DNA from: an uncultured virus (IMG/VR IMGVR_UViG_3300031227_000031)
Taxonomy: Duplodnaviria > Heunggongvirae > Uroviricota > Caudoviricetes
Virus record (IMG/VR): IMGVR_UViG_3300031227_000031
Length of the DNA: 64,000 nucleotides
Strand: one strand, 5' to 3'
This document shows, piece after piece, positions 1 through 64,000 of the stretch (the stretch's first letter is position 1; every line of letters starts with the position of its first letter). The notes below the pieces were generated by a model. It was given only the letters and a program-made list of their open reading frames with translations. It was not told the origin of the DNA and did not search any database. The position numbers and the translations under genes are program-made.

Positions 1-140
1 CATAATGTTTTGGATGAGATTAGCCACCCATGTCCGTAACCTCATCATAGATGGGAAGATCGAGGAGTATAAGAGAATAAAAGAAAACAAATTTCTAGTT
101 TTTGTAATAGATGAACGTATAGCCGAACTCAAGGCCGAGA
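1..140 (+). repeat. Direct repeat copy 1 (127 bp exact, 140 bp with one mismatch)
   Basis: cataatgttttggatgag...agccgaa is identical at 50352-50478; C/T mismatch at 128, then tcaaggccgaga is shared. Confidence 0.97.
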
Positions 141-233
141 AGGATGCGTAGATTAAGCGGACAATCACCGCAAATCATACCCGTAAATAATCATTTTTGT
201 ATACTAACGGGAATCAAAGGAGGAGTCAACGCC

Positions 234-509
234 ATGAGTCAAGATAAACGGGTATTCGAAATAGCAGACATAATCTTTAAAAACACTTATGTTGATAAAG
301 GTGGATTTTCTGGACAAAATGAAGTTGCGGGGATTTCAAAGGCGGCTCAAATCCTAGCCGACTCTGAGGCTGAGAGGGTTGAGCCACTCTTAGAGTCATG
401 TGAAGAATTACTTGATAAGTTTAGTAAACAAGGATTAGACGAGGGCTACCCTGAAATTACTGAACGAGCCATTCAAGCCATCGAGACCTATGCGGAGGGG
501 GAGAAATGA
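234..509 (+). CDS. Hypothetical phage protein (C-terminus LADSEAER...AEGEK shared with 48041-48253)
   Basis: SD ggaggag before ATG 234; paralogous C-terminus. Confidence 0.7.
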   Translation: MSQDKRVFEIADIIFKNTYVDKGGFSGQNEVAGISKAAQILADSEAERVEPLLESCEELLDKFSKQGLDEGYPEITERAIQAIETYAEGEK

Positions 510-572
510 ACAAGTTAAAAATGGGGATGAGAAGTATAATGAGAATTATACGGTGGGTTAAAGGAGGTAAAT

Positions 573-890
573 ATGCACGAATTACTAAGGTTGTTAGAAG
601 AATCTGGATTTATTAGATTTCAAGGAATCGGGGCTATGGATGGTAAAAAAGGTTCAAATGAAATTATCCGGAAGTGGCTTGAGGGCAAGGCAAAAAAACT
701 TTGGAAAATATATGAGTTTAGCCCAGAGCATAAAGTATGTTGTTATGAACATGGTTCTTGTTGTGCTCAAACCCTCGGCCTAATTGAAAAGAATAGAACA
801 TTATTAGACAAATTTATTGATTTTTCTGAAGATCATTTAAAAACATTAGCCGAAATCGCCAAAAACCATTATGAAGAAAAAATAGATTAA
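573..890 (+). CDS. Hypothetical phage protein
   Basis: ORF with SD aaggaggt. Confidence 0.65.
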   Translation: MHELLRLLEESGFIRFQGIGAMDGKKGSNEIIRKWLEGKAKKLWKIYEFSPEHKVCCYEHGSCCAQTLGLIEKNRTLLDKFIDFSEDHLKTLAEIAKNHYEEKID

Positions 891-1178
891 TGAACCCCTC
901 AACTTACTGCACTAATTGTAATAAATATCTTAGAGAAGATGATACCTTTATTGTTTGTAAAGAATGTTTAAGGTTGATTTTGAAAATTAATGGCTTGGTG
1001 GCTTCGCCACAAAAGCATCTATATCCAAAGACCAAAGCGCCAAACCAAAGAGAAAACCGAAAGCGGCGGGCAAAGAGATGACCCCACAAGCCGAACTTGC
1101 CTTAATCGTAATCATCATAGTCATAGTTGTGATTTATCTTATTGAACTCGCTTCGTAAGGAACACCACCATTATCATC

Positions 1179-1634
1179 TTGATCGACAGCCGTGAGCAAA
1201 AACCACTTCAGTTCCACTCCCCTTATATTACTTCTAGTATTATTAAGGCCCTACCAGTGGGAGATTACTCCGCTGAATTTAAAGACGAGTACTGCCCTCC
1301 GATTGTTTTTGAGCGGAAATCCATAAGTGATCTTTATTCTACAATGGGCAAAGGGTATCCCAGGTTCAAGCGCGAGATGATTAAAGCAAAGGAGTTAAAT
1401 CTCACCCTCATCATTATTATTGAAGGAACGCTGACTAAAGTACTGCAAGGGTATAAGCGGAGCCAGATAAAAGGGATTTCTATGATTTACAAACTCTTTA
1501 CTCTTTGGGTGCGCCACGGAGTTATGTCGGTGTATTGTAAGGACCGGACAGAGATGAGTGAGTATATTACTCACACTTTTATTTCGTTGGGGAAACAATA
1601 TGTGAGGAGGGAGAATCTTAAAATCACCACTTGA
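1179..1634 (+). CDS. ERCC4-domain nuclease (possible resolvase)
   Basis: IDSREQ, LPVGDYS and ERKSISDL motifs of the XPF/ERCC4 family. Confidence 0.9.
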   Translation: MIDSREQKPLQFHSPYITSSIIKALPVGDYSAEFKDEYCPPIVFERKSISDLYSTMGKGYPRFKREMIKAKELNLTLIIIIEGTLTKVLQGYKRSQIKGISMIYKLFTLWVRHGVMSVYCKDRTEMSEYITHTFISLGKQYVRRENLKITT

Positions 1635-1660
1635 ACCCCATCCACAACCAATGTTAGAAT
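1631..1660 (+). promoter_or_regulatory. Sigma70-like promoter
   Basis: TTGAAC-N18-TAGAAT; preceded by AATCACCAC as in the 4600 promoter. Confidence 0.45.
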
Positions 1661-1678
1661 ACTAAAAAGGAACAAACT

Positions 1679-1846
1679 GTGAGCTATATAAAAGGGCAAG
1701 TTCAGTGGCAAAAGTGGAAAGATGGGTATGATTTAACCCGTAAAGAAACCATGATTGCTAAGTGCTATGAATGTAATGGGTTAGAAGGTTCAAAGTGTGA
1801 TTGTCTTTGCCACAGCTGTCCTATGTACCCATACTCCACCCTATAA
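1679..1846 (+). CDS. Small Cys-rich zinc-binding protein (55 aa, not in ORF track)
   Basis: GTG start; translates to ...LTRKETMIAKCYECNG...CDCLCHSCPMYPYSTL*. Confidence 0.7.
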   Translation: MSYIKGQVQWQKWKDGYDLTRKETMIAKCYECNGLEGSKCDCLCHSCPMYPYSTL

Positions 1847-1923
1847 AGGCAAATGAAATGCTGTGGAGGGCAGTTTCCCCTGCGCTCACGGCGCAAATGG
1901 GGCACTGAAAGGAGCTTCAGACA

Positions 1924-2904
1924 TTGGAAAATAGATTCTACCGAGATTATACCGGGCAGGACATTCTTGATATCAGTGAGAAAGCCTACATTCCCATTAT
2001 AGAAGGTATTCTTTATAAGAATGATCTTAGTCTACTAATTGGGAAGTATAAGAGCAATAAATCTATATTCGCCATGCAACTGGCCTGCTCGATCTCATCC
2101 GGCTCTCCATTCCTCGGAGTCTTTGAGGTCCCCGAACCTCAAGTTGTATGGTACTTTGCCACAGAAGGTAAAGACAACGATATTAAAGACAGATTTCTTC
2201 GGATGTCCTCGGTTATCAAGACCGACCTTAATAACATTGTCCTTATCTGCTCAACCCAACTTAAGTTCAACACCCTGTCGGGCCAGAAATGTGCTAATGA
2301 AATCATGATGAAGTATCACACCAAACTCCCAGCCCTCATTATCATTGATTCCCTTTACTCCGGGTTCAAAGGCACACTTATCAAAGACGACCAGGTGAAT
2401 GAGTTCATCACCACAATCCGTCATCTTATGGAGTTCTGCAACGATTCCGCTTGCCTCATGACCCACCACATGACCAAAGAGCAGAAGGATAACGAAGGTA
2501 GAACACTTCCTCAATCTGACGCTAATGCTTATGGCAGCGTGTTCCTTTTAGGCCAAGCTGACACCTGCTTCACAATCGAGAAGTGTAAGAAGAATAAGGA
2601 TGATAGGATTCTTAAGTGCGAGAATGAACGTAGTGGGAAGACTATCGAGAGCCTGCGGGTCAAGTTCCATGAACCCGAACCCCTATACCTCACCCTCGTG
2701 TCCAACCATACTGAGGAAGAGAAGAAGATACTCCATATGCTCTATGGGTACAAAGACGGGTTAGACGCTAAAGAACTCCGTAAGCTGACCAACATCAAAA
2801 AGACCCAAGTCTATGTAGTTCTTGGTGAACTTTTGATGAAGGGAAAGATTATTAAAGATAAAACCCACGGTGGTATTTATACCCTGGCAAGGGGGGATTC
2901 TTGA
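1924..2904 (+). CDS. AAA_25/RecA-like ATPase (RepA-type helicase) with possible C-terminal wHTH
   Basis: GKYKSNKS Walker A, LIIIDSL Walker B, THH motif. Confidence 0.8.
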   Translation: MENRFYRDYTGQDILDISEKAYIPIIEGILYKNDLSLLIGKYKSNKSIFAMQLACSISSGSPFLGVFEVPEPQVVWYFATEGKDNDIKDRFLRMSSVIKTDLNNIVLICSTQLKFNTLSGQKCANEIMMKYHTKLPALIIIDSLYSGFKGTLIKDDQVNEFITTIRHLMEFCNDSACLMTHHMTKEQKDNEGRTLPQSDANAYGSVFLLGQADTCFTIEKCKKNKDDRILKCENERSGKTIESLRVKFHEPEPLYLTLVSNHTEEEKKILHMLYGYKDGLDAKELRKLTNIKKTQVYVVLGELLMKGKIIKDKTHGGIYTLARGDS

Positions 2905-3083
2905 GTACCCCTTGCAGAAAAGGTTCTAATGCTGTTCACTTCTTTCTTTTATACTCGGACAATGCCTCGCGGAATTTGATTTCTGGTGGTACTGTATATC
3001 CACCAGAGGATTACAACAAAAAAGTTTGTCCGCAAAAAACTTGTCCGCGAGCGGAAAACCATTTCTCGCGGAAAATGGGTAGT

Positions 3084-3103
3084 TTATCCACAGGTTTTCA
3101 ACA
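3084..3103 (+). promoter_or_regulatory. Tandem DnaA-box-like pair
   Basis: TTATCCACA (perfect) followed by TTTTCAACA, just downstream of the helicase gene. Confidence 0.55.
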
Positions 3104-3121
3104 AGCTACGAAGGTGGTTAA

Positions 3122-3859
3122 ATGAAGAATATTCCTCTTGAAACCATAGTCAGATTATGTGATGCTCACGTTCCTTACCATGACAAGAAGGTTATGGATT
3201 TGGCGATCAGGATTACTCGGACCCTTAGTCCTAGTATTATTATAATAGATGAGTGGCTGGACTTTTATTCTCTGAGCAAATTTAGCAAGGATCCTGCGAG
3301 GAAACTTACCCTTCAGAAGGATATTAATATTACTAAAGGATGGTTCGGGGTGCTTCGTGCTGCCTGCCCCAAGGCCAGGATTATTATGATTGAAAGTAAC
3401 CATGATAAGAGGTTAAAGAAGTACTTGCAGAGTAAAGCGGAAGAGTTGTCTTGCCTGGATTGTTTGAGGTTGCCTGATCTTCTTGGGCTTGAAGACTATG
3501 GGATTGAGTATAGGAAGAACTTTTACTTTCGCGGAACACTGTTCAAACATGGGTCTATTGTGCGGAATCAGTCAGCGTATACTGTAAAGGGCGAGAGGGA
3601 TAAGGAAGGGACAAGTGGGTCATCGGGTCACACTCACAGAGCCGGGATGCACTTTAAAACTCTCCGTGGTGGACAGTATGTTTGGGTTGAAGGTGGATGC
3701 CTATGTGATCTTAAGAAAGCTGAGTATATTGATGGAACTGCTGACTGGCAAAATGCAATAAGTGGGTTTGATTTTGTAAAGGGTAAAAGTCGGTTCTACC
3801 CGTTTCTTATTCCTATCATAGATGGGAAGGCGGTGTTTGGGAAGAAGTTGTATAAGTGA
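3122..3859 (+). CDS. Calcineurin-like metallophosphoesterase
   Basis: DAH, DxxD, SNHD, KHG and GHTHR motifs. Confidence 0.88.
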   Translation: MKNIPLETIVRLCDAHVPYHDKKVMDLAIRITRTLSPSIIIIDEWLDFYSLSKFSKDPARKLTLQKDINITKGWFGVLRAACPKARIIMIESNHDKRLKKYLQSKAEELSCLDCLRLPDLLGLEDYGIEYRKNFYFRGTLFKHGSIVRNQSAYTVKGERDKEGTSGSSGHTHRAGMHFKTLRGGQYVWVEGGCLCDLKKAEYIDGTADWQNAISGFDFVKGKSRFYPFLIPIIDGKAVFGKKLYK

Positions 3860-3868
3860 GGGGGTAAT

Positions 3869-4120
3869 ATGAGAACAGTTAAGTTCCCAGAACTAAAAGC
3901 TCGGTGTATAGACGGCACCCATAACCATAAGAATTGTGAAGATATTGAGGAGTACGTTGTGTGCCATGATTGTAAGCAGACATTAGCGAGGCGGTGTGAG
4001 GTGTATTCTAGGGTAGTGGGGTATCTTCGCCCCGTAGAATCATGGAATGATGGGAAGAAATCGGAGTTTGCAAGTCGTAAAACCTTTAATGTTTCGGGTT
4101 CAAGTAATGTGGTTCAATAA
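3869..4120 (+). CDS. Stand-alone NrdD-like C-terminal domain (Zn ribbon plus glycyl-radical loop)
   Basis: CEVYSRVVGYLRPVESWNDGKKSEFASRK resembles the class III RNR C-terminus. Confidence 0.85.
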   Translation: MRTVKFPELKARCIDGTHNHKNCEDIEEYVVCHDCKQTLARRCEVYSRVVGYLRPVESWNDGKKSEFASRKTFNVSGSSNVVQ

Positions 4121-4131
4121 GGAGTGGTTCA

Positions 4132-4440
4132 ATGAAAATACCTAGAAAACTATATATTGGTGGCTGGGTTGTCCCCGTTAAGTATAAGAAAGGATTATTT
4201 GTTAATCGTATTGAATGTAACGGAGTTTACGAACCAAGTGAGAAGGCAATTTACTTAAAAAAGGGAATGACGCCTGCCAGAAAACGGGAGATATTCTTCC
4301 ATGAGTTTGTTCATTTGATTGCTGATATTTATGGGATGAGGATTTGTGAAATTAATGTAAAGCATGTGGGTCACGCTTTCTCCCAGTTATTTGCAAACCA
4401 TAATGTTGATTTTCACAACAAGGAAGAGAGTATAAAATGA
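4132..4440 (+). CDS. Zincin-like metallopeptidase (HExxH)
   Basis: IFFHEFVHLI motif. Confidence 0.7.
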   Translation: MKIPRKLYIGGWVVPVKYKKGLFVNRIECNGVYEPSEKAIYLKKGMTPARKREIFFHEFVHLIADIYGMRICEINVKHVGHAFSQLFANHNVDFHNKEESIK

Positions 4441-4599
4441 CAGACGGAATAGGTGCATGGGCCAAGCGTCTTGAAACTGAGAAGGAAAAAATTGATGTTG
4501 CTGACGACGTTAGTTACGTTATTGATTTAATGGTCAGGAACAGAGGAAGTCTTGAAGAGTTGGCAATTAAGATCACCGAGTATTTTAGAGAATCACCAC

Positions 4600-4628
4600 T
4601 TGACGAAGGGGATTAGTAATAGTAAAAT
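4600..4628 (+). promoter_or_regulatory. Sigma70 promoter upstream of the groEL gene block
   Basis: TTGACG-N17-TAAAAT, then SD aaggag before 4649. Confidence 0.65.
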
Positions 4629-4648
4629 AACAATAATAAGGAGAAGTT

Positions 4649-5005
4649 ATGAATTACCCCGAAACACAGAAGGTAGATAAAAACACAAATGAAACAGTTT
4701 ATCAGATTAAACCGCCGGAAAAGATTGTTGCCGAACTTGATAACATTATTGGTATTCATAGTGCAGCAATGAACAAGTTTATCAGTATGTCCCAACAGTT
4801 CTTCGCACTTCTTGAGGCCACGTCTGGTGCGTCAAAGGGTAAAGAAGATGCTGCCCGTCGAGTCAACAACACTGTACTCAAGACGATTAAGAAGATGAAA
4901 CTTGACCGCAATATTAAGTGGGCTTACAACATTGCCGATAAATGTCTTGAACGCCGTGAGGCTCCCGAGGTCAAGGCGTTGGAATCTTTAACTGATGCTA
5001 AATAG
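4649..5005 (+). CDS. Hypothetical protein
   Basis: ORF with SD, in a tight operon. Confidence 0.7.
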   Translation: MNYPETQKVDKNTNETVYQIKPPEKIVAELDNIIGIHSAAMNKFISMSQQFFALLEATSGASKGKEDAARRVNNTVLKTIKKMKLDRNIKWAYNIADKCLERREAPEVKALESLTDAK

Positions 5006-5390
5006 AGAAGACAAACCTTTTACCCTCCTGGGTGGTTCTTCCGAGCAGGTCGCCCTCGCTAACAGGATTGCGTGTATTGACAGGATCAGGTTCCTTAGCG
5101 GGGTCGATCTGCGGGAGAAGTCTAAGGATTACATCATGGTATTTGAGTTGACGCTTTGGCAGAAGTATTATCGTAATGAACCACCTGATGTTAGAATCAG
5201 TGAAGAATATTGTCAGAGGTCGGCTGAGATTATTAAAGAGATGGAGGCCAAACCTGTGGAGTACGCTAAGTTTGTGGTGGATATTGAGAAGAAAGTTAAG
5301 AGCGCGTTTGCTCTGCAAAATTCAGGGATTGAACCTAGACCCAAGAGGGCCGAGGTTCCTAAGAAATGGTGGGAGATATGGAAATGTTAA
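4995..5390 (+). CDS. Hypothetical protein
   Basis: Overlapping operon ORF. Confidence 0.65.
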   Translation: MLNREDKPFTLLGGSSEQVALANRIACIDRIRFLSGVDLREKSKDYIMVFELTLWQKYYRNEPPDVRISEEYCQRSAEIIKEMEAKPVEYAKFVVDIEKKVKSAFALQNSGIEPRPKRAEVPKKWWEIWKC

Positions 5391-5580
5391 CTAATATGTT
5401 AAAAGCAGTCAGTAAGATGCTCGAAGAATCCAAAGAACCTAAAGTCCAATGTGCTAAAACTATTGTGGACGAGATTGTGGCAAACCAGGAAGTAGAAAAC
5501 ACACCATCTCCCTACACAACAACATGTGCTGATGTCGACCTCGATCTCGAGGCTCAATTAGCAAAGGAGGAATTACAAGG

Positions 5581-7203
5581 ATGAAACGTGTAACATTCAA
5601 GAATGAAGCCCGTAAAGGATTGCAGGAAGGTGTAGATTTAATTGCAAACGCTGTTAAAGTGACACTTGGCCCGAGAGGTCGGAATGTGATTTATGGGTTT
5701 CACTATGGTTATCCTGTTGCTACTAAAGATGGGGTGACTGTGGCTCGTCAGGTTGAAGCGTGTGACCCGCTTGAACAACTTGGAGTTCTCCTTGTTCGTG
5801 AGGCCGCGCAGAAGACCGCTGATGATACGGGGGACGGGACAACCACGGCTTGCGTACTCACTCAGGCTATCTATGATGAAGGGTTAAAGGCTATAAATAA
5901 AGGCACAAACCCTGTGCTTGTGAAACGTGGGATTGATAAGGCGGTTGAAGATGTGGTCAAATACGTTCAAGGATGTGCTAAAGAAATCAGCGGTTCAGAG
6001 AGCATAGAGAACGTAGCTACAATTTCAGCTAACAATGATAAATCAATCGGTTATATTATTCGTGATGCGATTGAGAAAGTAGGCGAAGACGGGGTTATTA
6101 CTATTGAGGATAACTATAATAATCCTAATATTAAGATTGAAACCGTCGAGGGGATGCAGTTTAATGAAGGGATGCTGAATCCTTATTTCATCACGAACCC
6201 TCAGAAGTATGAGGCGTCTTATGATGAACCGTATATTCTTATTGTTGATGGTGTAATTACGAGTACTAAGGGGATTGATAAGGTTGCACAGATTACGATT
6301 ACTAATAGTCAACGCCCGCTTGTAGTTATCTCCCACGGGATTTCTGAGGGAGTACTCAAGGCTATTAGTTATACTAGAATGAAAGAAGGTATGAAGTTTC
6401 CCTTGCTATGCGTTAAGGCCCCTCAGTTTGCTCAGTACCGCAGCGAGATGCTGATTGATCTTGCCAAGTTAACGGGTGGTGATGTTGTGGGTAAAGATAG
6501 TGGGCTGAGTATTGAGAAGGTCACTCTTGATAATTTAGGGGAATGTCAGAACATTACTTCAAATAAATTCTCCACTACTTTCGTTGGGGGTAGAGGTAAT
6601 AAGGATACGATTAACTTGAGGATTCAAGAACTTGAAGATTCCATAAATAGCGCGAATGACGATTACCATAAGGAAAAATGTCAGGAACGGTTAGCGAAGT
6701 TGACTTCTGGTGTGGCTGTGATTAAAGTTGGGGCTCCCACCGAGGTTGAGCAGAAGGAAAGGAAGATGAGGGTTGAAGATGCGCTACATGCTACCAAGGC
6801 GGCTCTTGAATCCGGCGTTGTTCCCGGTGGTGGGTTTTCTTTGTTCCGTGCGGGGTATGAACTTAGAGTACCCAAGGAAAGTACCAAAGAAGAGATTATT
6901 GGTTATGATATTATCAAGATGGCATTAATGTCACCTGTTTCGCAGATTGCAGAGAACGCGGGGCGTGATATTAGTGAAATTATACCGGAAATTGTGGATA
7001 AACCCGATAACTATGGTCTTGATTTTCTTTCTGAGAAGTACGGGGACTTGTTCGAGATGGGTGTTATTGACCCTGTTAAGGTAGTCGTGATGGCATTGAA
7101 GAACGGGGCGAGTGTTGCGGGGATGTTGTTGACTACTGAGGTTACTATTGTTGAGGAACGGGAAGATGTGGTTGAGAGGACACCTACTCCAAAATCAGAA
7201 TGA
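5581..7203 (+). CDS. groEL: Chaperonin GroEL (phage-encoded)
   Basis: VKVTLGPRGRNV, TKDGVTVA, GDGTTTA, ERLAKL, GVVPGGG and GVIDPVKV motifs; lacks GGM tail. Confidence 0.97.
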   Translation: MKRVTFKNEARKGLQEGVDLIANAVKVTLGPRGRNVIYGFHYGYPVATKDGVTVARQVEACDPLEQLGVLLVREAAQKTADDTGDGTTTACVLTQAIYDEGLKAINKGTNPVLVKRGIDKAVEDVVKYVQGCAKEISGSESIENVATISANNDKSIGYIIRDAIEKVGEDGVITIEDNYNNPNIKIETVEGMQFNEGMLNPYFITNPQKYEASYDEPYILIVDGVITSTKGIDKVAQITITNSQRPLVVISHGISEGVLKAISYTRMKEGMKFPLLCVKAPQFAQYRSEMLIDLAKLTGGDVVGKDSGLSIEKVTLDNLGECQNITSNKFSTTFVGGRGNKDTINLRIQELEDSINSANDDYHKEKCQERLAKLTSGVAVIKVGAPTEVEQKERKMRVEDALHATKAALESGVVPGGGFSLFRAGYELRVPKESTKEEIIGYDIIKMALMSPVSQIAENAGRDISEIIPEIVDKPDNYGLDFLSEKYGDLFEMGVIDPVKVVVMALKNGASVAGMLLTTEVTIVEEREDVVERTPTPKSE

Positions 7204-7308
7204 TACCTCCCCCCGTTATGCTTTCAGCTGAAGAAGTTGTTGTGTTCTGGAATTTAGTGTTTCAAATGTACTACTATGTTAATTCATATTTACCAGTAGG
7301 AGGATAGT

Positions 7309-7662
7309 ATGGCAAAAAGTTTAGATGAGTTTTCACCCGTCGAGAATGAAGTAACCACTAATTTCAAAGGAAGCAATATAAAGATTATGCGTCCTGTTAA
7401 TGATAGTATTTTTGTCAAACCCCTCGAGTCCAAGAACATAATCATGGATGACGAGGACAGGAGTAAATGTGTGGTTGAAGTAATTGATGCCGGGGAGTTG
7501 GTAAGGTATCTTGATAACAGAGGAAACATTCGGTATAAAGTAGCAAAGACCGGGGATATTATCTTAACAGTCCCACAGGCTATCATTGAACTTGAATCCG
7601 AAACTCACGGGAAATTCTATGTAATGAAAGACCTGGATGTTCTCGGGGTGATGAAATGTTAG
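7309..7662 (+). CDS. Divergent GroES-like co-chaperonin
   Basis: MRPVNDSIFVKP...EVIDAG...GDIIL...YVMKDLDVLGV follows the Cpn10 pattern; adjacent to groEL. Confidence 0.7.
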   Translation: MAKSLDEFSPVENEVTTNFKGSNIKIMRPVNDSIFVKPLESKNIIMDDEDRSKCVVEVIDAGELVRYLDNRGNIRYKVAKTGDIILTVPQAIIELESETHGKFYVMKDLDVLGVMKC

Positions 7663-7837
7663 AAGTATTTATAGTTGGAGTAACTCTTCTAATCCTTATT
7701 ATAACCGCCTTAATATACGACCACTTTGACGATGACAATTGGCGAATATCTTAAACACCTGCGATCAAAGTACCGCATGATTAAGAGTATTGAAATTCAG
7801 CAATCCCATAAAACACTTTTCAAGATTCTTAAGATGA

Positions 7838-8182
7838 TTGACCGTGATACTAAAGCACAAAGACGAATATCCCATATTGGTAAATTTGGCAAGACATAAC
7901 GGGTTGACCAGTGACCAGATTGTGTTGTTTCTTGCTTTACGGGAGATGATTGACGGCCCCAAGGGGACAGAGTACGGTGAGTTCTCAATGAAGAATACTA
8001 ACCTTAAGACTCAAGGGATATGTACGATTGAGAGGATTAAGCGAGCACAACAGAACTATCAGCATTACTGTTGGAATAGGAAGGGACCTGAATGTGAAAC
8101 GTTCCTTGAATTCTTCGGACTTAATATTAATATTAATACTTATATAGAAAAGGTCAAAGGGGCCTTCGGGGGGGAATCATGA
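7838..8182 (+). CDS. Hypothetical protein, possibly degenerate lysozyme-like fold
   Basis: ORF; weak resemblance only. Confidence 0.35.
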   Translation: MTVILKHKDEYPILVNLARHNGLTSDQIVLFLALREMIDGPKGTEYGEFSMKNTNLKTQGICTIERIKRAQQNYQHYCWNRKGPECETFLEFFGLNININTYIEKVKGAFGGES

Positions 8183-8511
8183 ATCTCACACAAATCACAG
8201 AATGGGCGAAGAGGGAAAACAGTAAGTTAGTGAATAAAGATTACTCAAGTTTCGGGTACAATACTTTTGATAATATTGACGCTAAAGAGGTAAGTAAAGT
8301 ACGCAGTGATGTAGAGATTAAATCAATCAAGGCATCATCTTACCTTATTCAGATTGGCACGCGAGCTTCGAGGGTTCAGGAAGGGACAGCCAAGATTGAG
8401 AAATACATGGCTGATATTAAAGAGTATATGGATTACCTGGAGAAGTTGAAGTTTCGTATGCCGATGGAAGAGAAACCTCCACAAGAAGAACTCACGGAAC
8501 CTGCTTCTTAA
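8179..8511 (+). CDS. Hypothetical protein, last gene of the rightward arm
   Basis: ATGA overlap with upstream ORF; converges on the late operon. Confidence 0.65.
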   Translation: MNLTQITEWAKRENSKLVNKDYSSFGYNTFDNIDAKEVSKVRSDVEIKSIKASSYLIQIGTRASRVQEGTAKIEKYMADIKEYMDYLEKLKFRMPMEEKPPQEELTEPAS

Positions 8512-8729
8512 TTATTATACGCCACAAACCTCTTCTTAAAATGCACCTTTAGTTTCACTTGCCTCTCATCGTTGATGTCTGCATAAGGCACACTCTTCTC
8601 ATCCACTAGGATATACCGCTCACAGGCGTCAATACAAGCTCGCGCCCTCGCCATATTAATCGCTTTCCTATCGAAAAAGAATCCTAAGAACTTTATCAGT
8701 GCAGATACGGTTTCTAAATCTACCGCCAT
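8508..8729 (-). CDS. Hypothetical protein
   Basis: ORF at end of late operon. Confidence 0.6.
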   Translation of the reverse strand: MAVDLETVSALIKFLGFFFDRKAINMARARACIDACERYILVDEKSVPYADINDERQVKLKVHFKKRFVAYNN

Positions 8730-8731
8730 GA

Positions 8732-8929
8732 TTAATCGTTATCTGGTACGTCAAGCGTTGCACGAAGCCAATCGCACAGAGGGAGTACGATAGCGTCGTC
8801 AATCTTGTTATCACTCTGCTCTACCAAATCTTCGATCTTGTCGATCAATGAGTCAAGGACTTCTTTAGCCTTGTCCTTCGGTAACAGCGTGAGCAATAAG
8901 GTTACGATCTGGTTGATGATTGAGTTCAT
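8732..8929 (-). CDS. Small conserved-type phage protein (DNKIDD motif)
   Basis: ORF with SD ggagg. Confidence 0.65.
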   Translation of the reverse strand: MNSIINQIVTLLLTLLPKDKAKEVLDSLIDKIEDLVEQSDNKIDDAIVLPLCDWLRATLDVPDND

Positions 8930-8953
8930 TGTTGCCTCCTGTTTTAGTTAATA

Positions 8954-10381
8954 TTATTTTGGCAATGCTGTACTACCAACACTAAATTCTTCCCTAGCTC
9001 CTCTTAATGCTCCTATGATTCCAAACCTTGTCAAGTTAGCTGGGGAACCAAGTGCTCCTGTAATTTTACGTATTTTTTCAAATCTATTGAAAGAATCAAT
9101 TTCTTTAAACATTACACCAACTGATTTAGAAAATTCAGGATAAGTTTTTTCAGTAAACTCAACTAAATCTTCAAGAACCTTACGTTCCCCGACAAATGAT
9201 TCTTTCCTAAGACCCTTCAAAGTTGTTCCTTTTTGTATTCCAGTACCTTTAGCCTTTGTGGTCATAGAATTTATTTGTATTCTAAATTTATCTAACTTAG
9301 AAAATTTAGCATTTAAAGATAACAGCTTTTCTTTTTGTGCTCCTGCATTTCGGGCAATAATATCAGCAAGTTCCTTAACATCACCCATAGATATTCCCTC
9401 TGCTTGAGTTGCTTTATCTGCACCTGTCCAAACATTCTTTGGAACACTATCATCTATCAAATCTTTCAAAGCCTTTACTTCAGAAATATCTTGAGGAGGA
9501 ATGATTTCTGATTTAGTAAATGGTTTACCTCTTTTTGTTAAGATCTTTCCTGTTTCAGTTCTTTTTCCTAACTCTATTCCACTTTTTTTCCCTATCTGCC
9601 TATTGTATCTTCTAATTGTTTCTTTTGGTAATCTTTCCATAAACTCTTGCGCTAATTGACTTTCTTCAGCAGCTATTTTATTACCACCAATTCCTTTTTG
9701 TCTATTATAAAGTTTACCAAATTCTCGCTTAACTGAATCCATGATTTCATTAAAAGATTGTTTAAGTGTTTCTCCTTTTCTTATGAAAAACCTTGAATTA
9801 TTCCGTTCTCTAGCTTTCTTCATTGCTTTAAGTGCTCTTCCAGCTTTATTGGTTGATTTTATAAGTTTACCCTTACTTGCTAATGCACCAATCCCCAATG
9901 TTGCACTAAGCCCAACAGTTGCGGCAATAGCTTCATTTAATGGACCACCAAAACCAGACGCTCTAATGGAATCACCAAATTCACCAAGTTTTTCTCCAGT
10001 AAGTCCTTTCACTAAATCACCAGGAACTTCTCCCGGTTCGCCCCTTTGAAGAGCTAATAAAGGATTTGCTAATGCAGCTTCTCCTCTTTGAAGTATTCCG
10101 CCCCCAGCCTGAAGTACTGTTTGTCCTATTTTCTTAAAAACTTCTCCCCCAATTCCAGCTCCTGCTGCTTGTGTAACTTTACGAACAGGGCTTCCAGCCT
10201 TCTCAAACGATAATGGTTCTTGGAATGTTTTTGGTGCTTGACTTAACAAATCCGTCCTTCCAGCAATTCTCTGTTCAGTTTCTTCCACTCTCGGTGCACC
10301 TGGAATATTTCTTGCTGGAGTATCATCAGTGGTCACCAATAACTTTGTTCCGTCTTCTAATGTTATTTTAAATTTACCCAT
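8954..10381 (-). CDS. Internal virion/ejection protein
   Basis: Position after tail genes; basic helical composition; TAATG coupling. Confidence 0.6.
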   Translation of the reverse strand: MGKFKITLEDGTKLLVTTDDTPARNIPGAPRVEETEQRIAGRTDLLSQAPKTFQEPLSFEKAGSPVRKVTQAAGAGIGGEVFKKIGQTVLQAGGGILQRGEAALANPLLALQRGEPGEVPGDLVKGLTGEKLGEFGDSIRASGFGGPLNEAIAATVGLSATLGIGALASKGKLIKSTNKAGRALKAMKKARERNNSRFFIRKGETLKQSFNEIMDSVKREFGKLYNRQKGIGGNKIAAEESQLAQEFMERLPKETIRRYNRQIGKKSGIELGKRTETGKILTKRGKPFTKSEIIPPQDISEVKALKDLIDDSVPKNVWTGADKATQAEGISMGDVKELADIIARNAGAQKEKLLSLNAKFSKLDKFRIQINSMTTKAKGTGIQKGTTLKGLRKESFVGERKVLEDLVEFTEKTYPEFSKSVGVMFKEIDSFNRFEKIRKITGALGSPANLTRFGIIGALRGAREEFSVGSTALPK

Positions 10382-11592
10382 TATTTCATCACCTCAATAG
10401 CGGTAATCTTTTTACCTTGCAATATTCCACCAACAACTAAATTATCTTCACCAAATTTAGTTTCTTGTTGTAACCTTTGCACTGTTTCTTTCTTTAACAA
10501 TCCTGGTTCAATCTCAAATATTTGCTGAATATTTGAAGAAACAAATTGATTCTCGAAATCTTCTAATGCTTTAGGTAAAATAATATCTATAACATTGTCC
10601 TGTTGTTCTTTTGTTAAATTATTCCATGCTTTTTTTCTAGCACCAATTCCTTTAATATTCTTAAATGCATCAATATATTCCCATGGACTTGCGGCCATAT
10701 CAGTTGAAATACTATTGACATAAGAATCAGCCGTAGTTTGAATAGCACTTTCTATTGTTGATCTTATATTAATTCCGGTCTTTTTAAATAAATTAACTAT
10801 TCTTACTGCCCTGGCTCCTGGTATAGCATTAGCACCAATGGCAGCAGCAACTTCAATCAAGCCTCCTTTAAAACCTTCGACAAATTCATTGGCTCTTGTT
10901 ACTCCCAGAACCTCACTAATTGTTCCGCCAATTAATCCAGGTTTAATTCCGGGTACAATTTTCTGAGTTCTTTTAGCAACATCAACAAAAGACCTTAAGG
11001 AATTCCCAAGTTTTAACTTTGCACTTCTTAGATTAACCTGTCTTTTTGAAACATCTTTTACATCTTGCGCTTCAAGTTGTTTCTGAGCCCCAAACTCTAT
11101 ATCTTCTTTCTTTATTGCTCTTCTGCCTTCAGGAGTTAAACCCTTAAGAGTATACTCTCTTATTTTTTTATTAATTTCTTCAGCTTGCGCTTTTGGACTC
11201 ATTGGATACTTGGTTCCGGATACCCCCGTTGTTGGCGGCGATGGTTGTTGTATAGGCAATGTTGGCGCTGCGGTTTGCCCTCCGCCTGCCATTCCGCCGA
11301 TTGCGCTTGGTTGCTGTTCGCTTATAGATGCTGTTGGGGGTGCGGGGGTACCCCCCGCTGTAGAACTAGCGTCACCCGGAAGTGGACCAATCATATTAAC
11401 AATATCACGCGGGTCGTACCCCTGACCGATCAGAGCAACAAACTGAGCATTATAGTTTGAAGCAGTATCACTCTTTGATTCAAACTGTTGTTTGAACCCT
11501 TCTTTCTCAATATCTCGTTTGTGCTGAAGGGTCGCGTCATTAAATGCTTTTTTAAGATTTAGAAATTTAGATAATACACCAAATTCAGCCAT
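10381..11592 (-). CDS. Internal virion/ejection protein
   Basis: Position; Pro/Gly linker plus helical domain. Confidence 0.6.
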   Translation of the reverse strand: MAEFGVLSKFLNLKKAFNDATLQHKRDIEKEGFKQQFESKSDTASNYNAQFVALIGQGYDPRDIVNMIGPLPGDASSTAGGTPAPPTASISEQQPSAIGGMAGGGQTAAPTLPIQQPSPPTTGVSGTKYPMSPKAQAEEINKKIREYTLKGLTPEGRRAIKKEDIEFGAQKQLEAQDVKDVSKRQVNLRSAKLKLGNSLRSFVDVAKRTQKIVPGIKPGLIGGTISEVLGVTRANEFVEGFKGGLIEVAAAIGANAIPGARAVRIVNLFKKTGINIRSTIESAIQTTADSYVNSISTDMAASPWEYIDAFKNIKGIGARKKAWNNLTKEQQDNVIDIILPKALEDFENQFVSSNIQQIFEIEPGLLKKETVQRLQQETKFGEDNLVVGGILQGKKITAIEVMK

Positions 11593-12032
11593 TATGCTAC
11601 CCTCCCGGCTCCTTGTGGAACTCCTTGTGGAGCTGGCTGTGATTGGGTGGGAGCACCGCCCCCTGTCCCTGCACCTGCGAGTTGCTCACCCGAGATTACC
11701 TTACCTTCAAGGATAATCCCGGCAAGTCCTAGTTTTATTATTAAGTCTTGTATTAGTTCAGGCTGTTGTTTCAAGATTTCTAGCAATGTTTGGAACGGTA
11801 GGTTAAGACCTGCCTGAACAGCCGCTTGAGGCCACATAGATGCTAGTTTGGTTATGTCTAAGTACCCATTCTGGTCAGTAGCTTGAGGGATTATCTGTTC
11901 TAATACATTTACAATCTTCTGTATATCAGCACCTTGAACCTGACCGGGCATGACTTCGGGGATTCCCTGAAACGGTGAAAGTTCTCCGCCCTGTGGTTGT
12001 CCACCCGCTATTTGTTGTACTCTGTTTGCCAT
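11592..12032 (-). CDS. Gln/Gly-rich putative virion protein
   Basis: Coupled ORF in the ejection cluster. Confidence 0.55.
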   Translation of the reverse strand: MANRVQQIAGGQPQGGELSPFQGIPEVMPGQVQGADIQKIVNVLEQIIPQATDQNGYLDITKLASMWPQAAVQAGLNLPFQTLLEILKQQPELIQDLIIKLGLAGIILEGKVISGEQLAGAGTGGGAPTQSQPAPQGVPQGAGRVA

Positions 12033-12043
12033 TGTATTCTCCT

Positions 12044-13594
12044 TTATGCTGTTCCGAATCCAGCTGATAAGATTTGGGCCATTATGTTTTGGAAGGCTTC
12101 GAAATTTTCATTTTCAAGTGAACGTTTTAGTTCTTCTTCTTGACCTATTACTTGAGCTATTTCAAAAGCCAATTTACTATCAAATTCATTCTTAGCAAGT
12201 GATTGGGAAAGACCGTATTGTTTAGCCTGAATAGCATCACCGAGTGCTCGATTTCTTACATCCTGCTCGGCAAACTCAAGACTCTCAGCACGGTTCTTTT
12301 CTATATCCCCTAACTGACGCTGAATATCACTTGATGTTTGAACACTTGTACCAAATGAAGCAGCACGTTGTTTCAAATCAATAACTTGTTTGTCGAAAGA
12401 TTCATTGATACGAGAGAATGTTCTATCACTTTCGAATGTAAAATCTTTCATTAAGTCTTCAAGCGGTGTATCCACTAACCTTACAAGTTCAGCACCAGTT
12501 GCTTGAGGTAATCCAACATCTGAACCAAGAATATCTCGAAGACGATTAGTGGTACGCTCAACATCTAAAGTTACTGGCGGACGTTCTTGAAGTTGTCCTG
12601 CTAACATTCCAAGACCAGCTTCTTTCCCGGCTTGATTCATTCTAGTAATCAATGATCCTTTAGGCCCAGCAGTTCCACCTGCAATGTTTCCTAAATCAAA
12701 CCTACTTTGTCCAGTTCCAACAATACCTTCACCAGTTGCGTAATTAACTTGTCCACCAAAATTTCCTGACCCGGCAATACCACCAGCTAACTTTTGAGCA
12801 CCTTGAACACCTGGGACTGTTACGCTAGATATTCCCGCAGGAGTTGACATACCTGTTACTGTCCCCCCTGCAACTGGAGGTACATTAGAAGGTAATCCAG
12901 CAACACGTCCAGCAGGTTGACCAACAGCACTAGCACCACCTGATGCAACACTACGAAATCCACCTGCTAACTGACTACCAATAGAGCCACCTGCAGCTTG
13001 AGCGCCGGAACCAAACAATCCAGCAGCACTTCCACCAGCACCACCCATAAGTCCACCAAGAAGTGCACCTTTAACACCACCTTTGGCCCCGCCGACACCC
13101 GCACCTATCATAGTACCAGCAACAGTTAACCCTTGAAGTCCACTAACCCAAGCGCCTACAGTAGATAATCCCGGAATTGCGCCAATAGCGGTACCTAAAG
13201 CACCACCAACAAAAGAACCAACAGTAGCTATGGCAGTACCAACAGCACCAACGGCATTGAAAATAATAGTTCCAATAGCACCAACAATTCCAGACCCCAC
13301 AATCTTCTTCGCCTCGGCATAAGATACAGGAGTCCCCATAGGTTTCTTGGCAAGAACGTAACCTGAGTATTTAAGTTCAGGCATGACTTCTTTATCTTTT
13401 ATAATAACAAAATGGTCAGGACTGTTCGCATGAAAGATTGCGGGACGTTGAACTAATGTCAACTTATCCTGTGAAACTTTGAATACAAAGAGTCTAGTCC
13501 CATTCTCCTTTGCCATCTGAAGAAGGGTAAACGCTGATGTCTGACTTATTTCTTTAACTTGGTTTAAGGCTTCCAACCCGCAACACGTTATCAT
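12044..13594 (-). CDS. Ejection (DNA pilot-like) protein with N-terminal C39-like peptidase
   Basis: CCGLEAL...PAIFH...DHFVII...YSGYVL, then EAKKIVGS/G, a Gly/Ala-rich hydrophobic region and a coiled-coil C-terminus. Confidence 0.7.
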   Translation of the reverse strand: MITCCGLEALNQVKEISQTSAFTLLQMAKENGTRLFVFKVSQDKLTLVQRPAIFHANSPDHFVIIKDKEVMPELKYSGYVLAKKPMGTPVSYAEAKKIVGSGIVGAIGTIIFNAVGAVGTAIATVGSFVGGALGTAIGAIPGLSTVGAWVSGLQGLTVAGTMIGAGVGGAKGGVKGALLGGLMGGAGGSAAGLFGSGAQAAGGSIGSQLAGGFRSVASGGASAVGQPAGRVAGLPSNVPPVAGGTVTGMSTPAGISSVTVPGVQGAQKLAGGIAGSGNFGGQVNYATGEGIVGTGQSRFDLGNIAGGTAGPKGSLITRMNQAGKEAGLGMLAGQLQERPPVTLDVERTTNRLRDILGSDVGLPQATGAELVRLVDTPLEDLMKDFTFESDRTFSRINESFDKQVIDLKQRAASFGTSVQTSSDIQRQLGDIEKNRAESLEFAEQDVRNRALGDAIQAKQYGLSQSLAKNEFDSKLAFEIAQVIGQEEELKRSLENENFEAFQNIMAQILSAGFGTA

Positions 13595-13595
13595 A

Positions 13596-14054
13596 TTATG
13601 ACTCCTTTAACTTATTTAAAAATGGATGACCTTTGGCGTAATTGTACCAACGAACTTCCTTAACTTTATCCCTCATTCCAAGTTCTTCGAGTTTGCGTTT
13701 AACCCCAAACATACTTGCATTTCTTTCCAGAACACACATGGTTATATATAAAATGTTTCCATCATGAATTTTCTCAGGCAACGTCCACCTGAGTTTGTTG
13801 AGTTTAACAAAATCTTCTTCATTAATCTGAACCCAACTGCACATTCCCATCAACGACTTATCTTTTAAAACAATAACTTGATTCTCGTCCATCAACCGTT
13901 TGAAATAGTTGATGAAGTTTTCTTTGTGATACCAGATAGACTTTTCTATTATCTGACCTTTATCAACACGGTGAAGGTTATAGTGTACTAGATAAAGAAG
14001 TTCAGCAAGTGAAACATCGGTATCTTGTATCAAGTTAAATTTACGTAATGCCAT
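13596..14054 (-). CDS. HlyC-like (toxin-activating) acyltransferase homologue
   Basis: LHR...ENQVIVL...MGMCSWVQINEE...DGNILYI parallels HlyC LHR...NQYVLL...VAYCSWANLS...SGDRKWF. Confidence 0.6.
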   Translation of the reverse strand: MALRKFNLIQDTDVSLAELLYLVHYNLHRVDKGQIIEKSIWYHKENFINYFKRLMDENQVIVLKDKSLMGMCSWVQINEEDFVKLNKLRWTLPEKIHDGNILYITMCVLERNASMFGVKRKLEELGMRDKVKEVRWYNYAKGHPFLNKLKES

Positions 14055-14263
14055 CCATCTCCGGGGAAATAGATATATATTCTATATGCCCCGCCTCCAC
14101 TGTTATAAGCGCGTATCTCGACGTCGCTTGGTGCATCAGATGGTACTGAACTAACTACTTTGAATCCTATATTCCCTAAGTTCCATAACGAAATGATTTC
14201 CGATACGAATTCCTTAAGGTTCCTATCTCTTGTTTTAATAAAATAATCGTCGAGCTTTGTCAT
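14030..14263 (-). CDS. Small tail-associated protein
   Basis: Coupled to the gp10-like gene. Confidence 0.6.
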   Translation of the reverse strand: MTKLDDYFIKTRDRNLKEFVSEIISLWNLGNIGFKVVSSVPSDAPSDVEIRAYNSGGGAYRIYIYFPGDGWHYVNLT

Positions 14264-17200
14264 TACTTTCCACCGCCGATTGGTCGGCTTATAAACTCAA
14301 GTGACCATAACTTAAACGCTGCTAATATTGAGTCGTCTGAAATTTTAAGCTGGATTAAATTGTCAACTCTATCTGGACTATAATTATATGAGTTTGAACT
14401 TACACCCAATGTTTTATCAGTCCACGAAGTTTCCCAGTCCGCCCTCCAACTTATGATCGGCGTTGCGACTACACTATCAGTTACAATATCAAGCTCATCA
14501 ATCTTGTTAAGTATGGTTGACTTCCCTATCTTCGGTGAAACCCAGTATGCGTCAATAGCAGTACCATTATCACTATTAGTACTATTAAGAAGAGATACAA
14601 GTCCGTCCGAAACGCCCTGAACATATACAACTCGCTGACCGTTCCCGTTATCACATACATCTGCCGAGCGGAAAATTCTGTTACTGAACCCCCAGAAACT
14701 ATCGTTAACGTAATCATAGATGATGGAGTCGGTAACTTCCGTCGCTGTACCGAGCGGGACAAATAACTCTATCCACCCCAAGTCCTGATGGTTTATAGAA
14801 TACGCTTTATTAAGAGCAGCAGCATTGATGTTGGTTGTATAGAAACTTGACAGACCGTTATTCACTGAGATTCTATCACTAATAGATGTTGAAGACCCGC
14901 CATCAAAGATGTATATCTTCCGGTCAGTCCCAAGAAAGAATACCTGTTCACCATCAGCAGTATCAAAGTTGACTACTGAACGTGGTGAAGCTGTACCTAC
15001 TGTCTTCTTAATCTCTTTAATATCAACTAACGGGGTTGAACCAGTATATGTAAACCTGTGCATACTCCATTTTTTCGTGACATACATCTTATCATTTAAG
15101 AGAAACGAACCTGTAAGCCCTATATCTCCGGCAGTAATAAGGGTATCTGAACCACTGGTCAACCCATCCCAACTATCATATGTCCCTACTACTGACCGCT
15201 GAATAACATCAGAGTTGTCCGTGACTAACCCAGTATCTTTTTGTGTTATAGCAACATGGTCAACGTAATAACTCCCTAAAGCAAGAGCAAGAAACTTTAC
15301 TTTAATCTCAGTCGCAGCACTAACTGGAGTGAATGAAAATGTTTCGTAGAAGAACGCTGTTGAACCAGTAGCATGAAGAACATCGCTATCGTAGGTTGAC
15401 GTTCCGTCAGTAATTCTCCATTGGTATGATGTTGAGGCAGCAGTTTTTACCCATGCTCCCAACACAGAAGGTTGACCTGCTATGCCGGAACCGGAAGTTA
15501 AAGTTTGAACAAGCGTCCCGCCAAGGGATGCAATATTGTTTGTGACTATTGTAGAATAAAGGTCTGTTTTAATCTTTCCTGTATCAGCACTTTCTTGAAT
15601 TGCAGTTGTATAATTCTCAGTCCCAACCCCGTCTGAATATATAGCTTCAACCTCATCAACTGTTAATGCTTTCTTGTAATAACGGAAATCATCTAGTTTC
15701 CCGTCGAAGAACAACGCATCTCCACCACCTGCAGAACTTATACAAGCAAGTCGTCCTGTATTAATGGTTCCCGTACTTGCTGTAATCGCAGCACACCAAG
15801 CTCCTTTGTCAGTACTGTTATTCCAACTTAACGTAACATCTACTGCATTAAGGTATATCTTAAGAGCACTTCCGTCTTGAACATAAGCTAAATGTTGTCG
15901 AGAAGAAAGTGAAATTCCAGATGCGGGAACAGCTTTTAAAGCTACAGTTGATGCTGTAGGGTCAATAACTATCTTACCATCTGCGGTAGTATAAAGTTGA
16001 CCATCAGAACTTAATTCTGAAATTGAGAAAACCACATCATCTTCAGCCATAACATCAGGTGTAATCCAGTAACAAATTGAACCCGCAGTATCATCGGCAA
16101 TAGCAGTAGCAACACCATTAGCATTAATAAGATGGCTGCTTGCAGAGGTAAAAGAAAGACTCTTGAATATACCTTCTGTGACGGACAATAAAGATGTATT
16201 TACAGACGCAGTACCGTCATGAGCAGTTGACCCAACATCATCTATGGCGGTATTTGCAGCGTTGTCATTACACTTATAATGAGTATAAGGTTGAGTAGGG
16301 TATATACTCCAGTTAGTTGGCGGCCCTGCTGACCCGGCATCCCAGGTTGTGAAGTTCCCGTTTGTGATATAGTTAGTAACTGCTAAATTATCTGAAATGT
16401 AAAGGTAATCAAGATACCAGTCAACTGGGCTATCAGTATCTTTGCCAATCAAATCAATCTGTCCGTCATTCCCGGCGCTGACATTTGAGCAGTCGTACTG
16501 AAGACCTTGGGCTACACTATTCCTATAAATATCAACCCGTGCGGATGTTAAAGAACTCGCTGTTATTATAAACTTCCATTCCCGCCACACATCATCTGCA
16601 ATTATATTAACATTAACTTCGTTCCAAGTTGTTCCATCGTAAATCTCTAACCCATCATCAGAAAATCTTACACGGAAAAGTATAATCCCGTTATCCACAG
16701 CTATTTCAGCATAGTTTCCACCTGCAGCTGATTCCATAACATCAAAGTAAGTCTTGACTTCAAGGGCAAAGTTATCAGGTAACATTCCTACATTCTTTGT
16801 TCGTTTAGCAAGGTCACCATTGGCTGGGGCGCTGAATCTAAATGTGCTGTTAGTTTGGAATGTTCCTTGAGTTGACGCACCCGTTCCCGTATCATTATCA
16901 GTCCATGTTGTTATTGAAGAACACTCTTCTGTCTTGCTTTTTCCACTTCCTAAGTTCAATATCCAAACATGAGTTTTCCATACTTGAGGGTATTTACCTT
17001 GTGGAACTGTACCGCTACCATTGTAGTCAAGATTAAAATGACTTGCGTCTGAGACAACCATTCGCTGTGGTTTATCACGGGATTCAGTTGTCATAATGAG
17101 AGTACCTTGATACGTCACAAAGTGCATGATATCATTAGAGAACACTGTACCGTTATTCGCGTCTTCACTTAATGTATCCCATGTGCCATCCCACGCCGTA

Positions 17201-17487
17201 CCTGAAATATCCATCTTCTTAAGACCTGAACCAAATAGGGTAACAAGAAGTTGCGATGTTGCGGACTTCACCCAATTATATATTCCATTACCCGCAGGAT
17301 TTCCGGTGAGCGTAGATACAGTAAGTTTTTTAAATCCTAATCGTTTCCTGAGATACTTACCTTCGGCGTACACGTCTTGGCAATTCGGGGAAAACTTCGG
17401 GTCAAGTTCAGTTACAGCCGCACGAGTAAACAGTCCACCGCTGAAATCATTTAGTTTAGTACTGGTACGATCTTTTCCGCCTTTCAA
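14263..17487 (-). CDS. P22 gp10-like tail hub/stabilisation protein with inserted lectin (LamG-like, CBM-like) domains
   Basis: DFSGGL N-terminus, LRKRLG, beta-propeller-like C-terminus; FDGKLDDFRYYKKALT LamG motif. Confidence 0.75.
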   Translation of the reverse strand: MKGGKDRTSTKLNDFSGGLFTRAAVTELDPKFSPNCQDVYAEGKYLRKRLGFKKLTVSTLTGNPAGNGIYNWVKSATSQLLVTLFGSGLKKMDISGTAWDGTWDTLSEDANNGTVFSNDIMHFVTYQGTLIMTTESRDKPQRMVVSDASHFNLDYNGSGTVPQGKYPQVWKTHVWILNLGSGKSKTEECSSITTWTDNDTGTGASTQGTFQTNSTFRFSAPANGDLAKRTKNVGMLPDNFALEVKTYFDVMESAAGGNYAEIAVDNGIILFRVRFSDDGLEIYDGTTWNEVNVNIIADDVWREWKFIITASSLTSARVDIYRNSVAQGLQYDCSNVSAGNDGQIDLIGKDTDSPVDWYLDYLYISDNLAVTNYITNGNFTTWDAGSAGPPTNWSIYPTQPYTHYKCNDNAANTAIDDVGSTAHDGTASVNTSLLSVTEGIFKSLSFTSASSHLINANGVATAIADDTAGSICYWITPDVMAEDDVVFSISELSSDGQLYTTADGKIVIDPTASTVALKAVPASGISLSSRQHLAYVQDGSALKIYLNAVDVTLSWNNSTDKGAWCAAITASTGTINTGRLACISSAGGGDALFFDGKLDDFRYYKKALTVDEVEAIYSDGVGTENYTTAIQESADTGKIKTDLYSTIVTNNIASLGGTLVQTLTSGSGIAGQPSVLGAWVKTAASTSYQWRITDGTSTYDSDVLHATGSTAFFYETFSFTPVSAATEIKVKFLALALGSYYVDHVAITQKDTGLVTDNSDVIQRSVVGTYDSWDGLTSGSDTLITAGDIGLTGSFLLNDKMYVTKKWSMHRFTYTGSTPLVDIKEIKKTVGTASPRSVVNFDTADGEQVFFLGTDRKIYIFDGGSSTSISDRISVNNGLSSFYTTNINAAALNKAYSINHQDLGWIELFVPLGTATEVTDSIIYDYVNDSFWGFSNRIFRSADVCDNGNGQRVVYVQGVSDGLVSLLNSTNSDNGTAIDAYWVSPKIGKSTILNKIDELDIVTDSVVATPIISWRADWETSWTDKTLGVSSNSYNYSPDRVDNLIQLKISDDSILAAFKLWSLEFISRPIGGGK

Positions 17488-18611
17488 CGTACACCGTTCT
17501 TTCTAAGTCCATTCATACGTTTAACTCTTTGACTTAACCTGCGTTTGGATTCAACAGAAAGGTCTAGGCCTACAGCATTGTTATAGAACCCTAACCATTT
17601 CTCAGCCTGAACACAGTCAGGGTCAACAAGCGCCGCAGTGCGGTAAAGAATAGCATCGTCGAATCGTGCAGGCCACTTACTTATTTCTGCAATAGTATAT
17701 TCCTGATCCCCGGCTGATGCTCCTGCAAAAGTTGAGTCAAGGGTTAAAGAAGACGCATCCTCGACTGATTTAACCTTGTACCATACAGAAGAAGACCCCG
17801 TACCATCAGCATCGTTGCGGAAGTAATAAGTATTGGTTCCCGTTGTAATACTAACACTCCATGTAGTTACACCTTCAGTGGCAGTAACAGCAGTCGAGTT
17901 TGACAATGATACGTAAGCTGTAGTGTATTCTGATAAAGTTGTGAGTTCGGGAATATATGAATACCCTAAATTCTCAGCGGCATCAGGGCCAGAGATTACA
18001 CGAAGGTAAGGTGTTTCGCTTTCCCACTCAACATTGTAGGCATACAGTTGTCCGATAACTCCATTTGTGTTCTGATCAAACTTACTGTCATCCCACGGGG
18101 TCAAGAATATCTTGGCCTTGTTAATCCATTTGTAGACCACTTGAGGTATATTTTCTTGGTCTTCCACCATATATGCGAAATCGGATGCGAGAGAATAACG
18201 GTCTTGGAAGAGAATATAGGAAAGCCCTGAACCTGAAGAACCTGTCCATGTAAGGGAATTGTTGTATGTAACCCCAGTTGCAGCTGTATAGGTCACGCGG
18301 AACATCTCACTTCCATTGCTAACTCTTAACCAGTTGTTTGTGTTAGCCGAAGTCCAAGTGGTTCCTAACCCGATAACACCAGCTGTTCCTGTTCCCACAG
18401 TCACAGTTCCTACAGTATAGTCTGCCTGAGTAACAATAAACGCTTCTTTCTTTATATATCTTTCGGGAAGAACTGTGGCAAGATCATTGAGGTATACCTG
18501 GTTTGCAAACCCAAGATACTTACCTTCTTGGTCAGCCGCAGATTCACGTACAAGTTCAAACTGTGCGGCTTCTATAATTTCACTTATCGGTCTGCGTCCG
18601 TTTACTGGCAT
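17484..18611 (-). CDS. Head-tail adaptor with inserted beta-sandwich repeats
   Basis: YSLASDF and WPARFDDAILY adaptor-type motifs; two YTxGTVT-like inserts. Confidence 0.65.
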   Translation of the reverse strand: MPVNGRRPISEIIEAAQFELVRESAADQEGKYLGFANQVYLNDLATVLPERYIKKEAFIVTQADYTVGTVTVGTGTAGVIGLGTTWTSANTNNWLRVSNGSEMFRVTYTAATGVTYNNSLTWTGSSGSGLSYILFQDRYSLASDFAYMVEDQENIPQVVYKWINKAKIFLTPWDDSKFDQNTNGVIGQLYAYNVEWESETPYLRVISGPDAAENLGYSYIPELTTLSEYTTAYVSLSNSTAVTATEGVTTWSVSITTGTNTYYFRNDADGTGSSSVWYKVKSVEDASSLTLDSTFAGASAGDQEYTIAEISKWPARFDDAILYRTAALVDPDCVQAEKWLGFYNNAVGLDLSVESKRRLSQRVKRMNGLRKNGVR

Positions 18612-18676
18612 TTTATACTCCTCATTTATCTAACCTATTAGTAACCTAACCTTGATACTATCTGGTAATATAGTAA

Positions 18677-18862
18677 TTATCCTTTTGTAATTGATACATA
18701 TACCAATCGGGCCACTATCCCGATAAGTGCCAAAACTACAACTTTACCCCATCCCCACATCATATATACCATAGCACAAAGACCGACTTTTCCGTTTCCG
18801 TTCATCAACTTCAAAATCTGCTTAATATCGGCTTGCATTTCATCTAATAGCTGTTCATTCAC
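18677..18862 (-). CDS. Small membrane protein (holin-like)
   Basis: NGNGKVGL plus a C-terminal TM helix. Confidence 0.5.
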   Translation of the reverse strand: MNEQLLDEMQADIKQILKLMNGNGKVGLCAMVYMMWGWGKVVVLALIGIVARLVYVSITKG

Positions 18863-19004
18863 CAGATGTCCCCCTTTACTTTACGGATCGCATCTTCAAC
18901 GACTATTTCCTTACCACACTTTCTACACGCAACAACTTCGACCTTCAAGTCTTTAAGGCCCCTTGAACACCCGCAATACGGACACTTTATGAGATCGTTT
19001 CTAC

Positions 19005-19106
19005 TCACCGTCTACCGGAACTTCTTGTCTTTGCACACCCGCCACGACCTCTGTTTACTCGTCTACCTCTACCCGATCCATTTCGTCTTGGTACGCCTCT
19101 AGCCAT
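19005..19106 (-). CDS. Tiny Arg/Gly-rich basic peptide (33 aa, not in ORF track)
   Basis: MARGVPRRNGSGRGRRVNRGRGGCAKTRSSGRR* with SD aggagg. Confidence 0.65.
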   Translation of the reverse strand: MARGVPRRNGSGRGRRVNRGRGGCAKTRSSGRR

Positions 19107-19139
19107 TATGTCCTCCTATTTAGTTATACCTAAATTCAT

Positions 19140-19370
19140 TTACATTTCTTCCCATTTAATAACGTTAAAAACCATATTGCATCCAAGATCAGTTTCGTAA
19201 TCAACTTTCTCGAATTTGCCCGTCAGGTTGTAAAAGCCCTTTTTAAGCGTCTTATCCTCTAGTTGTTCGTGTACCCAATGAACTGTTTTACCTTCATGGA
19301 ATGGATAACTGCAAACCTCACATCCAATAACACATCCGATTAATGTTGCTAAAATAACATATTTCATCAA
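19140..19370 (-). CDS. Small exported or membrane-anchored protein
   Basis: MMKYVILATLIGCVIGC hydrophobic N-terminus. Confidence 0.55.
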   Translation of the reverse strand: MMKYVILATLIGCVIGCEVCSYPFHEGKTVHWVHEQLEDKTLKKGFYNLTGKFEKVDYETDLGCNMVFNVIKWEEM

Positions 19371-20059
19371 TGTACTGGTATAGTCCTTCTTGCTGCCGCC
19401 GCGGCTAAAGGTTCAAAACTTGCAATAAGACAAACCCAATTTTGAGTACTACCTATTGTATGATCTGACGCATCTGTACCAGAACTTGATTTCCATTGAG
19501 TATGAACAGGCATGTGAGATGTCCCGTCTGGAAAATCTATTAATTCTGTCCATCCGCTACCCTCAGTCTGTGCTATATTAGCTCCATCATGTGACTGTGT
19601 ACCAAAGAATAACTCTGTATTCGCGCCCGAAGCAGTTATATTTCCAGAATTAGGTGCTGTGTTTTGTCCGGTAGCTGAAGCGTTTTGACTAAGAACACTT
19701 GATGTCGCATTTCCAGTAAATTCATGGATACCCATAGCATAATCACCCTGACCGCCGCCGTTGGTAACAACAAAAGAACCGCTTGCAGTTGAGGCGATTG
19801 CATAAAAAATCCCGACATTAACTCCCGCATTATCGTCATATACTGCTCTTGTATAAGAATTGCTCTGATTATCACTGATATCATTTGCCCCAATCGCACC
19901 TTCCCATATAGAAAGAACGACAACAATAAGACTATTTACATCAGGAGTAGAATCAAAAGTAGCAGTATTATTATCTGAAACTTTATTCTGCTCTGCTACC
20001 CACGCGCCAAAACAAGGGGTTGTAAAGAGCAGAAAGAATATGATTAGAAATATTTTCAT
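19367..20059 (-). CDS. Beta-rich fibre-tip/receptor-binding-like protein with signal peptide
   Basis: MKIFLIIFFLLFTTPCFG/A N-terminus; coupled (TGATG) to the fibre gene. Confidence 0.65.
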   Translation of the reverse strand: MKIFLIIFFLLFTTPCFGAWVAEQNKVSDNNTATFDSTPDVNSLIVVVLSIWEGAIGANDISDNQSNSYTRAVYDDNAGVNVGIFYAIASTASGSFVVTNGGGQGDYAMGIHEFTGNATSSVLSQNASATGQNTAPNSGNITASGANTELFFGTQSHDGANIAQTEGSGWTELIDFPDGTSHMPVHTQWKSSSGTDASDHTIGSTQNWVCLIASFEPLAAAAARRTIPVH

Positions 20060-23000
20060 CAATCTACCCAATTTCCGGTAAAGCAGATCGACACCCAAGT
20101 CGGAGTGTTCGTCACACTTGTAATGATAAGATCGAGTTCCTCCCCGGCGGCAACTGTTGTGTCCCCGTCGAGGGATATGTCCTCGGCTTCACCCGCCGCA
20201 GGGGCGATATCTGTTTGACTTACGTCCGCCGGGCTTCCATCATCAACCTGTAGGTCGAAACTAACTGTTTGGTCTGACTCTCCCCATATCTCGGTGATTA
20301 GGAAGTCGTTGGCTGTCTTATTCGCCCATATACTGTTGAAATCGTCTGTCGCAACAGGGTCTTCAAACCATATACATTTCGTATCGGTCTGGTCAGCGTC
20401 GGCTATCTGCGTATGCGTAATAATATCAGCGGCTATTTCAGTCGCAGTATTGATTGCCCCTGCAGGCAGGTCTATTGACGTTGTAATTATAGGGGTTGTG
20501 AGGTTCCATGAAGTAACCGCAACACTGTCGTCTATCGTACAAGCATCCTCACCCGCGCAGGTAAACTCTCCGAAATCTTCGCTTTGCAAATCCTCATCCC
20601 CGATTAACCCCGTAGCTGTAAATGCTGTAGTAAAGGTCGGGGAATCGAGAGTAGCATAAGCGGGGTGGGTATGCCCGCCCATACAAACCTTATCAGCCGC
20701 ACAAGCCCCTGTATTATCTTCGTCAGAACAAGCCGTTGCGAAGTTAGCACTAGAGAAATCGTCTGCCGATACGGTCATAATATTTAAGGCGTCCATAGCC
20801 GTTTCTAACTCAGCTTCGGTATTCACCGTACATTGAACCGCTGAACCGTCATTAGTACACATATCACCCGTTGTAAGTGTGCCAACTTCATCGTTATCCC
20901 CTGTATTAGCCCCGGAAACAGAAGAAGCACCCTTGCCTATCGTCAACACGCTATCGTTATCTGCGTGAGCCGTTAAGGTAAGCGTTCCTGTATTTACCGT
21001 TAGGGCTGTGGTCAACGTGGCATTTGTTACTGTCGCTGCATTACCCGTACAGGTGCTTGAGGTCAACGTATCCGATACCTCTGCATCTGTTAAAGCTATC
21101 GTTTCGCAAGTAAAGGTGTTCGGAGCAGCATCAGTATATTCAATCTTTTCATTAGCAGCACAAGCTGTTATACCTATATAAGCCCCTACATTTGCGCCAG
21201 TACCTACAAAGATTTCGTTTGATGCAGCATTAGTAGCAACAGTTTCAAGATCATTGGTTTCTGCATCAGCAGCAGCTAACAAATCCGTTGAGGCTGCCCC
21301 GTTATAGAAATTTAGATTAGTCCCATTCCACCAGAAATCCCCATCAACAGGCGTTCCATTAGCAGTGTCGCCTGTAAACCTCATGTGCGAGCCTGACGCA
21401 TGATCAGCGAATATCTCTAAAGCTGCTCCTGCTCCGTCATGTTGGATTTCTAAGGTTGGTTCGGTTGAGCTTGCATTATCTTGCTCAAAGAATACTAGTG
21501 GTGAATTTATTTGAACAACGTTAGAACGAACATAAAAACTATAACTTGATGCCGCTAATATACCCAGTTGATTAATATATAACCCATCACCCACTCCACG
21601 ATTGATAATATATGCCGCTCTTTGAGTAGAGCCGCCAAACTGGTCAATCTCAAAAAGAATATCATTGGTTTGAGCAACTGTGGAAAGAAGATATATCCCA
21701 TGTTTTGTACTTGCTAATACTCCGTCTTGGTGAATGTATAACCCATGATTTATATGGTCATTATCTACTTCTAAAACAGTTTCATTGGCGTCTGAATTAA
21801 TGTCAACTAACCCATTGAAAGTAGGCGCAGTCGATGGAGATTTAGCATCTATCTGCCCCTGTATTGCTGATGTAACACCTTTGAGGTAAATCAACTCTGC
21901 AAGACTTGGATATGTTGCTACGGCTCCTGAAGTAAGGTTCTTAGAAGCGTCTGTTATGACAATTTCGGAAGCGGTCAGCCCTACGATATTAATTAACCCA
22001 GCATTACTTATCGACATTCTTGCCGTTGGAGTTGCTTCCCCGTCAAGAGCCGTAGCAAATATTAATTCTGTCGGTAAATCGTTATTCCCCGCCACTCCAT
22101 TAATTACGGCTCGGATATAAGCCCCAATGTTTAAATCGTTATCTGTATCATCCCATCCCATAAATGCTATCTGTCCTAAAATATCATCATCAACAACTTG
22201 AGTCGGGGAACCATGCGTACCCCTTGCTCTAACAATAGCTACCGTTGAGGAATGAGTATCAGAGGCTCTGTCCATGTATGATATATAAGTATCCGCAACA
22301 TCATCACCGTATACGCCAAACTGAATAGATTTAGTTACTCCATTAACACTTATGGTTGGATGTAAATTTGAACCAACCGCTAAAGCACCATATATTTCAG
22401 TATCGCCATCTTGCATTATTGAAAAGACCGTTCCCCCCGCATCTTGACACCTGAAATAATCAGCAAGAACTTGGTCGTCATCTACGCTATAATTAAGGTC
22501 TAATAAATACATCTGGTTTGCTACGTCAGCATCAGAATCATTTATCGTAAAGAAAGAACCCGCCGCATCATAAGCAGTAGTAAGGAGAATATTCTCAGAG
22601 GCATGGTCAAAGTCTATTGTTGTTAATCCGTCATTGTCAGGGTCGCCTATATCATCCCAAGCGGTTGCACCACCACTGTCCTGATCTACTCCACAACTAA
22701 AAGAATTTGTAGTGGTATCATAAAGAAGTTTATCTGTTCCAGCAGTATCACAATCCGGCACCGATTTATAAACAACTGTATTCGTAGTTGTACCAACTGG
22801 AATTTCATCATCTGCAATACCAGTAGTAATTGTTTCAAGATTATTTACCTCTGTTGCTCCGGCTGCGACATAAGATGCTGTCCCATCATTATTATTAGTT
22901 AGAGTCGTATTGGGTACTTTAAGTTTATACGCCGCAACACTGGGGTCACCATCCTCTTCCTCTATAAGAAGAAGTGGGCCTTGAGAATAAGCGGTTGTAC

Positions 23001-23064
23001 TGCAAAATAGAACAGTTGTACTGCAAAATAGAAGAAAGGTAAGTATGTATGGTAATTTTTTCAT
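20059..23064 (-). CDS. Long acidic tail fibre-like protein with signal peptide
   Basis: MKKLPYILTFLLF...AYS/Q; fibre-type segments (GQIAFMGWD, ELIFATALDG, YLKGVTSAIQGQIDAK); 15 Cys after the signal. Confidence 0.75.
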   Translation of the reverse strand: MKKLPYILTFLLFCSTTVLFCSTTAYSQGPLLLIEEEDGDPSVAAYKLKVPNTTLTNNNDGTASYVAAGATEVNNLETITTGIADDEIPVGTTTNTVVYKSVPDCDTAGTDKLLYDTTTNSFSCGVDQDSGGATAWDDIGDPDNDGLTTIDFDHASENILLTTAYDAAGSFFTINDSDADVANQMYLLDLNYSVDDDQVLADYFRCQDAGGTVFSIMQDGDTEIYGALAVGSNLHPTISVNGVTKSIQFGVYGDDVADTYISYMDRASDTHSSTVAIVRARGTHGSPTQVVDDDILGQIAFMGWDDTDNDLNIGAYIRAVINGVAGNNDLPTELIFATALDGEATPTARMSISNAGLINIVGLTASEIVITDASKNLTSGAVATYPSLAELIYLKGVTSAIQGQIDAKSPSTAPTFNGLVDINSDANETVLEVDNDHINHGLYIHQDGVLASTKHGIYLLSTVAQTNDILFEIDQFGGSTQRAAYIINRGVGDGLYINQLGILAASSYSFYVRSNVVQINSPLVFFEQDNASSTEPTLEIQHDGAGAALEIFADHASGSHMRFTGDTANGTPVDGDFWWNGTNLNFYNGAASTDLLAAADAETNDLETVATNAASNEIFVGTGANVGAYIGITACAANEKIEYTDAAPNTFTCETIALTDAEVSDTLTSSTCTGNAATVTNATLTTALTVNTGTLTLTAHADNDSVLTIGKGASSVSGANTGDNDEVGTLTTGDMCTNDGSAVQCTVNTEAELETAMDALNIMTVSADDFSSANFATACSDEDNTGACAADKVCMGGHTHPAYATLDSPTFTTAFTATGLIGDEDLQSEDFGEFTCAGEDACTIDDSVAVTSWNLTTPIITTSIDLPAGAINTATEIAADIITHTQIADADQTDTKCIWFEDPVATDDFNSIWANKTANDFLITEIWGESDQTVSFDLQVDDGSPADVSQTDIAPAAGEAEDISLDGDTTVAAGEELDLIITSVTNTPTWVSICFTGNWVD

Positions 23065-23366
23065 CGAAAGTATGTCACCGTTATCTGAGCAAGTGTGCCA
23101 CTGCTCACTGAAGTTGTTCTAAAGTTTCTAATTGCATCAAAACTCTTAAGTTCAAACTGCATAAACGCAGTCATCTTGTGGCCTACAGTGCTTGAAGCCG
23201 TAACCGTACTTGTTTGGACATAACTAATTATTGGCCCAGCATCAACTGATACATTCGCCCATTTCACAGGAAGTCCACCTGACGCGGGACGATAAGTTGT
23301 GGTTGTCAACCCAACAGTAGCATCAGCACTTGTTACTGTTAGAGTTTCCATCGCATAGGGTTCCAT
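23061..23366 (-). CDS. Small Ser/Thr-rich beta structural protein
   Basis: Composition and position. Confidence 0.6.
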   Translation of the reverse strand: MEPYAMETLTVTSADATVGLTTTTYRPASGGLPVKWANVSVDAGPIISYVQTSTVTASSTVGHKMTAFMQFELKSFDAIRNFRTTSVSSGTLAQITVTYFR

Positions 23367-23367
23367 A

Positions 23368-23850
23368 TTATTCTCCTAAGATTTCGTTCAGTATATCGAG
23401 CTTGGCTTGAGATTTAACATCAAGGTTATCCTCACGGTCTGATTTAAGGTACTCTTTATGAATCTCATCACGTTTAGCAATGATTTCCTCGGTGTTCATA
23501 CCTTTCTCTCTAGACTCTTTAACCTGCTCAAGTTCCGCAATTCGTTTGAGTAAGTTCGCTATAATACTCGACTTTTCAGTATCGCCAACCAGTACTCGTA
23601 TTTTGTTCTCAACAAGTTTGACAACTCCAACAAGTTTGTCATCAACTCCTGAATCCATAACTTCAATGCGATCCTTAACACTATCATTGAGTTTCTTAAC
23701 CCTATCTCTAACATTATGAATTTGGTCGCCAATATATGTATGAGCTTCATCATTCTCCGTCTTTCTGTTGGAAAGCATACTGTTAACAACAATAAGAGTA
23801 TTCCGAATTTCCCGAATATCCTTTGAATAATCTTTCTGTTTCCACCACAT
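23368..23850 (-). CDS. Coiled-coil hypothetical protein
   Basis: Operon ORF. Confidence 0.6.
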   Translation of the reverse strand: MWWKQKDYSKDIREIRNTLIVVNSMLSNRKTENDEAHTYIGDQIHNVRDRVKKLNDSVKDRIEVMDSGVDDKLVGVVKLVENKIRVLVGDTEKSSIIANLLKRIAELEQVKESREKGMNTEEIIAKRDEIHKEYLKSDREDNLDVKSQAKLDILNEILGE

Positions 23851-24158
23851 TAGTGTATCTCCTTTATGAAAAAGATTATTTTGAAGGTATCGCTTTGGCT
23901 TAAATTGGAAATGAGGACTGTTAATTTGGCCTGAGTATCCGTTCCCAATGCAAGCCCTTCTTTATCATCAAGACGACCCGTGTGGGTTCTATCGTAAATC
24001 TCATCTGCGGATTTATCAACAATCCGTAACCGCCAAGATGTATCGTTCTTGGAAGGCTGAACTATAAGATGTTGGAGTAATCCCCGCATCTTTTCAGTAT
24101 TGAACTGTCCAGAACTTCCCTTAATCTTGATAATGTGCTTTTTCTTGTCGAAAAGCAT
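23850..24158 (-). CDS. Hypothetical structural protein
   Basis: Coupled ORF. Confidence 0.6.
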   Translation of the reverse strand: MLFDKKKHIIKIKGSSGQFNTEKMRGLLQHLIVQPSKNDTSWRLRIVDKSADEIYDRTHTGRLDDKEGLALGTDTQAKLTVLISNLSQSDTFKIIFFIKEIH

Positions 24159-24463
24159 TATTTTGGGATTGCGGTAATTACTTGGATAGTTGTAAGTCCC
24201 ACAGTCAGTATTTTCCGTAACCCGCTATAAGTCTGGTCGCCCATACTGAACTCCTGAGTCAACTGTCCTCTGTTGCCTGATGCAAGAGCTATAGTTTCGG
24301 CATAAAGAATTATATCTGCGGAATTAGATGTTGAAATAGAAACTGATCCGGCAGATGCCGTATTCCAAGTTACCCTGATTTTGTGGATTGGGACTGGGCT
24401 GTTAGTCACAAGACCATCCGTTGTGTCGAGCGCCCAAACTTTTCCTGTTAAAAGATTTGCCAT
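24158..24463 (-). CDS. Small beta structural protein
   Basis: Coupled ORF. Confidence 0.6.
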   Translation of the reverse strand: MANLLTGKVWALDTTDGLVTNSPVPIHKIRVTWNTASAGSVSISTSNSADIILYAETIALASGNRGQLTQEFSMGDQTYSGLRKILTVGLTTIQVITAIPK

Positions 24464-24732
24464 TATTTCCTACTCCTTTTTTTCCTCTTCTTTAAACTCG
24501 ATGGGATACTCCACCCAACATTCGCTTTTTTCTTTTCTATCTTTTTTACTTTAAACTTCTCAATTTTCTTCACGGGTTCTGTCCGAATTTCCACGAACCG
24601 CTGTTTTGGCGCCAACGTTTTTGCTGGTGCTTTTTTTGTTATAGACGCTGTTTTTGTCGCCGCTTTTTGGCGACCTTCTTTCCTCACCCTTGCTTTGACA
24701 TTATCAACATCATTGTCATTACGTTTGAACAT
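24463..24732 (-). CDS. Lys-rich basic protein
   Basis: Coupled ORF. Confidence 0.55.
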   Translation of the reverse strand: MFKRNDNDVDNVKARVRKEGRQKAATKTASITKKAPAKTLAPKQRFVEIRTEPVKKIEKFKVKKIEKKKANVGWSIPSSLKKRKKRSRK

Positions 24733-25253
24733 TATGCCCTTCCTTTTCTGATGGGGCGAAATCTTTCAACATCACCCGCGTGTGGATTGTCTGGATCAAG
24801 ATGCCTCATGATATTCTTGAACTCCTTCACATACTTCTCATTCTTCTTATTCCATGCGACATTACGATTAACACTATTTAAGTTCGCCATTCTGCTTTCA
24901 TCAACAACGGTTTTGATTGTCCCATTAACTTCAAACTGTTTAACCGGATGAAGTTCATCACGGGACAACATTCCAACTTTAAACATATCTTTCAACTCTT
25001 TTGCCCGTTTCCACATTTTACTTTTTGTAATACCATCAAGGGTTTCAGGCATAGTGTTATCCATTGACCGTTTATAATCACGATAATTCTTCATTGCATC
25101 ACCCTGGTTAATTCTACCCTTGTACTCCGCACCAGTTTTATCTTTCTCCTCCTTAACCCTATCAGCCATTTCTCGGCGTGCAACAGGTTTGGCAACTTTA
25201 CGGTCAACTTGATGCTTGAAAGTCGTATCACTGTTTTTTGTAAATATTATCAT
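24732..25253 (-). CDS. Hypothetical phage protein
   Basis: Coupled ORF. Confidence 0.65.
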   Translation of the reverse strand: MIIFTKNSDTTFKHQVDRKVAKPVARREMADRVKEEKDKTGAEYKGRINQGDAMKNYRDYKRSMDNTMPETLDGITKSKMWKRAKELKDMFKVGMLSRDELHPVKQFEVNGTIKTVVDESRMANLNSVNRNVAWNKKNEKYVKEFKNIMRHLDPDNPHAGDVERFRPIRKGRA

Positions 25254-25531
25254 TTCAAGAACCTATATGATGGTTTACCACCCATAAGCGCAGGATTCTT
25301 CATATGAGTGTACTCATTATTGTCCAAAATGTTCCCGTCAATATTAACAAGGTTATGGCAGTATTCACAACGGTATTGATAACATTGTGGGGAAACGGAT
25401 TGTATAAATTTGAGTTTAGGTTTATGCGCCCCGTCAAAAGGTTGATTACTCGGGCATAACCCATAAGGACACGGCATTTCATGAAACCACTTTTTAACCT
25501 TACTTACATCTTTAGAGAACCATTTGAGCAT
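25250..25531 (-). CDS. Zinc-ribbon protein
   Basis: CPYGLC and CEYC. Confidence 0.65.
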   Translation of the reverse strand: MLKWFSKDVSKVKKWFHEMPCPYGLCPSNQPFDGAHKPKLKFIQSVSPQCYQYRCEYCHNLVNIDGNILDNNEYTHMKNPALMGGKPSYRFLK

Positions 25532-26967
25532 TTTCTTACCTTTATATATCCAAGTTTAATAGCTTTAACTGCCTCAATAATTCCAAATGAATCTCCCGGT
25601 TCCATTTCATCCATACATACGTCTATTGGCATATGTTTATCAATTCCTTGTTCATGGAATATAATTTTAAGTAAGTCAACTCGTTGTTTTGCAAGTGCTA
25701 CGATTGCAAATTCCCGAGGCCCATGTTTAATTGCCATTTCTGTATAATAAAGTGATTTTTCCCAACTGGTCATCACGCTAAAATACGCCGCTATGTTTAC
25801 CAAGCAGAGGAATGAATATTTTTCAAGAAACAACCCTTTTTCAAACAACTTCTTAGCTTCAAGGTGTTTTCCAATATGAAGGTATCGTTCTCCAAGGTTT
25901 GCGTAGTTGCTGATACAATCTGGATGATCTTTTATTCCGTGGATGTAAAGTTGTGATATTGTACTGAACGCCGGAATATAGTTCATTGTCTTGTATGCGT
26001 AAAGCAGGCATACAATCATAAGAATTATTGGGTTCTGACATAACGGGGCCAGAATTAATGCTATTCCAACATTGGGAAGGTATGTGTAGCGTTCTGCAAT
26101 AAACTGGCCCAAAATCTTAAACTGGGAGAAAGGACCAATAGTAACAAAAAACCAAACAACGCCCAAAGGCGACAAATGCCAACCAACAACCGAAAAGACC
26201 AAAATCGTTAGTAAAGAAAACCAAAACTCACCGTCAGCCGACTCCAACCGAGCACGGACGCCCTTCTCCTTCATGTATCCGAACCCGTACTGCCGAAAAA
26301 AGGCAAGTTTATTGGGAAACAAGCATAAACGAATGTAATAAGCGACAACCTTGGTCATTAAGAAGATTTTACGCCAAGTAGTCGTATCTTTCTTCCCCAT
26401 GTTTCTTATTTTATACCCTGTGCGGAATCTGTGGCCGAATAGGTAAAATACTAGGGGCCAGAATAAGATTAATCCCCAGTATGAGCTTATTGGTAGTAAG
26501 AATAAGAACGGAAGCCCAACACAAATTATTGTTGACCCAAGTGCTGCTGTGAAGAATACAGTTGAAACCAATGCTCCTGCAATGTTAGCAAATGGAAGGA
26601 AACTGAATGTAATCGGGAATTGGTGTATGAAAAAGAACGAGGTTAATGCTAGAAATGTTGTGAATGAGTAGTACCCACCAGTTTTCCATGCTGCACCATT
26701 AACGCTCAATGGGTTAATGAGGAAAAGTAATGAAGGTATCGGCCCGAACAGTATATAGAGTAACCAAACATTAAGTGCGTGAGTGATTACTGGGAGGAAA
26801 TTCCGCCAAGGATTAGGCCGTGCTGAGTAGAACTCAGGTGGTGGTGAACTTCGCGGGACAACGTAAAGGTAATCCCAACGCCTGACAATATCATCAATGA
26901 TGTAATGGAAACCCCAAACTCTCCAATACAGCACCGCTATTAAAATCATTAGTAAGGTTAGAACCAT
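25504..26967 (-). CDS. TMTC-like GT-C membrane glycosyltransferase with C-terminal TPRs
   Basis: LYWRVWGFHYIIDD (DD after TM1), HALNVWLLY, LLFLINPL..GAAWKTG, IAERYTYLPNVG, TPR-like ANLGERY. Confidence 0.85.
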   Translation of the reverse strand: MVLTLLMILIAVLYWRVWGFHYIIDDIVRRWDYLYVVPRSSPPPEFYSARPNPWRNFLPVITHALNVWLLYILFGPIPSLLFLINPLSVNGAAWKTGGYYSFTTFLALTSFFFIHQFPITFSFLPFANIAGALVSTVFFTAALGSTIICVGLPFLFLLPISSYWGLILFWPLVFYLFGHRFRTGYKIRNMGKKDTTTWRKIFLMTKVVAYYIRLCLFPNKLAFFRQYGFGYMKEKGVRARLESADGEFWFSLLTILVFSVVGWHLSPLGVVWFFVTIGPFSQFKILGQFIAERYTYLPNVGIALILAPLCQNPIILMIVCLLYAYKTMNYIPAFSTISQLYIHGIKDHPDCISNYANLGERYLHIGKHLEAKKLFEKGLFLEKYSFLCLVNIAAYFSVMTSWEKSLYYTEMAIKHGPREFAIVALAKQRVDLLKIIFHEQGIDKHMPIDVCMDEMEPGDSFGIIEAVKAIKLGYIKVRKCSNGSLKM

Positions 26968-26992
26968 GTCTTCTCCTTGCCAGAAATAGTTT

Positions 26993-27718
26993 TTACTTTT
27001 TTCTTATCCACCAAAAATTGTTGTAATAATTAGGTATCCCGAATCGTTCATTTACGGCTTTCGTGACACCATGATGAATGTCGTTTACCATGTCCTGCTC
27101 TATATACTTCTCATCATAATTCTTATTATTGTAATCATGTCCTGCGAGTATCCCTTTATTCTTGATCTTGGGATACCATAATTCTATATCTTTTTTAACA
27201 CAACTGTACCGATGGTCTGCGTCAATCCAGAACCAATCAAATGTGTTATCTTTTATTCTAACTGCTGCTTCTTCAGAACTCATCTGCATGAGGGTATAAA
27301 TATCTTCATATTCATTCATTCTGTTGAGAAACTCATTTTTGATACGTCCGTCTATATCAGACTGAACTGCTCCCTTGCTACCCTTAAACCATTCAATAAC
27401 AATAAACTTACCAGACTTATTTTTCCTTATCCACTTAGCAATAGTTAAAGTTGACGCCCCACGATCAGCACCGAGTTCACCAATAACAGGGTTCTTCTTG
27501 TTCTTAATTTGCTTAAGAATCTCGGTCAGATAATTCATTGTATTGATAACACTAATGTTTATTTCAACATCATAACCAACACGTTGACTTATTTGTTCAC
27601 CAATCTTCTGAATTTCCTTAATTAATTTTTCTCTTTCATCTATAGTGATGATTTGAGAAAACTTATTACAGAGTACTTGAAGAGCTTCTCTCTCTTTTAA
27701 TGTGAATGTATCAGTCAT
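26993..27718 (-). CDS. Class I SAM methyltransferase (Methyltransf_24-like)
   Basis: ELGADRGAST and FDWFWIDADHRY...GILAGHDY motifs. Confidence 0.88.
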   Translation of the reverse strand: MTDTFTLKEREALQVLCNKFSQIITIDEREKLIKEIQKIGEQISQRVGYDVEINISVINTMNYLTEILKQIKNKKNPVIGELGADRGASTLTIAKWIRKNKSGKFIVIEWFKGSKGAVQSDIDGRIKNEFLNRMNEYEDIYTLMQMSSEEAAVRIKDNTFDWFWIDADHRYSCVKKDIELWYPKIKNKGILAGHDYNNKNYDEKYIEQDMVNDIHHGVTKAVNERFGIPNYYNNFWWIRKK

Positions 27719-27727
27719 AAAAAGATG

Positions 27728-27751
27728 TAAGGGGGAACTTAATCCCCCTTT
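27728..27751 (-). terminator. Hairpin/weak intrinsic terminator after the capsid block
   Basis: Minus strand AAGGGGGA-ttaagt-TCCCCCTT followed by acatcttttt. Confidence 0.55.
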
Positions 27752-27753
27752 AA

Positions 27754-28314
27754 TTATGCTACTGGTATTAGGTTTATCATAATTTCTGCTGAATTAACTG
27801 ATGCTGTAACTGCGGAAGTAATGTGAATAAAACTTCCTTGTCCTAACGCTGTTGCGCCAATAGCTGTGTTAACTTGACCACCAGCATTTGATACAGATGC
27901 AACTGTTAAAGTTGTGACCGCAGCACCAGTACTTACACTTGTTGCTGTAACTCTGACTACTCTGTTAATACCTGTCGTTGCGCCTTGAATGTGTATGATT
28001 TCCGCAACACACTTAAAAGGTACTCTTAATGCCGCACCTGAATCATATAGTGATGAAGTAACCGCAACACTATATAAATCAACAACAGCAGTTCCACCAA
28101 CAATGAAAGCAACTTTAGGCCCGTAAACACTTCCGTGTGCTGCCACAACAGTACCAGCTATACTTGCATCACCAGTAATAGTTGCGTTTCCATTAATAGT
28201 CGCACTTGCAGCAGTAAGTGTGTTTATCGAAGCATCTCCGCCAGTAATAATTCCATCGACGGCTCCGGTTGCTGTTGATAACGAAATACCATTGGGTAAA
28301 TTAGTCCATGGCAT
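27754..28314 (-). CDS. Putative head decoration/fibre protein
   Basis: TNLPNGIS N-terminus; Ser/Thr/Ala-rich; directly after the MCP gene. Confidence 0.6.
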   Translation of the reverse strand: MPWTNLPNGISLSTATGAVDGIITGGDASINTLTAASATINGNATITGDASIAGTVVAAHGSVYGPKVAFIVGGTAVVDLYSVAVTSSLYDSGAALRVPFKCVAEIIHIQGATTGINRVVRVTATSVSTGAAVTTLTVASVSNAGGQVNTAIGATALGQGSFIHITSAVTASVNSAEIMINLIPVA

Positions 28315-28332
28315 AATAAAAACCTCCTTTAA

Positions 28333-28376
28333 TCCTCTTCCACGGAATCGAACCGTGGTTTACCGCCACTAGAGGG
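28333..28376 (-). ncRNA. tRNA-elbow-like mini element (T-arm without anticodon arm)
   Basis: Minus strand CCCTCT-AGTGGCGGTAAA-CCACGG TTCGATT CCGTGG-A-AGAGGA. Confidence 0.45.
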
Positions 28377-28416
28377 TAGGGGGCAGTGGTTTAGACTACC
28401 CCCCGTTTACCCACAT

Positions 28417-29307
28417 TTATACAAGCTGACCATAAATCCAGCGCCAGTCATCCCAGCCTGTTCCAACACGATAATAACCCAGATAAGAAGCTACTAAAGT
28501 ATTAGAATCTTTGTCCTGGAAAAACTGAACTGGTTCACGGTTCCACCATAAGAGATATTCCTTCTGCATATCGAAATCTGACATAAACCAGTCAGTCGTA
28601 TCAGTAAGTCTATCCCAAACAACTAACTTATATTTCCCTTGATGGAAATTAGAGTTGTTGTTAGCAGTATCAACTTTACCTTTGGTGTTAATAATTTCCC
28701 AACCCGTCTGTTCAAGTGCGCGAGGCACAATAATAGTGTCGGGGTTAACGGAAATCATTTCACCAATATCACCTCTAAACGCGTGCATAGCAATGCGGGT
28801 TGTTTCCACATTAGCTGCACTAAGTGCAGATGTTCCCTCGTTGCTCTGAGTAGATACACCAGATACGTTTGAAGCGTGATCGCTGGCACAAAGTTCTGCG
28901 CCATCGCCATCCGTAGGTTCAAAAGTGAACGCGAGGCTGTAAAGCTGTGCCCCAAGTTTTTCTCTTGACCTACTTGCTGCTGTAGCCATATTCTTCGGAT
29001 ACCTTGACATAATACGATAATTGTCATCCGCTGCAATCTTTCTTTGGATTTCAATTTTCTGAGCATACTCAGTAAACGTATAAGTCTTGTCGTATCCGGG
29101 AGTTGGATTTACTTCACCAATTTTGCCTGTAAATTCTTCGAAATCAGGCACCTGACCTGCTTCTGACGTCTTTTCAAAAGCGTTATTTGACTTTTGTACG
29201 TTAAACAAATCAGGGACCATTGCAGGCAAGACCATATACTTATCAAAATAGATTTTACGGAAATCTTGTTCCGTCAAATCCGGCCAATTAGCTGCTAGTT
29301 GAGGCAT
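28417..29307 (-). CDS. Major capsid protein (Mu gpT-like, HK97 fold)
   Basis: DGAELCASDH, ALSAANVE, NPDTIIVP and DWRWIYG motifs; position after scaffold. Confidence 0.88.
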   Translation of the reverse strand: MPQLAANWPDLTEQDFRKIYFDKYMVLPAMVPDLFNVQKSNNAFEKTSEAGQVPDFEEFTGKIGEVNPTPGYDKTYTFTEYAQKIEIQRKIAADDNYRIMSRYPKNMATAASRSREKLGAQLYSLAFTFEPTDGDGAELCASDHASNVSGVSTQSNEGTSALSAANVETTRIAMHAFRGDIGEMISVNPDTIIVPRALEQTGWEIINTKGKVDTANNNSNFHQGKYKLVVWDRLTDTTDWFMSDFDMQKEYLLWWNREPVQFFQDKDSNTLVASYLGYYRVGTGWDDWRWIYGQLV

Positions 29308-29327
29308 GGTTAAACTCCTTAATTTAT

Positions 29328-30194
29328 TTATGCACTATTTTGCCAATAACTGTTCATGAAAAGAACTTTTCCGTACATTTTGAAGTTACTCAAAGCATCC
29401 AAACCATCATCAACCCATTGCCGCAGAGGGTGCATCGGGGCTTGGTCATGGACTCCATAATTATCCATTGTTGCGATAAGCTGGAGTACTAAACCAATAC
29501 CACTTGTCCCGCCTGCAGAACGCAAGAATCTAGCGCTGGTGTCAATAATTGTAAGTTTATGACCCGGCGTAGTAGAACGAATTAACGAAGAATCGGTTGA
29601 GATATTCATTGCTGTTAATAAACCAATAGAACTTGAATCAATAACGTTTCCATTAAATCTTAAAGATTTAGAATACGTAGTTGCTGCTCCTGTACTATCA
29701 GTATCATGAGAATAAATAAATCCACCAACATTCTGACCATCAGGTTCACCCGTAACTGTAATATAGGTACCTGTTGATGCAGTAATGTTTTCCGTTATAG
29801 TATCGCTTACTGTCGCCGCAGCGGTAGTCGTGCTGTATAATGCCATATACAGTGCGTCTGAATTAACAATAGTAGGAAGCCAATCGTTACCTGCTGACCA
29901 AGTACGGTCAGCTATGTAATCCGATTGAATACGGAAAGATTTGGCGCTTGTCGCGTCATCTTGTCCGTCAGCAGGATCATCATAACCTTCTTTATTACCA
30001 ATGTTCAAAACTCCCGCACAATTCGCGGCTACTGAAGCCGTGGTTACAACCGAAATAGTCATACTTCCAGCTGAACCAGTAGCTCCACCGACCACAAAAG
30101 CTCCTTTACGAAGCCCACTTGCAACCGTTGCGAGGTATACAGGTAAATTGGTAATAAAGGGTGTATTGCCACTAATGAGCTTGCTTAAGTACAT
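29328..30194 (-). CDS. Putative capsid cement/decoration protein
   Basis: Ser/Thr-rich beta protein between scaffold and MCP. Confidence 0.55.
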   Translation of the reverse strand: MYLSKLISGNTPFITNLPVYLATVASGLRKGAFVVGGATGSAGSMTISVVTTASVAANCAGVLNIGNKEGYDDPADGQDDATSAKSFRIQSDYIADRTWSAGNDWLPTIVNSDALYMALYSTTTAAATVSDTITENITASTGTYITVTGEPDGQNVGGFIYSHDTDSTGAATTYSKSLRFNGNVIDSSSIGLLTAMNISTDSSLIRSTTPGHKLTIIDTSARFLRSAGGTSGIGLVLQLIATMDNYGVHDQAPMHPLRQWVDDGLDALSNFKMYGKVLFMNSYWQNSA

Positions 30195-30211
30195 TAGAAT
30201 TCCCCTATTTG

Positions 30212-31180
30212 TTATTGTTTTTTACTAAAATCGGGCACACGTCCTTCTTCTGCGAACCCAGTATGGCTGCCGTCCCTGGCTTTAACATACTGTTCTGCAT
30301 CTTTCCAAAGTCCACGTTTGATGCCCTTTTCAACGTGTTCTTTTTCCTCGTTGGACTTATACTTTACCTCGACGTTTGATGCGGGTGGCGGCAATCCATC
30401 TTGCACAACCTGGCCTTCGGTTACTTGCTGTTGCCGTGTTGAATCTGAGTTATTAACCACTTGTTGTCCTTTCTGACGAAGCCTTCGTTCCATTTCCGAC
30501 ATGATTAAAGTCGGTGCTTTTCTGTTAGTCTGGATTGTAGGGTCCTCATCAAAGATTGTTGCGAAGATTTTACCTTTCTCCGAGTTCGGATTAAATATCA
30601 GTTCCCCGTTTGCGTCTTTAAGACGGATGATCTTACCAGTTTCATCCTTCTTGGGCTGTCCACTTGTATCTAAATCAGGTAAGTACATATCGGGATGTTC
30701 GCCTTGAACAACCTTCCGTGATTCTACCTGAGATGTTTGAAATGTTTCTTTTTGTACTATTTTTTGACTGTTAGCGTGCTGTCTTAAATCAACTGCAAGA
30801 ATTGGGTCGTCAATTGCGAGATTATCCCATTCCTCTTTATTTTTTGGTAAATTAACCGTACTGTATGGCTGAGTTACCTCTGGTTGAGCTTGCTGTTGCT
30901 GTTGTGGTATATCTGTCCGCTGAGTTTTGTACCGTTCAAGTTCAACTGTAATATTGTTAATCTTATTTTCAAACCCAGTAACTTTCTCCTGAAGCTCTCT
31001 GTTTTGGCGAAACGTTGAGTCCATGTTCGCCTGAGTAAGCGTACCCCATTTTATCGGGTCGGCTTCTCTGAGCTGGTTCCATTCATCTTTGTTCTTAGGG
31101 AGATTATCTGCCGAATAATCAGGTATATGTAAGTTCGGTTTACCGCTTTCTTGACCCTCTTTAATAGGTTCATCACTCAT
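30212..31180 (-). CDS. Capsid scaffolding protein
   Basis: Charged coiled-coil upstream of capsid genes; SD aggag. Confidence 0.7.
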   Translation of the reverse strand: MSDEPIKEGQESGKPNLHIPDYSADNLPKNKDEWNQLREADPIKWGTLTQANMDSTFRQNRELQEKVTGFENKINNITVELERYKTQRTDIPQQQQQAQPEVTQPYSTVNLPKNKEEWDNLAIDDPILAVDLRQHANSQKIVQKETFQTSQVESRKVVQGEHPDMYLPDLDTSGQPKKDETGKIIRLKDANGELIFNPNSEKGKIFATIFDEDPTIQTNRKAPTLIMSEMERRLRQKGQQVVNNSDSTRQQQVTEGQVVQDGLPPPASNVEVKYKSNEEKEHVEKGIKRGLWKDAEQYVKARDGSHTGFAEEGRVPDFSKKQ

Positions 31181-31236
31181 CTTCCTTCTCCTTTCTCTAT
31201 CGCACAAACCATGTATAGTTTGATTGAATCGAGCGC

Positions 31237-31479
31237 CTAAAGTTTCTCAAACTCCCGTTGTGGAAGTTCAAGCATTGTTTTGATTAACTCAAGTTTTCCG
31301 GCAGTACTGGCTGAACGAATAGTATCACCTGTCCTACCCGCCAACTCCAGTTCCTCCTGCAGCCGGGTTTTGAGGCTGCTGTACCCCTGGCGATCCTCCA
31401 ACACGAGGGCCTCAAATACTTTCCACCCCGGATGTGCTAGCAATTCCTGTAAAGCAATCTTTATTCTTCTTGATTCCAT
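31237..31479 (-). CDS. Small portal-adjacent protein (Bbp19-like)
   Basis: LLAHPGWKVF...GKLELIKTMLELP pattern. Confidence 0.55.
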   Translation of the reverse strand: MESRRIKIALQELLAHPGWKVFEALVLEDRQGYSSLKTRLQEELELAGRTGDTIRSASTAGKLELIKTMLELPQREFEKL

Positions 31480-31906
31480 ATTTCTTCTCCACTTTCTCAA
31501 TTAGAACATTATGCTTTTTAATAAAATTACAATTTGCACACAATATCTGATACTTATTGCTAGTATCAGCTAAAACAGCTTTAAATCTTTTCATTGAACA
31601 TGGAACTAATTTTCTATCATTATACCCATCATTATTTTTATGATCTATATGAAGTGCTCTTTTATCATCAAATCCACAAATAACACATTTGTGTCCGAGT
31701 TTATCAAATACTCTTTTTCGTAATTTTTGTCTTTGACCATTATCTCTAATATACTGATATGCCTTTGAACTTATGTTTTCATCATGCGGATATTGTCTTA
31801 ATTCTTTTCTATTACATTGAACACATTGTTTACTTGTAGATGCTATTAAATTACCACAATTGGGACAAGGTTTTTTTGTTTTCCAATATTTTTCTTTATT
31901 GGGCAT
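31412..31906 (-). CDS. HNH-type endonuclease with Zn ribbons
   Basis: CVICG...LHIDH...QILCANCN. Confidence 0.85.
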   Translation of the reverse strand: MPNKEKYWKTKKPCPNCGNLIASTSKQCVQCNRKELRQYPHDENISSKAYQYIRDNGQRQKLRKRVFDKLGHKCVICGFDDKRALHIDHKNNDGYNDRKLVPCSMKRFKAVLADTSNKYQILCANCNFIKKHNVLIEKVEKKYGIKKNKDCFTGIASTSGVESI

Positions 31907-34061
31907 TAATATTTCCTTGTGGAACCTGTTGTTGAGGTTGGTTCTGATTTTCTATTCTAGGCCCCTGCATTAATCCTATTTGTGGAGGATTTAACTTACC
32001 TTGATTTTGAGACTGTCCAGCATTTCCACCTCCTTGATTCACAAGAGCTTGTTGTTGTATTGTTTCAGAATACGCCAATCTATGCTCTAAAATGTGTTCT
32101 GTTAGTATTCGTGAGGCGTTGGGAGTTAAACTTCTCCCCATTTCACGTTTAAACTCTGAATGTCCGTTCATATGTTGCACGTGATCGTCTTGAGGACTGA
32201 TCTTGGGGTTCATCTCTTGAGAAACCATGATGTTCTCATCATCAACGTCGCCTTCGTTGACTCCCATATCGGGTTTGGGGCCAATATATTTCTCAATATC
32301 TTTCTTGTTGAGTGAACGAAGGTATCCGGCTTTAATTTCCCACATGAACGAAGGGTTGGTCTGAACTGTCGGGTCTTGGATGAATGTTTGGTAAATCAAC
32401 TGGTCGGCTTGTTTCTCAAACGCAATATCTCCAGCAGTTAAATCAATCTCCATCATAGCGTCATACTGGCCTGCAATAGTTTCAGGTGATAACATTCCCC
32501 ATACAGGGTTACCGTCTTTTCCAAGTACTCTTTTCTGAATATCAGGCGGCATATTCTCTTCATAAAGCTGACGAGTCATTGTGATAAGGTCACTGAAGAT
32601 TCGTTGAACACGAGCTGCAAGGAGTCCGAACTTCTGTTCACCTTGAGCAATAACTGCAAGTGTTCCGCGCGCTGTAGGTCTTGATGCCGTTTCTCGACCA
32701 AGCATGGCGGGGGTAAGGAAAGTAAGTTTCTCAATCAAATCCATCACGATATTCTCTTCTTGAAACGATACTGTAAGCCGTCCTGCGTTGTAATTAGGGA
32801 AGAACACATCACGTTGCGGGTCATCAAGGGGGATACCCATACCAGGCCCGATTTCAAGAGTTTCGGGTTGCATCCCCGAACCTGCACGATAAAAGAAGAA
32901 TGGAGCAATAACCATATTCCCAGCATCAATGCGTTGGTTATGGATAGCGTTCATTTCTTTGTGAAGATGTCGAACAAGTTCAGGGATACCTTTCCCATAA
33001 ATAAGTCCGGGGCGGCGGAGGAATGGACGAATAAGCCATGATTTCTTGCCAATACGGGATACTGTATGGAGTGGTTTGCCTGCAAGGTATCCTTTTTCGT
33101 TCTTAGCATCAGCGAGGCAGAGGAATACACATTGTTCTCTTACCCCATCATGGTTAATATCGTATGCAATCTGGCCTTCATAACATTTGACGGGATAACT
33201 ATCACGCCGAGCATAGTATGATTCAATTCCAGAAGATTCAAGCCGCTGACGAATTGTGCCACCGGGATCAAATCCTTTATCAACTTCTTTTTCTAAATCT
33301 TCAACATCAATGTCGGGAAGCAACTGACCTCTGGCTTTCATCTCACGAAGCATGGGAAGGTTGAAGTATACTTCCTCAATAATATCAGCACGTTGTTCGT
33401 TTTCCGCGTTGAATGTCGGGTATACATAATCTATATCTTTAATAATCCACCGTGCGCGTTCCCGGCGAATATGGTCATAAATCACTTTATTCTTTATCTC
33501 TCCCTTTTCCGAAACACTGGTTGGTTCAACTCTAGTAACATATGTGTAATATACTTCCCAAACAACTTTGACCGCGATAGTCCCGTCAACCACAAGTCGG
33601 TGAAGAATATCATCAACTTTATCCTGTGTACCTTCCATATCCTTGTTTAGCGCCCATGTCATTAAGGTTTTGTTATCTTCCGCAACATTCTCATCATGCT
33701 TTTCCGTTGCCACAAAGTGCATTGTATCAAGATTCCAAATCATCGGGAAAAGTTTGGCGTGCATCATGTCAGCTGAAATAGTCGTGACCATTGTGGAAAT
33801 ATTAGAACTTCCTTCCCACGGGCCATTAACTTCCTCAATTCCCTCGTAATTCTTAACACCCTCGGTCTTAATCTTAATCAACCCCGCACGTTGCCGAGTA
33901 GCTTCCTTCACCATCTCATTGATTGTTTCACAAACTTTCTTCTTCTCATCGGGCGGAAGTCTAAACATTTTCCCGAACTCAATCTTTTTATCCTGCTCCT
34001 CAAGTTTCTTCGCCTTATCGGGGAATAACTCTTTTGTAGTCTTCATTTTGAATTCGGGCAT
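31896..34061 (-). CDS. Portal protein (podovirus-type)
   Basis: PWEGSSN, YGKGIPEL, HNQRID and TARGTL motifs; 721 aa; Gln-rich tail. Confidence 0.88.
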   Translation of the reverse strand: MPEFKMKTTKELFPDKAKKLEEQDKKIEFGKMFRLPPDEKKKVCETINEMVKEATRQRAGLIKIKTEGVKNYEGIEEVNGPWEGSSNISTMVTTISADMMHAKLFPMIWNLDTMHFVATEKHDENVAEDNKTLMTWALNKDMEGTQDKVDDILHRLVVDGTIAVKVVWEVYYTYVTRVEPTSVSEKGEIKNKVIYDHIRRERARWIIKDIDYVYPTFNAENEQRADIIEEVYFNLPMLREMKARGQLLPDIDVEDLEKEVDKGFDPGGTIRQRLESSGIESYYARRDSYPVKCYEGQIAYDINHDGVREQCVFLCLADAKNEKGYLAGKPLHTVSRIGKKSWLIRPFLRRPGLIYGKGIPELVRHLHKEMNAIHNQRIDAGNMVIAPFFFYRAGSGMQPETLEIGPGMGIPLDDPQRDVFFPNYNAGRLTVSFQEENIVMDLIEKLTFLTPAMLGRETASRPTARGTLAVIAQGEQKFGLLAARVQRIFSDLITMTRQLYEENMPPDIQKRVLGKDGNPVWGMLSPETIAGQYDAMMEIDLTAGDIAFEKQADQLIYQTFIQDPTVQTNPSFMWEIKAGYLRSLNKKDIEKYIGPKPDMGVNEGDVDDENIMVSQEMNPKISPQDDHVQHMNGHSEFKREMGRSLTPNASRILTEHILEHRLAYSETIQQQALVNQGGGNAGQSQNQGKLNPPQIGLMQGPRIENQNQPQQQVPQGNINAQ

Positions 34062-34264
34062 TATTTTTTCCTCTTTTTCTTCTTGGGAAACCCATCATTA
34101 GCGTAGTATAAAGCAACTTGACTCTTTGTGAATACACGACCAGACGGACTTTTGAATTTTCCCCTATTCTTCCCTCTTTTTATTTTAGAAAATGGCATGA
34201 TAAGGTAATCTGACCAATCACTCTTTTTTATTCGTTTCTTGTGTTGTTTAACTGTAGATACCAA
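34061..34264 (-). CDS. Small basic phage protein
   Basis: KSPSGRVFT..QVALYYA; very Lys-rich. Confidence 0.6.
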   Translation of the reverse strand: MVSTVKQHKKRIKKSDWSDYLIMPFSKIKRGKNRGKFKSPSGRVFTKSQVALYYANDGFPKKKKRKK

Positions 34265-34284
34265 TGCGGACTATTATTTATAGA

Positions 34285-34689
34285 TTATTCTTCTGTTTTC
34301 AGGATTGAACAAGTTGGATCGTAGAGGTAGCTTCCGCAACATGGACATCCTCCGACAACTGCTCTATTCCAGTATAAAACTGATAAACTCGCACTCGTTG
34401 CTGTTATGGTTGACGACTCATCACCTTCATCTTGGTAAATTATACATTCAATCTTGGTCGCGTCTTCGTCGATTTTTCGCGAAACTGAAAGGGTTTCGTA
34501 AGCACTGCTTCCTGTGTGAGCATCACCATCAGTCGTTCCATCACCGTCATCTATTCTTAACCACACATCTTCGTTGCTTGACCAAACTCCACAAGTGAAC
34601 GTTACAACTGTGTACCGCCAATCATTCTTGCCAGATAAAGTTATATCTTTGTTAAGTTCAACAATATCTTGTTTGAGTAAAAGAGCCAT
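34285..34689 (-). CDS. C-terminal half of a split paralogue of 36587-37009
   Basis: Ends GGCPCCGSYLYD, versus GGCPCCGSFLYD in 36587-37009. Confidence 0.7.
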   Translation of the reverse strand: MALLLKQDIVELNKDITLSGKNDWRYTVVTFTCGVWSSNEDVWLRIDDGDGTTDGDAHTGSSAYETLSVSRKIDEDATKIECIIYQDEGDESSTITATSASLSVLYWNRAVVGGCPCCGSYLYDPTCSILKTEE

Positions 34690-35147
34690 TAATCAGGCCC
34701 CGCTACTGTAATTTCCAGCTGAACGTAAGTGGCATCTTCAGTTTCAATCCTACCGTCTGTTCCAGCAGTTTCTTCAGAAGTCCAATTATCGGGGTCAAGT
34801 GACCATCCGTTTATCCAGTTGGTGAACCCACCGTTCTTGATAATATTCTTACCTTCATCAGATAATTCCGCACCATAATAATGGTCGTAACTTGGGCCGA
34901 TTCGTTGGCTCCCGTTATCAATCCCGTATCCCGCCCATTGACCGTCTTTAAGTCGTGCATCACGTTCTCTGTCGCATACCCATCCGCAATGACGGCATCG
35001 AATCAATCGTTCTTTCTCATTACCTTTGGTTGTTGAGTTTGTCGCGCCTGCTGCTTTATTAAACCCACCACTTGCTTTATAATTAGCGGCGTTAGGTCTG
35101 TCTTTAAAAGTCGAAATATACCCTGGATTATGTTTTAATCGTTTCAT
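34689..35147 (-). CDS. N-terminal half of a split paralogue of 36587-37009
   Basis: RPNA...KGNEKERLIRCRHCGWVCDRERD nearly identical to 36587-37009. Confidence 0.75.
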   Translation of the reverse strand: MKRLKHNPGYISTFKDRPNAANYKASGGFNKAAGATNSTTKGNEKERLIRCRHCGWVCDRERDARLKDGQWAGYGIDNGSQRIGPSYDHYYGAELSDEGKNIIKNGGFTNWINGWSLDPDNWTSEETAGTDGRIETEDATYVQLEITVAGPD

Positions 35148-36586
35148 TAGTCCGAGAGGTCAGTTGCAGTTACCGTACCATTGATAACTTCAATCCTATA
35201 ATATTTTCCATTAGTTGTATCTTTTACACAGACACCCTTCCACGCATGAGGGGTATCATCATCATTTTTCCCAAGATAATATGTGTTATCTGTTGCTGGT
35301 TCCATATTCCCTGTAACCCAAACCCTCGTCTTTAAAGACATCAAGCTGGGCGTAAAAGTAGCAACCTCTGTCGCCCCTTTATTTCCAACTCTTATAGATA
35401 CTTTTTCGCTTCCACCCCCTACGCCTCTAGTCGCAACCAATTTAAGTTCTTGGTCTACTGCATAAGAACCATATAAAATGGGGGTTACAACTTCGTCTTG
35501 AAAGATTGTTGATGGGGAACCATCACCTAACCAGTCATTGGTAGTAGCGGAAGTATCAAATCCGTCAATTTCAGTAGTCGGGTTATATCCACCTTGAGGA
35601 AACATAAATCTATTGTTTGTAATGGTGTCTAAAACTATTTTTGTCGAGTTAGTTAATCCACCTTCAAGATAAGCCATTTCAAAAATATTAGCGTTAGCGT
35701 TTTTTAAATATAGCAATCTATTATTAGCACTCGTTGTTGACCCCTGAAAACTAATATCTTTATAATAGTTCCCATCCCCGCCATTACTATAAATTAAGTA
35801 ACAAACCCCGTCGGTAATATAAGTTGTCGAATTGGCATTGCTACCTGGCCCGCCAACAATATTATTTCCTCTTACAAGTCCGTTATCAGTTAAGGATTCG
35901 TCTATCATAACTCCATACTTATAAGCGATAATATCCCTGAATGAAATACGATTCCAGAAAGTATTTTTTTCTGTTGTGGCAGAAAGTTTGACCCCTGCAT
36001 AACAGTTTATAATTTTACCAACATTGAACGTACCAAAATGACTATTTCTAATACGAACCCCACACTGGGCAGTCCACGCTGCATTTGGGGTCATGTTACG
36101 AAAACTTATATTATCTAATCCAAATGGCGATACTTCTGCTGCTACACCTTGAAAAGTTCCAATTACACCCGCAGTCGCACCAGAACCATCAAAGTCAAAG
36201 ATGGGACCATTGTAGTTTCCAGTTATCAGTACATAACCCAATCCAATAACGGATACTCCTTTAAGATATTGAATGCTGTTTGTAGTCTTATATGTTCCAT
36301 TTGGAAAAACTATTATATCTCCTGCCGAAGCTGCGGCAATAGTCGTTTCAATAGCAATCGTATCATCTGTTGTGCCATTACCAGTTGCACCAAACCGAGC
36401 ATCTTTAACATTAAATATTTGTCCAAACCGGGAATCTATAGTATCAAAGTTAGTGTTGACACTTGCACCCCAGTTAGTTTCATCAATTGCAGGTTTATAA
36501 AGTTCAAGGTTAGTTGTTTTTGTACCTGCCCAACATAAACTTGCTATCCCAAGAATCGCCAAACTTATAGAGAATAATCTTTTCAT
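35147..36586 (-). CDS. Pectate-lyase-like beta-helix tailspike with signal peptide
   Basis: MKRLFSISLAILGIASLCWA/G; FNVKDARFGATGNGTTDDT and VFPNGTY motifs. Confidence 0.82.
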   Translation of the reverse strand: MKRLFSISLAILGIASLCWAGTKTTNLELYKPAIDETNWGASVNTNFDTIDSRFGQIFNVKDARFGATGNGTTDDTIAIETTIAAASAGDIIVFPNGTYKTTNSIQYLKGVSVIGLGYVLITGNYNGPIFDFDGSGATAGVIGTFQGVAAEVSPFGLDNISFRNMTPNAAWTAQCGVRIRNSHFGTFNVGKIINCYAGVKLSATTEKNTFWNRISFRDIIAYKYGVMIDESLTDNGLVRGNNIVGGPGSNANSTTYITDGVCYLIYSNGGDGNYYKDISFQGSTTSANNRLLYLKNANANIFEMAYLEGGLTNSTKIVLDTITNNRFMFPQGGYNPTTEIDGFDTSATTNDWLGDGSPSTIFQDEVVTPILYGSYAVDQELKLVATRGVGGGSEKVSIRVGNKGATEVATFTPSLMSLKTRVWVTGNMEPATDNTYYLGKNDDDTPHAWKGVCVKDTTNGKYYRIEVINGTVTATDLSD

Positions 36587-37009
36587 TTACCTCTTCTTTC
36601 CATCATAAAGAAATGAACCACAACACGGACATCCACCTTGAACATCCCTGTCATAATATCTATCGGATTTCTTACCCCCACCGCCACCCCAAGGAAACGA
36701 ACCCCAACCACTTCCGCCCCATCCTATTGATTGAGCATCACCCGCAGCATTATCAGCTTGTTTCTGGTCGCCCTGAAAAATCCCCCAACCTGCAAACATT
36801 CCATTTTTAAGGCTAGTATCCCTCTCACGATCACATATCCAACCACAATGCTGACACCGAATTAACCGTTTACGCTCATTACCTTTAACCACACTGCTTG
36901 TTGCACCTGCGGATTTAGAGTATCCTGACGATCTTGGGTAATCTCCGGCGTTGGGGCGATCATAGAACTCAGATTTCCTACCTTTATTATTTTTCAGGTC
37001 TTCAAACAT
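36587..37009 (-). CDS. Zinc-ribbon protein
   Basis: CQHC...CPCC with a WGGSGWGSFPWGG segment. Confidence 0.7.
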   Translation of the reverse strand: MFEDLKNNKGRKSEFYDRPNAGDYPRSSGYSKSAGATSSVVKGNERKRLIRCQHCGWICDRERDTSLKNGMFAGWGIFQGDQKQADNAAGDAQSIGWGGSGWGSFPWGGGGGKKSDRYYDRDVQGGCPCCGSFLYDGKKR

Positions 37010-37318
37010 AGTTGCCTTAATTATAAAAATAAACTAATTTGAATTCAGGATCAAGAATTCCTCCGCCACTGGTATTATCCCGAATTATCATGAACTGAAT
37101 GAACCTATCAGTAAATTCCTTTATTCTCTGCTCGCTTCTCTTCTGAGATTTCACCAACTGAAAAAGTCTTTTTAGGCTCAATTTTTGGTAATTCATCGGG
37201 TTTCCTTTGAAACTTCTTAATATCCGAAAGTTTTTCTTTTTCAATTAAAACTCCTTCGTCACCTATGATAATTCCCATTTCTTTCATAAGTTTCTTGGGG
37301 AACGGCACCATCTTTGAT

Positions 37319-38968
37319 TTAACCATATAATCCTCGCTTGTGTGGTTTAATCTTGGGTTGATTCCATCCAAAATTGCTTAGTGCAAAATAATGGAGTAGG
37401 TCGGGAAAATGTGTGTTTAAATCCTTTGGTTTCTCAACGGGGTCACGATCAACTTTTGTGCGGTACTCGTCCCAAACATAATGTTCAATCTGATAAATAC
37501 ATTCTTTCAAATCTTTGGCAACAACCAACCTGGGATGATTTATGAGGGAAACAGGTTGACTTTTTTCGTACATCAAAAGTTTCGCAACTGCTTTACGCCC
37601 GACTTCTTTATGATCATCCCCAAATGAAAACCGAATGGGATACTGTATTTCACGGCTGGACTCTTCAAACTCATCACGAACAGTTAATCCTCGATTGGCA
37701 TAACGCTTAGGCCCGAAGTTCGGGTCCATGACTCTGTTAAGAACACGTTCACCTGCTACAAGTTCGACTTTCTTAATGTGCAAAACAGCATCTTCAATTA
37801 AACAATTAGCCAACCATGCTTCACGGTACGCCCAGTACTGTTCAGCTTCATCAATCGCAATCCAGATGAGTGCGTGAGGATTCCGGTCATGCGGGTCAAT
37901 CAACATTATACGAGGCCAATGTTTCGGCGGTTCACCATCAACGAGAACATTGTTCTTACCACTAACCCAAATCTTGCGGTCAAAGGTATGAATGTTCCTG
38001 TCCCATTCCTTCCATACACGTCCGGCGAGGTAACGGAACTTCCCGTGCATACGAGTTTCACGTTCTTCTTCCGTCAACTTCTTCTCGAATTTGCGAATGG
38101 CGGACTCTTTTAATCCAATAAGTTTGTTAGTTAAAGGATTGAGCCTCTCACTATTATGCCGCATATCGCAAATGTAACTGTCAATATTCTCGTCTTTAGA
38201 ATTGTATACTTCGTCAAAGAGCCATGGTTCCTTAAGGGGTGTTAAAGCGAAAAGAGTAATCCCATCACGATCAACAAGACCGCGAGTTGCAGCAATGTAT
38301 AGATCACGTGGGGGTGGTTCATCAAATACTATCCAATCTTGGTCTGACCCTTCAGCAGCTTCGGTCTTCTGCTCGTAGGTCTGAATGTCGAAATAAGAAA
38401 TCCGTCCGTCTTTGAACTTAATGTACCAATGGACTTCGGCACCCTGGTTATTCTTCTTCGGCGGGCAAATGTAACAGTCTTGAGGTAAAAGTTCGTGGAG
38501 TTTGTCCGTGATGACTTTACAGGGGTTATCGAAGTTCTTGACGAAGATTCGGCCTTTAGTCGGACGTCCCCATTGTTTTCCGGTGTACCATTTGGGATAA
38601 TACCCGGTTGTGAACATCGAGATACAGAATACCGTGGCTGTGGTCTTACCGGAACGATTTGACCCAAAGAACGCTTTAGTATGTGCGTTTGAGTTTATGA
38701 AGAAGAACTGAGGACAACCCTGAATTGTATGTTTCTGGCTATCGTATGTTTCGTACTCGAGATTAACGGTATCGCATTGAGTCCCATCACAATTCCGCTG
38801 GTGCGGCCAAAAATACTTAATCGGGTTCGTCTTGATCCTCTGGTCGAGAGCCTGTTGAATCTGGATCAATTCCATCAAGTCCTGCTCGCCCATCTTCGTC
38901 AAAATCTCCTCGGACAGTTCGGTACTTGAGGATAAGTTCTTTTTTTCGTTGTTTGAGGTCGCCATCAC
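37319..38968 (-). CDS. terL: Terminase large subunit
   Basis: GSNRSGKT Walker A, VFDEPP Walker B, LTPL coupling motif, IDPH and HFPDLLHY nuclease motifs. Confidence 0.93.
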   Translation of the reverse strand: MMATSNNEKKNLSSSTELSEEILTKMGEQDLMELIQIQQALDQRIKTNPIKYFWPHQRNCDGTQCDTVNLEYETYDSQKHTIQGCPQFFFINSNAHTKAFFGSNRSGKTTATVFCISMFTTGYYPKWYTGKQWGRPTKGRIFVKNFDNPCKVITDKLHELLPQDCYICPPKKNNQGAEVHWYIKFKDGRISYFDIQTYEQKTEAAEGSDQDWIVFDEPPPRDLYIAATRGLVDRDGITLFALTPLKEPWLFDEVYNSKDENIDSYICDMRHNSERLNPLTNKLIGLKESAIRKFEKKLTEEERETRMHGKFRYLAGRVWKEWDRNIHTFDRKIWVSGKNNVLVDGEPPKHWPRIMLIDPHDRNPHALIWIAIDEAEQYWAYREAWLANCLIEDAVLHIKKVELVAGERVLNRVMDPNFGPKRYANRGLTVRDEFEESSREIQYPIRFSFGDDHKEVGRKAVAKLLMYEKSQPVSLINHPRLVVAKDLKECIYQIEHYVWDEYRTKVDRDPVEKPKDLNTHFPDLLHYFALSNFGWNQPKIKPHKRGLYG

Positions 38969-39404
38969 TGTATTCCCTCATCGCTCCGATAAGTTCTCCG
39001 AAGAGATGTGGTTTTTTCTCCATTTCCTCTCTGGCTTCCGCTTCGATCTGGTTCAGTCTGTGCGCGAAAGAAAGAAATTCATCACGTTGCACTTTGCTCG
39101 TTAATGGGTTTATTTTTATACGGTTCATCAACTTCTTTCGGATTTGCTCTTTGTCTTCGAGCCGAACACGTTTGTTTGCAATAGGGACCTTTTTTATATC
39201 TGCATAGAATAGAGTCCTGAAATGGTCAATATGGTGTTGATACTTTTTTGCCCGACAAGTATCCCATATTGATGAAGGTGAAATCTCGATGGTATAATTC
39301 TTGTGAATTGCATTACTGATTTCTTTGTCAGAATTCCCCTCGGCGTGAAGTCTGAGCGCAAACATTCGTTGCTCATGGTTCATCTTTGGGGTATTATGAC
39401 TCAT
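38817..39404 (-). CDS. Terminase small subunit (DUF2280-like HTH)
   Basis: N-terminal HTH; VPIANKRVRL motif; upstream of terL. Confidence 0.7.
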   Translation of the reverse strand: MSHNTPKMNHEQRMFALRLHAEGNSDKEISNAIHKNYTIEISPSSIWDTCRAKKYQHHIDHFRTLFYADIKKVPIANKRVRLEDKEQIRKKLMNRIKINPLTSKVQRDEFLSFAHRLNQIEAEAREEMEKKPHLFGELIGAMREYSDGDLKQRKKELILKYRTVRGDFDEDGRAGLDGIDPDSTGSRPEDQDEPD

Positions 39405-39410
39405 ACTATT

Positions 39411-39440
39411 ATTATAGTATGAATTTTAACTGCTTATCAA
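39411..39440 (-). promoter_or_regulatory. Promoter for terS/late operon (probably leaderless mRNA)
   Basis: Minus strand TTGATA-N18-TATAAT, 6 nt before the ATG. Confidence 0.55.
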
Positions 39441-39483
39441 GTCTTGTTTTAGGGGAAACGTACGATTTACTGTACTTTTGAGG

Positions 39484-39729
39484 TTACTTTACCGTCGGGA
39501 GGGCAGAATTCACCTTAATTGTGCGGATTCTTACGAATGAGTCGATGTTTTTGAGTTCTTGTGCGGAAATTGTACCGTCAATTCGGTTGATGAGTTTGGC
39601 GTAGTAATCGCGGGTCATAAGAACAAAGGTTTCTCGCCCACGAGTAACGTTAATTGGGAACTTAGCGGCGCAGTCAAAACAGTAACTGATGGTTCGGCGG
39701 AATTCTGTGATGTTGGGGGCACGATTCAA
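39484..39729 (-). CDS. Phd/YefM antitoxin-like protein
   Basis: NITEFRRTI...PINVTRGRETFVLMTRDYY fits the Phd DNA-binding pattern. Confidence 0.55.
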   Translation of the reverse strand: MNRAPNITEFRRTISYCFDCAAKFPINVTRGRETFVLMTRDYYAKLINRIDGTISAQELKNIDSFVRIRTIKVNSALPTVK

Positions 39730-40581
39730 ATTAAATCTCCTCGATTATAACTCTGATTTTCTTGTATTTCCAAAACGACCCTTTCGGCTCATTCTTGAAT
39801 ATCTTGTTAAGGTACAATTCCCTTGGATGATCAGTGACCGAATTCATGAAGACCATATGCCAACTCTTGATTATCCACCCAATTCTTACTTTGCGCTTTT
39901 TCTTATCCATTTGAGTTGCTTTGTTTTGGGACTCATTTTCTTGTCCGTATATTCTCTTTACACTTATTATAAAGTGTATAGGATTTATACGTATAAGTCA
40001 AGGAGAAATTTAGTACCTCAGTTTGCCTTTTTAAAAGGAATGAGTGGGGATTTGACGAGAGGCACTCATGAAGAGTTTACGGTATTACCTGCCCAGTAAG
40101 ATAGTTCACCATCTCAACTCGTATAGTCACCCCACAAGTTCGTCAACTACGAAGGAGCATAATTTCAGCTTGGATTAGTTAATCCCTAACTCCGTGCGTT
40201 ATCTATTCCGCCATCATTCCTTATATTTTTATCCTACCACAACTTTGTCCGCGCGTAAAGAGGAGATTGCTGCCTTCGGTGCTCCGCACAAAAAAAGCAA
40301 AAGAAACAGCAAAAACAAAAGCAAAAACCGCCAAAGAAAAACGCGCGCCAAAAACACGGCCAAATCCCGAAAAACCCGAAAAGAATCCGGCGGAAAATTT
40401 CGGCAAGGTACTTCATGCCCCAACTACCCCCACCAGAAACCCAACCATAACTAGGAAAAGAATGGAGGAGGAATTATTTACTAGGTACTTCATACACTTG
40501 AGAACTCGAGGGGAGTCGGACCCTATAGTCATATATACACAGCTAACCCCCATGGGGGATTTCGCCATTTCCCATAGTACA

Positions 40582-40609
40582 ATTTCCTATAATATACATT
40601 ATGTCAACT
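40582..40609 (+). other. dif-like XerC/XerD recombination site
   Basis: ATTTCCTATAA-TATACA-TTATGTCAACT, 11-6-11 layout close to chromosomal dif (recalled B. subtilis ACTTCCTAGAA-TATATA-TTATGTAAACT). Confidence 0.85.
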
Positions 40610-40740
40610 CCACACAGGGGGATCAGGGGTCCGGGGTGTCCAGTACCCCTATACTCCCGGGGATCATGGCTCTCGCCGGGTTAATTGGGTATACTCACAA
40701 AGTATGTCCTATCATACACCCCCTTCCATTGTCCCCCCTT

Positions 40741-40810
40741 GTTCTGGTATGTCCAGGTATGTCATGGTATGTACTGGTAAGTCATGGTATGTCAATGTAT
40801 GACTATGTAG
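40741..40810 (+). repeat. Seven degenerate 10-bp tandem repeats (consensus GTCATGGTAT)
   Basis: gttctggtat gtccaggtat gtcatggtat gtactggtaa gtcatggtat gtcaatgtat gactatgtag. Confidence 0.85.
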
Positions 40811-41170
40811 TAAGCATGAGTATTGGGATGGGCTTGGTTTCCTTTGTGTGATTGGTGTCCGCTAGGGTGGGGAGTGTGTTATTATATAAGGGAAGATTGG
40901 GCGCTTTTGGATGGATATTGGAGGGCTGAGTATGCCGGCTGAGTGTGACTATGATCGAGCTGTTATACTTGGCCCCAGGATGCCCCAGGTTGCATGATTG
41001 AGGGCGTGGCAAGGGTAGACTATGTCTTTTCCGCGCTTGTTTCGGGGATTGGTTGTCGTTTGGGTTGTCATTGTTTCCGCGCTTCCTTTGCGCTGTCTTT
41101 GTTCTGTCTTTGTGCTGTATTTTGCATGATATTTAGTTTAAACTTCATGCAATTTATTTTATAATATCTC

Positions 41171-41200
41171 TTGACAGTGTATAGAATGATATGGTATTCT
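41171..41200 (+). promoter_or_regulatory. Early sigma70 promoter
   Basis: TTGACA-N18-TATTCT with TG extension and AT-rich UP region. Confidence 0.6.
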
Positions 41201-41237
41201 TTAATTAATCCAATAGGTCAACCAATCAACAAGGGGG

Positions 41238-41480
41238 ATGAAGATGAACAAAGAATCAACAAAGGTCAGGAAATTCCAGGCAGATCTGGACATCGAGATC
41301 ACATATATCAATAGAGAGGTCGAGGGCGAAAGGAACCGAATCGATAATGAAGTTAAGGATCTTGAAAATAAGATCTCTCGATTATGTGTCGCCAGGGATA
41401 GTTTGATTGAAAAGAAGATCAATCGTACAAAGTTGGTCGAAGCTGAATACGAAAAAAATGTCGCGCAGTGGGAATCATGA
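41238..41480 (+). CDS. Early coiled-coil protein
   Basis: First ORF of the rightward arm. Confidence 0.6.
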   Translation: MKMNKESTKVRKFQADLDIEITYINREVEGERNRIDNEVKDLENKISRLCVARDSLIEKKINRTKLVEAEYEKNVAQWES

Positions 41481-41776
41481 AAGTTGAAAACATGATAAGC
41501 AGTAAAGGAAACAAGGTTGCAAATCAATTTACTGTTTCGTTTAGTGGGCCTAATAACTGGATGGATGGTACAATAACCGGAAGTGGTACAGCTTTTCAAT
41601 CTTATAAGTCTGTTATTGCTTTCAAGGAATACACCGGAAAAGTTTATCTTGATAAAAACACATGGGATTACAGCGTAACAACTGGTAAATATCGTAATAT
41701 ATTCTTAGGCGAAAACAAAAAAGAAACAGAGAAAAAGATTGCTAGCGGAGAGTATATACTAGCTGATCTTAACTGA
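41477..41776 (+). CDS. Conserved-type early phage protein
   Basis: FQSYKSVIA...WDYSVTTGKYRNIFL. Confidence 0.7.
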   Translation: MKVENMISSKGNKVANQFTVSFSGPNNWMDGTITGSGTAFQSYKSVIAFKEYTGKVYLDKNTWDYSVTTGKYRNIFLGENKKETEKKIASGEYILADLN

Positions 41777-41991
41777 AAGGGTTGAAATCATGCTATACAA
41801 TAGAGATTACAGAATGATCTTAAAATCAGGACAAGTGGTAGATAAGGACTTATTCTGTGCCCAGTACTCAGCCGGGATCGTGGTAGGTTGTGCTGTTGCT
41901 GTGTCTGTTGTGTTGTGCTGTGTTGCTGTGATGATCTATGCTGTTTAATGATTAACTAATGTGTTTTATAAACTGCAAGGAGGGGGTTGAA

Positions 41992-42300
41992 ATGAGTTAT
42001 ACAAAAGGGGAATGGAAAGTAAAAGATAACAAATATGCCCTAGCTACATATATTGTCACCAAAGAAAATGATAATATTGCTATGCTATCGTGGACAATTT
42101 TAGGACATGATGTAGAAGAAAGAGAAGCCAATGCTTCATTAATCGCAGCAGCACCGGAGTTGTTGGAGGCATGTAAAACAATGTTGAGGTGGCACAGCGT
42201 GGATAAGTGGAGAAATAGCAAGAATAAAGAAGAAATGCAAGCATGGGATAAAACAAATTGTTTACTTACTCAAGCCATATCCAAAGCCGAAGGCAAATAA
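41992..42300 (+). CDS. Phage protein of the EANAxLIAAAPELL type
   Basis: YTKGEW...EANASLIAAAPELLEAC. Confidence 0.75.
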   Translation: MSYTKGEWKVKDNKYALATYIVTKENDNIAMLSWTILGHDVEEREANASLIAAAPELLEACKTMLRWHSVDKWRNSKNKEEMQAWDKTNCLLTQAISKAEGK

Positions 42301-42513
42301 TATCAGACAGAGTTTAACTCATCACTCATTAAATAATACCGATTGACACTTGTATAACCTTAATTATGGAGTATTATATTAATTAGGGTAGGAGATTTCG
42401 GGTAGGAGAATGAGAGAGAAGAGGGAAGAGAGAAGTGAGAAGTGAGAAGTGAGAAGAGTTCGAGAGAGATTTATTAATGTATTTATTAATGTAGGAGAAT
42501 AAGGGGGTTGATT

Positions 42514-43038
42514 ATGTTTAAGGTTGGAGATAAGGTTGTTGTAGTAATAGATAGTCCTTTTTGGTATAAAGGAAAAGAATTTACTGTTGATAAAATATCT
42601 ACACAATTTTATGGAACATTTTTACAGGCCTCAAGGGAAGAAGGCGGTGGGGATATTAATGATTATAGATGTAAATTAATCGAAAGGAATACCCAAATGA
42701 CACTCAAACAAAGAATCAAGGCGTTAAACAATGGTTGGGATAAAGAGGCGGATGATATTTTGCAGGAGATAGGTGGAGATTATTATATTTGTATTAAGGC
42801 ACGAAACAGTGAAAGCACTTTTGTAAGATCAGTCGAAATTCAAAGCAATGTTGGAGACAGAGTTTTAGTTGGTAGACCGCTCCGCTATCGAAACCAATGC
42901 GAAAAACTAAGTGCCTTCAAGCAAGCCCTCCTCTGGCTCCTCGACAAATCAGAGGCAGAGAAAGCGAAGGAAGGCGATCGTGCTGAAGTTGAAGTTGACG
43001 GGCAGAGGTTTGAAGCTAAGTTGATTAAGAAACTATAA
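42514..43038 (+). CDS. Hypothetical protein (KVGDKV SH3-like start)
   Basis: ORF. Confidence 0.65.
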   Translation: MFKVGDKVVVVIDSPFWYKGKEFTVDKISTQFYGTFLQASREEGGGDINDYRCKLIERNTQMTLKQRIKALNNGWDKEADDILQEIGGDYYICIKARNSESTFVRSVEIQSNVGDRVLVGRPLRYRNQCEKLSAFKQALLWLLDKSEAEKAKEGDRAEVEVDGQRFEAKLIKKL

Positions 43039-43046
43039 GGGGGTGG

Positions 43047-43394
43047 GTGGTGGAGAAACCGGAGAAGAAAATTATAGATTATTTTGTAATATCAGATTGT
43101 ACAGAATGTGGTTGCTCTAATGATGATAGCGATAAAAGCTACAACCAAGCCTGTGAAGAGTGGGAGAAGTATCACATACAAGAGATGGAATTTGTTGGAG
43201 CAGGTATTATCCGCAGAGAACAGCGTTTGCCGAGTGAGGAAGAAATAAGAACAATACTACAAGATTGTTGTATAGGTCGATGTATACCTTGTAAAAATCC
43301 ACAAACATTAACTATAGAAGAATTAAAGAATGGGTTAAAAATATTTGAAGTTCGAGGAGCCAAAGCAATCTCCAAAAGGATAAGGGAGGAATAA
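43047..43394 (+). CDS. Hypothetical protein
   Basis: ORF with SD. Confidence 0.6.
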   Translation: MVEKPEKKIIDYFVISDCTECGCSNDDSDKSYNQACEEWEKYHIQEMEFVGAGIIRREQRLPSEEEIRTILQDCCIGRCIPCKNPQTLTIEELKNGLKIFEVRGAKAISKRIREE

Positions 43395-43547
43395 TGTCTG
43401 ACTTTTATGTTCCTCGGTATAAGCATGAGTTAGTAGATTATATCAGGGTTCATTGTCATAGTCTTAGTCGTCTGATGGTGTTGAGGAAGAAGTCGAAGGG
43501 GGAGTTGTATGCCATTTATTATCGTCTACGAACTACGGAGGCCAGCA

Positions 43548-44030
43548 ATGCAAGAGATGTGGGAAGCCCAGTTAGAGAATCTCGACGAGAAAATGAAGGT
43601 AGAGGACTGGAGTGTAGTGTTGTTCGGTAGAGTTATACGGGAGGCCATATTAGACTATGCGTTTTATCATCAGAAGATGAGGTTGTCAAATTGGAGTAAG
43701 ATACCTAAGACGAAGAGAGATAATTGGAGAGGACTTGCGGATAAAGCTGAGTTTTATATCTTTGGGGCGGGTGAGTTGGAAGTTGAGTTGTCTGAACATT
43801 ATTTAGAAGTTTCAACCGGATTTATCAGAGTTGCTGCGAAAGTGTTAGCGGGGTATAAAGTCGGAACCATGAGGATGCAGAAGTACCTTTACTCATTAGT
43901 GGCATTAAATAAGAGGAACAAGTTGTTTCGTGATGTGTTTAAGGCTTATAGAGAGAAGTTGAATAACCAATCAAGAAAGGTGGTTTATGATGAGGCAGGC
44001 GAATTACTCAACAACGTTGAATCTGAATGA
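43548..44030 (+). CDS. Hypothetical protein
   Basis: ORF; SD ggagg before MQEMW. Confidence 0.55.
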   Translation: MQEMWEAQLENLDEKMKVEDWSVVLFGRVIREAILDYAFYHQKMRLSNWSKIPKTKRDNWRGLADKAEFYIFGAGELEVELSEHYLEVSTGFIRVAAKVLAGYKVGTMRMQKYLYSLVALNKRNKLFRDVFKAYREKLNNQSRKVVYDEAGELLNNVESE

Positions 44031-44367
44031 AGAGGAGAATGAGAGAATGGGAGTATTGAAGGATAACGGTGTGATGAAGTTTAATCTTAAACAGGTGTTT
44101 CAGTTGGGCCTGGTTGAGGCGGAGAAATTACTTAAGTATGCGAAGGAGAAAGGACAGGAGGGATGAGATGAGTGATAAAGTTATAGAGTTACTTCGTCAA
44201 CAAGTCAAGAATGTGTTTACCATCGTGGTTCTCAGAGAGTTATCCAATTCCATCAAGATCCCCGACGATCCTTATGATATTTTCTTGAGGATTAACAGTA
44301 AAATTGATGAGTTACAGGTTGATACTAAGAAACTGGAGAAAGAGGTTGAGAAACTTGAAAACCCCTC

Positions 44368-44396
44368 TTGACAGGGTAGGAGTATGGGAATAAAAT
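44368..44396 (+). promoter_or_regulatory. Sigma70 promoter before the recombination module
   Basis: TTGACA-N17-TAAAAT. Confidence 0.7.
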
Positions 44397-44671
44397 GGAT
44401 GAGTATACAGTAGAACTTATCCCCGGAGGAGTCGCATCTCTCCCATGCTCCCTCCTCATCTGTGGCTTCTTCGGGGAATATTTAGAGGAGCGGAAATGGA
44501 ATCCAAAAAAGAAGAACGCGGGACACTTGATATCAAGACGAATCCTATTTATAGGTATCAACTTGATTCACTTAAAAAACCATTGGAAGATATTGTTAAA
44601 CCATTAAAGGATATTGTCAAAGAACTTCATCAACTTAATGAAACATTGACCTATATAGAGGAGAGGTTTTA

Positions 44672-45334
44672 ATGGAAATTCAACTCAAGATTATGGAGTA
44701 CCTTCATAAGCAGGAAGAGGAAGGGAAGCATAGAATGAGGTCGGGCAAGTTTAATCCATCTGGCCTGGGTGGGTGTTTTCGTAAGCAGTATCTTAGTCGC
44801 CGCAATGAACCTGTATCTAATCCCCCTGACGAGCAAGGGTTGAGGAACTTTGAGATGGGTAAGATTATGCACGCTTACGTTCAAAGTCTTTATCTAAAGT
44901 GTACTACTGAGGTTGGGATTTGGACTGAACATTTTACCGGGTTCGCTGACCTTGTGGATGATGTTGAGGTTACTGATTTTAAGTATGTTAAGAGTTATGC
45001 GTGGAAGTTTTTGGTTCAGAAGAAGGGTGAGAATTATGTGGATTATCTGAAGCGGATTGCAAGAGATAAAATTCACAATGTTTATCAGGTAATATTTTAT
45101 GCGAATAAGTTGGGGAAAGAGAGAGGGCGGATTTGTTATATTAATGAGAAGTTAGAAACTCTTGAGTTTATTTATGTCGCCGAGGATTGGAAGTTGGAGG
45201 TTGAAAAGGAGTGTGAGCATATTGTGAGGTACTGGGAGAGGGGGGAACTTCCTCCGGCTGCACCTAGATTATTTAATGGGAAAGAATGTGAGTATTGTAA
45301 TTGGAAAAACTTGTGTCAAGGGGGTAAGTTATGA
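44672..45334 (+). CDS. Cas4-like PD-(D/E)XK exonuclease (Fe-S cysteines)
   Basis: PSGLGGCFRK, GKIMH, GFADLV, DFK, QV..Y and CEYCNWKNLC. Confidence 0.88.
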   Translation: MEIQLKIMEYLHKQEEEGKHRMRSGKFNPSGLGGCFRKQYLSRRNEPVSNPPDEQGLRNFEMGKIMHAYVQSLYLKCTTEVGIWTEHFTGFADLVDDVEVTDFKYVKSYAWKFLVQKKGENYVDYLKRIARDKIHNVYQVIFYANKLGKERGRICYINEKLETLEFIYVAEDWKLEVEKECEHIVRYWERGELPPAAPRLFNGKECEYCNWKNLCQGGKL

Positions 45335-45502
45335 AATATATTATTCTTCTATTAGTTACGGCTTTCACTTATGGATTGTTTTGTTCTGCAATAGGGTTCT
45401 CGTTTAACACTTGGGAGTATTGGTTGTTCATAATCTTTGGTATAGTATTTTATGTGCTCGGGAGTATTCAAACTCTTGAGGAATTCAAAAGGGGGAGATA
45501 AT

Positions 45503-46189
45503 ATGGCGGAGAAAATCTTAGTAATTGGTGAGTCGGGCAGTGGGAAATCAACGGCAATTAAGAATCTTAACCCTGAGTCTACCTTTATTATCAATGTAAT
45601 TGGGAAACCGTTGCCGTTTAAGGGGTGGAAAGGGAGTTACGTTCCGTTTAATAAGGAAACCAAAACGGGGAATCTTATCAGCACAAATGATTGGGAAACT
45701 ATTGCAAGGGCGCTTATCTATATTGATAAAGAATTGCCTGATGTTAAGACTGTTTTAATTGATGATGCTCAGTATATTATGAGTTACGAGTTTATGGCAC
45801 GAGCCAAAGAAAGGGGGTTTGACAAGTTTGTGGAGATCGCCCAACATATGTTTAATGTGTTGACGGCGCCCGATAAGTTGAGGGATGATTTGACTGTGAT
45901 ATACCTTTCCCACTCTGATGATGTGAGCGCTAATGGGTATACCAAAACCAAGATTAAGACTATCGGGAAAATGTTGGATGAGAAGATTACAATTGAAGGG
46001 TTGTTTACTATCGTGCTTCTGTGTTTGTGTTACAGGACGAGTGAGAAGAAGATGGATTATGTATTTGTTACGATGAGTAATGGAACGACTACTGCGAAGT
46101 CGCCAATGGGGATGTTTGAAGGTGCGACTATCCCGAATGATTTGCAGTTCGTGTTGGATAAGGTTAAGGAATATAATAATGGAGAGTAA
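45503..46189 (+). CDS. AAA_24/Sak4-like ATPase
   Basis: VIGESGSGKST, VLIDDAQY, KTIGKMLD and TAKSPMGMF. Confidence 0.88.
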   Translation: MAEKILVIGESGSGKSTAIKNLNPESTFIINVIGKPLPFKGWKGSYVPFNKETKTGNLISTNDWETIARALIYIDKELPDVKTVLIDDAQYIMSYEFMARAKERGFDKFVEIAQHMFNVLTAPDKLRDDLTVIYLSHSDDVSANGYTKTKIKTIGKMLDEKITIEGLFTIVLLCLCYRTSEKKMDYVFVTMSNGTTTAKSPMGMFEGATIPNDLQFVLDKVKEYNNGE

Positions 46190-46202
46190 CAAAGGAGAAC
46201 GT

Positions 46203-46658
46203 ATGTTTGACCTCAGTGATTACAAACCAGAACCTTTGGATGAAGGTACAAGTTTCGACCCGTTCAAGGGAAAGTATGATGTTAATGTTGATGACTGTCA
46301 GATTGACCAGGTTCAAGGTGGGGGTCGGGATGGTGAGGCTTATGACGGGTATGACAGGTTGAAGTTTAAGTTGTTAACCGTTCAGGCCCACAATCCTACT
46401 AATGCCAAGAATCTCAACCGAACCCTGTGGCAGAGTTTTAATATTAGTAATGAGAATCGGGTTATGAAATTGGCGGACATTTTTGCGTCTGTTGATCTTC
46501 CTTTTACCAATGATGCTGAGTTGAAGGAAAAGATGAAAGGGATTGTCGGGAAAACTCTTACGGTTAACTGTTGGATCAAAGATGGTCGGCAGAGTTGTAT
46601 GATTGTGAAAAGTAAAGAAGCAAATGAAAGTGCAGTTGCAGGTGCAGTTGAGTTTTAA
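46203..46658 (+). CDS. SSB-like protein (DUF669-type)
   Basis: FDPFKGKYDV; follows the Sak4-like gene; C-terminal EF. Confidence 0.65.
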   Translation: MFDLSDYKPEPLDEGTSFDPFKGKYDVNVDDCQIDQVQGGGRDGEAYDGYDRLKFKLLTVQAHNPTNAKNLNRTLWQSFNISNENRVMKLADIFASVDLPFTNDAELKEKMKGIVGKTLTVNCWIKDGRQSCMIVKSKEANESAVAGAVEF

Positions 46659-46887
46659 TTAATCTTGACTCCCCCAGGAGGGAGATATATGGAGATTGAT
46701 AATGAAATCAACTCTTGAATCACTCCAACATTACAATGATGGGTTTATGAAGAATCCACCTGACCATCCGGCTGAACAGTCTGGGGCTGACCCTGAGTGT
46801 CCTAGATGTAAAGGCAGGGGTTGGGTACTTGTGCCTAATGGCGAGGATGATGTGGATAAAGATATTTGTGATTGTGTGGATTGTAGC

Positions 46888-47082
46888 TGATCTTTGAAAT
46901 CCGAGTGGTAGCAGGGTAATATACGAGTTATGATCGAGTCTAGGGTGCCTAATGACTCCTAAAAGGTATCCCTCGTTAAATCCCTCCCACTCGGTGAGAT
47001 ATGGGGCGGTGGCAACAAGTTATTAGTAGCACCTCCGATTTTGTCGGGTAGGGGAAGGCGCTAATCTACTTTTGCCCGCCCT
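46888..47082 (+). ncRNA. Candidate structured RNA region (boxA-like site plus two long hairpins)
   Basis: TGATCTTTGAAA; CCGAGTGG/CCACTCGG closing stem; GGGCG..GGCAA/TTGCC.CGCCC stem. Confidence 0.45.
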
Positions 47083-47112
47083 TCCAATTTAACATTATTG
47101 ATAACTTAGGAG

Positions 47113-48054
47113 ATGGAAATGTGTAAATTCTTTTCGTTGGTGAGCAATGGTGATAGTAAACCTTTATATTTTGACGCAAAGGATAGGAAGAAAATACTTA
47201 ATAAAAAGTTGAAGTATGAAGCAGATAGCCATACCTCAATCGCTAATTTCTTTGGATATAAGGGCGAAAAAGAGGACACGCTAAACAAGTATGAATACAA
47301 CCCGATTACCAAGGTTTTTGAGATTGACCAGAAAAACAACCCTGTTGATGATTCGGCAGAGATTAAGATTTTCTGCGAGCAGCTGGACTTTAAAACCATT
47401 GTGCCAGAGCTAATCATTCATCCTATTGTTCATCCGTTTAAAGATTTCAAGACGACGGAAGTATCTAAGAAAGATATTGAGTTATTAAGGCAGTGGGATT
47501 CAGTCAGGGCTTCGATATGGGATTCGGTCGGGAATTCAGTCTGGGATTCAGTCAGGGCTTCGGTCGGGAATTCAGTCTGGGATTCAGTCAGGGTTTCGGT
47601 CAGGGATTCAGTCAGGAATTCAGTCAGGAATTCAGTCAGGGATTCGGTCGGGAATTCAGTCTGGGATTCAGTCAGGGCTTCGATATGGGATTCGGTTTGG
47701 GATTCAGTCAGGGCTTCGATATGGGATTCGGTCGGGAATTCAGTCTGGGATTCAGTCAGGGCTTCGGTCGGGAATTCAGTCTGGGATTCAGTCAGGGCTT
47801 CGATATGGGATTCGGTTTGGGATTCAGCCGGGGATTCAGTCTGGGCGTACACATCATCTTATTTTAATTTACCCGAATGGAAATACATCAAGCATAAGAA
47901 AGGGGAGAATCCATTTCAATCGTGTATTGATTTATGGAATAAAGGATTAGTGCCGTCATTTGACGGAAAGATTTGGCGGTTACATGGGGCAGAAGGGAAG
48001 GTTGTATTTGAGATTAGCAAAGAGGATTTAATTAGTAAAGTTGAGCCTGTTTAA
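47113..48054 (+). CDS. Phage protein with SVWD tetrapeptide repeats
   Basis: MCKFFS...DSHTSIA N-domain; 29 four-residue repeats; LWNKGLVPSFDG C-domain. Confidence 0.85.
   Translation: MEMCKFFSLVSNGDSKPLYFDAKDRKKILNKKLKYEADSHTSIANFFGYKGEKEDTLNKYEYNPITKVFEIDQKNNPVDDSAEIKIFCEQLDFKTIVPELIIHPIVHPFKDFKTTEVSKKDIELLRQWDSVRASIWDSVGNSVWDSVRASVGNSVWDSVRVSVRDSVRNSVRNSVRDSVGNSVWDSVRASIWDSVWDSVRASIWDSVGNSVWDSVRASVGNSVWDSVRASIWDSVWDSAGDSVWAYTSSYFNLPEWKYIKHKKGENPFQSCIDLWNKGLVPSFDGKIWRLHGAEGKVVFEISKEDLISKVEPV
47500..47847 (+). repeat. 29 x 12-bp coding tandem repeat
   Basis: Units tcagtctgggat, tcagtcagggct, tcggtcgggaat, tcgatatgggat. Confidence 0.95.
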
Positions 48055-48249
48055 TGGATTGACGCTACAAGTTAATTTTATTGCAACACATTCAAAGGAA
48101 CCGATAAACGATTTAGCCCAAGCCCTAGCCGACTCCGAAGCAGAGAGGGGTAAGCCTCTTTTGGAGGTTTATGAAGATTATAAAAAGGGGATGGGGATAA
48201 CTTCTGGCAGAATGTTAGAAGCCATCAAGAAACTAGCGGAGGGGGAGAA

Positions 48250-48522
48250 ATGAAAGTAGAGAATATTAATAATTGTGTTTTGAAGATGTCTGTTTTTATG
48301 TCAGAAAAGCTTTATTTGAATGACCATAAAGAAGGGTGGTCAGGTTATCCTCCGAAAAAATGGTTTCGTAGAATAACACAAGAATCTAAAGAGTTGCGGA
48401 GAGCTATTGATGATAAAGAAAAACCAGAAGCCGTTTGGCGTGAAGCCGCCGATATTGCAAATTTTGTCATGATGATTGCTAGTTGTTACCAAAATCAATA
48501 TGAGGAGCCTAGCCATGAATGA
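48250..48522 (+). CDS. MazG-like nucleotide pyrophosphohydrolase
   Basis: QESKEL...EAADIANFVMMI. Confidence 0.65.
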   Translation: MKVENINNCVLKMSVFMSEKLYLNDHKEGWSGYPPKKWFRRITQESKELRRAIDDKEKPEAVWREAADIANFVMMIASCYQNQYEEPSHE

Positions 48523-48583
48523 AAAGCTAGTCACAAGCAGAGAGTTGAGCCAGCGGTTGAAGGAAGCGGGGTGTGAAAAGTGA
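48515..48583 (+). pseudogene. 5' remnant of a 49690-50055 paralogue
   Basis: MNEKLVTSRELSQRLKEAG versus MNPNLTTSRELSLRLKEAG. Confidence 0.75.
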
Positions 48584-49131
48584 AGAAGTATCAAATAATA
48601 TATGCTGATCCAGCTTGGGTATATAAGGATAAGTCTAAATCTCACGGTGGCGGGGCTGAAAGTCATTACAAGTGTACAGCAACAGATGAAATGGGACAAA
48701 TTAGAATACCAGCTGAGGATAACGCAGAATGTATAATGTGGTGTACTTATCCAATGTTAGAAGATGGAGCTAAATTATTAAAATGGTGGGGATTTAAATA
48801 TAAATCTGTATTTTTTACATGGGTCAAGATAAATAAAGATGGTTCTATTTATATGGGTATGGGCAGACGAACAAGAGGAAATGCAGAAATTGCCTTGGTA
48901 GGAACAAAAGGAAAAGGGGTCAAGAGGGTTGACGCAGGAATATATAATACACAACTACACCCCAGAACAAAACATTCTGAAAAACCAGACGCCTTCAGAA
49001 AAGATATAGAAAAACATTATGGAAATGTTACAAGGCTTGAATTATTTGCCAGACAAAAAACCGAAGGATGGGATGTTTGGGGAAATGAAGTAGAAAGCGA
49101 TATTGATTTAAGCCCGAGGTCTAATGCTTGA
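48580..49131 (+). CDS. MT-A70 family adenine methyltransferase
   Basis: IIYADPAW, HSEKP and RLELFAR..GWDVWGNE. Confidence 0.92.
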   Translation: MKKYQIIYADPAWVYKDKSKSHGGGAESHYKCTATDEMGQIRIPAEDNAECIMWCTYPMLEDGAKLLKWWGFKYKSVFFTWVKINKDGSIYMGMGRRTRGNAEIALVGTKGKGVKRVDAGIYNTQLHPRTKHSEKPDAFRKDIEKHYGNVTRLELFARQKTEGWDVWGNEVESDIDLSPRSNA

Positions 49132-49168
49132 GCATTTAATCAAGAATGAGTTAATGGAAAATAAGTAA
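49118..49168 (+). pseudogene. 3' remnant of a 49690-50055 paralogue
   Basis: GLMLEHLIKNELM versus GLMLEHLIKNKLM. Confidence 0.75.
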
Positions 49169-49509
49169 TGGGTTGGTCAATCGGATATGATTCAAATTGG
49201 CAAAGAGACATAGGATATGGAGTCCCTGCAGTCTGTGACCATCCTAGATGTAATAAAAAGATAGATAGGGGGATGGCTTATGTTTGCGGAGGGGGGCCTT
49301 ATGGCGAACCTGACGGGTGCGGTCTTTATTTTTGTTCAAAACATTTATTGTTCGGAAGAAGGCATACGCAATTATGCCCGAGATGTTTTAACTACAAATT
49401 ACCATATAAACATCCAAAACCAGACACTAAAGAATGGATTGATTTTAAAATGACAGACGCAAGTTGGGAAAAATGGAGAATCAAGAACTATGCGGAGGGA
49501 GAGAAATGA
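49168..49509 (+). CDS. Cys-rich conserved-type phage protein
   Basis: RDIGYGVPAVCDHPRC...GCGLYFC. Confidence 0.8.
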   Translation: MGWSIGYDSNWQRDIGYGVPAVCDHPRCNKKIDRGMAYVCGGGPYGEPDGCGLYFCSKHLLFGRRHTQLCPRCFNYKLPYKHPKPDTKEWIDFKMTDASWEKWRIKNYAEGEK

Positions 49510-49689
49510 TTAAAATAACAAGAGATAACATGGCTTATGTTTATGCGGGGGCTATGTCATGCGAAGTATATCCTATTAAAGAATTAAATGCCAAAATTAT
49601 GAGAAGGTGGAGTTTTTCAGGTCTTGTTTATATCAAAGAAAAGGCGCATAAGGTTTTATCTCAACTTCATAAAAAATTGGAGAGCAACT

Positions 49690-50055
49690 ATGAATCCTAA
49701 CCTAACCACCAGCAGAGAGTTGAGCCTGAGGTTGAAGGAAGCGGGGGTTAAGCAAGAGAGTGAATATGTTTGGGCGAAAGACGGCACTCTATTTAGTGAT
49801 GGCAACGTAGGGCTAAGACTTAACCATAATGATGGGACGGAAGAATGTTGTGCCTACCTCTCCGGGGAGCTGGGTGAGTTGTTGCCCGAAAGATATTTAA
49901 GTGGCAAGATTGAACAGAGATATAATTGTTGGGCTTTTGACGAAAACTGGCAGATTATTAACTATAATAAATATCAAGCCGATACTCTCGTCGAGGCTAT
50001 GGGTCTAATGCTTGAGCATCTAATCAAGAACAAGTTAATGGGGGTGAGGGGATGA
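49690..50055 (+). CDS. Hypothetical phage protein (SRELSxRLKEAG type)
   Basis: ORF; remnants of a paralogue flank the MT-A70 gene. Confidence 0.75.
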   Translation: MNPNLTTSRELSLRLKEAGVKQESEYVWAKDGTLFSDGNVGLRLNHNDGTEECCAYLSGELGELLPERYLSGKIEQRYNCWAFDENWQIINYNKYQADTLVEAMGLMLEHLIKNKLMGVRG

Positions 50056-50258
50056 GTAAATTTCACAAAGAATTAGAGCAGTTAATCAACAAGCATTGTA
50101 TTGAAAATGAATCAAACACGCCAGATTTTATCCTTGCCAATTATCTTATGAATTGTCTTATGGCTTATAACACAGCAGTTAATCAGAGAACTAAATGGTA
50201 TGGATATAAAGATTGGGATAATAACAACATTTTGGGGGTGAGCCATGGGAAGGGATAA
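50052..50258 (+). CDS. Conserved-type phage protein (ENESNTPDFILA)
   Basis: Motif and ATGA overlap. Confidence 0.75.
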   Translation: MSKFHKELEQLINKHCIENESNTPDFILANYLMNCLMAYNTAVNQRTKWYGYKDWDNNNILGVSHGKG

Positions 50259-50502
50259 AATGAAAAGTGTTGAAGAATTTGCGAGGGAGTTATATCAAGT
50301 TTATTATGGCGGGAATCCGGGCACAAATTGGGAAGATAGGGACTCTGATTTCATAATGTTTTGGATGAGATTAGCCACCCATGTCCGTAACCTCATCATA
50401 GATGGGAAGATCGAGGAGTATAAGAGAATAAAAGAAAACAAATTTCTAGTTTTTGTAATAGATGAACGTATAGCCGAATTCAAGGCCGAGAGGGAGAAAT
50501 GA
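50245..50502 (+). CDS. Hypothetical protein spanning the repeat/junction
   Basis: 3' part equals window 2-151 except for the last codons (AEREK* versus AEKDA*). Confidence 0.7.
   Translation: MGRDKMKSVEEFARELYQVYYGGNPGTNWEDRDSDFIMFWMRLATHVRNLIIDGKIEEYKRIKENKFLVFVIDERIAEFKAEREK
50352..50491 (+). repeat. Direct repeat copy 2
   Basis: Matches 1-140. Confidence 0.97.
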
Positions 50503-51176
50503 AAGAATTTTTGAATAAAATTATATATGGCGATTGCCTCGACGTGTTGAAAACAATCCCTGACGAAAGCATTGACTTGATCTTAACGGATCCGCCATAC
50601 CCAATTGATACAAACAATGGTACGAATCGGTTTTCGCAAGATGGTTGGATTGCCGGGAGTCAGGATTCTTTCGACGATAAATGGTATAACAATTTTCATA
50701 AAGTTGTATATGAGTTAGTGCGCGTGCTTAAAACCGGCCAGCATTTTTATTGTTTCGTTGACGAGAAGAACCTTTTTCTCTTGAAACCGTTGCTTGACAA
50801 ATACGCAATTTTTAAAAAAGTGATTGTCTGGGATAAAATTAATTTCGGCTTAGGCTACCATTACCGCAACGTCGTTGAGTACTGCCTACTTTATTCTAAA
50901 GGCAAATCGACGCGGCAGATTAACGATCAACCAAACCTCTACCGCGGACACAAGGGGAAAGAAACGTCGCATCCAACAGCCAAATCGTTTGGCATGGCTA
51001 AATGGCTGATCAGAAATTCTACCGAACCCGGGGAGATTGTGCTTGACAGCTATTGCGGGTCCGGGACCTTTCCAATTGCGGCTAAGGCTGAAGGCCGGAA
51101 ATATATAGGGATAGATAAAGAAAAAAAATGGTGTAACGTTACTGAGGCTAAACTTAAACAACAATGGATCTTTTAG
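50499..51176 (+). CDS. DNA methyltransferase (N6/N4, beta class)
   Basis: LILTDPPY, HPTAK and VLDSYCGSGT. Confidence 0.92.
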   Translation: MKEFLNKIIYGDCLDVLKTIPDESIDLILTDPPYPIDTNNGTNRFSQDGWIAGSQDSFDDKWYNNFHKVVYELVRVLKTGQHFYCFVDEKNLFLLKPLLDKYAIFKKVIVWDKINFGLGYHYRNVVEYCLLYSKGKSTRQINDQPNLYRGHKGKETSHPTAKSFGMAKWLIRNSTEPGEIVLDSYCGSGTFPIAAKAEGRKYIGIDKEKKWCNVTEAKLKQQWIF

Positions 51177-51421
51177 AAAGGCGTGCTTATGAATAAAGAT
51201 TTTATTTCAATAGAAAAGCTTCTTGATGAAAAGCTCGAGCACGATGAAAAAAAACGGTTAAGGAAAGTCTTAAGTTATATAACTGAAGTTGTCCGGGGGA
51301 AAAAAATATTCATGATCAAAGGTGTCTATTATATCCCAGAAGAAATTGATCAACGAATATTTCCTGAAAATATCAATTATATACTTGACGAAATTATAAT
51401 CAAAATCCGGGAGTTCTCGAC

Positions 51422-51790
51422 ATGAACATGATTAAAGTCTACATCGCAAGTCCGTATACTAAAGGCGATGTTGCAGTCAATGTAAGGCGTCAACTCGACG
51501 CTGCTGACACGTTAATTGATTTGGGTTTTGCTCCATTTGTTCCTTTATATTATCATTTTCAACATATGTTTTCACCAAAAGGTTATGAGGTTTGGACAAA
51601 ACTTGACATGGAATGGTTAAAAGCCTGCCATGTGTTATTGCGTCTTCCCAGGGGAAGTAAGGGCGCGGATGATGAAGTTGAATTAGCGAAAGCACAGGGG
51701 ATCCCGGTCTTTTACTCCATAAACGACATTGTTATTTGGGATGAAACGAGGAGTTTTATCACCGCCAAACCTAACAAGGCGCGTGTTTAA
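51422..51790 (+). CDS. DUF4406/DUF1937-like (nucleoside deoxyribosyltransferase fold)
   Basis: VYIASPYT...RLPRGSKGADDE..LA. Confidence 0.75.
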   Translation: MNMIKVYIASPYTKGDVAVNVRRQLDAADTLIDLGFAPFVPLYYHFQHMFSPKGYEVWTKLDMEWLKACHVLLRLPRGSKGADDEVELAKAQGIPVFYSINDIVIWDETRSFITAKPNKARV

Positions 51791-51824
51791 CATACACAAC
51801 TACACAACCAAAAAGGAGGTTCTT

Positions 51825-52025
51825 ATGTTACGGAACAAACGCGGACAAGCAGTTATTATTATGGGTTATGTTGTTGCGGGCCTTATCACGCTTATGTCGG
51901 CCCGGGCGATCCATGAAACGTCAAAGAATGGCATCCATCAACGTAATATGTGTATGGTGAAATGTCAGTTTTTTGGCAACAAGCAAGATGTTTGTTTGGA
52001 TCGTTGCGACAATAACGTCGAATAA
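51825..52025 (+). CDS. Small pilin-like protein with class III-type signal
   Basis: MLRNKRG/QAVIIMGYVVAGLITLM; SD aaggagg; four Cys. Confidence 0.5.
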   Translation: MLRNKRGQAVIIMGYVVAGLITLMSARAIHETSKNGIHQRNMCMVKCQFFGNKQDVCLDRCDNNVE

Positions 52026-52055
52026 GACAAATCCAGGAGCACTGTGTTGGCAGAG

Positions 52056-52091
52056 AAAACCCCCGTACGATAATCGCGCGGGGGTTTTTTT
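52056..52091. terminator. Bidirectional intrinsic terminator
   Basis: AAAACCCCCG...CGGGGGTTTTTTT between converging genes. Confidence 0.8.
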
Positions 52092-52314
52092 ATTTTGTGA
52101 TCTTTGCGGTAGCCGATCCACGACCGTATACACCCAGCGCCGCTAGGATGCCGAAAATAAATTCCGGGATCGCAGGCAAGGTTATGCATAGGGCGCCTTC
52201 GACACCGCAGTTCGCACCCAAAGAAATTACTAGAGCATTGTAAATAGCAATAATAACTCCGGCAGCACCAGCCCAGATTGCTTTACTTTGATACCATTTT
52301 TTATTAGCATCCAT
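52090..52314 (-). CDS. Holin-like protein (2 TM)
   Basis: KKWYQSKAIW...LGVYGR. Confidence 0.7.
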   Translation of the reverse strand: MDANKKWYQSKAIWAGAAGVIIAIYNALVISLGANCGVEGALCITLPAIPEFIFGILAALGVYGRGSATAKITK

Positions 52315-52639
52315 TATTTTCCTCCTTTTGTTTTGGTTTTGGGCGTTCAGCCTTCCACTCAGGATCAATAACATGCATCATGCTTTTGATAATGTACTGA
52401 AGTTTCTTGTATTGTTTATAATTAATTCCAGAAAGATCTCGCATGCTGGCTTCGACCTTAGTTGCTAAAGGACAATCTTTATCTTCACATACACGTTCTT
52501 GCTCGTCGACAATTATTGAGGTTAATCGACTTATTGTTTTAAAAGTTTTATAATTAAAGGCGTGGACAGCTTTGATCTCTTGAATTAACTGGTTAAATTG
52601 ATCGTGTCCAAGCTCGTATTTGAATTCTTCTTTTTCCAT
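52304..52639 (-). CDS. Hypothetical protein
   Basis: ORF. Confidence 0.6.
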   Translation of the reverse strand: MEKEEFKYELGHDQFNQLIQEIKAVHAFNYKTFKTISRLTSIIVDEQERVCEDKDCPLATKVEASMRDLSGINYKQYKKLQYIIKSMMHVIDPEWKAERPKPKQKEENNGC

Positions 52640-52641
52640 TT

Positions 52642-53559
52642 TTAGTAACCTGACACTTCCTCTACGTCAATAGGATTTTCTGTTTTTACATATAAGTTTT
52701 GCACATAGCATTTTTCTTCTGTTCCCGGTTGGCCTCTTCCATAAATTTGAATAACATCGTCTTTTTCAACAGTTACGTTACTTTCAGTTGTGGTTTTCCA
52801 TGCTTGCCCTACAACTTCCTTTAAAGAGCCAACAGCAATGTCATTTATATAAAGCTTCGACTGAGCATTCCACGTTGGGTCTTTCGATGAATATTGCCAA
52901 GTGATTGTGACGCTGCCTCCTCTAACCAAAGGCGACAATTGTTTAAGTTTTACAAAATCTGGGTTTATATTATTTTGTGGCGAAATGCGTTCCGTCGTCG
53001 CTGAAATTACAGTATATGTCGTTCCGTTTTGATATTTAGAAATAGTCTCAAGATCATCCCATTTTGGATTAGCCCCCGCGCCTTGTGTTTTTAAATACTG
53101 CCCTGATGTACCTGGGACTAAAGCTGAAATAACGCCGGTTGCTGAAAAATAGAAAATGTTGCCTTGCAATGTCGCAGCAAAGCTTGCGCCTAAACCGCCC
53201 CTGGCCACGGCCAGTGTCCCCGTAGCGTTGCCTAACGCAAGGTAATAAGATCCTTCTTGACCATCAAGCTGATCAGCGCTTTTTCCGGTCAACGTACTGG
53301 GGATATTGGCTAAAGGCATGTTCCCGGCACCGGCTGGGGTCCCGGATAATGTTGTCAAAGCGGATCCTGCGACTTTACTAGCAGTCGTAATTTGCGCAAG
53401 TTTTGTATCGACGATCGCTGCTGTAGGTGAGACTTTTGCGTTTGTAACCAATAAATCTGAATCAGTGCCTAAAACTATCGCAGCCCAATTTGCGCGTAGA
53501 TATCCAGGTGTATTAATTAATAGGCTATCATCAGCCGGTAGTGTTGCGTTCCAAGCCAT
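52642..53559 (-). CDS. Tail fibre protein (phage B)
   Basis: ADQLDGQEGSYYL, GTLAVARGG and GTSGQYLKTQG. Confidence 0.8.
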   Translation of the reverse strand: MAWNATLPADDSLLINTPGYLRANWAAIVLGTDSDLLVTNAKVSPTAAIVDTKLAQITTASKVAGSALTTLSGTPAGAGNMPLANIPSTLTGKSADQLDGQEGSYYLALGNATGTLAVARGGLGASFAATLQGNIFYFSATGVISALVPGTSGQYLKTQGAGANPKWDDLETISKYQNGTTYTVISATTERISPQNNINPDFVKLKQLSPLVRGGSVTITWQYSSKDPTWNAQSKLYINDIAVGSLKEVVGQAWKTTTESNVTVEKDDVIQIYGRGQPGTEEKCYVQNLYVKTENPIDVEEVSGY

Positions 53560-53926
53560 TAGATATCACCTCTTTTTCTTTTTTTGCCGACGATTAGGTT
53601 TACCTACTCGTGGCCGAATTTTTGGTTTATCAGGTATCGTTGTTTGTTTTTGCGTCTGTTTTATTTTGCTCATATCAAACAATGTAACGCCATGATCTCG
53701 TAATTCTTGTTGCCAGCATTCAGTATGAAACGACATGCCTACGCAATGGTTCGCCGCATGTTCCGGGCTTTTAAATATCGGAGGTGTTTCCGCAAAATAT
53801 CTTTGAATAATTAAACATGGTTGCACGAAAACATAGCAAAGATCTTTGATCACCGGGCCGTCTTTATGTAAACAATTTTTACGATGGCAAATAGGAAGAT
53901 TTATTTGCACTCCTTGCTGGACATTA

Positions 53927-54181
53927 TCAGATTGTTCTTGCTTTTGCTTTAACATCTTTAACCTCCATTTGTTCTGCGGCACATGCGTGCCGTACCGAAT
54001 CATTGATTAATTCAATGATATATTTTGTATCAACGATTGTTTTTACTCCGACGCTATAAAGCTTTGTATCTATTTTGCCAGTATCATATTTGATTTGGTA
54101 TTGCACAACTCCGGAAACAAAATTTCCGTCATCATCAAATTTATAAATTAATGTACGAGGTAAAATAGTTTGTTTCTGCAT
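53927..54181 (-). CDS. Small tail-associated protein
   Basis: ORF with SD. Confidence 0.55.
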   Translation of the reverse strand: MQKQTILPRTLIYKFDDDGNFVSGVVQYQIKYDTGKIDTKLYSVGVKTIVDTKYIIELINDSVRHACAAEQMEVKDVKAKARTI

Positions 54182-54190
54182 AACAACTCC

Positions 54191-57100
54191 TTATTTTCCA
54201 TGGGCGTGCCAGCCGAATGTACCCGTTGCTAGCGTTCCATCAAGCTCATAAAGTTTCACCGTAAACCCTGTAGTAGACGGAATAACGCTAAATTTATGTG
54301 CATATCCAACACCGCTTGTAATGGTTATATTCACAGCCGGCGCCTCATGGAAAGTTTTCGTGAACGTTATTTCGTCACCATCAGCCGCAACAGTGACTTC
54401 CCCTGTTCCCTTATCATCAACATCTGGGATATCTGCCTGAACTGTTAATTGGCTGACTAAAATATTTGAGCCGAGATTTTCTCTGGTGACAGTCATGCGG
54501 ACCTGATAATACCGACAAATATGGTCGGCTAAAATCCAATCTTCCCAATCAGTCCACGTCACATTATCTTCTGAAGTCCGGACCTCAAAGGTTAAAGCTG
54601 ATGGTGCCTCGTATCCAGTAAATCTAAGCGTTTTTGAATCGTCAAATGCAGCCGAAGCATCATCATCCCAAGCTAAAGATGAAGTCGTTGTGGCAACTCT
54701 TAAAATAGCAAGGCGCGCGGTACAAACATACCCGATGTCGTATTGCGGGGTCGTATATGTTCCCGTTAATTTCCCCGCGGAAAGAGTGAGGTTGTCTCCG
54801 CTTTTTTCTGTGTCCGATTTCGTGCCTCCCCAAGCAGTGTGTTCGTCATTGTCATCAACGATGTTTTGAAACGGAATATTATCAACGGTAAGTGTCGCCT
54901 CAGTCGCGTTCTCGGAATAATTTCCGCTGTTGTCAATGGCTTTTATCCAATACGCCTGATCAGAACCGGTCCGGATATCGTTCAAATCCGCTTGTGCCCC
55001 GGCTAAATCAGCGCCGACAACATCGCCGGAGATCCATGATGCGCCTTTACGAATTTCATAACGCCGGACATCGACGTCTGCCACCGGGGTCCAGACACAA
55101 GATAATTTGTCCCGATACTGTTTTACGAGAAACGCTAAAACATCTGAGGGCAAAGAATCCTTGCCAATAAGAACCAACGCATCAGATGCCGTTCCGGTAG
55201 AAAGGATCCCCTCTTTATTCAAAGTCTTCACTTTAATTGTGTATGAACTTTCGATTTCAAGATTATGAGTTATGACAAAAGACGTTTTTGTTCGATGAAC
55301 GCTTGTTAAAAATGTATAATCGCCTCCGTCTTTACTGATCTCAAGCTGGTACCAAGCAAGCTGATCAATGCTGTTTTCTAGAGCCGCCCAGAATACTGTC
55401 ACGCTTGAAATATGTACGCCGTCATTATTCCGCCATCCGTCTTCAGAAAGCGTCACGGAATCGACATTATCGAGCGATGTGAAAGGATTATACGGGGATC
55501 CATAGTCCCAGCCATCGATCGATGCCCCGGGCGTATCATCAAGAATGCTGGAATTATACGCTTTGCAATTTATTTTAATTTTGCCTTCATCTGCCTCTTC
55601 AAACGACATCACACGGAACATGGCTTCTGTCCAGCCGGGATGCGAGTGCGTGACCGTAACGATATCCCCAGGCTCAACACAGATTGCATCAATAAATGCT
55701 TCAAAACTGCAAGAAATAGGGTTGATTTTGGTTTCGTATAATACCTGTTTGGCCCGGCGTAAGGCCTGTGATTGGCGGATTATCCCGTACATTTCAATGA
55801 CGTCTTCAATAATATCGCGGGTATCTTGATCGAGTTCGTCTTCAGCCCAAGCAACCCGATCTGGATTGTACCGCTCCAATGGTTCAATCCATTTTATACC
55901 GATTTTATTCGGGCTTTCTTCACTGGCGCCGTAGCTCCAAGAAAAAGAGTTTTCAAGAATATTGTCTTCATCAAAAGCAAAAGCCGCTGTTTCATCAGCT
56001 TTTTCCAACACGATCTTGTATCCACTCCCGCTGGGAAAAATATAGCCGTTGCAAGTGCTCAATATTTCTACGATATTTTCAGCAACAGACCGTTCTTCAT
56101 CAAAAATATAGTCAAATCGGTACCGTGCCTCAGTGCCATCGGCTCCGTCATCGACCAACCCTTCACAATAATCATATGTAGATCCAAACGAGGATGCATC
56201 AAGATCGTCTTCACTTAGCCCGGCACCGCCACGTTTACGGCTGAGTATCAAATAATCACGTAGGATAGCGATAGGGTTGCGTGAAAAGGTCGAACCCAAC
56301 CATGTACTCCCAGAATACGTTTTTATTTTCCTGCCGCTGAGTTTCGCCCCGGCTGTAACATTTCCGCTTAAACCATCGTTTGCGACAATGGTTAATGCGG
56401 AGTATGTTAAATTTTTCATACCATGAACAATGCTAGCTGCGCGGCTATCAACAACTTGCGTGGCGGTACCTAGGTAATTGTCGTATGAGCAATCAGTGTG
56501 AACAGAATCGATTGTTTCTTCATTAAGTTCAACATCTTCAATCGCTTGGCATTCGCCTTCACCATAAACGAGGAACCGTTTAACTGTTGGGCCCGGATCC
56601 GATTGCCAAATGATGTTGCCGCCAATAAGTAAGGGACCACCATAAATTAAAGGAACAATACCATCGTTTGAATAAGTGTTTGTAATCTCTTTATAACGGG
56701 AAGATGTAGTTGCACTTTTTTTTCTTAATTTCCGCGCTTGTTGAGCCGAAACAACTGCGGAATATACGCTATAAGATACTGCCGCAAAACCTAAGACCAT
56801 AGCCAAGTTGATACCAAAAGACGCAAATCCTAAATCAACGACGGCAAAAAATGTTGTAAAAATGTCTTCAGCCGTTCCTGGAAGAATAATTTCTTTTTTT
56901 CCTTTTGTGTGAACACCACCGACAAACGCATGCTTCCAATCAAAATTAAGTTTAACAATCCTGCTTTTTCCAAACCGTGAATTGATCTCAAGGAACTGAT
57001 CGTATCCTAAAAATATGCCAGCGTGCACATGCCGGCCATCAAAGAAAACAGCGACGTCATCTGGCTCAAGCTCTTCGTATGGGAATTTTAAGAAATATTT

Positions 57101-57292
57101 TTTTGCTGCTTCAAGATTATTTTTATTCTCTTCTATATCGTCAGGGATTATGCATTTTATGCCTTTTATTTTTTCAAGATATAAAGCGCATAAACCAACA
57201 CAGTCGCACCCATCAACAGCTCGGCCTTTTTGTTGATACTTTATTCCAACGAGGCGGTTTATTGGTTTAGTGTTTTGTTCAACAAGAATCAT
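54191..57292 (-). CDS. NlpC/P60-fused tail tip/host-specificity protein (gpK-like plus gpJ-like, FN3)
   Basis: GR..DGCDCVGL...HAGIF; VPLIYG...GNIIW; RNPIAILRDYL; EPGDIVTVTH. Confidence 0.88.
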   Translation of the reverse strand: MILVEQNTKPINRLVGIKYQQKGRAVDGCDCVGLCALYLEKIKGIKCIIPDDIEENKNNLEAAKKYFLKFPYEELEPDDVAVFFDGRHVHAGIFLGYDQFLEINSRFGKSRIVKLNFDWKHAFVGGVHTKGKKEIILPGTAEDIFTTFFAVVDLGFASFGINLAMVLGFAAVSYSVYSAVVSAQQARKLRKKSATTSSRYKEITNTYSNDGIVPLIYGGPLLIGGNIIWQSDPGPTVKRFLVYGEGECQAIEDVELNEETIDSVHTDCSYDNYLGTATQVVDSRAASIVHGMKNLTYSALTIVANDGLSGNVTAGAKLSGRKIKTYSGSTWLGSTFSRNPIAILRDYLILSRKRGGAGLSEDDLDASSFGSTYDYCEGLVDDGADGTEARYRFDYIFDEERSVAENIVEILSTCNGYIFPSGSGYKIVLEKADETAAFAFDEDNILENSFSWSYGASEESPNKIGIKWIEPLERYNPDRVAWAEDELDQDTRDIIEDVIEMYGIIRQSQALRRAKQVLYETKINPISCSFEAFIDAICVEPGDIVTVTHSHPGWTEAMFRVMSFEEADEGKIKINCKAYNSSILDDTPGASIDGWDYGSPYNPFTSLDNVDSVTLSEDGWRNNDGVHISSVTVFWAALENSIDQLAWYQLEISKDGGDYTFLTSVHRTKTSFVITHNLEIESSYTIKVKTLNKEGILSTGTASDALVLIGKDSLPSDVLAFLVKQYRDKLSCVWTPVADVDVRRYEIRKGASWISGDVVGADLAGAQADLNDIRTGSDQAYWIKAIDNSGNYSENATEATLTVDNIPFQNIVDDNDEHTAWGGTKSDTEKSGDNLTLSAGKLTGTYTTPQYDIGYVCTARLAILRVATTTSSLAWDDDASAAFDDSKTLRFTGYEAPSALTFEVRTSEDNVTWTDWEDWILADHICRYYQVRMTVTRENLGSNILVSQLTVQADIPDVDDKGTGEVTVAADGDEITFTKTFHEAPAVNITITSGVGYAHKFSVIPSTTGFTVKLYELDGTLATGTFGWHAHGK

Positions 57293-58170
57293 CAGTAATC
57301 ACTCCTAAGCGGGATTGTATGGAACCCGCCGAAATTGCCTTCGTTATTATATGTGTTCTCGCAGGTATTCAAAGTCTTATCGCATCCGCGATAAACAACA
57401 TACTTTACACCGGCCACAACCGTTGAAGGCAACGCATAATAAAAATACAGAGTCCTTGTTGCTTGATCAAAATCTTTAATCAACCGTTTCTGACCACCGA
57501 GGGCGCCACCACCTAGGATCCCAATGTACCCGTGATTCCAGTGATCGTCAGCCTGGGTAAGCACGTTAGTATCAATTAATGTGGTCGTACTTCCTCCAGT
57601 CGCGGTCCCTGTGACTTTATTGACGCTTGAATTGCGGTTGACTTGACATAGGGATCTACCAAACTGCCAGGGGCATTGAATGCGGTATTTCCGGCCGGTT
57701 TTATAATTCAACGTACCGAATTTTGAAACCAAAGAAGCTGTCATTGTTTTTTTACTAGAATCGAACGCAATTTGATTAATTTTCCCATCCCATACGATTT
57801 TAACATTATCGGCATTGTCAAGTTTATCCCGGAATCCTAATCGAACAATGACACGTTTACCGCGAAAATCTTTATCTGCGGCCCAAGCTGCCATAGCGTC
57901 ATTAACATTACAAACGCTTAACTCCATCGTCGGGACTTTCATAGATGTTTCCCTGCCAGATGGCCCGCGTGTTATACCAAGGGCCATATATGTCGTAGGG
58001 ATACTTTCTGGATAGTTGAAGAAATCAATATTCTTGTAAAAACTTACAAAATGGTGAGTGTCGCCATCGGTCTCGGTTTGTGAGCCGAGAAAAAAATCGT
58101 AGAAATTAATGATGCGGGTTTCGAGTTTATTTTTTGCTCGATCAAAAGCGTCTGTTGATGTATAAGCCAT
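57292..58170 (-). CDS. Tail hub protein (DUF2163/BR0599, gpL-like)
   Basis: CPWQFG..LC, GCDKTLNTC and NFGGF. Confidence 0.88.
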   Translation of the reverse strand: MAYTSTDAFDRAKNKLETRIINFYDFFLGSQTETDGDTHHFVSFYKNIDFFNYPESIPTTYMALGITRGPSGRETSMKVPTMELSVCNVNDAMAAWAADKDFRGKRVIVRLGFRDKLDNADNVKIVWDGKINQIAFDSSKKTMTASLVSKFGTLNYKTGRKYRIQCPWQFGRSLCQVNRNSSVNKVTGTATGGSTTTLIDTNVLTQADDHWNHGYIGILGGGALGGQKRLIKDFDQATRTLYFYYALPSTVVAGVKYVVYRGCDKTLNTCENTYNNEGNFGGFHTIPLRSDY

Positions 58171-58821
58171 TTAAGCATTTCCTGCTCGTGGTTCATAAGA
58201 TGACCACCGGCATTCTTTTAACTCCACTCCGGCGTGAAGAAGTTGATAGGCGATTAATTTCCTGCTTAAATTAGCGTTAGCAAACCGCATAAGAAAATAA
58301 AATTCGTAGTCGATCGTCAGGATCCCGGAAGGTGCGGCAGTAAAAGTCGCATATGATTTTTCTGTGCCGAAATTATTCGATAATGTGCCTGAGACTTCAA
58401 CGCCGCCGACATAAAGCGTAAAATTTGTGCTGGTATCAACAGGGAACTCATCAAGCAAGTACGTTGTTTCAACTCCATCACCGTTGCCTAATGACTCGCT
58501 TGTGACCTGGAACTCATGGTTGACTTTGCAAAGGAACGATTCGTATTGGCCTTTATGTGAAACATAAAAATCCCAGATCGTATTCATTTCGGACTGAGTA
58601 TGATACTTTAGTTGTAATGAAAATGTGCGGAGACCCACGTCCCATCTAGCATCTCGGCGCTCGCGTCCACTTTCAGATTTTGTCATTATAGTTTTGAATT
58701 CAATAGATTCATCCATATCGAATTCAGGGCTTAGAGTAAGGATATCGTTCGACAAAGTTGTGGTTGTTGATGTAGTCGAGGTTGTTGAAGTGGTCGAGGT
58801 CGAGGTTGTAGAGGTGCTCAT
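58171..58821 (-). CDS. Distal tail protein (DUF2460-like) with Ser/Thr N-terminal tail
   Basis: SGRERRDARW, GNGDG and YEFYFLMRF. Confidence 0.82.
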   Translation of the reverse strand: MSTSTTSTSTTSTTSTTSTTTTLSNDILTLSPEFDMDESIEFKTIMTKSESGRERRDARWDVGLRTFSLQLKYHTQSEMNTIWDFYVSHKGQYESFLCKVNHEFQVTSESLGNGDGVETTYLLDEFPVDTSTNFTLYVGGVEVSGTLSNNFGTEKSYATFTAAPSGILTIDYEFYFLMRFANANLSRKLIAYQLLHAGVELKECRWSSYEPRAGNA

Positions 58822-60857
58822 CCGAACATCCTTTTCATTGTGGCGTTATATACTCCGCCACGATTGTTCATCGATCGGCTATAAATGCCTTCAATAACAT
58901 CCGGGTTCTGCGCCAAATAATCCCTAAACGATCGATTATCTATGGCATTAATATTAAAGACGTTTACCACTTGTGGCCCCCCGCCCATTGAATCTCCGCG
59001 GTTTAAACGATGAAGATTATTGGAACCAAGATTTCGCATCCCGGTCCGGTTCAATACGCCTTCCCCATCTTCAAGCATTGCAGGAACAATTCCACCACCT
59101 TGAAACCGGCGCACAGGGCCACCGCCAAGATACCGGTTAGCTGTAACGGTGCCACCACCATGGTAAGCTTTTCCCGCAAACGCCCCGCCAAAAATAGAGC
59201 CTAACACCGCATGTGCGGCCATGTCTGTGAAAATTTTTATGACAGTATTTCCAAACGCTGTAAAAGCATCAGTCAATTTATCAAGATCCCCCATGACAAC
59301 ATCGAAAAAGAGCGTGGACACATTTTGTCGTGCTGAATCAGCGAATTTTTTAACAGACAATTCCCAATCATAATTGACGATTTTCTTGAATTTATCTGTA
59401 AAGGTTTCTAGCCCCTTAATCAGTCCACCAGCAGGCCCGCCTTCTGCCCCAGTTTGTGTGTTTTTAGCTTTGTTCATTTTATTCTCAAATTTAGCGAAAA
59501 TTTTATCTAATTTTTCAAAAGGAGCAATTAAGTCTTGCGTTATTTGTTCGCCTAATCCTATACCTTCGTCGGGGAATAGTTTGTTCAGCCTTTCCATTCC
59601 TTGTGAAACAACATTCTTGAAGAACTTATCCTGGAACTCTTCGCCCGCAGCTTTTCCCATTGCGCCACCGGCTGAGTACCCGGCAGCTTTCATGTCTGCT
59701 TGAAGTTTTTTAGCGAGTGGAGAATCGGGCGAACTTAGTGTTTGTTTATAAATATCCCCAGCGTACTGTTTTGTAAAAGGTGATTGTCTATTCGCATTCC
59801 GCTGTATTTGTTCAGGAAGAGCAGCGGCGATTTCAGCAAAAACAGAAATAACCTGCATCCCCTTATATAAAGGATCTATAACATAATGCTTAAGGATAAC
59901 TCCTACACCAATGCCAAACTTCATAACTCCGGCTAGGCTTTGGTTAAAATTCGCGGCTTCATCTCCGCCTTCTTTCAACGCATCGCCCATTTCTATAAAC
60001 TTATTTTTGATTTCGATAATTGCAACGCGGACACTCGGCGCCATAATTAAGAATAAACCAAGCCGTTTTTGCCAATCATCAAAGACGTTACTAAGCTGCG
60101 CCACGGCCCCGGCATAAGTATAAATATCTTTAGCGGCTTTCCCTCCATGCTGTTTGTTGATAGCTTTTAATAATGCTGCAAACTTTGCAGACTCTGGAAT
60201 ATTTTTAGCGATACTTGTCCCGTACCTCGACATTGCGCCAATGTATCCACCAAAGGCTTTAGCCGTTATTGCGACAGCAGATTTTAGATCCATTTTCATT
60301 GCAACGGCAAAATCAATGGTAGCTTGTGTTGCGGCTTTAAGGTTGTTGGCGGCACCTTTTCCACCCATGGCCAAAAGCATATCCATGGCTTCCATTACGT
60401 CTTCTTCGCCGAAACGTGAGGTTTTCTGCATTTCAGCGGCGAATTTCTGAAACTCTTTGGAAGATGATTTACTAAACTTCCCAACCTTTTTTAAAGAAAT
60501 ATTCAAACGCGCAATGGCGTCTTCAAACCGTTGCGCTTTCTGCGTGGCTTCTTTTGTGAATTGAATTAATGGCCGTAGGGCAAATACCCAGACTAAAATA
60601 AGGTTACGGATCCGACCGATTTGGCCAGCAAGTTTACCGACTTCAAACCCGAAGGTCCGGGCATGTCGGCCAGCTTTCGTCATGGATTTACCCATTTTAT
60701 CAAAATCAAGGGCCATACCTTTCCCTTGTTTTTTGATCTCGACACCGGCTTTTTTTATAGCAGCAATTTGCTCTTTCGTCGCTTTGACGAATTTACCAGT
60801 CGCCGCATCCTTAAAAGAAAGGTATGTCACAAACTTATTTATGGTTTCATTTCCCAT
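58818..60857 (-). CDS. Tape measure protein
   Basis: Helical Ala/Lys-rich body; YHGGG...VPAMLEDGEGVL C-terminus. Confidence 0.85.
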   Translation of the reverse strand: MGNETINKFVTYLSFKDAATGKFVKATKEQIAAIKKAGVEIKKQGKGMALDFDKMGKSMTKAGRHARTFGFEVGKLAGQIGRIRNLILVWVFALRPLIQFTKEATQKAQRFEDAIARLNISLKKVGKFSKSSSKEFQKFAAEMQKTSRFGEEDVMEAMDMLLAMGGKGAANNLKAATQATIDFAVAMKMDLKSAVAITAKAFGGYIGAMSRYGTSIAKNIPESAKFAALLKAINKQHGGKAAKDIYTYAGAVAQLSNVFDDWQKRLGLFLIMAPSVRVAIIEIKNKFIEMGDALKEGGDEAANFNQSLAGVMKFGIGVGVILKHYVIDPLYKGMQVISVFAEIAAALPEQIQRNANRQSPFTKQYAGDIYKQTLSSPDSPLAKKLQADMKAAGYSAGGAMGKAAGEEFQDKFFKNVVSQGMERLNKLFPDEGIGLGEQITQDLIAPFEKLDKIFAKFENKMNKAKNTQTGAEGGPAGGLIKGLETFTDKFKKIVNYDWELSVKKFADSARQNVSTLFFDVVMGDLDKLTDAFTAFGNTVIKIFTDMAAHAVLGSIFGGAFAGKAYHGGGTVTANRYLGGGPVRRFQGGGIVPAMLEDGEGVLNRTGMRNLGSNNLHRLNRGDSMGGGPQVVNVFNINAIDNRSFRDYLAQNPDVIEGIYSRSMNNRGGVYNATMKRMFG

Positions 60858-61167
60858 GACGTTTCTGCGCCTCAATTTTAGCTATTTCATCTTCAACAAT
60901 TTCAAATGCTTCAATCAACTTTGCTGGCTGTTGCCCGGCATTTCCTGGAAACAACAATGCGTTGTTTTTATATTGCTGGTACCATCTAACATACATTACT
61001 GATAATGGCGTGACTGATTTTGCCGGACACTCTTTAAGTATTTCTCCATCAAGCTCAAATATATGCCCTTGTTTCATGGGGCATTTCATTGATTTTGGCA
61101 ATCGTGGGTTACATTCGTGGCATTGAATCTTATTTTGTCTTACCCAGACTGCCCGTCGGAGTTTTTT
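60847..61167 (-). CDS. Tail assembly chaperone, frameshift extension (gpT-like)
   Basis: -1 frame ORF overlapping the end of the gpG-like gene, just before the tape measure gene. Confidence 0.7.
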   Translation of the reverse strand, partial: KKLRRAVWVRQNKIQCHECNPRLPKSMKCPMKQGHIFELDGEILKECPAKSVTPLSVMYVRWYQQYKNNALLFPGNAGQQPAKLIEAFEIVEDEIAKIEAQKRHGK

Positions 61168-61610
61168 TCTTCCTCCTCCGACATACCTGATAATTCCCAA
61201 ATTTTACTTGACAACCAACGCAAAGCTTGCATCGGAATAGATTTGATGACGTCGTCTACTACAAAGTTTTGAGTAACTCCAAAAACCGTTTTATTCTCGG
61301 TTTTATACTCAACAGGTTTACCGTCACGATGATTAAACTTCTCAAACCCTTTCAGCCCAAGTTTAACGATAATAATATCTTGCTCAAGGTTAGATATTTT
61401 TGAATGGATATTGACTTTAACGTTTTCTGGGTTAGGCTTCTCGCCTTCTTTCACTTTGTCGTCGATGCTAACTTCTTGAACTACAATCTCCGCCATAAGT
61501 TGCGCTACGGTAACAGAGTCTAAACCCGTAATTTTCCATATTGTAGGATTGTTTTTATCCCACGGTAACGTTTCATTAATAATTTGACCAAATGCGACAG
61601 CGTTAATCAT
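61140..61610 (-). CDS. Tail assembly chaperone (gpG-like)
   Basis: Position; ends MSEEEEKN. Confidence 0.75.
   Translation of the reverse strand: MINAVAFGQIINETLPWDKNNPTIWKITGLDSVTVAQLMAEIVVQEVSIDDKVKEGEKPNPENVKVNIHSKISNLEQDIIIVKLGLKGFEKFNHRDGKPVEYKTENKTVFGVTQNFVVDDVIKSIPMQALRWLSSKIWELSGMSEEEEKNSDGQSG
61161..61167 (-). other. Programmed -1 frameshift slippery site A-AAA-AAC
   Basis: Minus strand gaA AAA AAC tcc at ...EEEKN. Confidence 0.75.
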
Positions 61611-61627
61611 TTTTTTCCTCCCCGATC

Positions 61628-62212
61628 TCAAAGCGGCGTAAGACCGATAGAGTCAGACCAATCAGAAGTGCTTTCTCCTGAAGACTGCAAAGCACTTGAT
61701 GTTCCGAATTTACCGAATCTTAACTTCGCCTTTTTGAGACCTGCCTTTTTTATTTTGTTATTAATCCACCTGAAAGTATCAGATCGAAGCCGGCGTGCCG
61801 TTCGATCACTTATGCCAATAAACATCCGGCGTACACGTGTTTTTCCTGCCCCTTCCTGCTGATGAATTATACCCAGCAAATCGCGTGGCGGGGATCCTTC
61901 AGACTTAACCCCTGCGGCCCATACTCCTTTACCGATTTTCCAGGAACTTATAGCCCGGAACATCTGCCCGGTATTCCACAACGGGCGCGTGGCCATCTGC
62001 GGACTACTGGCCGTTTTTTTCTTACGTCGAATCGTTGATGGCGCCAACGCAGTCATCCGCCCTCCACGAAGGTCCTGACTATTCCGGATCCGTTTCTTTC
62101 CTTCATCAGCAACCTTTTTTGCCAATGATTTCAGTAAAGCATCCGGTTTATCAAGACCTTCGAGTTTAGGAACATACTCCGCAGTTATTCCGAACTCAAA
62201 TTCACTTGGCAT
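61628..62212 (-). CDS. Virion morphogenesis/tail completion protein (Mu gpG-like)
   Basis: LAPSTI..K, PLWNTGQM..AI, IHQ and RRMFIGIS. Confidence 0.8.
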   Translation of the reverse strand: MPSEFEFGITAEYVPKLEGLDKPDALLKSLAKKVADEGKKRIRNSQDLRGGRMTALAPSTIRRKKKTASSPQMATRPLWNTGQMFRAISSWKIGKGVWAAGVKSEGSPPRDLLGIIHQQEGAGKTRVRRMFIGISDRTARRLRSDTFRWINNKIKKAGLKKAKLRFGKFGTSSALQSSGESTSDWSDSIGLTPL

Positions 62213-62213
62213 A

Positions 62214-63221
62214 TTACGTAGTCGTGGTTGTGGTCGACGTCGAAGTTGTGGTTGTCGTAGTTGTGGTCGTACCAGCAAAGGTTATTGTTAACTCATCGTT
62301 CCCGGCCGTAGAGTTTTTATTGGCCTCCATTGTCGCGCTGTATGTACGAATACCTTCACGGTCATTCTGACTCAGCCCGGTGAACGCAGTTTTTGGCAAC
62401 GCAATTGTGCAAATCGAATCATCGCTTGATTGAAGAATAATACTGATTGCAGCTTCAGTGCTTACCTTCAATCTATTAAAGAAATCAAAATCAGCAACGA
62501 GTTGCTGTTCCGGGTCCAAAGTTACGATCGGATCCCGGCCAACAATCATCGCATGCAGAATGCCGGTTTCGTCTTGCGGTTTTGGCCGATAAATGATTTC
62601 GTTTTGCATATTAATTTCCATATTCTGAATAAGCATCGGCGAACTATGAACCGTGAACGTCGCGTTCTGGAAGATAAACGGTTTTTCATCTTCCGGTTCA
62701 GGGCTCGGCATAGACTCATCTTCATGTGTTGAATATTTACCCATAAACGTATACTCAACCATCACGGATTCACCAACAACAAAAATGAACCTTGCGTTGC
62801 CCATGGCACCCGCCAAGACTTTCTTCATTCCGTCTTCCCAAACAGCAATGGTGATTGTTTCCATAAGCGCTAATGTGGAAATCGGCGCATAAGCCGAAGA
62901 CGTGCTGCCGCTCAATGATTCATCAAGCCCACTAGCCTGCAAGTACGGACCGTTAGACGGAGACTCCCCTATATTTGCAATCGGCGGTGCCATAAGTTCA
63001 GCCCGGAACGTCAATTCAGCAAGATGCTGCCCCGTAAGCGACGCATGGCGTGATAATGATGCCGTAAACGGATTACGCTTAAACTTTGCCGGATTGAATT
63101 CAAATGCTGGCTCATACGCTAAAATTTTAGCTTGTCCGGCGCCAACAGTTATCGCCGTGCCTTTTGTTGATTCCAAACGGCCACCAACGTGTATTCTTCT
63201 TGTGATCATACCTCCAGCCAT
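62214..63221 (-). CDS. Major tail tube protein with poly-Thr C-terminus
   Basis: LESTKGT...NDELTITF followed by an 18-residue Thr/Ser run. Confidence 0.82.
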   Translation of the reverse strand: MAGGMITRRIHVGGRLESTKGTAITVGAGQAKILAYEPAFEFNPAKFKRNPFTASLSRHASLTGQHLAELTFRAELMAPPIANIGESPSNGPYLQASGLDESLSGSTSSAYAPISTLALMETITIAVWEDGMKKVLAGAMGNARFIFVVGESVMVEYTFMGKYSTHEDESMPSPEPEDEKPFIFQNATFTVHSSPMLIQNMEINMQNEIIYRPKPQDETGILHAMIVGRDPIVTLDPEQQLVADFDFFNRLKVSTEAAISIILQSSDDSICTIALPKTAFTGLSQNDREGIRTYSATMEANKNSTAGNDELTITFAGTTTTTTTTTSTSTTTTTT

Positions 63222-63236
63222 TTTACCCTCCTTTTA

Positions 63237-63683
63237 TCAAAAGACGTTTCTGTCTCTTATGGTTAACCTTATTTCATATTTATGGCAAAGAATGTTTCCA
63301 AACATCCCCAAAACAATATCAGCCTCAATGGGATATTGCACAACTTCAGCGGTGTTGTTTAACTGGTCGTTCCCGCGGAATACTGCAATTATAGAAACAA
63401 CGAGGTCTTCCACGGTTTTTGCCGTTTCATCCTCGTCTTTAAGCCCGTAAGCGCCTTCAATAACAAAATTAAAAGCATTCCGGGCGGTGCTATTGCTTCC
63501 ATGAACAATTTCGCTCAAACTGTTCAAGGAAAATTGGATAAAATTTATTTTGTCACTATCCTCAAAAGCATCTTTATAGGTAGACCACTCTTTACTATAC
63601 CGCTTGTAATCATGGACTTGGCCAATACCACTGACGCCCTCAAGAACAGTTTTTAGCGCTGTTCTGATGTTGGTGAGGGACAC
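63237..63683 (-). CDS. Tail terminator-like protein
   Basis: IRTALKTVLEGVSGIGQVHDY; upstream of tube gene. Confidence 0.65.
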   Translation of the reverse strand: MSLTNIRTALKTVLEGVSGIGQVHDYKRYSKEWSTYKDAFEDSDKINFIQFSLNSLSEIVHGSNSTARNAFNFVIEGAYGLKDEDETAKTVEDLVVSIIAVFRGNDQLNNTAEVVQYPIEADIVLGMFGNILCHKYEIRLTIRDRNVF

Positions 63684-63737
63684 GTTATCGCCGCCTTTTT
63701 GTGTGCCGGGAGAAAACTACAATCGCTGGCGCCGGCA

Positions 63738-63986
63738 TTATTTTGTAATACGATCAATTTGTTTTTCGTTGGTTTTGATTTTTTGCTCAATGCACGAAAG
63801 TCTCCGTTCATAGCCGACCTCAAGATCTTGATGATGAAATAAATGATTTGTAAAATGCGCATCAAGTTTTGCAACATCTGTCTTTATGTCGGTTAAAATG
63901 AAAAGAGCAATCGTAATCAGTACTGGCGTAATAAGTCTAAACATTTGCGTAAAGTCCTCAACGAATCGTCGAAAGTTTTCATGCAT
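63738..63986 (-). CDS. Small membrane protein with coiled-coil
   Basis: One TM segment. Confidence 0.5.
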   Translation of the reverse strand: MHENFRRFVEDFTQMFRLITPVLITIALFILTDIKTDVAKLDAHFTNHLFHHQDLEVGYERRLSCIEQKIKTNEKQIDRITK

Positions 63987-64000
63987 CAGGGTTATTACCT

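What the first reader, a model, noticed from the sequence alone, without database searches (positions are those of the whole stretch)
19140..36586. Virion fibre/spike proteins with Sec signal peptides plus a phage GT-C: possible periplasmic maturation of virion appendages
Seen: three appendage-type proteins in the late operon start with classic n-h-c signal peptides. These are the beta-helix tailspike (MKRLFSISLAILGIASLCWA/G), the 1001-aa fibre (MKKLPYILTFLLF...AYS/Q) and the fibre-tip-like protein (MKIFLIIFFLLFTTPCFG/A); a small fourth gene (19140-19370) also has a hydrophobic leader. The fibre has 15 Cys after its signal, many closely spaced (e.g. C-x8-C, C-x5-C, C-x17/18-C). Established: tailed-phage structural proteins normally assemble in the cytoplasm without signal peptides, while disulfide formation and GT-C catalysis occur extracytoplasmically. 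Inference: these appendages are exported, oxidatively folded and perhaps glycosylated by the co-encoded TMTC-like enzyme, then docked on particles at or after lysis. Alternatively they are displayed on infected cells.
Basis: partly seen in the sequence, partly recalled or inferred. Interest (0 to 1): 0.92.

Follow-up and report, generated by a model that had tools for sequence, protein, structure and literature searches.

The report
Phage tail fibres carrying export signals
An uncultured short-tailed phage puts ordinary bacterial secretion signals on all three of its fibre and spike proteins and also carries a membrane sugar-adding enzyme, so its host-recognition parts probably mature outside the cytoplasm, a route that textbooks do not describe for tailed phages.

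Summary
Four late-operon products start with export leaders: a pectate-lyase-type spike, a 1001-aa fibre, a 230-aa minor-tail-like protein, and a 76-aa protein with a lipobox. All four starts are coupled to the upstream gene. The 487-aa membrane protein is a real GT-C/PMT-like enzyme with TPRs facing outward.

Comparison supports cleavable signals. 15 of 17 fibre homologues carry leaders. In the 230-aa family, leaders sit directly in front of the residue that follows the start Met in leaderless relatives, so both forms give the same mature end.

Virion membership is not shown here. It has a cultured precedent: Cellulophaga phage phi18:3 gp085-087 are annotated as MS/MS-detected virion proteins, and all three start with leaders.

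The glycosylation link is weak. The GT-C is a core gene (8 of 8 clade members), while leader-bearing appendages occur in only 4 of 8. Cysteine evidence is mixed.

The scan has noted leader-bearing fibres before on other DNA. Six literature searches found no description. Verdict: real and unusual; export likely, docking after lysis inferred, fibre glycosylation speculative.

The parts
35147..36586 (-). 479-aa beta-helix spike with an N-terminal Sec-type leader (residues 1-20). It is an accessory insertion between the terminase and portal genes.
   Evidence: Pfam PF12708 matches at 5.4e-9, 36.6 bits, against a cut-off of 27. The leader is seen. Sibling phages have no homologue at this place. The last ~55 residues are a module shared with 60+ fibre-like proteins.
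20059..23064 (-). 1001-aa tail fibre with a leader (residues 1-27; cleavage predicted before Q28) and 15 Cys in the mature part
   Evidence: PHROG tail-fibre families match at 4e-13 and 1.5e-12. Residues 226-366 match annotated cyanophage tail fibres by tblastn. The start overlaps the upstream stop (ATGA). The leader and first ~64 residues are conserved in L024. Cys897/Cys994 are invariant in 6 of 6 homologues.
19367..20059 (-). 230-aa two-lobed all-beta protein of a phage minor-tail-protein-like family, with a leader (residues 1-18; cleavage predicted before A19)
   Evidence: The start overlaps the fibre's stop (TAATG). The family has 798 members at E<=1e-3. The leader/leaderless register is shown. 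The model has pLDDT 92.5. BFVD gives 74 matches, including mycobacteriophage minor tail proteins.
19140..19367 (-). 75-aa small protein with a lipoprotein-type leader (lipobox VIGC, Cys16)
   Evidence: Sequence read. L024 has an 86-aa lipobox protein in the same slot. No family hit.
25504..26967 (-). 487-aa membrane glycosyltransferase of GT-C fold (about 11 TM, residues 1-334) with a C-terminal TPR domain (about 335-460). Core gene of the phage clade.
   Evidence: Model; fold search. D25 and D26 are invariant in 33 of 33 sequences. TPR is detected by sequence. Charge bias places loop 179-199 inside. The Atlas gives PMT_2 and TMTC look-alikes. 104 homologues were found. Synteny is seen.
25250..25531 (-). 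93-aa Cys-rich protein that overlaps the end of the GT-C gene; conserved partner position in the clade
   Evidence: Homologues lie directly after the GT-C gene in L023, L024, L026, L029, L032 and L045.
26993..27718 (-). 241-aa class I methyltransferase (Methyltransf_24) just upstream of the GT-C; accessory, not seen in sibling phages
   Evidence: Pfam 3.6e-20. No homologue in L023-L032 by BLASTP.
23061..23366 (-). 101-aa leaderless protein that forms a cassette with the leader-bearing fibre
   Evidence: Its only homologue among the siblings is in L024 (52% identity), again directly upstream of a leader-bearing fibre.
36587..37009 (-). 140-aa zinc-ribbon protein, the intact copy of a clade core gene. 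A second, split copy (34689-35147 and 34285-34689) lies on the other side of the spike gene.
   Evidence: Paralogy is shown. Siblings have one copy of 98-147 aa. An ORF at the same place in L061 is 375 aa with a similar N-terminus (by eye).
34285..35147 (-). Split and expanded second copy of the zinc-ribbon gene (152 aa + 134 aa)
   Evidence: BLAST matches to the N- and C-terminal parts of the 140-aa protein.
18677..18862 (-). 61-aa protein with C-terminal hydrophobic segments; a possible lysis or membrane protein at the end of the fibre slot
   Evidence: Sequence read. No family hit.
14263..18611 (-). Two conserved leaderless tail-module proteins (375 aa and 1074 aa). The larger has a ~560-aa insertion with a concanavalin-like lectin domain that siblings lack.
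   Evidence: Homologues in L026 and L029. Laminin_G_3 matches at 3.2e-9. The L026 homologue is 499 aa and aligns to residues 4-202 and 760-1074.

Best explanation
The window holds the late operon of an uncultured phage of about 50 kb with a podovirus-type gene set.

**Export (inferred).** The products of its whole fibre slot (the 1001-aa fibre and the 230-aa minor-tail-like protein) and of an inserted pectate-lyase-type spike are made as Sec pre-proteins. They cross the cytoplasmic membrane and signal peptidase I cuts them. A fourth small product is probably lipid-anchored.

**Docking (inferred).** Heads and tail cores assemble in the cytoplasm. The appendages fold outside it, where the fibre's conserved Cys pair can oxidise. 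They meet the particles only when the membrane is breached at lysis.

**GT-C.** The co-encoded GT-C/TPR protein is a PMT/TMTC-like glycosyltransferase whose catalytic Asp-Asp loop and TPR arm face outward. It is a core gene of the clade whether or not the fibres carry leaders. Its acceptor is therefore more likely a host envelope protein, or some other common target, than these fibres.

**Shown here:** the leaders, their coupling to the upstream genes, their recurrence in homologues, the shared mature N-terminus, the GT-C fold and its charge bias.
**Inferred:** export, cleavage, virion membership, docking after lysis, and the acceptor.
For: 1. **Starts.** The leader-including starts are translationally coupled (ATGA, TAATG, or stop directly followed by ATG). 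22 of 32 late genes have a Shine-Dalgarno-like motif, against 16% at random positions.
2. **Restricted to these genes.** Only 5 of 82 window products have leader-like N-termini: these four plus TM1 of the GT-C.
3. **Fibre homologues.** 15 of 17 fibre-homologue ORFs with a readable N-terminus carry leaders.
4. **230-aa family.**
   - 24 of 80 stand-alone members carry leaders and 56 do not.
   - In alignment A3, 9 of 13 leader-bearing members place a small-x-small site exactly on the initiator-Met column of the 37 leaderless ones. Ala follows in 12 of 13 and in 34 of 37.
   - The closest homologue (81% identity) is leaderless and starts at the predicted cleavage site.
5. **Appendage nature.**
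   - PHROG tail-fibre hits and cyanophage tail-fibre matches.
   - Pfam beta-helix hit for the spike.
   - BFVD matches to minor tail proteins.
   - The slot between the conserved 100-aa genes and the 375-aa tail gene holds only leader-bearing proteins here.
6. **Cultured precedent.** Cellulophaga phage phi18:3 gp085, gp086 and gp087 are annotated as virion proteins 'based on experimental MS/MS proteomics'. All three start with n-h-c leaders, unlike the 9 other MS/MS-annotated proteins of that stretch as read by eye.
7. **GT-C.**
   - Fold Z 15.8, 15.8, 14.7, 14.0 and 13.9 to five GT-C families; the best unrelated rows score 8.9 or less.
   - Asp25-Asp26 invariant in 33 of 33 sequences.
   - Loop 179-199 has net charge +5.6 against -0.5 for loop 1, averaged over 33 sequences.
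   - The Atlas gives PMT_2 at 0.96 and TMTC_DUF1736 at 0.90.
8. **Cysteines.** Cys897/Cys994 are invariant in 6 of 6 homologues.
Against: - No signal-peptide predictor was available. My test is a crude heuristic, and it put the fibre's cleavage site elsewhere (after residue 16) than the alignment with L024 suggests.
- Nothing here shows that the proteins are in particles.
- The same domains work without leaders in close relatives: 56 of 80 in the 230-aa family and 68 of 78 in the spike's family. Export is therefore not needed for folding.
- The spike gene is an accessory insertion absent from siblings. That fits a non-virion secreted enzyme as well.
- Leaderless recognition candidates exist: a lectin-domain insertion in the 1074-aa tail protein and the split zinc-ribbon protein.
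- Cys content does not separate leader-bearing from leaderless members of the spike's family. The mature 230-aa protein has one Cys.
- The host is unknown. If it has no outer membrane, exported fibres would diffuse away before lysis.
- The phi18:3 proteins are not homologous to these.
Confidence: 0.55

Rival explanations
1. The leader-bearing proteins are exported but are not parts of the particle. They act as free secreted factors of the infected cell. The spike-like enzyme would trim capsule or other surface glycan from the periplasmic or outer side. The fibre-like adhesins would mask or clear receptors. Either way, progeny and superinfecting phages would not be lost on infected cells and debris.
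For: - The spike gene is an accessory insertion between terminase and portal, flanked by a duplicated gene, like a moron.
- L027 has a different 194-aa leader-bearing protein at the same place.
- Leaders come and go within families (10 of 78 and 24 of 80), as expected for an optional change of location.
- A leaderless lectin-domain insertion in the 1074-aa tail protein could serve as the particle's own receptor binder.
Against: - The 1001-aa fibre and the 230-aa protein occupy the clade's fibre slot, with no leaderless fibre beside them.
- The fibre shares domains with annotated tail fibres of cultured cyanophages, and the 230-aa fold matches minor tail proteins.
- In phi18:3 the three leader-bearing proteins are annotated as found in particles by MS/MS.
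Confidence: 0.25
2. The phage GT-C O-glycosylates the exported fibres and spike in the periplasm, using its TPR arm to hold them. The neighbouring methyltransferase modifies the sugar.
For: - The catalytic loop and the TPR domain are predicted on the same, outer side as the exported proteins.
- The closest folds are protein O-mannosyltransferases.
- All these genes lie in one late operon.
- The fibre is rich in Thr and Ser, read but not counted.
- The closest homologue of the 230-aa protein ends in a long Thr/Ser tract.
Against: - The enzyme is present in 8 of 8 clade members examined. Leader-bearing appendage-slot proteins are in 4 of 8, and L026, L032, L045 and L061 show none.
- Fibre homologues L004-L021 have no GT-C homologue within about 6 kb.
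- The homologue with the Thr/Ser tract is leaderless.
- The methyltransferase is absent from siblings, and PHROGs groups it with DNA methyltransferases.
- No lipid-sugar donor synthase was found in the window.
Confidence: 0.2
3. The hydrophobic N-termini are not cleaved. They tether the appendages to the cytoplasmic membrane as signal anchors, on either side, until lysis, or they serve another role such as oligomerisation.
For: - Some homologues have long leaders with no clear cleavage site (L006, L009, L010).
- My heuristic cannot tell a signal anchor from a cleaved signal.
Against: - Classic small-x-small sites follow short h-regions in most cases.
- In the 230-aa family that site is in register with the N-terminus of leaderless members. 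This is what cleavage predicts and what an anchor does not need.
Confidence: 0.08
4. Artefact: the starts are wrong, or the contig is chimeric, and the leaders are not translated with these genes.
For: The window does contain a second, unrelated tail module at 52000-64000 that siblings lack. The contig may therefore join two phages.
Against: - The same 100%-identical late operon occurs on two other viral contigs from other records (L001, L002).
- The starts are coupled to the upstream genes.
- No in-frame Met is seen in the first 45 residues after any of the three leaders; in-frame GTG and TTG codons were not checked.
- Leaders recur in homologues.
Confidence: 0.02

Closest known systems
Cellulophaga phage phi18:3 (NC_021794, Pachyviridae) gp085, gp086, gp087
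   Same: A cultured short-tailed phage has three adjacent large proteins that start with n-h-c leaders. Its GenBank record annotates them as virion structural or tail proteins from MS/MS of particles. This is the only direct hint that such proteins end up in virions.
   Different: There is no sequence similarity to the window's proteins. The host is a Bacteroidota, whereas this window's genes use Shine-Dalgarno sites. No GT-C was looked for in that phage. The record does not comment on the leaders, and the original paper was not in the searchable library. I saw only the record.
Canonical tail fibres and tailspikes of tailed phages (P22 gp9, T7 gp17, cyanophage fibres)
   Same: The beta-helix spike domain, the fibre domains shared with annotated cyanophage fibres and the position in the late operon are the same.
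   Different: From general knowledge, the canonical ones have no signal peptide and join the particle in the cytoplasm. P22 spikes can be added to heads in vitro, which makes late docking conceivable.
Protein O-mannosyltransferases (Pmt1/2/4, GT39) and TMTC1-4 (GT105)
   Same: The GT-C fold matches (Z 15.8 over 280 residues). An acidic pair follows TM1 directly. There are about 11 TM. TMTC also has a C-terminal TPR array on the non-cytoplasmic side (recalled). The Atlas gives PMT_2 at 0.96 and TMTC_DUF1736 at 0.90.
   Different: No Pfam PMT, PMT_2 or DUF1736 hit even at E<=1. The protein is much smaller (487 aa), has no MIR domain, is phage-encoded, sits in a head/tail operon, and its acceptor and donor are unknown.
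Serotype-converting phage Gtr systems (GtrA/GtrB plus a type-specific membrane transferase)
   Same: Both are phage-encoded integral-membrane glycosyltransferases that act on the outer face of the cytoplasmic membrane. From general knowledge, the Gtr systems change the host surface and block superinfection. This is the model for the host-envelope reading.
   Different: No GtrA or GtrB partners were found in the window. This enzyme has a TPR arm that suggests a protein acceptor. It is a late-operon core gene of what looks like a lytic clade. No sequence relation was tested.
Filamentous phage coat proteins (pIII, pVIII) and signal-bearing phage lysis or exclusion proteins (SAR endolysins, spanin lipoproteins, Llp/Cor)
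   Same: From general knowledge, these are phage proteins that use the host Sec or Lol routes.
   Different: They belong to membrane-assembled filamentous phages, or they are not virion parts. Here the carrier is an HK97-type tailed phage.

Membership tests
Sec/signal peptidase I signal peptide | Positively charged n-region, 8-16-residue uncharged hydrophobic h-region, and small residues at -3 and -1 | tested here: met
   My own heuristic flags the spike, the fibre and the 230-aa protein. SignalP was not available.
Sec/signal peptidase I signal peptide | Cleavage gives a defined mature N-terminus | tested here: inconclusive
   Indirect only. In 9 of 13 leader-bearing members of the 230-aa family, the site aligns with the initiator Met of 37 leaderless members. 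No protein data.
Bacterial lipoprotein (signal peptidase II substrate) | Lipobox [LVI][ASTVI][GAS]C at the end of a short leader | tested here: met
   In the 19140-19367 product, LIGC ends at Cys12 and VIGC at Cys16. The lipobox pattern itself is recalled.
Two-component spanin (outer-membrane lipoprotein subunit) | Adjacent or overlapping inner-membrane partner with an N-terminal TM and a periplasmic coiled coil | tested here: inconclusive
   Only a 61-aa protein with C-terminal hydrophobic segments lies nearby. No family hits.
GT-C glycosyltransferase superfamily | Multi-pass fold with the conserved N-terminal TM module | tested here: met
   The top 16 rows of the VIA-align wide search are GT-C enzymes or the GT-C-like PIG-U, with Z 15.8 to 9.4 over residues 1-348. 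Model pLDDT is 86.3.
GT-C glycosyltransferase superfamily | Acidic catalytic residue(s) in the first extracytoplasmic loop | tested here: met
   Asp25 and Asp26 are invariant in 33 of 33 sequences. The loop is placed outside by charge bias.
GT-C glycosyltransferase superfamily | Uses a polyprenol-phosphate-linked sugar donor | not testable with these tools
   No donor synthase gene was found in the window. A host supply would be needed.
Pfam PMT / PMT_2 (GT39, GT83) and TMTC_DUF1736 (GT105) | Match to the family HMM | tested here: not met
   No hit for the window protein at E<=0.01. Among 33 family members, the 25 most often matched of 31 families at E<=1 include none of these; 6 families were not shown. 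NCBIfam gives none at E<=1. The protein is therefore filed as 'works like', not as a member. The Atlas feature scores (0.96 and 0.90) are leads only.
TMTC-type architecture | N-terminal GT-C membrane domain followed by TPR repeats on the non-cytoplasmic side | tested here: met
   TPR is found by profile (1e-37 to an engineered TPR; Pfam TPR_2 in 20 of 33 members). About 10 TM lie between loop 1 and the TPR.
Pectate-lyase-like beta-helix tailspike or depolymerase | Right-handed beta-helix domain (Pfam PF12708) | tested here: met
   36.6 bits against a cut-off of 27, over residues 58-227. Catalytic residues and substrate were not tested.
Phage tail fibre | Homology to known tail-fibre proteins | tested here: met
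   phrog_18345 matches at 4e-13 and phrog_9942 at 1.5e-12. tblastn hits 26 cultured-phage records, 25 of them cyanophages, over residues 226-406 only. The rest of the protein has no named relative.
Virion structural protein | Physically present in purified particles | not testable with these tools
   Only an analogy with phi18:3 gp085-087.

The most novel reading that the evidence does not exclude
Tailed phages of several unrelated clades run a second, extracytoplasmic arm of virion assembly. Receptor-binding fibres and spikes are exported by Sec, trimmed by signal peptidase and oxidised. In this clade they are also O-glycosylated by a phage-encoded PMT/TMTC-like GT-C. They are snapped onto cytoplasm-built particles only in the moments of lysis.
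Probability: 0.15. Interest if true: 0.92.

Novelty: new variant of a known kind. Interest (0 to 1): 0.72.

Why it matters
If fibres and spikes of tailed phages really mature outside the cytoplasm, the textbook rule that all parts of a tailed phage assemble in the cytoplasm has a widespread exception.

- It would explain how some receptor-binding proteins acquire disulfides or glycans.
- It would change how such proteins should be expressed for phage engineering and diagnostics: with their leader, in the periplasm.
- It would add a step at which hosts or drugs (Sec or signal-peptidase inhibitors) could block phage maturation.

The question is directly testable in a cultured, harmless system: Cellulophaga baltica and phage phi18:3.

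Separately, a PMT/TMTC-like GT-C with an outward-facing TPR arm is a core late gene of a phage clade with more than 100 members. I found no paper on this. It points to phage-directed protein glycosylation at the cell envelope.

Tried and rejected
- **Whole genome.** None is held for this window (error).
- **Close relatives among cultured phages.**
  - Megablast of the region against cultured phages found no match.
  - The portal has only three distant hits.
- **Viral-contig scans.**
  - The spike found only the same phage.
  - The 230-aa protein found nothing.
  - tblastn of the 230-aa protein against cultured phages found no match.
- **Fold searches.**
  - Foldseek against PDB found only TPR proteins for the GT-C model.
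  - It found nothing at E<=0.001 for the 230-aa model.
  - VIA-align wide gave no clear solved relative for the 230-aa model (best Z 5.9).
- **Complex prediction.** The 101-aa neighbour with fibre residues 28-140 gave no verdict (score 0.00, controls not run). This is neither for nor against binding.
- **Cys enrichment as a mark of export.** Rejected for the spike's family (0.51% against 0.64%).
- **Co-occurrence of the GT-C with leader-bearing fibres.** Rejected as a rule.
- **Host assignment.**
  - The only hit among 185,579 species genomes is a 52.6-kb contig binned with a Patescibacteria MAG. It is about one phage genome long and gives no integration evidence.
  - I considered a Bacteroidota host because Gln follows the predicted cleavage site in several leaders. 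I set it aside because 22 of 32 genes have Shine-Dalgarno motifs.
- **Inverted GT-C topology (active face in the cytoplasm).** Charge bias over 33 sequences speaks against it.
- **Literature.** Searches returned no paper on signal peptides on tail fibres or on phage GT-C/TPR enzymes. The passages read were irrelevant. The paper behind the phi18:3 proteomics is not in the searchable library.
- **Disulfide geometry.** It could not be read, because the fold tool returns no coordinates.

Full report
**What the window is.**
- The minus strand from 8954 to 39404 is a phage late operon.
  - It encodes small and large terminase, an SU10-type portal (Pfam 4.4e-9), a scaffold-like protein and a Mu gpT-like major capsid protein (2.9e-13).
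  - Tail genes follow.
- No cultured phage is close.
  - Megablast finds nothing.
  - The portal has three hits at 21-25% identity.
- The same operon occurs at 100% identity on two other viral contigs (L001, L002).
- Sibling phages with 55-66% identical portals and 74-80% identical capsid proteins occur on contigs of 35-54 kb. CheckV rates three of them complete.
- The right end of the window (52000-64000) is a different, long-tailed module with DUF2460, BR0599 and Phage-tail_3 domains and a J-like fibre. The four sibling records searched lack it, so the 73-kb contig may join two phages. This does not touch the finding.

**The leaders.**
- Four products start with export-type leaders.
  - The spike (35147-36586) starts MKRLFSISLAILGIASLCWA.
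  - The fibre (20059-23064) has a 27-residue leader.
  - The third protein starts at the ATG at 20059, not at the upstream TTG. It is 230 aa and begins MKIFLIIFFLLFTTPCFG.
  - The small fourth protein has a lipobox.
- Each start is coupled to the upstream gene (ATGA, TAATG, or stop followed by ATG).
- 22 of 32 late genes have a Shine-Dalgarno-like motif, against 16% at random positions.
- With a crude n-h-c test of my own, 5 of 82 window products are flagged: these four and TM1 of the GT-C. I had no SignalP.

**Are the leaders real signals? Three comparisons say yes.**
- *Fibre homologues.*
  - Pieces of the fibre recur in 18 other viral loci.
  - Of 17 homologue ORFs with a readable, non-duplicate N-terminus, including L024, 15 carry leaders and 2 (L014, L015) do not.
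  - L007 is cut by the contig end, and L017 duplicates L016.
- *The sibling L024.* The leader and the first ~64 residues of the fibre are conserved there. So is the leaderless 101-aa gene just upstream.
- *The 230-aa family.* This is the strongest comparison.
  - The family has 798 members at E<=1e-3.
  - Among the 80 listed stand-alone members, 24 carry leaders and 56 do not.
  - In an alignment of 51 members, 9 of the 13 leader-bearing ones place a small-x-small site exactly on the column of the initiator Met of the 37 leaderless ones. The other 4 have such a site within three residues.
  - Ala follows in 12 of 13 leader-bearing members and in 34 of 37 leaderless ones.
  - After Met removal or signal-peptidase cleavage, both forms would therefore begin with the same residue.
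  - The closest homologue (81% identity) is leaderless and starts exactly at the predicted site.

**Are they appendages?**
- The spike has a pectate-lyase-like beta-helix domain above Pfam's cut-off.
  - Its last ~55 residues are a module shared with more than 60 otherwise different fibre-like proteins.
  - 10 of the 78 listed hits carry leaders.
- The fibre hits PHROG tail-fibre families and annotated cyanophage tail fibres over residues 226-366.
- The 230-aa protein folds with confidence (pLDDT 92.5) into a two-lobed all-beta domain.
  - It has no clear solved relative.
  - It has 74 matches among predicted viral structures, including mycobacteriophage 'minor tail proteins' at TM 0.6-0.8.
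- In this phage, the variable slot between the conserved ~100-aa genes and the 375-aa tail gene holds only leader-bearing proteins.
- The spike gene is different in kind. It is an insertion between terminase and portal, flanked by a duplicated zinc-ribbon gene, and siblings lack it.

**Are such proteins ever in particles?**
- I could not test this for the window.
  - The GenBank record annotates gp085, gp086 and gp087 as virion or tail proteins 'based on experimental MS/MS proteomics analysis'.
  - All three translate with classic leaders followed by Gln.
  - Read by eye, the 9 other MS/MS-annotated proteins in that stretch do not. My heuristic, run over all 45 CDS, flags 12, among them these three and, weakly, gp120.
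- These proteins are not homologous to the window's. This is a precedent for the phenomenon, not evidence about these genes.

**The GT-C.**
- Sequence searches see only TPR repeats in the C-terminal part.
- The AlphaFold model (pLDDT 86.3, pTM 0.85) matches GT-C enzymes in the top 16 rows of a search over 48,161 chains.

| Match | Z |
|---|---|
| Pmt4 (280 residues, rmsd 4.0) | 15.8 |
| Pmt1-Pmt2 | 15.8 |
| ALG12 | 14.7 |
| ArnT | 14.0 |
| AglB | 13.9 |
| Best unrelated rows (TPR proteins) | 8.9 or less |

- Asp25-Asp26, right after TM1, are invariant in 33 of 33 sequences, as are motifs in the other predicted outer loops.
- Over the 33 sequences, loop 179-199 has net charge +5.6 and loop 1 has -0.5. 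This puts the catalytic loop and the TPR arm outside, as in other GT-C enzymes.
- Language-model and structure look-alikes are bacterial PMT_2-type and membrane-plus-TPR proteins.
- It fails the Pfam PMT, PMT_2 and DUF1736 models. I therefore say it works like a PMT/TMTC enzyme and do not file it as a member.

**Is the GT-C tied to the exported fibres? The evidence says no.**
- The enzyme sits at the same place (capsid gene, ~180-aa gene, GT-C, Cys-rich ~100-aa gene, ~175-aa gene) in all 8 clade members for which I had the region: the window, L023, L024, L026, L029, L032, L045 and L061.
- Leader-bearing proteins in the fibre slot occur in 4 of the 8 (the window, L024 648 aa, L023 228 aa, L029 114 aa). 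Large fibres with leaders occur in 2 of the 8.
- The fibre homologues L004-L021 have no GT-C homologue within about 6 kb.
- The methyltransferase next to the GT-C is absent from siblings.
- A core enzyme needs a core or host acceptor. By analogy with phage Gtr systems (general knowledge), I think a host envelope protein is the most likely acceptor. This is inference.

**Cysteines.**
- Cys897 and Cys994 are invariant in 6 of 6 homologues of the C-terminal domain.
- C-x15-19-C motifs occur in the window fibre and in 6 of the 17 homologues.
- Against this:
  - The mature spike has 4 Cys and the 230-aa protein has 1.
  - In the spike's family, leader-bearing members are not Cys-richer.
- Disulfides could also form after release. 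The argument is weak.

**Host.**
- The host is unknown.
- The only match among the species genomes is a phage-sized contig binned with a Patescibacteria MAG.
- If the host lacks an outer membrane, docking after lysis becomes less plausible and display or secretion more so.

**Verdict.**
- Odds:

| Claim | Odds |
|---|---|
| Export of the three appendage proteins | about 0.85 |
| Export plus virion membership with docking at lysis (my best explanation) | 0.55 |
| Free secreted factors | 0.25 |
| Fibre glycosylation by the GT-C | 0.2 |

- Six literature searches found no description of either feature.
- This scan has noted leader-bearing fibres on other DNA before.

Noticed in passing
window 52000-64000 (-): A second, unrelated structural module of a long-tailed phage. 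It has a 685-aa tape-measure-like protein, DUF2460, BR0599, a 1033-aa NlpC/P60 plus Phage-tail_3 J-like fibre, and a 305-aa fibre-like protein. It is absent from four sibling records, so the contig may join two phages or be chimeric.
   Followed up: partly
window 5581-7662 (+): Phage-encoded GroEL (540 aa, PHROG 1.2e-140) and a GroES-like protein, upstream of the late operon.
   Followed up: no
window 34285-37009 (-): A clade core zinc-ribbon gene (140 aa) is duplicated around the inserted spike gene. The second copy is split into 152 + 134 aa with extra sequence between the two zinc-binding halves. An ORF at the same place in L061 is 375 aa, so this small protein seems to tolerate large variable inserts.
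   Followed up: partly
window 14263-17487 (-): The conserved tail-module protein is 1074 aa here but 499 aa in L026. The extra ~560 residues include a concanavalin-like lectin domain (Laminin_G_3, 3.2e-9). This is a possible leaderless receptor binder built into the tail core.
   Followed up: partly
window 35147-35320 (-), last ~55 residues of the spike: A highly conserved C-terminal module (70-83% identity) caps more than 60 otherwise unrelated fibre-like proteins of 270-810 aa. Its role (tip, chaperone or docking piece) is unknown.
   Followed up: partly
window fibre residue 28; L023, L024, L029; L062 gp085-087: Gln follows the predicted cleavage site in the leader-bearing proteins of 4 of 4 GT-C-clade phages and in 3 of 3 phi18:3 proteins. 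This recalls the Bacteroidota 'Q-rule' named in an earlier scan note. Yet this phage uses Shine-Dalgarno sites, which argues against a Bacteroidota host.
   Followed up: partly
P0184 (homologue of window 19367-20059); window 58171-58821: Long Thr/Ser tracts. One is at the C-terminus of the leaderless 81%-identical homologue of the 230-aa protein. The other is at the N-terminus of a protein in the second tail module. They look like mucin-type linkers.
   Followed up: no
window 31412-31906 (-): An HNH endonuclease gene lies between the portal and scaffold genes. L029 has a 238-aa Cys-rich ORF that overlaps the 3' end of its capsid ORF, which is shorter there (254 aa against ~295).
   Followed up: no
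window 25250-25531 (-): A 93-aa Cys-rich protein always overlaps the 3' end of the GT-C gene in the clade. It may be a partner or regulator of the enzyme.
   Followed up: partly

Follow-up and report, generated by a model that had tools for sequence, protein, structure and literature searches.

The phage genome and its gene layout

The window (the whole stretch of 64,000 nucleotides of uncultured-virus DNA analysed here) includes a phage genome that closes into a circle of 50,351 nt (about 50.35 kb) through an exact 127-nt repeat (window 1-127 = 50352-50478). A genome size of about 50 kb is also supported by a syntenic relative rated complete (G002, 47,241 nt) and by homologue contigs of 45-52 kb. 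Past position 50478 the window is that of a different phage, which has only 144 nt in common with the circle. This common stretch (50352-50495) is 98.6% identical between the two and corresponds to the 3' end of a small gene; the remainder (50479-64000) is part of the second phage and carries GTA-like siphovirus tail genes together with an N6_N4 methylase. The TerL of the window is recorded on a 73,234-nt contig, about 9 kb of which falls outside the window. The window is not one genome. The contig is likely to be the product of an assembly path that led from the circle into a second genome by way of a shared k-mer.

The genes of the circle are arranged in two divergent arms:

39404 down to about 8.5 kb, minus strand: late genes, including TerL, an SU10-type portal, a capsid protein and tail fibres (Pfam, PHROGs)
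37322..38968, minus strand: large terminase TerL, used as the anchor for finding relatives (179 homologues at E <= 1e-20, many with PF03237)
38820..39404, minus strand: candidate small terminase terS, which opens the packaging operon (weak match to DUF2280, E 4.9e-5)
39440-39411, minus strand: sigma-70-like promoter upstream of terS (11/12 matches)
from about 40994, wrapping round to about 8.5 kb, plus strand: early genes (Pfam, PHROGs)

The candidate terS ORF (38820-39404) is retained in all six close relatives compared and is probably the small terminase gene. Some TerL homologues (P0011, P0032, P0086, P0089, P0095 and P0101) are 760-880 aa long and include intein or LAGLIDADG domains (PF14528, PF14890). 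Among distant TerL relatives in IMG/VR (loci L073-L085), many contigs start 700-800 nt upstream of TerL, which suggests that genomes of this branch have fixed ends just before terS. No cultured relatives were found above about 30% TerL identity.

The early arm includes genes for a Sak4-like annealase, a Cas4-like nuclease, an ERCC4 nuclease, an AAA_25 helicase, two DNA methylases and GroEL/GroES. The phage GroEL is located in the 5581-7200 / 7309-7659 region (PHROG E 1e-140) and has a weak GroES-like neighbour. An 83-84-aa protein in the same arm (3869-4117) matches only the C-terminal glycyl-radical end of NrdD. A similar small NrdD-like protein occurs in L234, an unrelated phage that also carries the site described below, where its gene (1432-1683) lies directly before terS. 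No tRNAs were found.

The dif-like site and its surroundings

The site occupies positions 40582-40609 and reads ATTTCCTATAA-TATACA-TTATGTCAACT. It has the 11-6-11 layout of a dif site, in which 6 nt separate two imperfectly inverted arms of 11 nt, and an inner ATAA/TTAT palindrome. The features in its neighbourhood are:

40280..40390, plus strand: low-complexity, A-rich tract left of the site, similar to one that adjoins the site in the viral record G413
40582..40592, plus strand: XerC-type arm, ATTTCCTATAA; base 2 is C (giving ACTTCCTATAA) in three of the four other metagenome runs and in the IMG/VR twin
40593..40598, plus strand: central region, TATACA (6 nt), one change from TATATA
40599..40609, plus strand: XerD-type arm, TTATGTCAACT; relatives have TTATGTTAACT
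40610..40616, plus strand: 7-nt flank, CCACACA; ACACACA in relatives, absent from bacterial sites
40730..40809, plus strand: iteron-like array of six to seven 10-nt repeats (GGTATGTCAt), 120 nt from the site

Few ORFs are found in the stretch of about 0.9 kb that holds the site (40100-40990) and separates the minus-strand terS/TerL genes from the plus-strand early genes. A G-rich inverted repeat is also present in the gap around it. Protein-level similarity to relatives is lacking in this stretch, in contrast to the conserved terS and TerL. The site is 1.18 kb upstream of terS, with its XerC arm towards that gene, and the cumulative GC skew reaches its minimum at the site, where the two gene arms diverge. 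The iteron array is likely to be an origin or an initiator-binding region, and the gap as a whole looks like an origin and control region. The iteron unit and the XerD arm have the sequence TATGTCA in common. This 7-8-mer overlap is counted against an Xer function of the site.

The 64-kb window contains a single match to a generic dif core (ATAA-N6-TTATGTNAA), and 100 dinucleotide-preserving shuffles gave none. The form TTATGTNAA of the XerD arm is that of the proteobacterial dif sites in the table of PMC2731167. A promoter reading of the site was rejected, since no sigma-70-like call overlaps it. Enrichment of DnaA boxes in the gap of the window was also rejected: two of the 68 near-matches of the circle fall there.

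Search for a phage recombinase

No tyrosine or serine recombinase and no transposase was identified in the 50.35-kb circle using Pfam, PHROGs and NCBIfam. The Pfam analysis included 104 ORFs (86 of these in the circle) and a further 18 overlapping ORFs; PHROGs was applied to the 86 ORFs of the circle and NCBIfam to 38 proteins of at least 130 aa. Among the 104 ORFs there is no Pfam match to XafT (DUF3653) or to FtsK-gamma. Partition, repressor and plasmid-maintenance genes were likewise not recognised using Pfam and PHROGs. A plasmid-like state is therefore undocumented, which counts against the reading that we favour below. A 313-aa protein (47113-48051), the one early product of any size without an assigned function, was considered as a possible hidden recombinase and ruled out. 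Its middle part is composed of about 20 tandem WDSVRASV/GNSV repeats and its nearest clusters are phage-only.

A preliminary description of this DNA had reported an 11-6-11 dif-like site in the non-coding gap between the divergent arms and no recognisable tyrosine or serine recombinase in the circle. Both observations are borne out, the former by the single core in the window against none in the 100 shuffles and the latter by the three profile collections.

Conservation of the site among relatives

Two relatives that carry the site were found among 80 metagenome-contig loci. In L153 (TerL 63% identical) it reads ACTTCCTATAA-TAATAA-TTATGTTAACT and is located 2.2 kb from terS; in L161 (TerL 57%) it reads CTGTCATATAA-TAATAG-TTATGTTAACT and is located 0.55 kb from terS. 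In both cases the site is upstream of terS and on the opposite strand to it, the same arrangement as in the window. In a three-way alignment, the site together with 7 adjoining nt (NCACACA) forms the sole conserved block in about 300 nt. When the comparison is anchored on the site, identity is 73-95% in the arms and 13-40% in the adjoining 100-nt flanks. Differences are confined to the central region, the outer XerC arm and position 7 of the XerD arm, a position that is also variable in published dif sites (table of PMC2731167). The first 8 nt of the flank are 75-100% identical among five lineages. Iterons are present in both relatives at the same place as the array of the window but with a different sequence: units of about 21 nt (TTCTTTACAGTTyATTrACAT) in L153 and AGACAATA units in L161.

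Absence from related phages had been named in the preliminary description as a ground for doubting the site. Here the answer is divided: of the six close relatives with enough sequence, three have the site and the other three do not. Sequence upstream of terS extends over 2.4 kb in L154 and 3.5 kb in L164, and in neither does a match to the generic core reach 11/12. Five relatives of 47-50% TerL identity, each with at least 2.7 kb of upstream sequence, are also without a site. G002 (47 kb) has no site anywhere, and its contig breaks inside the equivalent gap. At its end the contig repeats, in inverted orientation, the TTGACA-17-TATACT promoter region that precedes an HNH gene (46850-46925 and 47165-47241). 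This is probably a fold-back made in assembly, at the point where a dif-like site should lie.

Relatives in IMG/VR were obtained by TerL alignment of 31 among the 120 homologues listed, hand-picked for length and spread. None of the 79 non-twin loci scores at least 17 of the 19 arm positions. Two score 15-16/19, compared with two matches on a reversed-sequence control, and a dif-like core is present in L091 only. The IMG/VR twin (G001) is a near-identical fragment of 13.3 kb that carries the C form (ACTTCCTATAA) and is not independent.

Judged by these alignments, the site is under purifying selection in one phage lineage. It is also dispensable, and its function would be accessory, not essential.

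Occurrence in other phages

Viral contigs include 14 stretches with the C variant of the arms (10 distinct 28-mers, the twin included) and 68 with the T variant (55 distinct 28-mers). A reversed control gave two viral stretches compared with these 82, an excess of 7 to 34 times depending on the variant. The site in the window thus belongs to a large set of phage-borne sites whose arms are conserved and whose centres are free. None of the 13 non-twin C-variant loci shows resemblance to the window. Central regions ending in ATA are found in one of the 10 distinct viral C-variant sites and in 11 of the 68 T-variant sites.

A terS recognised by Pfam flanks the site in five of the nine distinct non-twin C-variant contexts (L017, L023 and L027 being left out of this count as duplicates) and in 7/65 distinct T-variant contexts; about 3% would be expected beside a random gap, which is a rough estimate. 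The site together with a CACAC flank occurs in two further phage lineages, in each case upstream of the packaging genes and with the XerC arm towards them. In L233/L236, which have an SU10-type portal, it is about 330 nt upstream of a terS-sized gene; in L234/L235, which have a P22-type portal, it is about 0.7 kb upstream of a GP3_package terS. Apart from the small NrdD-like gene, these loci show no protein similarity there to the window.

L161 (6691-6710, reverse-complemented) and L234 (3436-3455, site-oriented), two phages whose portals differ, both have a conserved pair TTATTAACA-NN-TTATCCACA no more than 90 nt from the dif-like site. We take TTATCCACA to be the DnaA-box consensus. This suggests a DnaA-dependent origin in L161 and L234.

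More than half of the T-variant sites (36/68) are within 1.5 kb of a contig end, compared with 18.8 expected under a uniform spread. One example is G413 (40,024 nt; loci L240 and L260), where the site is about 100-150 nt from both contig ends, inside imperfect terminal repeats that are identical to the right of the site and differ in the A-rich tract to its left. The large T-variant carriers G413, G414, G416, G426 and G427 have no TerL of the window's family. In another group of related viral contigs (L239, L248, L250, L258, L272 and L286) the T-variant site is located between 2OG-Fe(II) oxygenase genes or at the start of one, and not near packaging genes.

The tyrosine-recombinase domain PF00589 was found in none of 15 large T-variant records and in two of five C-variant records, so that 18 of the 20 large carriers are without it. 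The two that have it are proviruses in which the integrase is terminal and the site lies internally, far from it.

Matching sites in bacterial chromosomes

The arm cores (TTCCTATAA-N6-TTATGTCAAC) were found at 40 loci in 185,579 species genomes (one genome per species). As printed, the XerC arm ACTTCCTATAA is present in 15 of these bacterial sites and the XerD arm is identical to TTATGTCAACT in 32. According to the record titles, the loci belong to Bacillota (21), Nitrospinota (10), Acidobacteriota (3), Planctomycetota (2) and Bacteroidota (2), the remaining two being a Melainabacteria MAG and a Latescibacterota genome. The central region ends in ATA in 31/40, TATATA being the commonest (8/40).

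Three of the matching sites are 47-49% of the replicon away from dnaA, as expected of dif. These are in Planococcus (site at about 18 kb, dnaA at 1.614 Mb, replicon of 3.244 Mb), a Latescibacterota chromosome (site at 4.50 Mb, dnaA at 2.38 Mb, replicon of 4.54 Mb) and a one-contig Nitrospinales MAG (site at 2.62 Mb, dnaA at 0.68 Mb). A second dif-like site in a Nitrospinales MAG (L039) was dropped: it has a transketolase-family neighbour and is probably chromosomal or from a second strain.

A search of bacterial chromosomes with the 28-mer, proposed earlier, is thus successful for the arm cores, with their 40 loci, and unsuccessful for the exact central TATACA, which none of these has. The suggestion that the site may identify the host does not hold, since its arms are shared by at least seven phyla and the central TATACA was found in none of the species. 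According to the part of PMC3025954 available to us, by Kono et al., the Firmicutes dif profile fits many phyla, and the site therefore does not name a host. A search for related prophages using TerL gave one weak match in 401 sampled Bacillota genomes, which is uninformative concerning the host.

The site in salt-lake metagenomes

The stretch is present in 12 salt-lake metagenome runs. Logan contigs from four independent runs (X2-X5, at 3-8x word depth) were compared, a possible source run being left out. In all four, a contig bridges the site, with phage DNA on both sides and no loose end there. The sole variant within the site is a T to C change at 40583, present in three of the four runs and giving ACTTCCTATAA. 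Loose ends at 40291-40327, 41476-41508 and 42424-42456 were set aside as short shared or low-complexity stretches away from the site. The depth of the site-bearing contigs is not doubled; contig depth cannot settle the presence of a terminal repeat.

Integration at the host dif, a possibility raised in the preliminary description, finds no support here. Contigs bridge the site in four runs, no phage gene of the window's family is located within 1.5 kb of any of the 40 bacterial dif loci, and two proviruses have an internal site in addition to their own integrase. Phage sequence joined to host DNA at the site, which had been suggested as a check, was not seen in the contigs of the four runs, although contigs cannot exclude rare integrated forms.

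Possible functions of the site

In the reading that we favour, the site is a substrate for the XerC/XerD recombinases of the host, which would process the phage DNA itself (by monomerisation or cyclisation), and is not mainly an attP. We put the probability of this at roughly 0.5. The 28-mer would be a binding and recombination site for host XerC/XerD, kept by selection in a gap close to the origin and to the packaging genes. The phage has no recombinase of its own and would therefore rely on the host pair. Its Sak4, Cas4-like and ERCC4 recombination genes would produce circular multimers, and recombination between the phage's own sites would turn these into monomers. Alternatively, the site could serve to close terminally redundant DNA into a circle where it falls within the redundancy. 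Xer binding, the reaction and its benefit to the phage are all predictions from sequence, and multimer resolution is a plausible outcome.

Several observations bear on this proposal. If the recombining copies are the phage's own, they are identical by descent, and the arms would be constrained while the central 6 nt would be free to drift. A free central region is not expected if the partner is a chromosomal dif, because such a partner needs central-region homology. The internal sites in the integrase-bearing proviruses also point to processing of the phage's own DNA. The minimum in GC skew is not terminus-like and argues against chromosomal-type resolution guided by FtsK/KOPS. However, Xer recombination in B. 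subtilis is reported, in the part of PMC1914069 available to us, not to need FtsK analogues. On the strength of that account, a Bacillota-type site could work off the chromosome, and its position on the origin side need not be an obstacle. The position of the site upstream of terS fits cyclisation less well than that of sites just downstream of terS in other phages.

Another use of the same enzymes would be integration. Host XerCD might insert the circular phage into the chromosomal dif, the site acting as an attP of the IMEX type. The result would be a lysogen without an integrase, as is the case for CTXphi, VGJphi, gokushoviruses and tailless DJR phages. We consider this unlikely for the present phage. 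Like an IMEX, it is without its own recombinase, both arms are canonical, TATACA is a single base (on the XerD side) away from the commonest host TATATA, and the crowding of T-variant sites at contig ends could be caused by assembly branching at a recombination site. On the other hand, the central regions of most phage-borne sites are unlike all those seen in hosts, and the two proviruses carry the site internally alongside their own integrase. The bacterial dif loci without neighbouring genes of the phage family (40/40), the single, weak TerL match in the 401 Bacillota genomes and the lack of a Pfam match to XafT or FtsK-gamma argue in the same direction. The contigs of X2-X5, which bridge the site with no junction, add a weak argument, since contigs drop rare forms. 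In addition, the filamentous IMEX sites described in the available part of PMC3025954 have a longer, variable central region and a degenerate XerD arm. The departure of attP from dif that characterises them there is not seen here, where the arms are both canonical and 6 nt separate them.

It is similarly improbable that the site has nothing to do with Xer and is an operator, iteron or origin element for a phage or host replication protein, resembling dif by chance. The iteron array 120 nt away, whose unit includes TATGTCA as does the right arm, would fit such an element. In L153 both the iterons and the right arm contain ATGTTAAC, and a second copy of TTATTGTCAACTACA is found 20-45 nt away in L153 and L161. 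The conserved 7-nt flank beyond the arm and the pair of DnaA boxes near the site in L161 and L234 can be read in the same way. This explanation, however, accounts neither for the left arm nor for the exact 6-nt spacing. It is also at odds with the identity of ACTTCCTATAA in the majority form of the window, in L153 and in 15/40 bacterial sites as printed, with the presence of the site in phages whose early genes are unrelated, and with iterons that vary between relatives while the site does not. The lack of a sigma-70-like promoter call over the site argues against it as well. Finally, the site could be a neutral relic or a chance match, for example a captured piece of host DNA without function. 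Half of the close relatives do without it, and it is a single copy of 28 nt only. This explanation is very improbable given the core in 0/100 shuffles, conservation amid saturated flanks at 57-63% TerL identity, and the 7- to 34-fold excess of sites in viral contigs over the reversed control.

If host XerCD does act on these genomes, it would be an extra host factor in the replication or packaging of many environmental phages. Its action would account for the recurrent conserved non-coding element near terS, and the site would provide a sequence marker narrowing the host range to bacteria with matching Xer arms. A broader proposal, which we regard as doubtful at present, is that many recombinase-less tailed phages keep a host-type dif by their packaging or origin region and so outsource Cre/loxP-type cyclisation and monomerisation to host XerCD, with arms that track the host and a private centre. 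If true, this would mean that lytic-looking Caudoviricetes widely depend, in a way not described so far, on the chromosome-resolution machinery of their hosts; it would also be a possible host-range determinant and defence target.

Comparison with known Xer and phage recombination systems

Hijacking of Xer is textbook knowledge for plasmids and for small integrating phages (inoviruses, microviruses and tailless DJR phages). Phage P1 uses a single loxP site near its packaging start, at which Cre cyclises terminally redundant DNA and resolves dimers. P1 encodes its own recombinase, and loxP has a 13-8-13 layout. The single site near the packaging start is a feature common to P1 and the present phage; here, however, the enzyme would be that of the host. 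In full-text literature searches we found no description of dif sites in tailed, integrase-less dsDNA phages; bioRxiv 10.1101/633727, in the part available, concerns an inovirus.

The closest likeness in sequence is to the Bacillota-type ('Firmicutes') chromosomal dif, the substrate of XerC/XerD (CodV/RipX in B. subtilis), which has the same 28-nt 11-6-11 layout and, in 40 species, the same arm cores. The phage site differs in being carried on a 50-kb genome, at the divergence of the gene arms and the minimum in GC skew, and in having an extra conserved flank. A chromosomal dif is located at the terminus, as the only such site, and polar motifs converge on it; here, the genes diverge from the site.

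IMEX elements resemble the present phage in being mobile and recombinase-less and in carrying a dif-like site. They include CTXphi, VGJphi and TLCphi of Vibrio, gokushovirus and Bacteroidetes microvirus proviruses, and dif-integrating DJR tailless vibriophages (PMC5357621, PMC9226527, PMC7062461, PMC3091885, PMC12715192 and PMC9966536). As described in the available portions of these sources, they are small ssDNA or tailless phages integrated at dif. The present phage, in contrast, is a tailed dsDNA phage of 50 kb with canonical arms, and no integrated form was seen.

The plasmid sites cer (ColE1), psi (pSC101) and pdif of Acinetobacter (PMC5790767, PMC7399989 and bioRxiv 10.64898/2026.02.23.706985) are also alike. 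The phage site has in common with them a host-XerCD core on an extrachromosomal replicon by an iteron-type origin, with constrained arms and a private centre. At cer and psi, resolution selectivity is imposed by about 180 nt of accessory sequence, to which PepA, ArgR or ArcA binds. As at these two sites, the phage has an XerCD-type core on a circular replicon beside a likely origin, with iterons 120 nt away. The element in the window differs from these plasmids in being a virus with a full packaging and virion module and no recognised plasmid-maintenance genes.
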